Part shown: piece by piece, positions 1-31,113 of the stretch
How the letters are laid out: each line of letters begins with the position of its first letter
Numbering within the stretch: the stretch's first letter is position 1
Virus record (IMG/VR): IMGVR_UViG_3300020045_001862
Span: 1 to 31,113 of that record
Direction: 5' to 3' (one strand)
DNA: 31,113 nucleotides
Source: a virus
Taxonomy: Duplodnaviria; Caudoviricetes
Position numbers and translations under genes: made by a program
The notes under the pieces: model-generated
What the model was told of the DNA's origin: nothing
The model's database searches: none
What the model saw: only the letters and a program-made list of their open reading frames with translations

Positions 1-348
1 TAGATGGCGAATTGGTGAGTAAATACTTACATTTTCTTTGCAAATTCCACGTTTGTACTGACGCACAGGCCGTCGAATAAATTCTAGTGCTAGTTTGTCT
101 GCATTAAATAGACGACGTTCTGGAAATGCACATACAATTCGCGTTTTTGTTTCATGTCGAAGTTTAATGTCAACATTTAACTCGTCTTTGAAGTAGTGGA
201 AGTTATCGTGAAATTGTTTATACATGACAACTGTTTCTGTTCCATCTTCTTTGATGAGAATTAAATATGTATTTTCATATTTTTTTCTCATTTCGTCAAT
301 TGCCATGTCTTTATTAAAAGAATCTGTTAGTTCATTCCAAATATCCAT
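1..348 (-). CDS. Conserved phage hypothetical protein, 3'-truncated by window edge; paralog of 12593..13246
   Basis: Manual translation MDIWNELTDSFNKDMAIDEMRKKYENTYL...FPERRLFN aligns with MDIWNELTDSFNREMAIDEMKKKYENTHL...FPERRLFN at 12593. Confidence 0.85.
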   Translation of the reverse strand, partial: MDIWNELTDSFNKDMAIDEMRKKYENTYLILIKEDGTETVVMYKQFHDNFHYFKDELNVDIKLRHETKTRIVCAFPERRLFNADKLALEFIRRPVRQYKRGICKENVSIYSPIRHL

Positions 349-351
349 TGT

Positions 352-1122
352 TTACACCGCATATAGTTGATGAAGTTGTTGATATGCTTTGTTGTTATTG
401 TTATTAATGCAGTCTTTGATAAGATCTCCATGACCGACCGGGATCTCTTTGCCTGAGTGGACAAATTCTAGAGCTTTTGCAGTACCTGTATAAGCCCATT
501 CAATGAGTTTGTCACTGAAAATCCAGAAGTTAGACAAAGTGCGGTATTCCACACCATATGTTTTTGGGCGGAAAGCTCCTGCTCCACCGTAGAGTTTTCG
601 TCGAAGAGTACCAGCATCAAGTTGTGTAGAAGGGACACCAAGGAAAAGATCCATAGCACGGATGACGTTAACAGGATCAGCGATAGCCAAATCAGAACCA
701 ACATGAATGTGTCCTCCAGTTGAGCGTAGGTTTTTGTCTTCTGCTTGAGGTTTTGGATTTTCTTCCATTGTCCATGCGTTGTAGTCGGGATCACATCCAA
801 ATACCCACGCTTGTTCGCAGTTTAGTTCTTCTGTTGGGAAACTAACTGCTGAAGATGTATTATATTGTAGATTGGATGGAAGAATTTCTTTTACCATTTG
901 CATGGTATGTTGTACTTCTTGTTTAAATTCTTCGAATGAATTGCATGGAGGAATGTTGAATTCTACTGCAACATTGTCTTCTAGGCAAGCATGACCGTCC
1001 TTGGTTAACATACGAGGAATCCATTTGTCACCACCGAGTAGGCCAATGGCAGACTTGAATTTTCCAGCTTCATCAACAAGGAACAGCTCCGGGTCTGCAC
1101 CTATGGTAAATTTAATTGACAT
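352..1122 (-). CDS. phiEco32-like COOH-NH2 ligase type 2 (glutamine synthetase fold), left copy
   Basis: Motifs TIGADPELF, EDNVAVEFN, FGCDPD, RSTGGHIHVG, GAFRPK.YG.EYRTLSNFW; start moved to ATG 1122 (MSIKF) behind GAGGAG; paralog of 11823..12590. Confidence 0.85.
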   Translation of the reverse strand: MSIKFTIGADPELFLVDEAGKFKSAIGLLGGDKWIPRMLTKDGHACLEDNVAVEFNIPPCNSFEEFKQEVQHTMQMVKEILPSNLQYNTSSAVSFPTEELNCEQAWVFGCDPDYNAWTMEENPKPQAEDKNLRSTGGHIHVGSDLAIADPVNVIRAMDLFLGVPSTQLDAGTLRRKLYGGAGAFRPKTYGVEYRTLSNFWIFSDKLIEWAYTGTAKALEFVHSGKEIPVGHGDLIKDCINNNNNKAYQQLHQLYAV

Positions 1123-1561
1123 CTTTCCAACTCCTCTTATGAAGAGCGTCCCATATACAATGTTTGGAGACACTCAATTCAGTTGATAATTCAATAATAG
1201 ATTTATTAGATGTTCGGATATATCTAACTTTATCTGGGTTTAGTAGTGCTGTGATTTTACGTTTTCCTACATTGGTTCCCAATTTGATTTGATCTTGAAT
1301 GTTATCATATTGAGTTCCTTGTCTAAGGTGAAGAGGATTCACACAAGAAGGGTTATGGCAGTTATGTAGAATGTAATGACCGTCCTTTATATCACCATGA
1401 TAAAGTAACCAACTAACACGATGTGCAGCAATCTTTTTTGTGTTAATTGCCCCTATTCCATAACCATTTTTATCTAAACATCCTGTCCATAACCAACACT
1501 CATCAGTTATATAAACATGCTCATGAAAGTTATGTAGAGGGTCATTCCATTTACTAGCCAT
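1112..1561 (-). CDS. HNH homing endonuclease
   Basis: CWLWTG...GYG...AHRVSW...HNCHNPSCVNPLHL HNH motif with C-terminal HTH-like tail; absent from the right-arm copy. Confidence 0.85.
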   Translation of the reverse strand: MASKWNDPLHNFHEHVYITDECWLWTGCLDKNGYGIGAINTKKIAAHRVSWLLYHGDIKDGHYILHNCHNPSCVNPLHLRQGTQYDNIQDQIKLGTNVGKRKITALLNPDKVRYIRTSNKSIIELSTELSVSKHCIWDALHKRSWKDVN

Positions 1562-1589
1562 ATTCACAACCGATAGTGAACTTGTTCAT
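1554..1589 (-). pseudogene. Orphaned 5' end of the COOH-NH2 ligase gene (MNKFTIGCEYG*)
   Basis: AAGGAAAATAA-ATG then MNKFTIGC, identical to the first 8 residues of the intact ligase at 11823 (MNKFTIGCDPELF). Confidence 0.75.
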
Positions 1590-1598
1590 TTATTTTCC

Positions 1599-2126
1599 TT
1601 AGAAGGTTTCTAAATTGAGAGAAGAGTTGATGCTGTTTAATTTAGTTATGTCATTGTTGTTGTGGTTTGTGGGATAGGTTGTGTTAAATGTTTTATAGGT
1701 GTTAATGATTGGATTGGGTACTTTAAGAATTCCTGTAATCATGTACATGTCAGATGTTGGTTCTCGATTGCTTTTTTGTACGTGTAGTCCGGCAATAGGG
1801 AACTTTTTAAGTTCTTTAATCCATTCTGGTAATACTGAAAGGGATTGTTTAATTGTGAATAGACACGAAATTCGTGCGTTGATGGACATATACTCTTGAA
1901 TAATATTAAATGCTTTGTTTACTTCCTTTAGTTGTAAATACTCAAGATATGCAGTACAAGCAGTACAATCCCCTCGAACGGATGTTAAATCTACTCGAAA
2001 ATTTGACTTTGGTAGAGGCATTATAGTGTACACAGATTCAAGTTTGCCTACGTAGATTTTATCTGTGCTATGTCTTTTAGCAAACAAGTCGTCTGCTGTT
2101 GAATTGCATCCATAAGGTAGTCCCAT
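1599..2126 (-). CDS. Hypothetical protein; paralog of 11279..11812
   Basis: Start MGLPYGC overlaps upstream stop (TAATG); shares RGDCT.CTAYLEYLQL and LKKFPIAGLHVQKSNREP with the right copy. Confidence 0.8.
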   Translation of the reverse strand: MGLPYGCNSTADDLFAKRHSTDKIYVGKLESVYTIMPLPKSNFRVDLTSVRGDCTACTAYLEYLQLKEVNKAFNIIQEYMSINARISCLFTIKQSLSVLPEWIKELKKFPIAGLHVQKSNREPTSDMYMITGILKVPNPIINTYKTFNTTYPTNHNNNDITKLNSINSSLNLETF

Positions 2127-2746
2127 TATGCGAACCTCGTAATAAGAATGTCTGAACACCATTTGACGAAGGCGTCTTTGCGATGCATCCACTCAGGATG
2201 CCCCTGAATTGCTAGTGTTTTGGTTTCAGTTAGAAGAGCTACTTCAGGAATAACCACCGATCTAACTTCTGTGTCTGTGTATACTTTTGTAGTGCGGTCT
2301 TTGTCCCATGCTAGAAGTTCGTGTTTAACATTTGATAAATTGAGTGCTTGATGGTGGCAGGATGATGTATGCATTGTATGACCGTCCCAAGTTTCAACTT
2401 CATGGTCTCCATGGTGTCCGCCTAGAATGTGTTGATACAATGTGCCACCAGACAAAGCACATGCGAGTTGTGCACCACGACACACACCAATAATAGGAAT
2501 ACCTAGTTTAACTGCTGCATTAAACATGTTAATTTCTAGTTGATCTCTGCGAGATGGTTTTTCTGGTGCACGTGCATGAATAACTCGTTGGTTATAAATA
2601 CTAGGAGAGATGTCTTCACCTCCCCATAGAATTAGCATACCATCTGTTGTGAGATCTTCTGGTTTATGTACGATTTTAATTTGGTCGAAAATTCCGAAAG
2701 GATCTCGTTCATGGAATCCCACACTAAATAGAGTTTTATGTTTCAT
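2126..2746 (-). CDS. Class I glutamine amidotransferase / peptidase C26 (gamma-glutamyl hydrolase-like), left copy
   Basis: LILWGGEDISP, GVCRGAQ nucleophile elbow, SSCHHQA, QGHPE triad; 206 aa from ATG 2746, same length as the right copy. Confidence 0.88.
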   Translation of the reverse strand: MKHKTLFSVGFHERDPFGIFDQIKIVHKPEDLTTDGMLILWGGEDISPSIYNQRVIHARAPEKPSRRDQLEINMFNAAVKLGIPIIGVCRGAQLACALSGGTLYQHILGGHHGDHEVETWDGHTMHTSSCHHQALNLSNVKHELLAWDKDRTTKVYTDTEVRSVVIPEVALLTETKTLAIQGHPEWMHRKDAFVKWCSDILITRFA

Positions 2747-2886
2747 AGAAGGCGCGGTCCAATTAAATAGCCTAATGTTCCTGCGAAAATCGCACTTACT
2801 AACCAATGAATATCTAGAAAATTTCCTATTTTTCCGATAAAATAACCAAGAAAGAATAGACAAAGCATTACAATTAAAGGTTTCAT
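2743..2886 (-). CDS. Small membrane protein (47 aa), left arm only
   Basis: Manual translation MKPLIVMLCLFFLGYFIGKIGNFLDIHWLVSAIFAGTLGYLIGPRLL*; ATGA overlaps at both ends; two hydrophobic stretches. Confidence 0.7.
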   Translation of the reverse strand: MKPLIVMLCLFFLGYFIGKIGNFLDIHWLVSAIFAGTLGYLIGPRLL

Positions 2887-3125
2887 AGTGGAACGATTTC
2901 TCCATTATCGTTTAAACGGTATTTTTGGTATGTTGGCATGGTTTTTAGTTTTTGTAGTTCGTGCAAACGATACACACAGATTGTATTTTGAGGCCAACTT
3001 CGTGCAAAATTAGGTAAGAATTTTCCTAATTCATATTCATCATTTGCCCACATTTGTTGGTCTTTGGTGAGTTTTCTATCCTCTGTTTCGTCTGTGTCAA
3101 TGCAAATTAGGAACATTTGAGTCAT
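2883..3125 (-). CDS. Hypothetical protein; paralog of 10426..10662
   Basis: Shared WP..T.CVY.L.ELQKLKT.PTYQKY...NGE motif. Confidence 0.8.
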   Translation of the reverse strand: MTQMFLICIDTDETEDRKLTKDQQMWANDEYELGKFLPNFARSWPQNTICVYRLHELQKLKTMPTYQKYRLNDNGEIVPL

Positions 3126-3341
3126 TTAAGTCACCTGTGTAGACAAGGTTTTAAAAATGTTTGGGGGCAGTTTTTTTCCGTGGACATGAGATAGAAACTT
3201 ACCTTTTGGATTTGATACAACTTTGAGTCGTGTATGGTTTTCCCACCCGGATTTGCCTGTAAAAATGTCTAGGAAATGACCGACCTTTTTAATTACAGTA
3301 TCTTGTCCTAGAGATTTGGGATATTTGTTAATGTCAAACAT
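3126..3341 (-). CDS. Hypothetical protein; paralog of 10210..10425
   Basis: Shared MF.I..Y.KSLGQD.V.KKVGH..D.F.GK.GW. Confidence 0.8.
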   Translation of the reverse strand: MFDINKYPKSLGQDTVIKKVGHFLDIFTGKSGWENHTRLKVVSNPKGKFLSHVHGKKLPPNIFKTLSTQVT

Positions 3342-3699
3342 TTGGTTGATCCTTTTTTACGAGGGTTGTGATATCTAGTTCGGCTAGTGAGTATTGAATG
3401 GGATGTCCTGGGAGAAAGACACTGTTTTTGCATTCAACTACACAAGGATTGCCTTGGTATTTTTGCATTCTGTCAAGTTGTTCAATGAAATTGATGATAA
3501 TAACTGGTGATGTTTTGTTAGATTGAGTGTTGATCTTATCACCAATTGTGAAGATTTGTTTTGCTTTGTCTAGATCATACGCACAACGTTCTAACCATTT
3601 GGCACGTTCTTCTGGAGTTTCTGTTACTGCTTTTGTTTGAACGTGTGTTTGCCAAGATGGTACAGGTTCATCGTATAGTTTGATTTCGCCAGTAATCAT
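3334..3699 (-). CDS. Hypothetical protein; paralog of 9855..10217
   Basis: Shared MITGEIKLYDE, WL.RC..DLDKAK, MQKYQG.PC. Confidence 0.8.
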   Translation of the reverse strand: MITGEIKLYDEPVPSWQTHVQTKAVTETPEERAKWLERCAYDLDKAKQIFTIGDKINTQSNKTSPVIIINFIEQLDRMQKYQGNPCVVECKNSVFLPGHPIQYSLAELDITTLVKKDQPNV

Positions 3700-3812
3700 T
3701 TTGTAATCCAGTTCCAAAAAATGACTGAACCTGCAAATAGGTTAAATAAGACAACTAGATACAGTGAGATCGCAATACCTAGTTTAAAGGTTTCTTTATC
3801 TGATGAGTTCAT
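3696..3812 (-). CDS. Small single-TM protein (38 aa), left arm only
   Basis: AGGAG RBS; MNSSDKETFKLGIAISLYLVVLFNLFAGSVIFWNWITK*; ATGA overlap with next gene. Confidence 0.65.
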   Translation of the reverse strand: MNSSDKETFKLGIAISLYLVVLFNLFAGSVIFWNWITK

Positions 3813-3868
3813 TGCCGACTCCTATAGGCGGAGGTTAATCGAAGTGACGTGTTTAGTCGTCGGGATGG

Positions 3869-4117
3869 TTAGCGAATGCGTTCCATTCGCCAAATTATTA
3901 GGTTTTGTGCATCATCTGGGTTGATTGTTTCTACCCACTCACCTTCTGTTAATTCCATTTCACCTGTACGACAGATTTCACCAAGTGCTTCGGCGAGCCC
4001 TTCGTCTGGGTTGGGTGTGCAATTGGCTTGTGTTTTGGTTAGGAACATTGTTTCACCAATGCGATCATCTTTGTGTTGATACCCAAAGACAATATCACCA
4101 ATTTCAGGTAGTTTCAT
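3869..4117 (-). CDS. Hypothetical protein; paralog of 9307..9552
   Basis: Shared IG.IVFG.QH..DR.GETMFL, EAL.E.CRTGEM, NLI.W.M.RIR. Confidence 0.8.
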   Translation of the reverse strand: MKLPEIGDIVFGYQHKDDRIGETMFLTKTQANCTPNPDEGLAEALGEICRTGEMELTEGEWVETINPDDAQNLIIWRMERIR

Positions 4118-4446
4118 AGTTTCACCATTGTTCCTTGATCTGAGTACCAGACTTCAGTTGGTTGATATGCAGTAAATGCTTCTTGACAAATTGGACAAGG
4201 TTTAGCACATACCAATTCACCGTTATTTCCATAACGAAAGATCATTAGTTTGTGAATTTGTTTGTCTTTGCATCGCAGCATACATAGGATTTCTGCATGT
4301 GCGAAGGGTTGGTGTGGATGACCGACCTTATTTGCGTAATATGCTTGGATTGGGTGGGTTTTTGTATAACTGTTAGTGGCAACAGCCAACAATCTACCGC
4401 GTTTGTCAAAGGCATGAGCAATTACTACATATCGTTTTTTAGCCAT
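4114..4446 (-). CDS. Zn-dependent cytidine/dCMP deaminase-like protein, left copy
   Basis: HAE...PCPIC deaminase signature; 10 differences in 110 aa from 8790..9122 by manual alignment. Confidence 0.8.
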   Translation of the reverse strand: MAKKRYVVIAHAFDKRGRLLAVATNSYTKTHPIQAYYANKVGHPHQPFAHAEILCMLRCKDKQIHKLMIFRYGNNGELVCAKPCPICQEAFTAYQPTEVWYSDQGTMVKL

Positions 4447-4613
4447 TATTTTTTGATCGTGTGTTCTTTGTTACAAACAGTACAACGTACTACACGAGTG
4501 GTGGTGGTGATGTCTTTGGTGGTAGGATTACATACACGAACATTGTTTCCATAGTGTTTGTCTTGAAATGTGTGTTTGCAGGTGCAAAATTGTTTACTTG
4601 TGTTCATTGACAT
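4446..4613 (-). CDS. Small Cys-rich (Zn-ribbon) protein, 55 aa; paralog of 8626..8790
   Basis: Manual translation MSMNTSKQFCTCKHTFQDKHYGNNVRVCNPT...RCTVCNKEHTIKK*; RBS AGGA; TAATG overlap. Confidence 0.75.
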   Translation of the reverse strand: MSMNTSKQFCTCKHTFQDKHYGNNVRVCNPTTKDITTTTRVVRCTVCNKEHTIKK

Positions 4614-4673
4614 GTTGTTTTCCTAGTAGATAGTGTGTAGATGTTTGAAGGAAGATGTGGATAATTTCAGGTG

Positions 4674-4970
4674 TCAAGCGAATTCCTTTTGATAACCGTT
4701 TTGTGCGTTTGAGATGAATGTTTTTTCGTCAATTTCTGGACATTCTTGGTAGTATTCATTGGACAACATACGACCAGCAGCTTTCATACGACCAACATGC
4801 TTGTTGTACATATCTTTGATATTGCATTTGGCTGCTGCCCAACCAACAACTTTGAATGATTCGTTGATGGCGTAGGCAATGGTCATACCTCCGTGAGGTT
4901 TGATGGAACCATCTTTGTTGATGTTGCGACAATGAACAAACTTGATGTTGGATTGTGGACGAGTTTTCAT
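4674..4970 (-). CDS. Hypothetical protein; paralog of 8259..8564
   Basis: Shared SNIKF.HCRN.NK.G.I.P.GG.TIAY, FKVVGWAAAKC, YNK.VGRMK..GR; GGAG RBS before ATG 4970. Confidence 0.82.
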   Translation of the reverse strand: MKTRPQSNIKFVHCRNINKDGSIKPHGGMTIAYAINESFKVVGWAAAKCNIKDMYNKHVGRMKAAGRMLSNEYYQECPEIDEKTFISNAQNGYQKEFA

Positions 4971-4971
4971 G

Positions 4972-5178
4972 TTAATTCTCCAGTGTGATTGAACCATTAA
5001 AATCTTTGAGTTCGTTGGTAGGAAGATGGTCACTATAAAAACCTAAATATTTTGGTGTATTTGTGTGGATACATACACCAATAGTTTCGCTTATCATTAG
5101 AAAAATATTGTTGTTGTTTGCAATTTGTAATTTTGGAAATTTGACATTCGTTTTTTCATTTGATTTGACGGATTTCAT
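4972..5178 (-). CDS. Hypothetical protein
   Basis: 68 aa ORF with AAGGA RBS, packed in operon. Confidence 0.65.
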   Translation of the reverse strand: MKSVKSNEKTNVKFPKLQIANNNNIFLMISETIGVCIHTNTPKYLGFYSDHLPTNELKDFNGSITLEN

Positions 5179-5188
5179 GATTGTATCC

Positions 5189-5287
5189 TTAGAAATATTG
5201 GATGGTGATTACTTCGTAGGAACTAACAGTGGTGATTGATATTAAGTCCCATGTGTTAGTTTTTGGGTTGAATTCTTTGACGATCAT
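5189..5287 (-). CDS. Possible small hypothetical protein (MIVKEFNPK...)
   Basis: Fills the gap in the operon; start uncertain. Confidence 0.4.
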   Translation of the reverse strand: MIVKEFNPKTNTWDLISITTVSSYEVITIQYF

Positions 5288-5639
5288 TCGTGACCGACCT
5301 TTCATTATTAGGATTTGTGATAAAGATTTTTGGGGAATATAGATTTCCTCTTTTTTGACACTCTGCAAGGCAATCTGCATATCCTGCATCATACCCGTCA
5401 TCAAACATTTCTGCCATATTATCTTTTCGTTTTAACATAGTGGGCCAATCAACTTGCTCTAATTTTGGCAGTGTTCTGTTAGGTTTTGTTTTTATTTGTT
5501 CTTTCAAATACGTTGGTTCATGTAGACAGCTTTTTTTATGTTTTACTTTATGTTCACATTTTTTGCATGAATCTTTTTTAGTGGTGCGTGCTGTTCCAAC
5601 ATGTTGATCTCTTCCAGATAGGTAATTTCTTATGTTCAT
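5256..5639 (-). CDS. Hypothetical protein, first gene of leftward unit
   Basis: Strong AAGGAGG RBS; basic N-terminal half; may have an internal start at MAEMFDDGY. Confidence 0.6.
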   Translation of the reverse strand: MNIRNYLSGRDQHVGTARTTKKDSCKKCEHKVKHKKSCLHEPTYLKEQIKTKPNRTLPKLEQVDWPTMLKRKDNMAEMFDDGYDAGYADCLAECQKRGNLYSPKIFITNPNNERSVTNDRQRIQPKN

Positions 5640-5745
5640 TATTTGCCTCCTTTTGGTATGGTTATTTCAATTTGAATCTCCAATTGAAAATTAGTACCAT
5701 ATTGTTGTATTCTCTTTCCTTCTCTACAATCCTCAGCAAGCTATC

Positions 5746-5816
5746 ACAATCGCTCTCAGTTGAACGATCGTCAGGTTGGGTATACCTGCATATACCTAAC
5801 ACAATACAATCGCTCT
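5746..5816. repeat. Direct repeat ACAATCGCTCT x2
   Basis: Copies at 5746..5756 and 5806..5816, 60 bp apart, in non-coding DNA. Confidence 0.6.
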
Positions 5817-5877
5817 AAGAGCTTTCTATGCATTCTATTAGCATCGCTTTTGTCAGTTCAGTGCTTTGCTGTTTAAC

Positions 5878-6038
5878 GGACAATACTTCACTGTGCTTGT
5901 CAGTCAAGGGCTTGTTCGCCAAACGTTAGTATCACTCTATCTCTTAAACGAAGAATGAAATGATGAGGTGAGTTGACGACAGCTCAACGAACAAGACTAC
6001 TCCCTTGACAGCCAATGCTCATTACGTAATCATTGTCC
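5878..6038. promoter_or_regulatory. Imperfect inverted repeat with divergent promoter-like elements
   Basis: Minus strand CGAACAAG-CCCTTGACT-16nt-TATTGTCC; plus strand CGAACAAG-actact-CCCTTGACA...CATTGTCC; the -10 match on + is poor. Confidence 0.55.
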
Positions 6039-6080
6039 TACAGCAAGTCGCTGTTCTCTTTTTTTTGATTGGAGTTTGAT

Positions 6081-6167
6081 ATGGCTACGAAATTACTTGA
6101 CTGGTTGGTTGTTGTTATGATAACCTTCGTTTGTCTCGTTGTTCCTACTTTGATTGAAAGGATCTAA
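6081..6167 (+). CDS. Small hydrophobic peptide (28 aa)
   Basis: GGAG RBS; MATKLLDWLVVVMITFVCLVVPTLIERI*. Confidence 0.55.
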   Translation: MATKLLDWLVVVMITFVCLVVPTLIERI

Positions 6168-6168
6168 C

Positions 6169-6366
6169 ATGTTCCACGTATCCGCAGGTAAGTTCGATGG
6201 TGATGAACGCAATTGCAAATATTGTGATTCTTTCGACTCATTGGATAAAGCCATCGTTGCTTACATTCAATACTCCGATTATCATTGGTGTGAACTTGTC
6301 TATCAAGGCAAAGACAACACCTACTGGATTATGAATCCTTACCCACAACCTGCAAATCTCCGCTGA
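6169..6366 (+). CDS. Hypothetical early protein
   Basis: AAAGGA RBS before ATG 6169 (MFHVSAGK). Confidence 0.65.
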   Translation: MFHVSAGKFDGDERNCKYCDSFDSLDKAIVAYIQYSDYHWCELVYQGKDNTYWIMNPYPQPANLR

Positions 6367-6374
6367 TATATCCT

Positions 6375-6448
6375 ATACACACTTGGTCTCAGTCTCAAGG
6401 CTTCTCAGAGCCGTGCGAAGCAGGTGTGTATGTGATGCATCGTGCATC
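6375..6448 (+). other. Putative structured RNA leader or processing site
   Basis: ATACACACTTG (6375-6385) pairs with CAGGTGTGTAT (6421-6431), enclosing GGCTT-ctca-GAGCC; followed by GATGCA-tcg-TGCATC hairpin. Confidence 0.45.
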
Positions 6449-6483
6449 TTATAAACCAAACCATTCCTACTAAGGAGCTTCAA

Positions 6484-7479
6484 ATGTCTTTCATCTCTTC
6501 TATCCGTATCTCCCTTGCCAACCTCATCGGTGGTGAACAAATCGCTAAACGTAATCATCTGTCTGAGCAGGTGCTCTCCCAACTGGTTCAACCCTCTGGC
6601 CGTAAGGTTGCAGAGATCATGGACAAGCAGTACAGCACAGCCGAAGACAAACAGTTGGTAGCTGGTAAGTTCTACGTCATGGATCTTACTCGTCTTAGTT
6701 CTGAGCGAGTGCGTGATGCTATTGCTTCGCTTGGTTGCTGGTCTGCGATTGCACGTTCCTTCTCCGAGTACGAGCGTACGGTCGGTCATAAGCACATGTC
6801 CGATACAAAGCTCACTGCTCTGGTTGATGAGTTCCATGCTTGGAATGCCTCTTCCTCTGCACGTGGTTACATGGGCACGGATCAGTTATTCGAAGCTGTT
6901 GCCAAGATGAGCGTGGTCAATGCTCCGAAAGGCAACAAGGAAACTGATGCCATTCTTGCTCGCGTAAAGAAATGCACGGTTGAGCAGATTCGTGCAGAAC
7001 GACTGGCGAAAGCTGAAACCAAGACCAAAGCCCGGATCGAACTGATCGAAGGCTTCGTTGCTCTGATTGAAGGTTATCAGGGTAACGACAGCGATGCACA
7101 CCACATGTCCTCTGCAAAGGCACTGGACAAGGCGCTGCATACCTTGGATTGGGTTGCAGGTTGGGATTCCAACAACCCGGCTGAACAAGCAGCAGAACTC
7201 CTTATGATTGAGGATGATATTCGCTTGATCCGTGAGTTGTCCAAGAGTGAGAAGCAAAACACCGAGGATTACGTTGACGGTGTCATGGCTTCAGACACCC
7301 TAGAGCGTAACATCAACGGTCTGGACAGCAATCGTCGGGCTGGTGAATCCGCCAAGGGGTACAAGGGCTACGAGCCGGAGCCGATGGAAGAGGTTCTCGA
7401 GCACTTTGCTGAACTCGAAGAGCAAGGCCGTCGCATCGAGGCAACTCCGCGCCGCCGTGTGATTAAACAAGCAGCGTAA
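6484..7479 (+). CDS. Large early protein of unknown function (331 aa)
   Basis: TAAGGAG RBS before MSFISS; visibly higher GC and strong codon bias (CGT, GCT, CTG); own terminator. Confidence 0.85.
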   Translation: MSFISSIRISLANLIGGEQIAKRNHLSEQVLSQLVQPSGRKVAEIMDKQYSTAEDKQLVAGKFYVMDLTRLSSERVRDAIASLGCWSAIARSFSEYERTVGHKHMSDTKLTALVDEFHAWNASSSARGYMGTDQLFEAVAKMSVVNAPKGNKETDAILARVKKCTVEQIRAERLAKAETKTKARIELIEGFVALIEGYQGNDSDAHHMSSAKALDKALHTLDWVAGWDSNNPAEQAAELLMIEDDIRLIRELSKSEKQNTEDYVDGVMASDTLERNINGLDSNRRAGESAKGYKGYEPEPMEEVLEHFAELEEQGRRIEATPRRRVIKQAA

Positions 7480-7490
7480 GTCAAAAGCAG

Positions 7491-7525
7491 GGCATGGTCG
7501 GGCATAACCGGCTGTGCCTTTTTTT
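7491..7525 (+). terminator. Rho-independent terminator
   Basis: GGCATGGTCGG-gcataa-CCGGCTGTGCC followed by T7. Confidence 0.8.
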
Positions 7526-7540
7526 ATGTACCTAAAGGTT

Positions 7541-7652
7541 CGAGCAAATGCTCGTGTTCGCAAGCTCACACAAAGGCAGGTAACACCATGCTGACAGGTG
7601 AATAAGGTCGGTCATGGGTAGGACACAGCCCTCAATGCGAAAAGCAAAGAGG
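7541..7652 (+). ncRNA. Putative structured intergenic RNA
   Basis: Consecutive hairpins CGAGCA-aa-TGCTCG; CCATG-CTGAC...GTCGG-t-CATGG; CCTC-aa-TGC-gaaaa-GCA-aa-GAGG; no credible + ORF. Confidence 0.35.
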
Positions 7653-7714
7653 ATACACCAATATGGTACGAACTTTTCAACAACTTTTCTCAACATAACA
7701 CATAAGGAATCATC

Positions 7715-7858
7715 ATGAAAACCAAGCAAGTGAAGAAACAAGAAGCCCAAGAACGCAACACAACTTGGAATCTCTTTTCCGATGCACAGAAACTCACCTT
7801 TCTTGCTAATCGTCCCGGAAAATGTGCCAAACAAATCGCTCGAATTCTTAACAAGTAA
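7715..7858 (+). CDS. Small basic hypothetical protein (47 aa)
   Basis: TAAGGA RBS; MKTKQVKKQEAQERNTTWNLFSDAQKL...ARILNK*. Confidence 0.7.
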   Translation: MKTKQVKKQEAQERNTTWNLFSDAQKLTFLANRPGKCAKQIARILNK

Positions 7859-7868
7859 AGGAAACATC

Positions 7869-8036
7869 ATGCTACTCAACGCTCTAGGTCAACAAATTGG
7901 TAAAATTAGTGATAAACTTAATGCCACTACTCACCCAAAAATCTTTGCCCATCTACGTGAAGTTCTCGAGCCTTCGCCAAAGTACATTGGTTCTCTCTAT
8001 CGCATGGATCAACGTGCGAAAATAGTAACCAAATAA
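7869..8036 (+). CDS. Small hypothetical protein (55 aa)
   Basis: AAGGA RBS before MLLNALGQ. Confidence 0.7.
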   Translation: MLLNALGQQIGKISDKLNATTHPKIFAHLREVLEPSPKYIGSLYRMDQRAKIVTK

Positions 8037-8045
8037 TCTCTCCTG

Positions 8046-8083
8046 TGGGTACGCCGCAATCAACGGATCACTACCCATTTTTT
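8046..8083 (+). terminator. Possible terminator
   Basis: TGGGTA..CCG-caatcaa-CGG..TACCCA followed by T6; stem is interrupted. Confidence 0.45.
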
Positions 8084-8088
8084 CAATC

Positions 8089-8234
8089 CTCTCTGTAGTT
8101 CAGCACGGTAGAACAAAACTCAAGACACAATTCAAGATTCGCCTAGTACAACCAACATCTATTTATAGATAAGTAATTAGAATAGCGTGAGATAGTTGAA
8201 AGTTATGTCATTGGTTCAAATCCAATCAGAGAGG
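8089..8234 (+). ncRNA. tRNA-Asn-like RNA with anticodon arm replaced by about 90 nt
   Basis: Acceptor CTCTCTG/CAGAGAG, T8A9, D-arm GTTC-AGCACGGTA-GAAC, variable ATGTC, T-arm ATTGG-TTCAAAT-CCAAT, discriminator G; no encoded CCA. Confidence 0.75.
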
Positions 8235-8258
8235 TTCTCATTTCTTCAGGAGATTTTC

Positions 8259-8564
8259 ATGTCACGTCCATCAAGCAATATCAAATTCATTCATTGCCGT
8301 AACACAAATAAAAATGGCACAATCCAACCCACAGGTGGCCTAACAATTGCCTATAATCTGAACAATGATTTCAAGGTTGTTGGTTGGGCCGCTGCGAAAT
8401 GTCATGAGAAAGACCTGTATAATAAACAGGTTGGTCGAATGAAATCTAGTGGTCGTCTCTTGTCTGAACGTTATTATCAGGAAGCACCTGAAATTGACGA
8501 ACCAACTTTCATTAAACAAACTAAAGATGGATATGTATCCGCTTTTCTTAAAGAAACTATATGA
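8259..8564 (+). CDS. Hypothetical protein; paralog of 4674..4970
   Basis: AGGAG RBS before MSRPSS; aligns to the left copy. Confidence 0.82.
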   Translation: MSRPSSNIKFIHCRNTNKNGTIQPTGGLTIAYNLNNDFKVVGWAAAKCHEKDLYNKQVGRMKSSGRLLSERYYQEAPEIDEPTFIKQTKDGYVSAFLKETI

Positions 8565-8625
8565 CAACACCCATCATCCTAACATTCTTACAAACATCAA
8601 CTAAATATTTATTTAAGGAAATGTA

Positions 8626-8790
8626 ATGTCAAATTCCACAAACAAACAGTTTTGTAAATGTAAACATGAGTTCCAAGACCAAGAACATGGAAAAGGTGTT
8701 CGAGTCTGCACTCCAACCAAAGGTGGTACTCTCGATACTCGTATCGTTCGTTGTACTGTGTGCAATGCACATCACACAATCAAAAAATAA
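8626..8790 (+). CDS. Small Cys-rich (Zn-ribbon) protein, 54 aa
   Basis: MSNSTNKQFCKCKHEFQD...RCTVCNAHHTIKK*; TAAGGA RBS; paralog on the left arm. Confidence 0.75.
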   Translation: MSNSTNKQFCKCKHEFQDQEHGKGVRVCTPTKGGTLDTRIVRCTVCNAHHTIKK

Positions 8791-9122
8791 TGACTAAAAA
8801 ACGATATGCAGTAGTTGCCCATGCATTTGACAAACGCGGTAGATTGTTAGCTGTTGCTACTAACAGCTATACAAAGACACATCCAGTACAGAAGTACTAT
8901 GCTGATAAGGTCGGTCATCCACATCAACCATTCGCTCATGCAGAAATCCTCTGTATGTTACGATGTAAGGATAAGCAAATCCACAAACTTATGATCTTTC
9001 GTTATGATAACGAGGGCAGATTGGTCTGTGCTAAACCTTGTCCTATTTGTCAAGAAGCGTTTACTGCATATCGTCCAACTGAAGTATGGTACTCAGATCA
9101 AGGAACAATGGTGAAATTATGA
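8790..9122 (+). CDS. Zn-dependent cytidine/dCMP deaminase-like protein
   Basis: HAE...KPCPIC signature; start MTKKRY by TAATG overlap. Confidence 0.8.
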   Translation: MTKKRYAVVAHAFDKRGRLLAVATNSYTKTHPVQKYYADKVGHPHQPFAHAEILCMLRCKDKQIHKLMIFRYDNEGRLVCAKPCPICQEAFTAYRPTEVWYSDQGTMVKL

Positions 9123-9310
9123 CTTTTAAATTTAACATTGGAGACAAAGTCCATGCCAAACGAAAGGAATCCGAAGCATTTTATGGATTTAATTTTATCG
9201 GAACTGTCACAGGTCGCAAAAATTCAAACGATCCTGAATACTCATTAACTCCACCACATCCAAAATCATATTTATTTTGGGAAGAAGAACTTACGTTGGT
9301 TCAATCATGA
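9119..9310 (+). CDS. Hypothetical protein (SH3/KOW-like FNIGDKV start), right arm only
   Basis: ATGA overlaps at both ends. Confidence 0.7.
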   Translation: MTFKFNIGDKVHAKRKESEAFYGFNFIGTVTGRKNSNDPEYSLTPPHPKSYLFWEEELTLVQS

Positions 9311-9552
9311 TACCAAAAATCGGTTCAATTGTCTTTGGATTCCAACACTGCGCTGATCGTGTTGGTGAAACAATGTTCCTAATGAGTACACAAGAACATG
9401 CAACACCTGATTATGACACAGGACTCCGCGAGGCTCTCGAAGAAGTATGCAGAACTGGCGAGATGCAACTAATCGACGGTTCATATATTGAAACAATCAA
9501 CACAGACGATAAGAAGAATCTTATTGTCTGGGAAATGAAAAGGATACGATAA
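9307..9552 (+). CDS. Hypothetical protein; paralog of 3869..4117
   Basis: Alignment to the left copy. Confidence 0.8.
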   Translation: MIPKIGSIVFGFQHCADRVGETMFLMSTQEHATPDYDTGLREALEEVCRTGEMQLIDGSYIETINTDDKKNLIVWEMKRIR

Positions 9553-9812
9553 TGCCAACACCACACAAACATGCTAAAGTTATTAAGGCGTGGGCAGATG
9601 GTAAAACCATTCAAATGAAAACATTTTCAGGTAAATGGAAAGATCTTGGTCTACTAAATCCAGCATTTGACAGTGAAGAATATCGCATTAAACCTGAACC
9701 ACAAGTAATTGAATGTTTCATTCATAAAGACTATGGTAGATTCATCTATGAAAATCCACATCTTCTTCCTGAATATAAACGCTGTACCATTACCATCCAT
9801 CCCGACGAATAA
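9552..9812 (+). CDS. Phage hypothetical protein, right arm only
   Basis: PHKHA.VIKAWADG..IQ...EYRIKP pattern recognisable from other phages; TAATG overlap. Confidence 0.75.
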   Translation: MPTPHKHAKVIKAWADGKTIQMKTFSGKWKDLGLLNPAFDSEEYRIKPEPQVIECFIHKDYGRFIYENPHLLPEYKRCTITIHPDE

Positions 9813-9854
9813 CCACGTCATTCCCATCAATCTCCGAAATTAGGGGTCGGTCAC

Positions 9855-10217
9855 ATGATCACAGGCGAAATCAAACTTTACGATGAATCAGTACCAACAT
9901 ATCAATCCTATAATGTTGTAGTCAAGCAAGAAACAGTAGCAGAGCGCGAAGCTTGGCTCAAACGCTGTCAAGAAGATCTTGACAAAGCAAAAATTATCTT
10001 TTCAATTGGAGACACAGTTTGTACAAAAACAGCCTTACAATCTCCACTAACTGTTGTATGTTTCATTGAAGACGTCAACACAATGCAAAAATACCAAGGC
10101 CAACCTTGCATTATCAAATGCAAGAACATGATCTACAAAGCTGCACAAGATATTCAATACTCCTTTAACGAACTTGATCTACAAACCCTTGAAAAGAAAG
10201 AAGCTGACAATGTTTAA
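9855..10217 (+). CDS. Hypothetical protein; paralog of 3334..3699
   Basis: Alignment to the left copy. Confidence 0.8.
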   Translation: MITGEIKLYDESVPTYQSYNVVVKQETVAEREAWLKRCQEDLDKAKIIFSIGDTVCTKTALQSPLTVVCFIEDVNTMQKYQGQPCIIKCKNMIYKAAQDIQYSFNELDLQTLEKKEADNV

Positions 10218-10425
10218 CATTCTTAACTACCAAAAATCCCTTGGACAAGATCTAGTAGTTAAAAAGGTCGGTCACATCATCGACGTTTTCTTCGGCAAAG
10301 ATGGTTGGAAACCACATGCCCGATTTATGGTTAAGCGAACTTCACGTGGAAATTTTCTCTCTCAGGTTAGTGGTGACAAAGTCCCACAAAACATTTTCAA
10401 ACAGGTAATCGAAAAGGTACTCTAA
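10210..10425 (+). CDS. Hypothetical protein; paralog of 3126..3341
   Basis: Alignment to the left copy, start MFNIL. Confidence 0.8.
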   Translation: MFNILNYQKSLGQDLVVKKVGHIIDVFFGKDGWKPHARFMVKRTSRGNFLSQVSGDKVPQNIFKQVIEKVL

Positions 10426-10662
10426 ATGGCAAACCACATTCTTGTCTGTCTAGACATTGAAGAAATGGGTGGAATCACTCAACAACAAATGATTTGGTTA
10501 AATGATCCTCAGCGACTTCCGCGTGCAATCAAAGATCTCAACACACAATGGCCGAATTCAACTGTCTGTGTTTATCAACTCAGCGAATTGCAAAAGTTAA
10601 AGACCAATCCTACTTATCAAAAGTACAAAGTGTCTGCTAATGGTGAGGTTATTCCTGTATGA
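10426..10662 (+). CDS. Hypothetical protein; paralog of 2883..3125
   Basis: Alignment to the left copy. Confidence 0.8.
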   Translation: MANHILVCLDIEEMGGITQQQMIWLNDPQRLPRAIKDLNTQWPNSTVCVYQLSELQKLKTNPTYQKYKVSANGEVIPV

Positions 10663-11279
10663 AATATAAAACTCTATATAGTGCAGGATTCACTGAAAAC
10701 GATCCTTTCGGTATCTTCGACAAATGTGTTCGAGTAACCAAACCTGAACACCTATCCACAGATGGTATGTTAATTTTGTGGGGTGGTGAAGATATTAGCC
10801 CTGCGATTTACGAACAAGATGTTGTTCATGCACGTGCACCAAACAAACCATCTGCGCGGGACGCCATGGAGATGGCGCTGTTCAAACAAGCAGTCAAGTT
10901 AGGTATCCCCATCATTGGTGTCTGTCGTGGAGCACAACTCGCTTGTGCTATGTCTGGTGGCACCTTATATCAACACATTCAAGGAGGTCATCACGGAGAT
11001 CATGAGGTTGAGACGTTCGATGGTCAAGTTATGCACACATCTTCTTGTCACCATCAAGCACTTAATTTGGAAGGGGTCGGTCACGAACTACTCGCATGGG
11101 ACAAAGATCGAATCACAGTTGCATTCACGGACAAAGAAGTTACCAAAGTAATTATCCCGGAAGTTGTCTTACTGACTGAAACTAAGACACTTGCGATTCA
11201 AGGACATCCTGAATGGATGCATAAGAAAGATGCATTCGTCAAATGGTGTGCCAATCTACTACAAACGAGGTTCGCATAA
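10659..11279 (+). CDS. Class I glutamine amidotransferase / peptidase C26
   Basis: GGEDISP, GVCRGAQ, HHQA, QGHPE. Confidence 0.88.
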   Translation: MKYKTLYSAGFTENDPFGIFDKCVRVTKPEHLSTDGMLILWGGEDISPAIYEQDVVHARAPNKPSARDAMEMALFKQAVKLGIPIIGVCRGAQLACAMSGGTLYQHIQGGHHGDHEVETFDGQVMHTSSCHHQALNLEGVGHELLAWDKDRITVAFTDKEVTKVIIPEVVLLTETKTLAIQGHPEWMHKKDAFVKWCANLLQTRFA

Positions 11280-11812
11280 TGGGTCTATCTTCTGGCTGTA
11301 CCAAAGTTGCTGATGAGTTGTTTGCAAAACGCTACAACAAAGAAGCACCAACAGTTAATCTTATAACCCAATCTCTAGGCAGTGCTATACTTACTATTGA
11401 CGGTGTTGGTACTCGCATGGATCTTACATATCTACGCGGAGATTGTACATCATGTACAGCATATCTTGAATATCTTCAACTACATGAAGTATCTAAAATG
11501 TTCACAGCAATCCAAGAGTACATGTCCATTAATGGTCGTATCTCATGTACATTTAGTCTTAAGAAAGAGAAATCTAAATTAAAAAATTGGATCACAAAAC
11601 TCAAGAAATTTCCAATCGCCGGATTGCATGTTCAAAAGAGCAATCGTGAACCTGACAGTAATATGTACATGATTAGTGGTATTCTCAAAGTATCTAGTCC
11701 AATCATCAACAGTTATGATTCATACAACACAGAGTATCCAAAAGAACACAACAACAACAATGTAACAGCCATCAATGCTCTCAATGCAGAGCTAGGTCTC
11801 CAAACTTTCTAA
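11279..11812 (+). CDS. Hypothetical protein; paralog of 1599..2126
   Basis: Alignment to the left copy; TAATG overlap. Confidence 0.8.
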   Translation: MGLSSGCTKVADELFAKRYNKEAPTVNLITQSLGSAILTIDGVGTRMDLTYLRGDCTSCTAYLEYLQLHEVSKMFTAIQEYMSINGRISCTFSLKKEKSKLKNWITKLKKFPIAGLHVQKSNREPDSNMYMISGILKVSSPIINSYDSYNTEYPKEHNNNNVTAINALNAELGLQTF

Positions 11813-11822
11813 GGAAATAGAA

Positions 11823-12590
11823 ATGAACAAATTCACCATAGGTTGCGACCCAGAACTATTCCTAGTTGACGAAGCAGGAAAATACAAGTCCGTCATTGGC
11901 CTTCTCGGTGGTGACAAATGGATTCCCCGTCAGTTGAGTAAGGACGGTCATGCCTGTCTTGAAGACAACGTTGCTGTTGAATTCAACATCCCTCCTTGTG
12001 ATTCTTTCGAGCAGTTCAAGAAAGAAGTGCAAGCTACCATGCAAATGGTCAAAGATATTCTTCCAAAGAATCTATACTATGATCAATCATCAGCCGTAAG
12101 TTTTCCACAAGAGGAACTCAACTGTGAACAAGCATGGGTCTTTGGATGTGATCCAGACTTCAATGCGTGGACAATGGAAGAAAACCCAAAACCTCAAGCA
12201 GCAGACAAGAATCTTCGTTCTGCCGGTGGTCATATTCATATTGGATCACCACTCGCTATTGCAGATCCAGTTAATGTCATTCGCGCTATGGATCTTTTTC
12301 TAGGTGTTCCATCAGTTGTTCTTGATGAAGGCACTCTTCGTCGTCAATTGTATGGCAAAGCGGGCGCTTTTCGTCCAAAGCCGTATGGTGCTGAATATCG
12401 CACACTAAGCAACTTCTGGATCTTCAGTGACAAGATGATTAACTGGGCATACACTGGAACACAACGTGCATTAGACTTCGTCCATTCCGGTAAAGAAATC
12501 CCGGTCGGTCATGGAGATCTAATCAAAGAATGCATCAACAACAATAATAAAGACGCATACAATCAACTTCATCAACTTTATGCGGTGTAA
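11823..12590 (+). CDS. phiEco32-like COOH-NH2 ligase type 2
   Basis: IGCDPELF, EDNVAVEFN, FGCDPD, RSAGGHIHIG, YGAEYRTLSNFW. Confidence 0.88.
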   Translation: MNKFTIGCDPELFLVDEAGKYKSVIGLLGGDKWIPRQLSKDGHACLEDNVAVEFNIPPCDSFEQFKKEVQATMQMVKDILPKNLYYDQSSAVSFPQEELNCEQAWVFGCDPDFNAWTMEENPKPQAADKNLRSAGGHIHIGSPLAIADPVNVIRAMDLFLGVPSVVLDEGTLRRQLYGKAGAFRPKPYGAEYRTLSNFWIFSDKMINWAYTGTQRALDFVHSGKEIPVGHGDLIKECINNNNKDAYNQLHQLYAV

Positions 12591-12592
12591 CA

Positions 12593-13246
12593 ATGGACAT
12601 TTGGAATGAACTAACAGATTCCTTTAATCGGGAAATGGCGATTGATGAGATGAAGAAGAAGTATGAAAATACTCATCTTGTCTTAATCAAGCCAAATGGC
12701 TCTGAAATTCTCGTAACATACAAGGGTTTCGCAGATGGTCTACACTATTTCAAAGATGAACTTGGTGTTGACATCAAAGTACGCCATGAAACTGACTATC
12801 GTATTGTGTGTATCTTTCCTGAACGTCGTTTGTTCAACACAGACAAACTGGCTCTCGAGTTTACTCGCTTACCAAATCGACAATATCGACGTGGGATTTG
12901 CAAGGACAATGTGCGAATTTACTCACCAATTCGTGCACTATGGTCAGGCGAAAGTTCACCGTGGAATCTCAGCACTTTACGTGATGCTCTATACCCTAAG
13001 TATCCCTCATGTGCAGAAGAAGCCATACAGCAATTAGAAACAAAGCAAGTAATCAGTATTGCACTGAACGATAAGTTTATGATTAGCTTGTCCTTCACAA
13101 CAAAGAAAGATCATTTCTACCTTTGGTACTGTAATAAATGTATCGGATATTTCCACAAAGACATGTTCAAGATCGAACATAAGTTGTTTACTCAAGAAGT
13201 TCTTGATAATGCAACTCTCTTCAAACCATATCGAATCGAGTTCTAA
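12593..13246 (+). CDS. Conserved hypothetical protein within the ligase cluster
   Basis: 217 aa ORF tightly packed; RQYRRGIC motif; paralog at window start. Confidence 0.8.
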   Translation: MDIWNELTDSFNREMAIDEMKKKYENTHLVLIKPNGSEILVTYKGFADGLHYFKDELGVDIKVRHETDYRIVCIFPERRLFNTDKLALEFTRLPNRQYRRGICKDNVRIYSPIRALWSGESSPWNLSTLRDALYPKYPSCAEEAIQQLETKQVISIALNDKFMISLSFTTKKDHFYLWYCNKCIGYFHKDMFKIEHKLFTQEVLDNATLFKPYRIEF

Positions 13247-13247
13247 C

Positions 13248-14543
13248 ATGCCTATAGTTAATCACAGTGGTACACCGCGTGTAATTTCATGGACACGTGT
13301 AGAACATATGGCTCAAGTATTGGGATGTTCTACTGATTATTTCATGCAAACATTTTCAAGTGAAACTGACGGAGGCACAAATGCACCACTGCCTATGCTA
13401 GTTCACTATCTTCTTCCACCCACACCTCATCCATCAACAATCTCTTGGCAAGTACCTAATGATGCTACGATAACACCAAATGCTGTGGAAGTGTTCTTTG
13501 ATGAAGCAGCCACAATGCAAGTAAATAATCCTATTGACGATAATTTATTTGCAGCTTTGTCTAGTTCAGCATCTTTGCGTGCCAAGAAACCTGTGCTTAT
13601 GTCAACAGAAAATTCAACCAAACCATTACAGGAACTATATAAATACAAAGCAATGACTCTTCGCAAAGCGGACAGCATTGCTTATGAAAAGGCTCACAAG
13701 ATTGACAAGCCTTTTGATTGGGCATCAACGCAAGGTATGGTAGGTATTGAAATTGAAGTAGAGAATATGAAGAAAGGTGTGCATCTCGAGGCATATTGGG
13801 ACATTAAGAATGATGGATCTTTGCGTAATCATGGTATTGAACTTGTCTCTGTTCCACTACAAATCAAACAAGTTCAACTTGCATTAGACCATGTATATAC
13901 ACAGATGAATGCACAAAACGAACCTGACTTTAGCAATCGCACTAGCATACACATCCATGTTAATTGCAGGGATCTTACACAAGATCAGATCTTTAACTTC
14001 ATTCTTCTCTATGCGATTTTCGAGAAACATTTCTACCAAGTAGCCGGTACTCGTCGTATGAATAGTATCTTCTGTGTTCCTTTGTTCCGCACTAATCAGA
14101 TGACAACTATCAATGAGGTAATCTATGGTATGAGCCCCAACTGGCAGAAATATTGTGGTCTTAATCTACTACCCCTCTTTGCTAACAACGTCACTCAAGG
14201 ATACGGTACTATCGAATTTCGCCATCTATACGGCACGAACAATCAACAAGAAGTTCTTGAATGGATCAATGACATCCTTTGTCTACGCAAATTTGCATGT
14301 GAAATTTCCAAGGACAATCTGTTAGCTGCCATCAAGGAAATGAATACTACTAGTAGCTACTTGTCTATGTACTCACAGGTATTCGCCAAGGGTCGTCGTC
14401 TTCTCAGCCACAAGAAAGACTTCGAAGAATGTGTCAGTAACATTAAGCGTGAGCTTTTCGGTAATCTATATATTGACACTCTAAAGAAAAGTGATGCTTC
14501 TCCATATTGGATGACAGCACGCGAAATTAGCACAAAGGGATAA
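13248..14543 (+). CDS. Putative amidoligase (Amidoligase_2-like) with long N-terminal extension
   Basis: VGIEIEVE, DGSLRNHGIELVS, RTSIHIHVN, KYCGLN, GTIEFRH. Confidence 0.82.
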   Translation: MPIVNHSGTPRVISWTRVEHMAQVLGCSTDYFMQTFSSETDGGTNAPLPMLVHYLLPPTPHPSTISWQVPNDATITPNAVEVFFDEAATMQVNNPIDDNLFAALSSSASLRAKKPVLMSTENSTKPLQELYKYKAMTLRKADSIAYEKAHKIDKPFDWASTQGMVGIEIEVENMKKGVHLEAYWDIKNDGSLRNHGIELVSVPLQIKQVQLALDHVYTQMNAQNEPDFSNRTSIHIHVNCRDLTQDQIFNFILLYAIFEKHFYQVAGTRRMNSIFCVPLFRTNQMTTINEVIYGMSPNWQKYCGLNLLPLFANNVTQGYGTIEFRHLYGTNNQQEVLEWINDILCLRKFACEISKDNLLAAIKEMNTTSSYLSMYSQVFAKGRRLLSHKKDFEECVSNIKRELFGNLYIDTLKKSDASPYWMTAREISTKG

Positions 14544-14545
14544 TT

Positions 14546-15835
14546 ATGTGTGGCCTCGTAGCAGTTCTAAGTAAGCAACCAACAGTAGGTTTTCTCTATA
14601 AAGATAAGACCATCTTTCTACAAATGCTCATCTCGGATATGTTCCGAGGTATGGATAGTACAGGATCATTCGCTGTAAACAAACATGGTAATCTCAAAAT
14701 GATTAAAGATGCCAGTGCTGCATCTTTCTTTATCAATAAGAAAGAAGCTAATACCTTCTTTAATGATTTCGTACAGGACTATCATATTGTGGTCGGTCAT
14801 AACCGCAAAGCTACAATGGGTGGTGTAACCTCAGAAACTGCTCATCCTTTCATCGAAGGGAACATCTGTCTTGTCCACAATGGTACGTTGCAGAACCATT
14901 ACAAACTCGCAAATCGTGTAGTTGATTCCAATGCAGTAGCTGCACACATTAATGAGTTCGGATATAAATCCCTACTTAAGAACATTGAAGGTGCGTATGC
15001 TCTTATCTGGTACAACGCAGCAGAGAAGATGCTCTACTTCACACGTAATGCCGAACGCCCTCTCCATCTCGTGGAAACCAATGATCGCGTCTATCTAGCA
15101 TCAGAAGCTAAGATGTTAGATTGGATTCTAGATCGAAATGATCTCAGTAAATACACAATTCAAAATGTTCCAACGGACAAAGTTTTTAAGTTTAGCCTAG
15201 AAACACGCAAATTAGAGGCAGAATCAAAGCCAAAAAAAGCAGAACCCGTGAAGAACAAGCACCAAAGCCACCAATCACGGGCTCACCAGATGTCTACAGG
15301 CTTTGGGCATCTTGCGTTAGCTTACTCCTCGGAACGAAACACTAAGCTCTCTCCACACACACTTGCAGCAAACATTGAAACATATTCAAGTAACCAAACA
15401 ATTGCATGGAGATTACTCAATTGGGAACCACGTGAAGCATCAACTAAACTTGAAGGAGAAACAACGGATGGTTATCGTACACCCATTACAATCTTTCTAG
15501 ATAATAATATCTGGTCTAAAGAACAGATTGATGAACTAACAGATGCTGAATGGCTAACAGGTCAGATCATGACAATCTCCTCTAAAGCAGGACTTGTACA
15601 ACTCTACCTAAAACATTGTGGTATTGAACAAACATGGACAACTGCTAACCACAAACGTGTCTCCAAAGGTATGATTGAAGAAGCGGGTGGTGCATGTTAT
15701 TCATGTGGTACAGTACTAGAAACTAAACACGACATTACTAATTCAGTTGTTAGTATGAATACAAGAGGCGAAATTCAATTCATCACCTGTGACCAATGTT
15801 GTACTGGTCATCCTTATCATCATGGGTATTGCTAA
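14546..15835 (+). CDS. Class II (Ntn) glutamine amidotransferase with C-terminal Cys-rich domain
   Basis: N-terminal MCGL, RGMDSTG, GHNRKAT, AHPF, VHNGTL, DS, GAYAL; C-terminal CYSC...CDQC. Confidence 0.88.
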   Translation: MCGLVAVLSKQPTVGFLYKDKTIFLQMLISDMFRGMDSTGSFAVNKHGNLKMIKDASAASFFINKKEANTFFNDFVQDYHIVVGHNRKATMGGVTSETAHPFIEGNICLVHNGTLQNHYKLANRVVDSNAVAAHINEFGYKSLLKNIEGAYALIWYNAAEKMLYFTRNAERPLHLVETNDRVYLASEAKMLDWILDRNDLSKYTIQNVPTDKVFKFSLETRKLEAESKPKKAEPVKNKHQSHQSRAHQMSTGFGHLALAYSSERNTKLSPHTLAANIETYSSNQTIAWRLLNWEPREASTKLEGETTDGYRTPITIFLDNNIWSKEQIDELTDAEWLTGQIMTISSKAGLVQLYLKHCGIEQTWTTANHKRVSKGMIEEAGGACYSCGTVLETKHDITNSVVSMNTRGEIQFITCDQCCTGHPYHHGYC

Positions 15836-16219
15836 ATGAAAACATCAGAACTAATTGGCCCAGCCCTTGATTGGGCTGTGGCGAAGTGCGAAGGCATTCC
15901 TCTTGTTCTAGCCCCCTTCACAGGAGCAAAGAACTTCGTGATGCTCGGGCAGAACATGAAGCCCACTGCTTATGAGTACCTACCAACAAGTAGCTGGTCA
16001 CAAGGTGGCCCGATCATTGAACGGGAGAAGATTTCCAACGATCATGATCATAAGAAAAACAGGTGGGTGGCTATCGAACGACACTCAATTAACCCAATTG
16101 ACGGTGAAGACAGAGTACGAAGAATTGGTTATGGTCCCACGCCCTTAATCGCAGCCATGCGCTGCTATGTTGCTAGTAAATTCGGTGATGAAGTAAAAAT
16201 TCCAAAGGAACTAATGTGA
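15836..16219 (+). CDS. NinX/DUF2591-family phage protein
   Basis: ALDWAVAKCEG...W.QGGPIIERE.I...GPTPLIAAMRCYVASK.GDEV. Confidence 0.75.
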   Translation: MKTSELIGPALDWAVAKCEGIPLVLAPFTGAKNFVMLGQNMKPTAYEYLPTSSWSQGGPIIEREKISNDHDHKKNRWVAIERHSINPIDGEDRVRRIGYGPTPLIAAMRCYVASKFGDEVKIPKELM

Positions 16220-17013
16220 AACAGAAGCGTATCATCCTCATTGGTTACAAGATAGGTAGCCGGTCGCTGAAGAATCTACAAACACAACTTAAGGAAGACC
16301 AAGATGAACGCCGTGTTCTCCGTATACGCCGTACCAGTGTTAGGTATCGTCGTAGGGTGTCTGATCGCATTGTGGCTTGGGGTCCTACTGCACCAAGTCA
16401 GCATACAGATCAAGCACAGGAAGCAGTAAAGAAACTCGCAAGCAACAAGCTTTTTTCCTTTAGAAAATTCGCTGAACATAACGTGTCAGTGCCAGAATGG
16501 ACAACAGATCGACAAATAGCACTTAGTTGGTACTTCGCAAACATTCCTTTTGTTGTTCGCACATTATTATGTTCTCACAGTGGTAAGGGAATTATCCTTT
16601 TTAATAAACAGGATGATGAATATGAAAAATTCAGTGGAGATGTTCCACATGCGAAACTATATGTCCAATACAAGAAAAAGAAACATGAATATCGTGTCCA
16701 CGTTTTCCAACAAGAAGTTATCGACATTGCTCAGAAAAAGAGAAAGGTCGGTCATGAAAACCGCGACAACCAAATCCGCAATCACTCTAATGGGTGGATC
16801 TATGCGCGTGAAGGGATCACCAAACCTGAAGGTATTAATCAGCTTGCCTTGGATGCCTGTGCTGCTCTTGGTCTATATTCAGGTGCTGTAGATATTATCT
16901 GGAATGAACATGAAAATAAATGTTATGTTCTAGAAGTAAACACTGCACCAGGCATTGAAGGCACTACCTGTAAGAAATACACCAATAAAATTATTGAAAG
17001 TCTAACAGCATGA
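16216..17013 (+). CDS. ATP-grasp (RimK-like) peptide ligase, phiEco32 type
   Basis: SNKL, HSGKGI, EYRVHV, IRNHSNGW, GAVDII, VLEVNTAPG. Confidence 0.88.
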   Translation: MKQKRIILIGYKIGSRSLKNLQTQLKEDQDERRVLRIRRTSVRYRRRVSDRIVAWGPTAPSQHTDQAQEAVKKLASNKLFSFRKFAEHNVSVPEWTTDRQIALSWYFANIPFVVRTLLCSHSGKGIILFNKQDDEYEKFSGDVPHAKLYVQYKKKKHEYRVHVFQQEVIDIAQKKRKVGHENRDNQIRNHSNGWIYAREGITKPEGINQLALDACAALGLYSGAVDIIWNEHENKCYVLEVNTAPGIEGTTCKKYTNKIIESLTA

Positions 17014-17795
17014 AACTACTACCATATCCACACCGCATGGGCCTAGGTGAAGCCTTTCAAGCAAATGATATGAAATTTGCCTTTGTCAATCCTCATATGA
17101 ATGATTTTCAAATGGTTCATTCATGGGTAAAATGTCGTGAGTATTTCAATGAACTTCTCATGAAAAATCACCATCCTGAATATGAATTTGTACAGACATA
17201 TGGATTCGATTACAAACCAGATGAATTTCCACTAGATCTAAGTGCTACACGAATCGCTGTGAAGTTCATGTCTCTTGAACAAAAGCAAGTATTCATGAAC
17301 AATCTACAATGGATACATTCTGTGGAATCTGCGAATGATATTGACCATACAGTTGTCCATGACATTAGTGCACAAGAAGTTATTCTTATTGCAAGTAAAC
17401 TATGGGTTCAGAAATGTCTACTAACAAATATCTACACACTCTTGGTCAAATTGGCTGCATTGAATATTACAGCCTACACTAAAACTTCTCTATTAAATAT
17501 TAAGATCAAAGAACAAACTCCAAGTGAGATTGACTACATCAATCGTCTAACTGTACCTGTATTCAATTCTATCTTGGAAAATTGCACGGTAATCGCTGAG
17601 ATTCCATCTAAATATGTTGATGGAACTGAAGAAGTGCGACTACCTTATGATGTACATGGATATTCAGGTCTTATAGCACTCCTTCAACACAAACCAAAAA
17701 AGAAATCAGAAAATGTTCTATACGCACTAACAAACGGTCTAAAGAAAGCCTTCCTTGGTAAGTATAAAACTGCCTTCATCAAAGAGGCAGCTTAA
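17010..17795 (+). CDS. Hypothetical protein
   Basis: 261 aa ORF, ATGA overlap; WVKCREYFNE motif; no family recognised. Confidence 0.8.
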   Translation: MKLLPYPHRMGLGEAFQANDMKFAFVNPHMNDFQMVHSWVKCREYFNELLMKNHHPEYEFVQTYGFDYKPDEFPLDLSATRIAVKFMSLEQKQVFMNNLQWIHSVESANDIDHTVVHDISAQEVILIASKLWVQKCLLTNIYTLLVKLAALNITAYTKTSLLNIKIKEQTPSEIDYINRLTVPVFNSILENCTVIAEIPSKYVDGTEEVRLPYDVHGYSGLIALLQHKPKKKSENVLYALTNGLKKAFLGKYKTAFIKEAA

Positions 17796-17965
17796 TGTCA
17801 GGAAGATGCAAGTCTTGCGACTCAATCCTTGAAGAATGGGAAATGAAGATGGTCGATCCATCTACACAACAATACACAGAACTTTGCTCTGTCTGTATCG
17901 AAGAGGGTGATGTGTTTGAAGATTGGTTTGATCTAGACAACCTTACCGTGGATGATACACTATGA
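17795..17965 (+). CDS. Small acidic Zn-finger protein (56 aa)
   Basis: Manual translation MSGRCKSCDSIL...ELCSVCIEEGD...DDTL*; GAGG RBS; overlaps at both ends. Confidence 0.75.
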   Translation: MSGRCKSCDSILEEWEMKMVDPSTQQYTELCSVCIEEGDVFEDWFDLDNLTVDDTL

Positions 17966-18126
17966 ACCCATGGCTACGCCCATCAATCCAACAACCTCGC
18001 AGGATTCGCAAGTTTGTTGATAAGCTCTTTAGTCCATTGACAAGTATTGTCACATATGGTAAGGACTATTGGGATACTTGGCATCAAGTATATAAACCGG
18101 AAGGTAAGAAGGATGATAACAAGTGA
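17962..18126 (+). CDS. Small hypothetical protein (54 aa)
   Basis: MNPWLRPSIQQPRRIRKF...KKDDNK*; ATGA overlap. Confidence 0.6.
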   Translation: MNPWLRPSIQQPRRIRKFVDKLFSPLTSIVTYGKDYWDTWHQVYKPEGKKDDNK

Positions 18127-18853
18127 CTCACATGTTATTCGCAAAGAAGCCTGTCCAGAGTGTAGGAGATTAGGTAATGACAAGTCCGGCGATAATTTGG
18201 CTGTTTATAGTGATCTGCATTGTTATTGTTATAGGTGTGGTTACACTACAGGCCGTAAATCATTTACAAGACATGATCCTCCGCAATCGCAAAGAATTGT
18301 TCTACCTGCAGACGTTACTACGGAGCTACCATTTGAAGCAAGAGCATGGCTTGAACAATATCAACTGGCACGGTTAGATCTTAATCGTAATCATGTTATG
18401 TGGTCAGAGAAATGGTCTCGTATCATCTTCCCTTACTTCAATGAAACTGAACTTCTAGCATGGCAAGGACGATATGTTGGTACAGACAAGACGAAGGCCA
18501 AATGGTTCTCACAGGGTAAGATCCATGAGATCATCCATCCAGTGCAGGTTACAAAACGGAAAGCTATATTGGTTGAAGATATTGTATCTGCGATCAAGGT
18601 TTCACGGCAACGAGGTGCGATTCCTATCTTTGGGTCCTCGGTGTCGGCAAAACAAATACTACGACTTAAAACAGTAGTAGATGAGGTATGGTATTGGTTA
18701 GACCCGGATATGCGAACCAAGAGCGTTAAAATGGCTAAACTGAGCAATCTATTAGGACTACCTGCTCATGTAATCTTCTCAGATAAAGACCCTAAGGAAC
18801 ACGATCATGAGTCCATTGCAAACATCCTCAGAGAAAATCAAGCAACGTCGTAG
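18113..18853 (+). CDS. DNA primase (Zn-binding domain plus TOPRIM), T7 gp4-like N-terminal part
   Basis: ACPEC...DNLAVYSD.HCYCYRCG; LVEDIVSA; WLDPD; KDPKE. Confidence 0.88.
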   Translation: MITSDSHVIRKEACPECRRLGNDKSGDNLAVYSDLHCYCYRCGYTTGRKSFTRHDPPQSQRIVLPADVTTELPFEARAWLEQYQLARLDLNRNHVMWSEKWSRIIFPYFNETELLAWQGRYVGTDKTKAKWFSQGKIHEIIHPVQVTKRKAILVEDIVSAIKVSRQRGAIPIFGSSVSAKQILRLKTVVDEVWYWLDPDMRTKSVKMAKLSNLLGLPAHVIFSDKDPKEHDHESIANILRENQATS

Positions 18854-19088
18854 TCAGATGTTGATTCATTCTTATCTATATTATCATCTAGACACATCTG
18901 TTGTGTCTGATGATCAGTGGCAACAATGGGCAAATGAACTGCAGTATCTACAAGATCTTTTCCCTGAACCTATTGGATTCTATGACAAAGAATTCATAGA
19001 TTGGGATGGTTCGACAGGTATGCACTTACCGAAAGACAATTGGATTAGAGATAAAGCACAACAGCTCTTGACAAGTATGGGAAAGTAG
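18807..19088 (+). CDS. Stand-alone protein resembling subdomain Ia of NAD-dependent DNA ligase
   Basis: HSYLYYHLDTSVVSDDQWQQWANEL resembles LigA H.YLYH..D.P.I.D..YD...EL. Confidence 0.6.
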   Translation: MSPLQTSSEKIKQRRSQMLIHSYLYYHLDTSVVSDDQWQQWANELQYLQDLFPEPIGFYDKEFIDWDGSTGMHLPKDNWIRDKAQQLLTSMGK

Positions 19089-19096
19089 TATATAAT
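19068..19096 (+). promoter_or_regulatory. Consensus sigma70 promoter
   Basis: TTGACA (19068)-17 nt-TATAAT (19091). Confidence 0.85.
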
Positions 19097-19171
19097 AAAT
19101 ATATATTAATATAAAGGATAAAGACTATTAAAGACTATATAAATATAATTAAATATCTATTAAATATTAAT

Positions 19172-20356
19172 ATGTATAACAAATACATAACTTATATAGA
19201 TACTAACAATGAAAACAAAGAACTGATCTTTTTGTATACTTGTCTTAGAGATATGCACTCTGTCTATAAAAAGGATCTTTCCTTCGAAGAGTTCTCTATG
19301 TATTGTCTATCGAAGGTAAATGACAAGGATCGTGAGGTAATAGAATCCCTTCTAAGCACTCTACAAAGCGCTACAATCGACGAACAGCTTATAGGTGATG
19401 TCCTCACTACCCTACGCAATAAAAAACTCGCCTATGACCTCGCGTTAGTTTCGTTGGATGTGAGTGAAGGACGGTCATCAGTAGACAAGATTTTCAGTAC
19501 CTTCGATGCCTTTGAACAAAAACGTGAAATAGAACAAGTTGAATTTGTTTCTGGAGATTTAAATGAACTTTACAACGATGCCGTCAAAACAACTGGACTC
19601 CGTTGGCGACTTACAACTCTTAACAGAATGCTTGGCTCTTTGCGAAAAGGAGATTTCGGTTTCATCTTTGCTAGACCGGAATCAGGTAAAACTACCTTTC
19701 TTGCATCAGAGATTACTCACTTTGCGGGACAGCTTACAGCAGAAAGTGGTCCAATCCTCTGGTTCAACAACGAAGAGCAAGGAAGCAAAGTTATGCTTAG
19801 ATGTATACAAGCAAGCCTTGGAATCTCTCAAGCAGAGTTGTTCTCCAACATTAATCAACATCAAACTACCTTTGACAGTCTCGGTGGACAACACATTAAA
19901 ATCTTCGATTCCGCCAACATCCATCGAAGACAGGTTGAACAACTTTGCAAGGAGCTTAAGCCAGCCCTTGTTGTATTTGATCAAATTGACAAAATCAAAG
20001 GATTCACTGACGACCGCGAAGACCTCCGACTTGGGGCAATTTATATTTGGTCTAGAGAACTTGCAAAAACACACTGTCCTGTTATTGGAGTATGTCAAGC
20101 TGATGCGTCAGGAGAAGGTAAACGATGGTTAACAATGGAGAATGTAGCAAATGCAAAAACCGCTAAACAAGCAGAAGCAGATTGGATTCTTGGGATCGGA
20201 AAGACACATGACACAGCCCTTGAATATGTCAGACACTTTCACTTCTCAAAGAATAAACTGTCCGGGGATGCCGATACTGAGCCGGAGATGCGTCATGGCA
20301 AGGCAGATGTACTCATCCAGCCGTTAATAGCACGATACAAAGATATGGAGTTCTAA
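19172..20356 (+). CDS. DnaB-like replicative helicase (true start may be ATT 19127)
   Basis: Walker A ARPESGKTT, NNEE, VVFDQIDK, VCQAD, AEADWILGIG. Confidence 0.9.
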   Translation: MYNKYITYIDTNNENKELIFLYTCLRDMHSVYKKDLSFEEFSMYCLSKVNDKDREVIESLLSTLQSATIDEQLIGDVLTTLRNKKLAYDLALVSLDVSEGRSSVDKIFSTFDAFEQKREIEQVEFVSGDLNELYNDAVKTTGLRWRLTTLNRMLGSLRKGDFGFIFARPESGKTTFLASEITHFAGQLTAESGPILWFNNEEQGSKVMLRCIQASLGISQAELFSNINQHQTTFDSLGGQHIKIFDSANIHRRQVEQLCKELKPALVVFDQIDKIKGFTDDREDLRLGAIYIWSRELAKTHCPVIGVCQADASGEGKRWLTMENVANAKTAKQAEADWILGIGKTHDTALEYVRHFHFSKNKLSGDADTEPEMRHGKADVLIQPLIARYKDMEF

Positions 20357-20616
20357 TGGAGATAGTTAAGCATCACAAAGTTAAGGCATTCTCACGTAAA
20401 AACATGATGGATTTTGCTAAGGTCATTCGCAATTGTAATCTTAGACATGACGAACGAGATAAAATTGCATGGGCGATTGCCGCCTATCTAGAAAAAGAAG
20501 ATATGTTCTTTGACAGACAAAGATTTCTACAAGTAGCAGATGGTCGTATGGAAGATGACCATAAAACAAAAGCATATTCAACTGTTATGGAGAAACAAAA
20601 TGACCCAGAAATTTGA
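20356..20616 (+). CDS. Hypothetical protein
   Basis: TAATG overlap; FDRQRFL motif. Confidence 0.7.
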   Translation: MEIVKHHKVKAFSRKNMMDFAKVIRNCNLRHDERDKIAWAIAAYLEKEDMFFDRQRFLQVADGRMEDDHKTKAYSTVMEKQNDPEI

Positions 20617-20782
20617 TATTCCAATCAACATCTCAATCCTTGCAAAAGACGAAGCAGAGGCTGAACGTGCTGTTCTAGCTTATCTACGCACTGCAGGAAA
20701 GGTTATTGATTGTCCCGAGTTAATTGACTATGAACTTTTCGAGTTTGTATCCAATGACTTGTCTCAATCATGTTGCTGCTAA
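20600..20782 (+). CDS. Hypothetical protein (MTQKFDIP...)
   Basis: GGAG RBS before ATG 20600; abuts polymerase start. Confidence 0.65.
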   Translation: MTQKFDIPINISILAKDEAEAERAVLAYLRTAGKVIDCPELIDYELFEFVSNDLSQSCCC

Positions 20783-21931
20783 ATGATCCTCGTAATTGAC
20801 ACAGAGACAACTACACACAACAAAGGGAATGTACATGATCCAAGGAACCAACTATGCCTATTGGTAATAAAGGCTATTTCAGAGAATTCAACGACTACAT
20901 ACTCTTTCAAAAAGCCATGGGACGTTGGCCATATAAATGAAATCTTATCTATGGGTAGGTTGCTGGTCTTTTTTAACGGCAAGTTCGATCTGTCTTGGCT
21001 TCGACGTGAGTTTGGGTATGTCCCTCCTTTCGGGACTCGTATCTACGATTGTCAATACGCTGAGTTTATATTTAGTAATCAAACATGGAAGTTCCCTGAT
21101 CTACGAACCGCTTGTCTCAACAGAGGATTATCACCCAAACAAGATTACATCAGTGAACAGTATTGGTCACAAGGGATTGACACACTAGATATTCCCCCAG
21201 ATGAACTTGAAGAATATTGTATTAATGATGTAGAAATTACCCACGAACTTTTCTTATCCCAACAAGAAGATTTCGTCAACAAATATCCACATATGTTGAA
21301 ACTCTTTAAGTTACACATGCATGATCTGCCGGTACTTTTAGAGATGGAGTGGAATGGATTGAAATATAATAAGGGTCGGTCATTAGAAATCGCTGAAGAA
21401 AACGAAATTCGCATTACTGACCTTGAAACACAACTCAACAATATTGTTGATTTTGAAATTAACTGGAACTCAAACAATGAAAAATCTACTATCCTTTATG
21501 GCGGCAACATTATCCGCGAACATCAAATGCCAATCGGACATTTTAAAACTGGTGCTAGAGCAGGTCAAGTCAAATACAAAAATGTGGAATCAGCAACGGA
21601 ATTCCCACAGCTCGTCTCCCCCTTAACAGAATATCAATTTGGAGAGAAGAAAGAAAACCACTCAGTAGCGGAAGATGTACTGCGATCTCTAAAACCAAGC
21701 AAACTTGCTAAGAAACTTATTGAGTTAATTCTTGAGCGTAGTAAACTAGAGAAGCAGAATGGAACGTATCTTCTAGGACTTCCCAAGAAGATGCAGACTA
21801 TGGGTTGGGGTGACTACTTACATCCCTCGTATAACCAATGTGTTGCGGTTACGGGACGGATTGCATCATCAAATCCTAATGGTCAAAACATTCCTCCAAT
21901 TGGGAAGCGCCTGTGCGAGAGTAGGTTCTAA
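20783..21931 (+). CDS. Family A DNA polymerase, N-terminal part (3'-5' exonuclease plus start of polymerase domain)
   Basis: ExoI IDTETT, ExoII FNGKFDL, ExoIII YCINDV; TGRIASSNPNGQNIP. Confidence 0.9.
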   Translation: MILVIDTETTTHNKGNVHDPRNQLCLLVIKAISENSTTTYSFKKPWDVGHINEILSMGRLLVFFNGKFDLSWLRREFGYVPPFGTRIYDCQYAEFIFSNQTWKFPDLRTACLNRGLSPKQDYISEQYWSQGIDTLDIPPDELEEYCINDVEITHELFLSQQEDFVNKYPHMLKLFKLHMHDLPVLLEMEWNGLKYNKGRSLEIAEENEIRITDLETQLNNIVDFEINWNSNNEKSTILYGGNIIREHQMPIGHFKTGARAGQVKYKNVESATEFPQLVSPLTEYQFGEKKENHSVAEDVLRSLKPSKLAKKLIELILERSKLEKQNGTYLLGLPKKMQTMGWGDYLHPSYNQCVAVTGRIASSNPNGQNIPPIGKRLCESRF

Positions 21932-22644
21932 TGTTAGTAAACGTCGATGCAAAAAGCCTCGAATGGTGCACATATTTGCACTTGAGTCAAGACAAAAATG
22001 GAATCGAAGAATGGCACAATGTTGTAAATGATCCTAGTAAGTTTGATATTCACCTTGACAATCAAACGAAGTTCAATCTACCGTCACGCTTGATTGCGAA
22101 GGTATTTCTATTTCGTTGGATTTATCGTGGACCAGCCTTTGCTTATTGTCATGATCCAGATTTTGCGGCCGTAAGCAACAAGCAGCAATATTGGCAAGAT
22201 GTTATTGACCAGTATTATTCAAAGTATTATGGATTGTACAAGACACACATGAAATATCTACAACAGGTGAATTCAACTGGAAAGTTACGTTCACCTGTTG
22301 GTAGAGAATTCACATTCAAGAAAAATAAACGCGGAGAATTTTCTGAATATGAAATTACGAACTATCCTAACCAGAGTCTCGGGGCAGACGTTATGGCTGT
22401 TGCTCGGGTTAGTCTTGCTGCCCGTTTTTCTAAGTATAAGCTGCGTAGCTTACTTATTAGCACTATTCATGATTCTCTTACATCCGACTCCCCTGAAGAC
22501 GAGGTTGAGATCGTTAAGGAACTCATGGTAGATGTGTTCAAGGATCTTCCTAAGAACATCAACCGAGCATTTGGTATTGAATGGACCCTTCCCATGATTG
22601 GTGAAGTTCAGACAGGACCAAATCTAAAAGATTTAGAAGATTAG
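21931..22644 (+). CDS. Family A DNA polymerase, C-terminal catalytic part
   Basis: Motif A DAKSLEW, motif B RLIAKVFLFRWIY, NYPNQS, motif C TIHDS. Confidence 0.9.
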   Translation: MLVNVDAKSLEWCTYLHLSQDKNGIEEWHNVVNDPSKFDIHLDNQTKFNLPSRLIAKVFLFRWIYRGPAFAYCHDPDFAAVSNKQQYWQDVIDQYYSKYYGLYKTHMKYLQQVNSTGKLRSPVGREFTFKKNKRGEFSEYEITNYPNQSLGADVMAVARVSLAARFSKYKLRSLLISTIHDSLTSDSPEDEVEIVKELMVDVFKDLPKNINRAFGIEWTLPMIGEVQTGPNLKDLED

Positions 22645-22646
22645 TA

Positions 22647-22674
22647 TTGACATACTTACAAAGTATGGTATAAT
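22647..22674 (+). promoter_or_regulatory. sigma70 promoter with extended -10
   Basis: TTGACA (22647)-16 nt-TATAAT (22669) preceded by TGn. Confidence 0.8.
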
Positions 22675-22721
22675 AATACTATAGTAGTTATTAATTAATA
22701 TAATTATAAAGAAAGATATAA

Positions 22722-23270
22722 ATGAAAATTCAAATTCAATTCATTGATGCAAATGTCGAAGACAAAGGTAAGTATAAAATGGCAGAGATCACTTTCAAGG
22801 ATCTCGCAAAGGGCCAGACTTCGTCTAAGAAACTAATGTCCTTTACCAATCCAATTGTCTACAAAACTTTGGTCGATGCAAAGAAAGGTGAAGTTTACAC
22901 CATTGAAATGCAGAAGAATGATAAGGGTTATTGGGACTGGATTGAAGCGAGTATCGCAAATGGGGTTAGTACAGACACTGGTGGTAGCCCTGAGGCTGTC
23001 ACAAAGGCCACAGGATCGACGAACTTCACTTCACCTAAGTCTACCTATGAGACTCCTGAAGAACGTGCCAAGAAGCAAGTTTACATTGTTCGTCAGTCTT
23101 CTATCTCAGCCGCTATTGATACACTAAAAACTGATAAAAAGAATCCAACTAAAGAAGAGGTTGTTGCTACAGCATCTTTCTATGAAGCGTTTGTCTTTGG
23201 TATTGATACACCACCACCAAAACTCGCGGATCTTCCTACCTTTGATCCTGATGACGACGTGCCAATGTAA
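22722..23270 (+). CDS. Putative single-stranded DNA-binding protein
   Basis: Beta-rich N-terminus, acidic tail FDPDDDVPM similar to SSB DFDDDIPF; located between polymerase and exonuclease. Confidence 0.55.
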   Translation: MKIQIQFIDANVEDKGKYKMAEITFKDLAKGQTSSKKLMSFTNPIVYKTLVDAKKGEVYTIEMQKNDKGYWDWIEASIANGVSTDTGGSPEAVTKATGSTNFTSPKSTYETPEERAKKQVYIVRQSSISAAIDTLKTDKKNPTKEEVVATASFYEAFVFGIDTPPPKLADLPTFDPDDDVPM

Positions 23271-23452
23271 TGATTAAGGTACATGATTATCAATGTACAG
23301 ATTGTGATCATATCTTTGAGAAGTTTGTAACTACAGAAGGCACGCCACAAGCGTGTCCCTTTTGTGGATCTTCAGAGACAATACGGATTACATCTAGTAC
23401 AGCATTTAAAGTAACAGGTCAAGGACAATATTCTTCTAAGATGAAAGTTTAG
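23270..23452 (+). CDS. FmdB-like zinc-ribbon protein
   Basis: DYQCTDCDHIFE...CPFCGS...RITS. Confidence 0.75.
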   Translation: MIKVHDYQCTDCDHIFEKFVTTEGTPQACPFCGSSETIRITSSTAFKVTGQGQYSSKMKV

Positions 23453-24256
23453 ATGATAGCCACCATCGATGGGGACATTGTAGCGTATAGGTGTGCTGCT
23501 AGTTGTGAGCGCACAGTAGATAAGGTACGTGTCTGTGAGGCTGAAGAAGAGATTGCAATTTTGCGTACAGAACAACTGATGCAAACAATCATTCATTCAA
23601 CTCAAGCAGATAAGTACCGTTGTTTCCTTTCTCCTTCCAAGAACTTTCGTTATCTTATCTATCCAGAATATAAAGCTAATCGTCGAGACACAGTAGATCC
23701 TGTTCATCGCAAAGCTTGTAAGCAATATCTGATGAACAATTGGAATGCTGAACTTTTCGATGGGTATGAGGCTGACGATGCACTTGCTTGGAGCCAGACA
23801 CAAGCAGAATATGAAGGAGAAGGATTTAATCAACACGAAGGAACAGTCATCTGTTCTATTGACAAAGATCTTAAGCAAGTTGCTGGCTTGCACTATAATT
23901 TTGTCAAAGAGGAATGGGATGATGTTAATATTACAAATGGGTTGTCTACCTTCTATCAACAAGTATTGATTGGAGATAAAACAGATAATCTATTTGGTCT
24001 TAATGGTATTGGTCCAAAGAAAGCAGCCAAGTATCTAGAAGGTTGTTACGAAGAACAAGAAATGTTTGATACAGTCTATGATATGTATCAAGATAAACAT
24101 CAACTCGCGGTTAACCTTATGTGTATGTGGTTATGTCGTGAACAAGGAGTAACATGGGCAAATCGAACGGACACCCAATTAATTATACCATCAGCGTTGC
24201 AACAAGAGCTGGATCTGATGTTAGAATCTATGAAATCTTCTACGAAGATTACATAA
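23453..24256 (+). CDS. 5'-3' exonuclease (T7 gp6/FEN-like)
   Basis: IDGDIVAY, YKANR, EADDAL, SIDKDLKQ, GDKTDN..G..GIGPKKA. Confidence 0.9.
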   Translation: MIATIDGDIVAYRCAASCERTVDKVRVCEAEEEIAILRTEQLMQTIIHSTQADKYRCFLSPSKNFRYLIYPEYKANRRDTVDPVHRKACKQYLMNNWNAELFDGYEADDALAWSQTQAEYEGEGFNQHEGTVICSIDKDLKQVAGLHYNFVKEEWDDVNITNGLSTFYQQVLIGDKTDNLFGLNGIGPKKAAKYLEGCYEEQEMFDTVYDMYQDKHQLAVNLMCMWLCREQGVTWANRTDTQLIIPSALQQELDLMLESMKSSTKIT

Positions 24257-24363
24257 ACGGAGCTTATTACGACGAAGATAGTGATGTGTGGTGGCCTTGT
24301 CAGTGGTCCTTCAATGGACGATATGCAGACAAGCCTTCTAGATTAGATTTGGTGAATATATAA
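24154..24363 (+). CDS. Hypothetical protein
   Basis: AAGGAG RBS; overlaps the exonuclease 3' end. Confidence 0.65.
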   Translation: MGKSNGHPINYTISVATRAGSDVRIYEIFYEDYINGAYYDEDSDVWWPCQWSFNGRYADKPSRLDLVNI

Positions 24364-24453
24364 TGGGTACAGTATCTGAAATTCGTATATATAAAAGTAA
24401 ATGGGCTAATTGGTGGATACGAAAGATGTTTAAATTTAAACATTGGTTGACCC

Positions 24454-24849
24454 ATGAGTGAGCGCCAACGTCGAAGTAAATTAGAATTAAGATTTGAGGA
24501 TATATTAATTGCCAATAAAGCCGAGTACGATTATGAAGTTACCGTTATCCCGTACATTGTGCCAGAAAGCAAGCACAAATACACAGTCGATTGGACGCTA
24601 CTTAACGGAGTCCTTATCGAAACTAAAGGATACCTTTCGGACCATCAAGAAAGATCTAAATACGTTTTTCTAAAGCAACAGTATCCTGACATTGATCTGC
24701 GGTTTGTCTTCGACAACGTTAATAAACTATGTGGAGGGACAAAATATTCGCATGGAACTTGGGCAACCAAACATGGATTTACCTTTTGTAGTATTAAAGA
24801 TATTGACACCATTACACAATGGATAGGAGAAACAAATGACAAAAAGTAA
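24454..24849 (+). CDS. Endonuclease I (T7 gp3-like Holliday junction resolvase)
   Basis: RSKLE, YTVDW, IETKG, DLRFVF, WATKHGF. Confidence 0.88.
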   Translation: MSERQRRSKLELRFEDILIANKAEYDYEVTVIPYIVPESKHKYTVDWTLLNGVLIETKGYLSDHQERSKYVFLKQQYPDIDLRFVFDNVNKLCGGTKYSHGTWATKHGFTFCSIKDIDTITQWIGETNDKK

Positions 24850-25249
24850 TACTAAAACCTATCAAGTGTGGAGTAATTTAAAGAAACGTTGTAATCAAAA
24901 AGATAATTTTCCACGTCACGGTGGTAGAGGTATTACTTACAATCCTTCTTGGGAATATTTTGAAAATTTCTATTTAGATATGGGTGAATGTCCGATTGGA
25001 CAAACACTAGATCGAATAGACAATGACGGCAATTATACTAAAGATAATTGTCGTTGGACTACTTATAGTGAACAAAATATTAATAGATGTATTCGTAAAG
25101 ATAATACTACTGGTGTTAAAGGAGTACAAAAACATGCAAATGGTTTTCTAGTAACAGGCGTTCGCAATAAAATTAAATTTTATTTAGGCTATACAAAAGA
25201 TTTTGATGTTGCTTGTACTCTCCGCAGAGCTTGGGAAACGAGTTTGTAG
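24836..25249 (+). CDS. HNH homing endonuclease
   Basis: GGRGI...FYLDMG...TLDRIDNDGNY..DNCRW; NTTGVKGV C-terminal DNA-binding region; AT-rich. Confidence 0.85.
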   Translation: MTKSNTKTYQVWSNLKKRCNQKDNFPRHGGRGITYNPSWEYFENFYLDMGECPIGQTLDRIDNDGNYTKDNCRWTTYSEQNINRCIRKDNTTGVKGVQKHANGFLVTGVRNKIKFYLGYTKDFDVACTLRRAWETSL

Positions 25250-25440
25250 TGGATCTCAAACACTCATTAGAAACTGAGGATGGAATCTACGAAGTTTATC
25301 TTAGTACATCACAGGATGACCTCGACTATTTGCAGAGGTTGTCTTTGATGTTCTTAATTGATAAAGATATGTTTCCATTTCGATTATTGTCTGCGAAAGA
25401 CACATGCAATTTTCACAATGCACCGGAGATGTTACAATGA
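25249..25440 (+). CDS. Hypothetical protein (start uncertain)
   Basis: ORF 25213..25440; GTG at 25249 overlaps the HNH stop. Confidence 0.55.
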   Translation: MDLKHSLETEDGIYEVYLSTSQDDLDYLQRLSLMFLIDKDMFPFRLLSAKDTCNFHNAPEMLQ

Positions 25441-25562
25441 TTACCGTAAAATTACGATACTCTGATGGACAAATTACAATTAAACAATTTAAAGATAAAA
25501 AAGAAGCTGAATGGTTCATTCACAATGAAGGCGATCATCTCCTTGAAGCGAGTTATGTATGA
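25437..25562 (+). CDS. Small hypothetical protein (41 aa)
   Basis: MITVKLRYSDGQITIKQFKDKKEAEWFIHNEGDHLLEASYV*; GGAG RBS; ATGA overlaps. Confidence 0.7.
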   Translation: MITVKLRYSDGQITIKQFKDKKEAEWFIHNEGDHLLEASYV

Positions 25563-26335
25563 TTAGTCATCTTATAATTCCTGATACACAGTGCAAAGAT
25601 GAACAAGACTTTGAATATCTAACACGAATTGGTCAGTACATTATAGAAGTACAACCTGAAGTTGTCATTCATCTAGGAGACTTCGCTGATATGCCAAGTC
25701 TGTCTAGCTATGATATAGGAAAGAAATCATTTGAAGGTAGACGATATACAAAGGACATTGAAGCAGCTAAGAAAGCTATGCATTGTCTTCTTGATCCATT
25801 GTATTCTTATAATGCTAATGCAAAACTGCAAAAGAAAAAACAATATCATCCACGAAAGGTAATGCTTTTAGGCAACCATGAGAACCGTATTGCTAGGGCT
25901 ATCAATGATGATCCGAAGTTGGAAGGGCTCATTAGTTACAAAGATCTTCCATATGATGACTGGGAAGTACATGACTTTCTTAAGCCGGTCTTTATCAACG
26001 GTATTGCTTATAGCCATTATTTTCCTACCGGGGTTATGGGAAGAGCTGCCACAACAGCTTCCGCTATGGTTAGCAAATTGCACATGTCTTGTATTGCTGG
26101 TCATCAGCAAGGTAAACAAGTGGCCTATGGCAAACGGCCTGATGGTTCTACTATTACTTGCATCATTGCTGGTTCTTGCTATGAGCATGATGAAGACTAT
26201 CTAGGACCACAAGGTAACAATCATTTCCGTGGAATTCTCATGGCGTATGATGTACAGAATGGTTCCTTTGATGAACACTTTGTCTCACTAAAATATTTGA
26301 AAGAACATTATGCAAAGTCCGACACATTACGGTGA
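25559..26335 (+). CDS. Calcineurin-like metallophosphoesterase
   Basis: IPDTQ, HLGDFAD, LGNHE, YSHY, AGHQQ. Confidence 0.85.
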   Translation: MISHLIIPDTQCKDEQDFEYLTRIGQYIIEVQPEVVIHLGDFADMPSLSSYDIGKKSFEGRRYTKDIEAAKKAMHCLLDPLYSYNANAKLQKKKQYHPRKVMLLGNHENRIARAINDDPKLEGLISYKDLPYDDWEVHDFLKPVFINGIAYSHYFPTGVMGRAATTASAMVSKLHMSCIAGHQQGKQVAYGKRPDGSTITCIIAGSCYEHDEDYLGPQGNNHFRGILMAYDVQNGSFDEHFVSLKYLKEHYAKSDTLR

Positions 26336-26504
26336 TACTCGCTTGATGGACCTGTTAATTGACAAGCAGGTTCCATTTGCTGAGGCCAACATTATGAAGT
26401 ACGTTTTTCGTTGGCGAGAAAAAGATGGTCTTAAAGATTTAGATAAAGCCAAAGTTTATCTAGAAGCTCTTATTAAACATGAGGAATTAAAAAATGCAGG
26501 CTAA
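26310..26504 (+). CDS. DUF3310 / T7 gp1.7-like protein
   Basis: SPTHY...[18 protein letters not shown]. Confidence 0.75.
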
Positions 26505-26823
26505 TACCTACCAAGACTGGACTTTATCGACCGCAATATATCCAAAGGCAGGCACTGGGGAAGATGCAGAACTCACCTACCTTGCACTAGGTCTTAATGG
26601 TGAAGCTGGCGAAGTAGCAGACAAGGTTAAGAAACATCTACGTGATGGTAAAGCTTTAGATATTGGTGGTATTATTTATGAACTTGGTGATGTGTGTTGG
26701 TACGTAGCGCGCATGGCAGAAGCTCTTGGATATGAACTAGAAGATGTTCTTACCATTAACTATTCAAAGTTAGAGTCGCGCAAATCACGTGATGTTCTTA
26801 CTGGATCTGGCGATGAACGTTAA
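26494..26823 (+). CDS. MazG-like nucleoside triphosphate pyrophosphohydrolase
   Basis: [16 protein letters not shown]...ELGDVCWY...N..KL..R....L.GSGD.R. Confidence 0.88.
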
Positions 26824-27382
26824 GCTTGAATATGTCACACCAAATTCACTTGAACTTATCGGACGCTTTGCAGGCATCTGCTATAACTCCAATCTTGAAA
26901 CAGCAGCTTGCACTAAGCGCGCTATCTCTTGCAAAGATAAGGGCCATCTTGCAACTCTTCGATTTGCTTTCGCAACATTTCATGTCAGCAGAATCAGCAG
27001 AACATGTAGTCACCAATTTGTTAGATCGAAGCACCTAGACTTTCTACAACGATCGCAGAGGTATTGTAATGAATCAGAAACACCCTTTGTCGTTCCTACA
27101 AAAGATCCAGATCTTTCTTCTATTATTACTGCTTCATACAAAGCTTCGTTGGATACATACAACAAGCTCATTGCAGCAGGTGTTAAGAAAGAAGATGCAA
27201 GGTTTGTCCTCCCGAATGGAGGCACTACGGAGTTGGTGGTAACTGGTAATTTTCAAGCATGGTTGGATTTCATTAAACTACGTGCCGATAAACATGCACA
27301 ATGGGAAATCCGCGATGTAGCAAAGGAGATCAATAACATTCTGTCTGGACATGCTCCCGGCTTATTTAATTGGATGCCATAA
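26813..27382 (+). CDS. thyX: FAD-dependent thymidylate synthase
   Basis: [16 protein letters not shown]...[16 protein letters not shown]...HAQWEIR. Confidence 0.88.
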
Positions 27383-27383
27383 T

Positions 27384-27536
27384 ATGCAGTGGGTTTATGA
27401 TAATCTGGGTGGTGGTCACAATGGAGAGTATTATCATACTTGCTCTAATTGTGGTTATAATGATTGGTTTGCTTCTTATACTAAACCAAATAAAGAAAAA
27501 ATTAAATGTCCTAAGTGTAAGGAAACTCCTAAATGA
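27384..27536 (+). CDS. Small Zn-ribbon protein
   Basis: CSNCG...CPKC. Confidence 0.65.
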   Translation: MQWVYDNLGGGHNGEYYHTCSNCGYNDWFASYTKPNKEKIKCPKCKETPK

Positions 27537-27913
27537 GTGTACTACTTACTACACTTCTCTCAGCACTTATCCCTGTTGGAGTAGAAGGAATCAAACAAGG
27601 TATTACCGCCCTAACGGGCGGTATTAAACCTACGACAGTAGCGGAGCAGATTCAACTTGAGGAACAAGACATTAAACGGATGGCGGCTGTTGCTGCTTTG
27701 GACAATCCCGGTGGCACTCCTAGTCAGTGGGTGGTTGATCTTCGTGGCAGCTCTCGTTATATCGCAGCCTTTACTGTTATCTTTGGCGGTGTTGGTCTTG
27801 CTTTTGTCCCCAATATCGATTTTGCTGTTAAGGCAATGGCTCTTGAAGCCGCAAATATCGCATTTGGATTTCTCTTTGGATCCAGACTAACAGCTCAAAT
27901 TAGGAACAAATAA
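27533..27913 (+). CDS. Membrane protein, holin-like (3TM GTA-holin type)
   Basis: Hydrophobic segments; SQWVVDLRGSSR and FGFLFGSR motifs. Confidence 0.6.
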   Translation: MSVLLTTLLSALIPVGVEGIKQGITALTGGIKPTTVAEQIQLEEQDIKRMAAVAALDNPGGTPSQWVVDLRGSSRYIAAFTVIFGGVGLAFVPNIDFAVKAMALEAANIAFGFLFGSRLTAQIRNK

Positions 27914-28353
27914 TGAAACATGGTATGTATAAAACTTCTACATACAACACATGGATTTGTATGCATCGTCGTTGTCGAGGTGAAGGATATTGGAAATATT
28001 CAGATAAACACATTACTGTTTGTGACTCTTGGAAAGAATTTGTAAATTTCTTGTCTGATATGGGAGAAAGACCCATTGGTCACACTCTAGATCGCATTGA
28101 CAATTCCAAAGGATACTACAAAGAGAACTGTCGTTGGGCTACTCCCAAACAGCAAGGAGAAAATCGAGATCTTCCTAAACAATATAACACAAATAAATCA
28201 GGTCATGTTGGAATTCATTGGGATTCTAAAAGATGTAAGTGGTTTACTCAAGTGCGACGTAATAATAAAACAACTGCTTTAGGTAGATTTGATTCTCTTG
28301 AACAAGCAATTTATATTCGAGAGACTTGGATTCTAACCAACTATAAGAAATAA
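27913..28353 (+). CDS. HNH homing endonuclease with AP2-like C-terminus
   Basis: KHGM...W..M..RC, FLSDMGERP, TLDRIDNSKGY..ENCRWAT, NKSGHVGI...KW...LGRF. Confidence 0.85.
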   Translation: MKHGMYKTSTYNTWICMHRRCRGEGYWKYSDKHITVCDSWKEFVNFLSDMGERPIGHTLDRIDNSKGYYKENCRWATPKQQGENRDLPKQYNTNKSGHVGIHWDSKRCKWFTQVRRNNKTTALGRFDSLEQAIYIRETWILTNYKK

Positions 28354-28354
28354 T

Positions 28355-28531
28355 ATGCAAACTTTCGACGACCTTCTACAGCAATTAAAAAAAGAAGATG
28401 AGGTCACAGTACTAGAGATTGTAGATGTCTCATCTGACGAGCTTGTAGATGCCTTAGAGGGCATTATCTATGACAGGCAACAACGTGTTAGGGATTACTA
28501 TGGTGAAGATACAGAAGAGTTGGACAGGTAA
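28355..28531 (+). CDS. Small acidic hypothetical protein (58 aa)
   Basis: MQTFDDLLQQLKKEDEVTVLEIVDVSSDELVDAL...ELDR*. Confidence 0.7.
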   Translation: MQTFDDLLQQLKKEDEVTVLEIVDVSSDELVDALEGIIYDRQQRVRDYYGEDTEELDR

Positions 28532-28658
28532 GAAAGCTCCAACAAATCCCATTAAAAAAGAGAAGCATGATTGTCGTAAATACAAGACTGTTTATCTAGA
28601 TGACCTTCGCAAAAAAGAACAACAACAAGAACTCAAGGATTTACTTAATGCAAATTAA
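28500..28658 (+). CDS. Small basic hypothetical protein
   Basis: MVKIQKSW...; AGGGA RBS; overlaps RNR start. Confidence 0.55.
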   Translation: MVKIQKSWTGKKAPTNPIKKEKHDCRKYKTVYLDDLRKKEQQQELKDLLNAN

Positions 28659-30294
28659 CCGTTTCAAGAACAGCTTCAGTGAGAACATTTTCCGTAATAA
28701 GTATGCACAAGGTCCAAACGACACATGGGATGCACTTGCAGAACGTTTAGTAGAGGATGTGTGTGGTACACGTTGGGGAAAAGATCGTGCACTTATGGGA
28801 GATGAAGATCGTGCGCAACTTACACAATATATTAAAGAGTTTAAATTTGTACCCGGAGGTCGCTATTTGTGGTATGCCGGTCGTGGTAATTCTTATTTTA
28901 GCAATTGTTTTCTACTAAGAGCTGAAGAGGATACACGAGAAGAATGGGCAAACCTAACACAACGAGCAGTGAGTTGTCTAATGACTGGGGGTGGCATTGG
29001 TGTAGACTATTCTATTCTACGTCCAGAAGGGAAGCCGCTGACTCGTACTGGTGGATTGTCCAGCGGTCCAATTCCACTGATGCAGATGTTAAACGAAGTT
29101 GGCCGAGGGGTGATGCAAGGTGGCTCAAGACGATCAGCGATTTACGCCAGTCTCAATTGGCTACATGAGGATATTCCACAATTTCTAAAGGCTAAGAACT
29201 GGTCTGAAGAAATCAAAGCAATGAAGAATAAAGACTTCAATGCAGCAGCACCTCTTGACATGACCAACATCTCTGTTAACTACGATGACAAGTGGTTGTA
29301 TAATGCAGATCGTGCAAAGCTCAACACCTTTGTAGAGAATTGTCGTCAAGCGATGATGACAGGTGAACCTGGCTTTAGCTTTAACTTTGGTGATAAACAA
29401 AATGAAACTCTTCGTAACGCATGTACGGAAGTTACGTCAGAAGATGATAGCGACGTATGTAATCTTGGCTCTATCAACATCAGTAATATTAAAGATCTGG
29501 AAGAGTTCAAAAATGTCGTTGCTCTCGGCTCCAAATTCCTTGTATGTGGGACTCTCAGAGCAGACCTTCCATATGACAAGGTATATAAAGTTAGAGAAAA
29601 GAATCGACGATTAGGTTTGGGTCTTATGGGTATCCATGCTTGGCTCCTACAACGTCAACAGGGATACGAAGTAACTCCTGAATTACATGAATGGTTAAAG
29701 GTATATAAAGATGAATCCGAACGATCCGCTAATGAACATTGTGAGCGACTATTTATTTCCAAGCCAGTTGCTTACCGTGCCATCGCTCCAACAGGAAGTA
29801 TAGGAATTTTAGCAGGTACTACTACTGGAATCGAGCCTTTGTATGCTGTTGCTTATAAACGTAGGTATTTAACTGAGGGTACTAAGTGGAAGTATGAATA
29901 TGTAGTTGATACCACAGCAGATCAATTGATTAAAGAGTATGGAATAGATCCAACAACCATTGAAACTGCTCAATCTCTAAGTGAAAACTTTGAGAAACGT
30001 ATCTCATTTCAAGCTTCTATTCAGGATTATGTGGACATGAGCATCAGTTCTACCATTAATCTTCCCGCATGGGGTAGTAAACTTAATAATGAATCTCGTG
30101 TAACTGAGTTTGCAGAAATTCTAAGTAAGTATGCTCCACGTTTGCGTGGGTTTACGGCCTATCCAGACGGTTCTCGTGGCGGACAACCACTTACCTCCGT
30201 TCCATATGAGGAAGCCCTTAAACATAAGGGATACACATTCGCAGAGAATGATATTTGTGAGATCGGTGGAAAAGGTGGAAGTTGTGGGGTATAA
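28648..30294 (+). CDS. nrdJ: Ribonucleotide reductase, probably class II (B12-dependent)
   Basis: PGGRYL, NCF, GGGIG, GGSRRSA, GEPG, NACTE, CNLGSIN, IAPTGS; C-terminal Cys pair; no beta subunit gene adjacent. Confidence 0.85.
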   Translation: MQINRFKNSFSENIFRNKYAQGPNDTWDALAERLVEDVCGTRWGKDRALMGDEDRAQLTQYIKEFKFVPGGRYLWYAGRGNSYFSNCFLLRAEEDTREEWANLTQRAVSCLMTGGGIGVDYSILRPEGKPLTRTGGLSSGPIPLMQMLNEVGRGVMQGGSRRSAIYASLNWLHEDIPQFLKAKNWSEEIKAMKNKDFNAAAPLDMTNISVNYDDKWLYNADRAKLNTFVENCRQAMMTGEPGFSFNFGDKQNETLRNACTEVTSEDDSDVCNLGSINISNIKDLEEFKNVVALGSKFLVCGTLRADLPYDKVYKVREKNRRLGLGLMGIHAWLLQRQQGYEVTPELHEWLKVYKDESERSANEHCERLFISKPVAYRAIAPTGSIGILAGTTTGIEPLYAVAYKRRYLTEGTKWKYEYVVDTTADQLIKEYGIDPTTIETAQSLSENFEKRISFQASIQDYVDMSISSTINLPAWGSKLNNESRVTEFAEILSKYAPRLRGFTAYPDGSRGGQPLTSVPYEEALKHKGYTFAENDICEIGGKGGSCGV

Positions 30295-30679
30295 TCCAGA
30301 AGTATATCAAGCAAACAAAGAAAAATTTGCAGCTAAAAGTAAGGCTTGGAGAGAAGCCAATCCAGAACGTGCAAAAGAGAATCGCAGACGAAACTATGAG
30401 TTGAATAAAGAATCTAATTTACAATATTCTAAAGAGTATAATTTAAAGAAGAAATTTAAATTAACTTTAGATGAATACCAAGTACTGTTAAATTCTCAAA
30501 ATAATGTTTGCGCTATATGTGGTAATATCTGTACCAGATCTTTAGCAGTAGACCACAATCACAATACTGGAAAAGTTAGAGGATTACTTTGTAATAATTG
30601 TAATAGAGGTCTTGGGCACTTTAAAGATAATCTAGAAAATCTAAAACAAGCGATTGTATATTTAAAGGAACACACTTGA
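30284..30679 (+). CDS. Endonuclease VII-like HNH endonuclease
   Basis: Q...CAICG...LAVDHNH.TGKVRGLLC..CN.GLG.FKD; GTG start inferred. Confidence 0.85.
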   Translation: MGYNPEVYQANKEKFAAKSKAWREANPERAKENRRRNYELNKESNLQYSKEYNLKKKFKLTLDEYQVLLNSQNNVCAICGNICTRSLAVDHNHNTGKVRGLLCNNCNRGLGHFKDNLENLKQAIVYLKEHT

Positions 30680-30837
30680 ACGAAGAATTCAAAGCACTAC
30701 TACTAGAAACTATTCGTGAACTCAAAGATCATCCTGAAGGTAAAGATGGAGTTGCTTTTGTAACAGACTTCGACGAAGAACCTGACTGGGAAGTTGCTCT
30801 GGTATTTAAACATAATGTAGATAAAACTAAGCACTAA
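30676..30837 (+). CDS. Small hypothetical protein (53 aa)
   Basis: AAGGA RBS, TTG start, ...FVTDFDEEPDWEVALVFK...*. Confidence 0.6.
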   Translation: MNEEFKALLLETIRELKDHPEGKDGVAFVTDFDEEPDWEVALVFKHNVDKTKH

Positions 30838-30841
30838 AAGT

Positions 30842-30877
30842 AAAAGCCCCTTTCTCTTTCGAGTCAGGGGCTTTTTT
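30842..30877. terminator. Bidirectional rho-independent terminator
   Basis: AAAAGCCCCT...AGGGGCTTTTTT between convergent genes. Confidence 0.85.
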
Positions 30878-31112
30878 ACATCTTGATTCTTTTTTGTTGC
30901 TGTTCCATTAACCTACGCAAAGTCATGTCAGTTTGGTCTTGATAATTATTAGGCATGGTTTGCATCTTCTGTTCAGAGTATAAACCCTTATCCATAGCAT
31001 TACGGTAGAGATCTTGTAAAGAGTAACTATCAGTCCAAACCTTAGCTTGATTAGGATCATACTGCCTTTGAACAGTATCCCTATTTTGAAAGAAATACTG
31101 TTGAAGTTCCTT
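30876..31112 (-). CDS. 3' end of a convergent gene (probably late/virion module), truncated
   Basis: Open frame KELQQYFFQNRD...QQQKRIKM* ending at the terminator. Confidence 0.7.
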   Translation of the reverse strand, partial: KELQQYFFQNRDTVQRQYDPNQAKVWTDSYSLQDLYRNAMDKGLYSEQKMQTMPNNYQDQTDMTLRRLMEQQQKRIKM

Positions 31113-31113
31113 C

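Follow-up and report, generated by a model that had tools for sequence, protein, structure and literature searches.

A ten-base word dispersed through podophage early genes as a likely site of programmed nicking related to that of tf/LUZ24-like phages

The asymmetric word GGWCGGTCAY, repeated about once per kilobase through the early genes of an uncultured podophage, is likely the site of a nicking system related to that of the tf/LUZ24-like phages. We analyzed a stretch of 31,113 nt, referred to here as the window, which represents part of the early arm of a podophage whose relatives include LUZ24-like phages and Alcaligenes phage QDWS535. In the mechanism we propose, one strand would be cut as GGWCG/GTCAY, leaving packaged DNA with single-strand breaks whose density would peak at the early end. 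The analogy of tf, T5 and phiKF77 suggests a nickase encoded by the phage and acting late in infection, with sealing of the breaks after entry. As to purpose, we think it most likely that the nicks would serve as flexible swivels at the end that leads in packaging or ejection and in transcription.

The window holds 19 copies of the word (14 GGTCGGTCA and 5 GGACGGTCA). They are not independent: the window's left arm, in inverted orientation, is paralogous to 7639-12933, and homology across the arms links four pairs of copies (430/12503, 991/11942, 3276/10266 and 4318/8909). T or C follows all 19, making the word a 10-mer. Seven copies lie on the minus strand, left of 5300, and 12 on the plus strand, from 6780, with none after 21382. 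An earlier sequence-only reading of this DNA had given the same count, split, places, strands and following base. The copies, and the only single-mismatch copy in the window, are:

430..439, minus strand: GGTCGGTCAT, left-arm COOH.NH2 ligase gene (PVGH); homologue of 12503
991..1000, minus strand: GGACGGTCAT, left-arm COOH.NH2 ligase gene (KDGH); homologue of 11942
1376..1385, minus strand: GGACGGTCAT, within an HNH endonuclease gene found only in the left arm
2378..2387, minus strand: GGACGGTCAT, left-arm glutamine amidotransferase gene; no copy at the homologous right-arm place
3276..3285, minus strand: GGTCGGTCAT, homologue of 10266
4318..4327, minus strand: GGTCGGTCAT, deaminase-like gene; homologue of 8909
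5290..5299, minus strand: GGTCGGTCAC, other reading frame (RSVT)
6780..6789, plus strand: GGTCGGTCAT, first of the long early genes (345 aa, matching no family)
7496..7505, plus strand: GGTCGGGCAT, the single-mismatch copy, inside a terminator-like hairpin (7489-7520)
7606..7615, plus strand: GGTCGGTCAT, intergenic
8909..8918, plus strand: GGTCGGTCAT, deaminase-like gene; intact in 12/12 aligned relatives
9845..9854, plus strand: GGTCGGTCAC, intergenic, adjoining the ATG at 9855
10266..10275, plus strand: GGTCGGTCAC, homologue of 3276
11075..11084, plus strand: GGTCGGTCAC, glutamine amidotransferase gene; present in 3/17 aligned relatives, entirely different in the remainder
11942..11951, plus strand: GGACGGTCAT, COOH.NH2 ligase gene; homologue of 991
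12503..12512, plus strand: GGTCGGTCAT, COOH.NH2 ligase gene; homologue of 430
14791..14800, plus strand: GGTCGGTCAT, class II amidotransferase gene
16746..16755, plus strand: GGTCGGTCAT, ATP-grasp gene
19469..19478, plus strand: GGACGGTCAT, DnaB-like helicase gene, GRS frame; 13/13 aligned relatives retain the rare CGG codon
21374..21383, plus strand: GGTCGGTCAT, DNA polymerase N-terminal gene, GRS frame

This number, a density of ~610 per Mb, far exceeds chance, as the sequence-only reading had argued from an expectation of about 0.2 copies: dinucleotide shuffles (n=100) gave a mean of 0.11 and a maximum of 1, and synonymous-codon shuffles (n=3000) gave a mean of 0.59 and a maximum of 5, against 17 copies in genes. 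Spacing within each arm is more even than random (CV 0.34, P=0.005; CV 0.33, P=0.008), and no preference for gene starts or ends was found in the window. All 17 coding copies are in the sense strand. The earlier description of copies in different frames and between genes holds for three and two copies, respectively, but a single frame (x-[VD]-G-H) accounts for 14 of the 17 in genes. Protein constraint, already discounted in that reading, is rejected: the motif codons encode 14 of 15 x[VD]GH peptides; the peptide itself occurs 15 times versus 1.8 expected. The earlier view of the word as a selected cis-acting signal is supported, as are its concentration at the early end and its conservation in related phages.

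The two strands of the window's copies probably have another origin than divergent transcription, as its layout indicates:

5712..30837, plus strand: genuine early and replication arm, with the left-end region
1..5716, minus strand: inverted second early arm, paralogue of 7639-12933
5712..5716, no strand: inversion joint, a 5-base overlap

The genuine arm carries a COOH.NH2 ligase/amidoligase cluster, primase, helicase, split polymerase and ribonucleotide reductase, with a sigma70-like promoter at 6005-6033. Loci L001 and L130 each have a single early arm, to which the left arm is 90-92% identical; its identity to the window's own right arm is 65-76%. At the joint, 5665-5716 matches L130 reversed (98%) and 5712-5824 matches it forward (91%). 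This arrangement was found in no other locus examined. Contigs from four sequencing runs left 5289-5651 uncovered and the joint unbridged, a gap that by itself proves nothing. On these comparisons, the left arm is likely a chimeric join, the inverted early arm of another phage. Copies occupy both strands of the window because this arm is inverted; the direction switch near 5950 is probably not biological, and a real divergence point was rejected. The earlier statement that all copies point away from such a point, with transcription, is not supported, given this probably foreign arm and the antisense copies in relatives. The sequencing runs, all as contigs, matched at most 0.23 of the window's words, and we therefore claim no habitat or host; bacterial genome bins with related contigs bear scattered labels that indicate no host.

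Mapping across related phages shows the word or its variants to be shared by dozens of relatives in a phage clade. These carry GGWCGGTCAY or forms (GGTCGATCA, GGWCTATCA) that step towards GTACT/RTGAC, where nicking has been mapped in phage tf (PMC3517423). Only 2 of 9 bases separate GGACTATCA, in L216 and L253, from GTACTATGA; QDWS535 has GGTCTATCA as well as GGTCGATCA, and GGWCGGTGA and TACGGTCA are further spellings. One unbiased word search recovered GGWCGGTCA in relatives and TACTRTGAC in PaP3 and Rembedalsseter. The same search detected no dispersed motif in phiEco32, ICP2, CW02, ParMal1 or Kurepalu-1; the top word in CVT22 precedes gene starts and resembles a ribosome-binding site. It also missed phiKMV's known nick word and so cannot see motifs that are gapped or present in few copies. 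Genome plan points the same way: PaP3, tf, Rembedalsseter and the complete relatives all have the COOH.NH2 ligase cluster and a pair of convergent arms, and the window has the ligase cluster of this LUZ24-like plan, the late arm being seen in relatives only. The window word does not fit the strict tf/LUZ24 consensus (TACT/RTGMC or WACTRTGAC) and is identical to GTACTRTGAC at ~6 of 10 bases. We therefore regard it not as a strict member but as a putative variant, linked through intermediate words, that would work like tf/LUZ24 nick sites. The earlier suggestion of an undescribed system gives way to this link by words and ancestry, although GGWCGGTCAY was not found in the published literature. 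Weighing against nicking are the match of ~6 of 10 bases to a word whose forms altered at positions 1, 3 or 4 are not nicked in tf (accessible part of PMC3517423), and sites on both strands in G004, G011 and G015-G018.

Alignment with the tf word places the predicted cut before base 6 (GGWCG/GTCAY), and contig starts in public assemblies bear on this position. Among clade contigs, 3 of 60 start at base 6 of GGWCGGTCAY (0.10 expected), or 3 of 50 distinct starts (0.08 expected), with none at bases 1-5 or 7; the count was 0 of 121 for non-clade starts. The P value of this formal test is partly post hoc because L003 and L016 had been seen before it. With three spellings pooled, 5 of 113 contigs start at the cut base versus 0.36 expected. 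A later independent set yielded 0 of 10 for GGWCGGTCAY, and 1 of 23 when all spellings were counted. L003 begins at 16751, base 6 of the 16746 copy, and L137 at base 6 of the site homologous to the 11942 copy; L016, L204 and L329 have no homologue confirming the upstream half of the site. Logan contigs from two runs end at 4322 (base 6 of the 4318 copy) and from two runs start at 14797 (base 7 of the 14791 copy); overall, Logan contig ends mark base 6 at one site and base 7 at two others, with no listed place where many molecules begin. None of 36 contig right ends stops at base 5. As a positive control from one contig, L153, which falls in the tf/PaP3 clade with support 0.978, begins with GTGAC, where the tf nick has been mapped. 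Excess reads are reported at such sites in the LUZ24-like phage Ab22 (PMC4482731); our evidence comes from assembled contigs only. Contig starts at base 6 indirectly support, but do not prove, the cut position.

Could the word be bound rather than cut by a phage protein, for example in site-specific DNA modification, as an entry or packaging checkpoint, or as a roadblock of the kind formed by mycobacteriophage stoperators? A binding site would account just as well for the selection, the even spacing and the early-end gradient. Some relatives tolerate either strand, as expected of a protein that needs only to bind, and contigs could also end where polymerases are halted by a bulky modification at a single base. 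We nevertheless consider binding alone unlikely, as it leaves unexplained both the stepwise link to a proven nick word and the contig starts at the homologous bond. Moreover, no methyltransferase or repressor was found among 61 scanned window ORFs. The earlier stoperator analogy suffers further from antisense copies, from the intergenic position of only 2 of 19 copies, and from the presence of an integrase or HTH_3 repressor (PF00589, PF01381) in 0 of 5 complete relatives.

Strand and placement across relatives bear on two other readings. Copies occupy one physical strand in G001 (11:0), G005 (11:0), G003 (7:0), and G007 and QDWS535 (16:0), and both strands in G002 (5:1), G004 (3:2), G011 and G015-G018; in G016 and G018 the first early copies point the opposite way, and in G017 their directions are mixed. 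The early-gene strand holds 37 of 40 copies in five complete relatives. Antisense copies lie in homology-confirmed genes, the amidotransferase of G016 and the reductase of G004. Seven clade genomes, PaP3 and Rembedalsseter share an early-end gradient together with a single copy in the late arm, where it lies antisense within the largest late gene; G001 lacks a late-arm copy, and eight relatives have one in the sense direction. Because copies can be antisense to genes, the word is read at the DNA level, and antisense and both-strand copies argue against RNA-level or Chi-like readings. Mimicry of a directional host signal (Chi for RecBCD/AddAB, KOPS for FtsK, or an uptake sequence) that protects or pulls in the entering end would suit the closest relatives, where copies keep to one strand and thin out away from the left end. 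This analogy is nonetheless very improbable: direction is not fixed relative to the entering end, the word is not among five candidate Chi words in the accessible part of PMC8022716, and candidate-host enrichment over a reversed control was absent, at ≤25 per Mb in 151 genomes of the Propionivibrio-holding order, one candidate order for the host. An antitermination or pausing signal acting in early transcripts or on elongating polymerase, which would match the sense orientation in the window and the early-strand bias in relatives, is less credible still, given the antisense copies and the indifference to gene starts and ends.

For the nicking that we favor, a small HNH gene is a candidate nickase, though a weak lead. 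This conserved 100-residue gene (phrog_4590) precedes the large terminase in the clade, is gene 29 in tf, and owes its HNH label to Pfam matches in 11 of 17 members plus weak PDB matches. It occurs in 21 of 21 complete motif-positive genomes, but 7 of 9 relatives that lack the motif have it too (G010, G014, MEP401, phiEco32, ICP2, CW02 and CVT22), and its tree follows spelling no better than other genes' trees, grouping G015 and G016 with GGWCGATCA phages; as a sufficient cause it is therefore not supported. No match was found in phiKMV or in 10 kb around the T5 terminase. A broader and rather doubtful proposal is that tf-type nicking extends across a large uncultured podophage clade in which nickase and site co-drifted through at least six spellings, a single strand is no longer needed, and the phrog_4590 protein is the LUZ24-like nickase. 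If so, tf and QDWS535 that exchanged their HNH genes would exchange cut words as well.

Programmed phage nicks have been known for ~50 years without an agreed function, and the accessible parts of PMC3517423 and PMC11780129 name no nickase for the LUZ24 group; the latter confines the nick word to a cluster of 61 Pseudomonas phages. If our reading is correct, the habit reaches a far wider clade under other spellings, including cultured QDWS535, and the series of spellings offers a natural way to track down what determines specificity. The idea that an intact template strand is required would come under strain from relatives that have sites on both strands. More generally, contig starts in public assemblies appear able to reveal a cut position.

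The closest known systems are the localized single-strand interruptions of tf at TACT/RTGMC (PMC3517423, in part), the WACTRTGAC sites of Rembedalsseter and about 60 LUZ24-like phages (PMC11780129, in part) and GTACTRTGAC of Ab22 (PMC4482731). Shared features are related phages with a common early gene cluster, an asymmetric word of 9-10 bases with few near-matches and 9-14 copies per genome, greatest density in the early half, location mostly within genes, an antisense late-arm copy and, as predicted from sequence here, a cut at the homologous bond. By contrast, the word GGWCGGTCAY, its several spellings and a clade outside the Pseudomonas cluster set our system apart, and use of both strands in some relatives differs from all described nick families. 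T5/BF23 (R/GCGCRGG, genes sciA and sciB) and phiKMV-like phages (CGACxxxxxCCTA/CTCCGG), both as summarized in the accessible part of PMC3517423, likewise have programmed virion-DNA breaks at a short asymmetric word, as proposed here. Those phages and words, however, are unrelated to ours, and their sites are fewer. Many oriented copies of one asymmetric word also recall the L5 stoperators. Stoperators are repressor sites of a temperate phage, lying mostly between genes and aligned with transcription, whereas the copies described here can be antisense and the complete relatives yielded no integrase or HTH_3 repressor.

Nineteen copies of GG(T/A)CGGTCA are present in the window by direct count, at the places and on the strands that the sequence-only reading had claimed by eye, together with only one single-mismatch copy, at 7496. 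Dinucleotide shuffles yield a mean of 0.11 copies and a maximum of 1. Because T or C follows in all 19 copies, the word is GGWCGGTCAY; its flanks carry a mild A bias and nothing else. Two copies are intergenic and 17 lie within genes, every one on the sense strand, and the enrichment holds in 3000 synonymous-codon shuffles (mean 0.59, maximum 5, versus 17). In both arms spacing is more even than under random placement (P=0.005 and 0.008). The motif had been described as falling between genes and in different frames; the former is correct, and of the 17 genic copies only 3 use other frames, the remaining 14 sharing one, read as x-[VD]-G-H. A protein need does not account for this, as had been argued: 14 of the 15 x-[VD]-G-H peptides in the window use the motif codons, and 1.8 such peptides are expected, compared with 1 found and 2.5 expected for a [VD]GQ comparison peptide.

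The window spans its entire record (31,113 bases) and encodes a phiEco32-type COOH.NH2 ligase, an amidoligase, amidotransferases, an ATP-grasp protein, a primase, a helicase, a split polymerase and ribonucleotide reductase; the late arm is absent, and no structural genes were found in the window. The nearest annotated relatives of the helicase are in an uncultured spring phage, the cultured Alcaligenes phage QDWS535 and Methylophilales phages MEP401/402, and those of the ligase are in LUZ24-like Pseudomonas phages. Features needed below, or adjoining the motif, are as follows.

1..5716, minus strand: left arm, an inverted second early arm
5712..30837, plus strand: right arm
1112-1567: HNH endonuclease gene, an insertion in the left arm only, that itself contains a perfect copy of the motif
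6442-7479: first long early gene (345 aa), with no PHROGs or Pfam match and with homologues in related genomes G001, G005 and G007
7489-7520: terminator-like hairpin holding the sole near-match copy; the G001 counterpart is a perfect copy with similar flanks (oriented 31247)
20783-22644: DNA polymerase as two adjacent genes, with the same split in QDWS535 and MEP401

The divergence near 5950, from which all copies had been taken to point away, is probably artefactual. An inverted paralogue of 7639-12933 occupies bases 8-5724 (65-76% identical); the single early arms of related contigs L001 and L130 match the left arm at 90-92% identity, and the right arm has its best matches in L118 and L162 (92-95%). 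Because 5665-5716 aligns to L130 in reverse (98%) and 5712-5824 aligns forward (91%), with the two matches 2.5 kb apart in L130, the arms are joined through an inversion whose two sides overlap by 5 bases. Of 450 loci, the window alone has one and the same early gene in both orientations, and no contig bridges the joint in four sequencing runs. The joint at 5712-5716 is likely chimeric, a product of assembly or amplification, and less likely a real recombinant; probable chimerism bears on anything else reported for bases 1-5716. Close to where the right arm begins is a C-rich stretch that in L130 and G001 precedes the early promoter region. We take this stretch to be the left genome end, so the motif gradient runs from the early end.

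In alignments of close relatives, each site is either perfectly kept or wholly lost: sites 8909, 19469 (rare CGG codon included) and 12503 are intact in 12/12, 13/13 and 11/20 alignments of related, hence non-independent, contigs. The word is present in five complete relatives, with early-sense versus opposite-strand copies of 11:0, 5:1, 7:0, 3:2 and 11:0 and 0-2 matches to a reversed control word, bearing out the expected conservation. Unbiased searches recover GGTCKATCA in QDWS535 (16:0 strands), GGWCTATCA in G008 and G009, and TACTRTGAC in the LUZ24-like phages PaP3 and Rembedalsseter. Across a ligase tree of 163 distinct sequences, a cut-off of three copies, which some chance calls such as phiEco32 pass, assigns GGWCGGTCA to 40, GGWCTATCA to 31, GGWCGATCA to 18, TACTRTGMC to 4, rarer words to 5 and none to 34, with 32 too short for a call. 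GGACTATCA (L216, L253) differs from GTACTATGA at 2/9 bases, and onward single steps lead to GGTCTATCA, GGTCGATCA and GGTCGGTCA. Two other words were seen in related loci: CTAACGTTA (L220; 14 separated copies), a near-palindromic word unrelated to the motif, and TATAGATAC (L215; 7 copies), in a relative with few family-word copies. G003 carries tandem repeats of period ~33 bases adjoining its early genes (47226-48771). The word occurs with two virion-gene sets (G002, G003, G004, G006 and ctOsX528 versus G001, G005 and G007), and thus does not travel with the capsid module.

Strand use in relatives argues that the motif is read at the DNA level, not the RNA level. With short antisense labels from a crude gene caller left out, G003, G006, G015, G016, G020, G023 and QDWS535 each have one antisense copy in their largest late gene; eight other relatives bear a sense-oriented copy in the late arm, where G001 lacks the word. 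The first early copies are antisense in G016 and G018, and strands are mixed in G004, G011, G015 and G017. Strand switches fall inside early arms with unidirectional genes in G016 (L301-L303), G018 (L304-L305) and G017 (L306-L308; spelling GGTCGGTCC). These antisense and mixed-strand copies speak against an antitermination role and against a directional signal for a host motor. The Chi analogy fares poorly on the same reversed early copies (G016, G018); moreover, 151 genomes from a single candidate host order carry the word at background frequency, with or without the unpublished G049, and it is not among the five candidate Chi words in the available text of PMC8022716. The stoperator analogy fails, no integrase or HTH_3 repressor having been found in the five complete relatives.

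Known virion nicks provide a closer match. Phage tf carries ligase-sealable nicks at 14 TACT/RTGMC sites, each in the top strand and 11 of them in the left half, marked as features in its sequence record; their function and nickase are given as unknown in the available text of PMC3517423. Rembedalsseter has 13 breaks at WACTRTGAC, a word enriched in 60 relatives and, in the portions of PMC11780129 available, not beyond that cluster, and excess sequencing reads are reported at GTACTRTGAC (PMC4482731). A whole-word literature search, with subscription papers and supplements outside its scope, gave no match to GGTCGGTCA, GGTCGATCA, GGTCTATCA or TGACCGACC, and none of the matches listed is a paper on this clade or a LUZ24-type nickase.

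Alignment of GGWCGGTCAY to GTACT/RTGAC places the predicted cut between bases 5 and 6. Three related contigs begin there: L003 at 16751 of the window (base 6 of site 16746), L016 with GTCAT and L137 at base 6 of the 11942 homologue, the upstream half of the site being confirmed by homologues for L003 and L137 only. Base-6 starts thus account for 3/50 distinct clade left ends (0.079 expected, P=7e-5), a test in which the L003 and L016 ends were known beforehand and the L137 end came after the prediction. None of these 50 starts at bases 1-5 or 7, 0/36 right ends stop at base 5 and GTCAY opens 0/121 non-clade ends. Of 39 new ends added later, the 23 whose spelling could be assigned gave 0/10, 1/5 and 0/8 across three spellings, for pooled values of 3/60, 1/18 and 1/35 versus 0.10, 0.10 and 0.17 expected; ATCA starts also occur in 2/97 ends without assigned spelling. 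L153, from the tf/PaP3/Rembedalsseter clade, begins GTGAC, the exact mapped tf cut, and the G002 left end, GTCAG, fits a putative cut in that genome's looser word. At site 4318-4327, base 6 is the last base of at least two Logan contigs, and base-7 starts, at two other sites, make up 3/26 true left ends among the matches listed. Contig ends thus suggest, indirectly, that the DNA is broken at the predicted bond or immediately beside it.

We consider it quite likely that in late infection GGWCG/GTCAY is cut by a phage nickase, that virion DNA carries staggered breaks whose density is highest towards the early end and that these are sealed once the DNA has entered, sealing of this kind being reported for phiKF77 (PMC3517423). 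Such breaks could make swivelling or flexible joints in the end that leads in packaging, or in ejection and transcription. One lead to the enzyme is a 104-residue gene immediately ahead of the large terminase in G001, a member of phrog_4590, in which 11/17 family members match the Pfam HNH domain and His55, Asn69 and Asn78 are invariant. This candidate nickase gene is present in 18/18 complete motif-positive clade genomes, in PaP3, Rembedalsseter and tf, and likewise in 7/9 related motif-negative genomes; phiKMV and the T5 terminase region lack it, and the gene's tree does not follow spelling.

PaP3 and Rembedalsseter, like the seven clade genomes, carry an antisense copy in the largest late gene. 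The described nick families keep a one-strand rule, however, from which the mixed-strand relatives in this clade depart.
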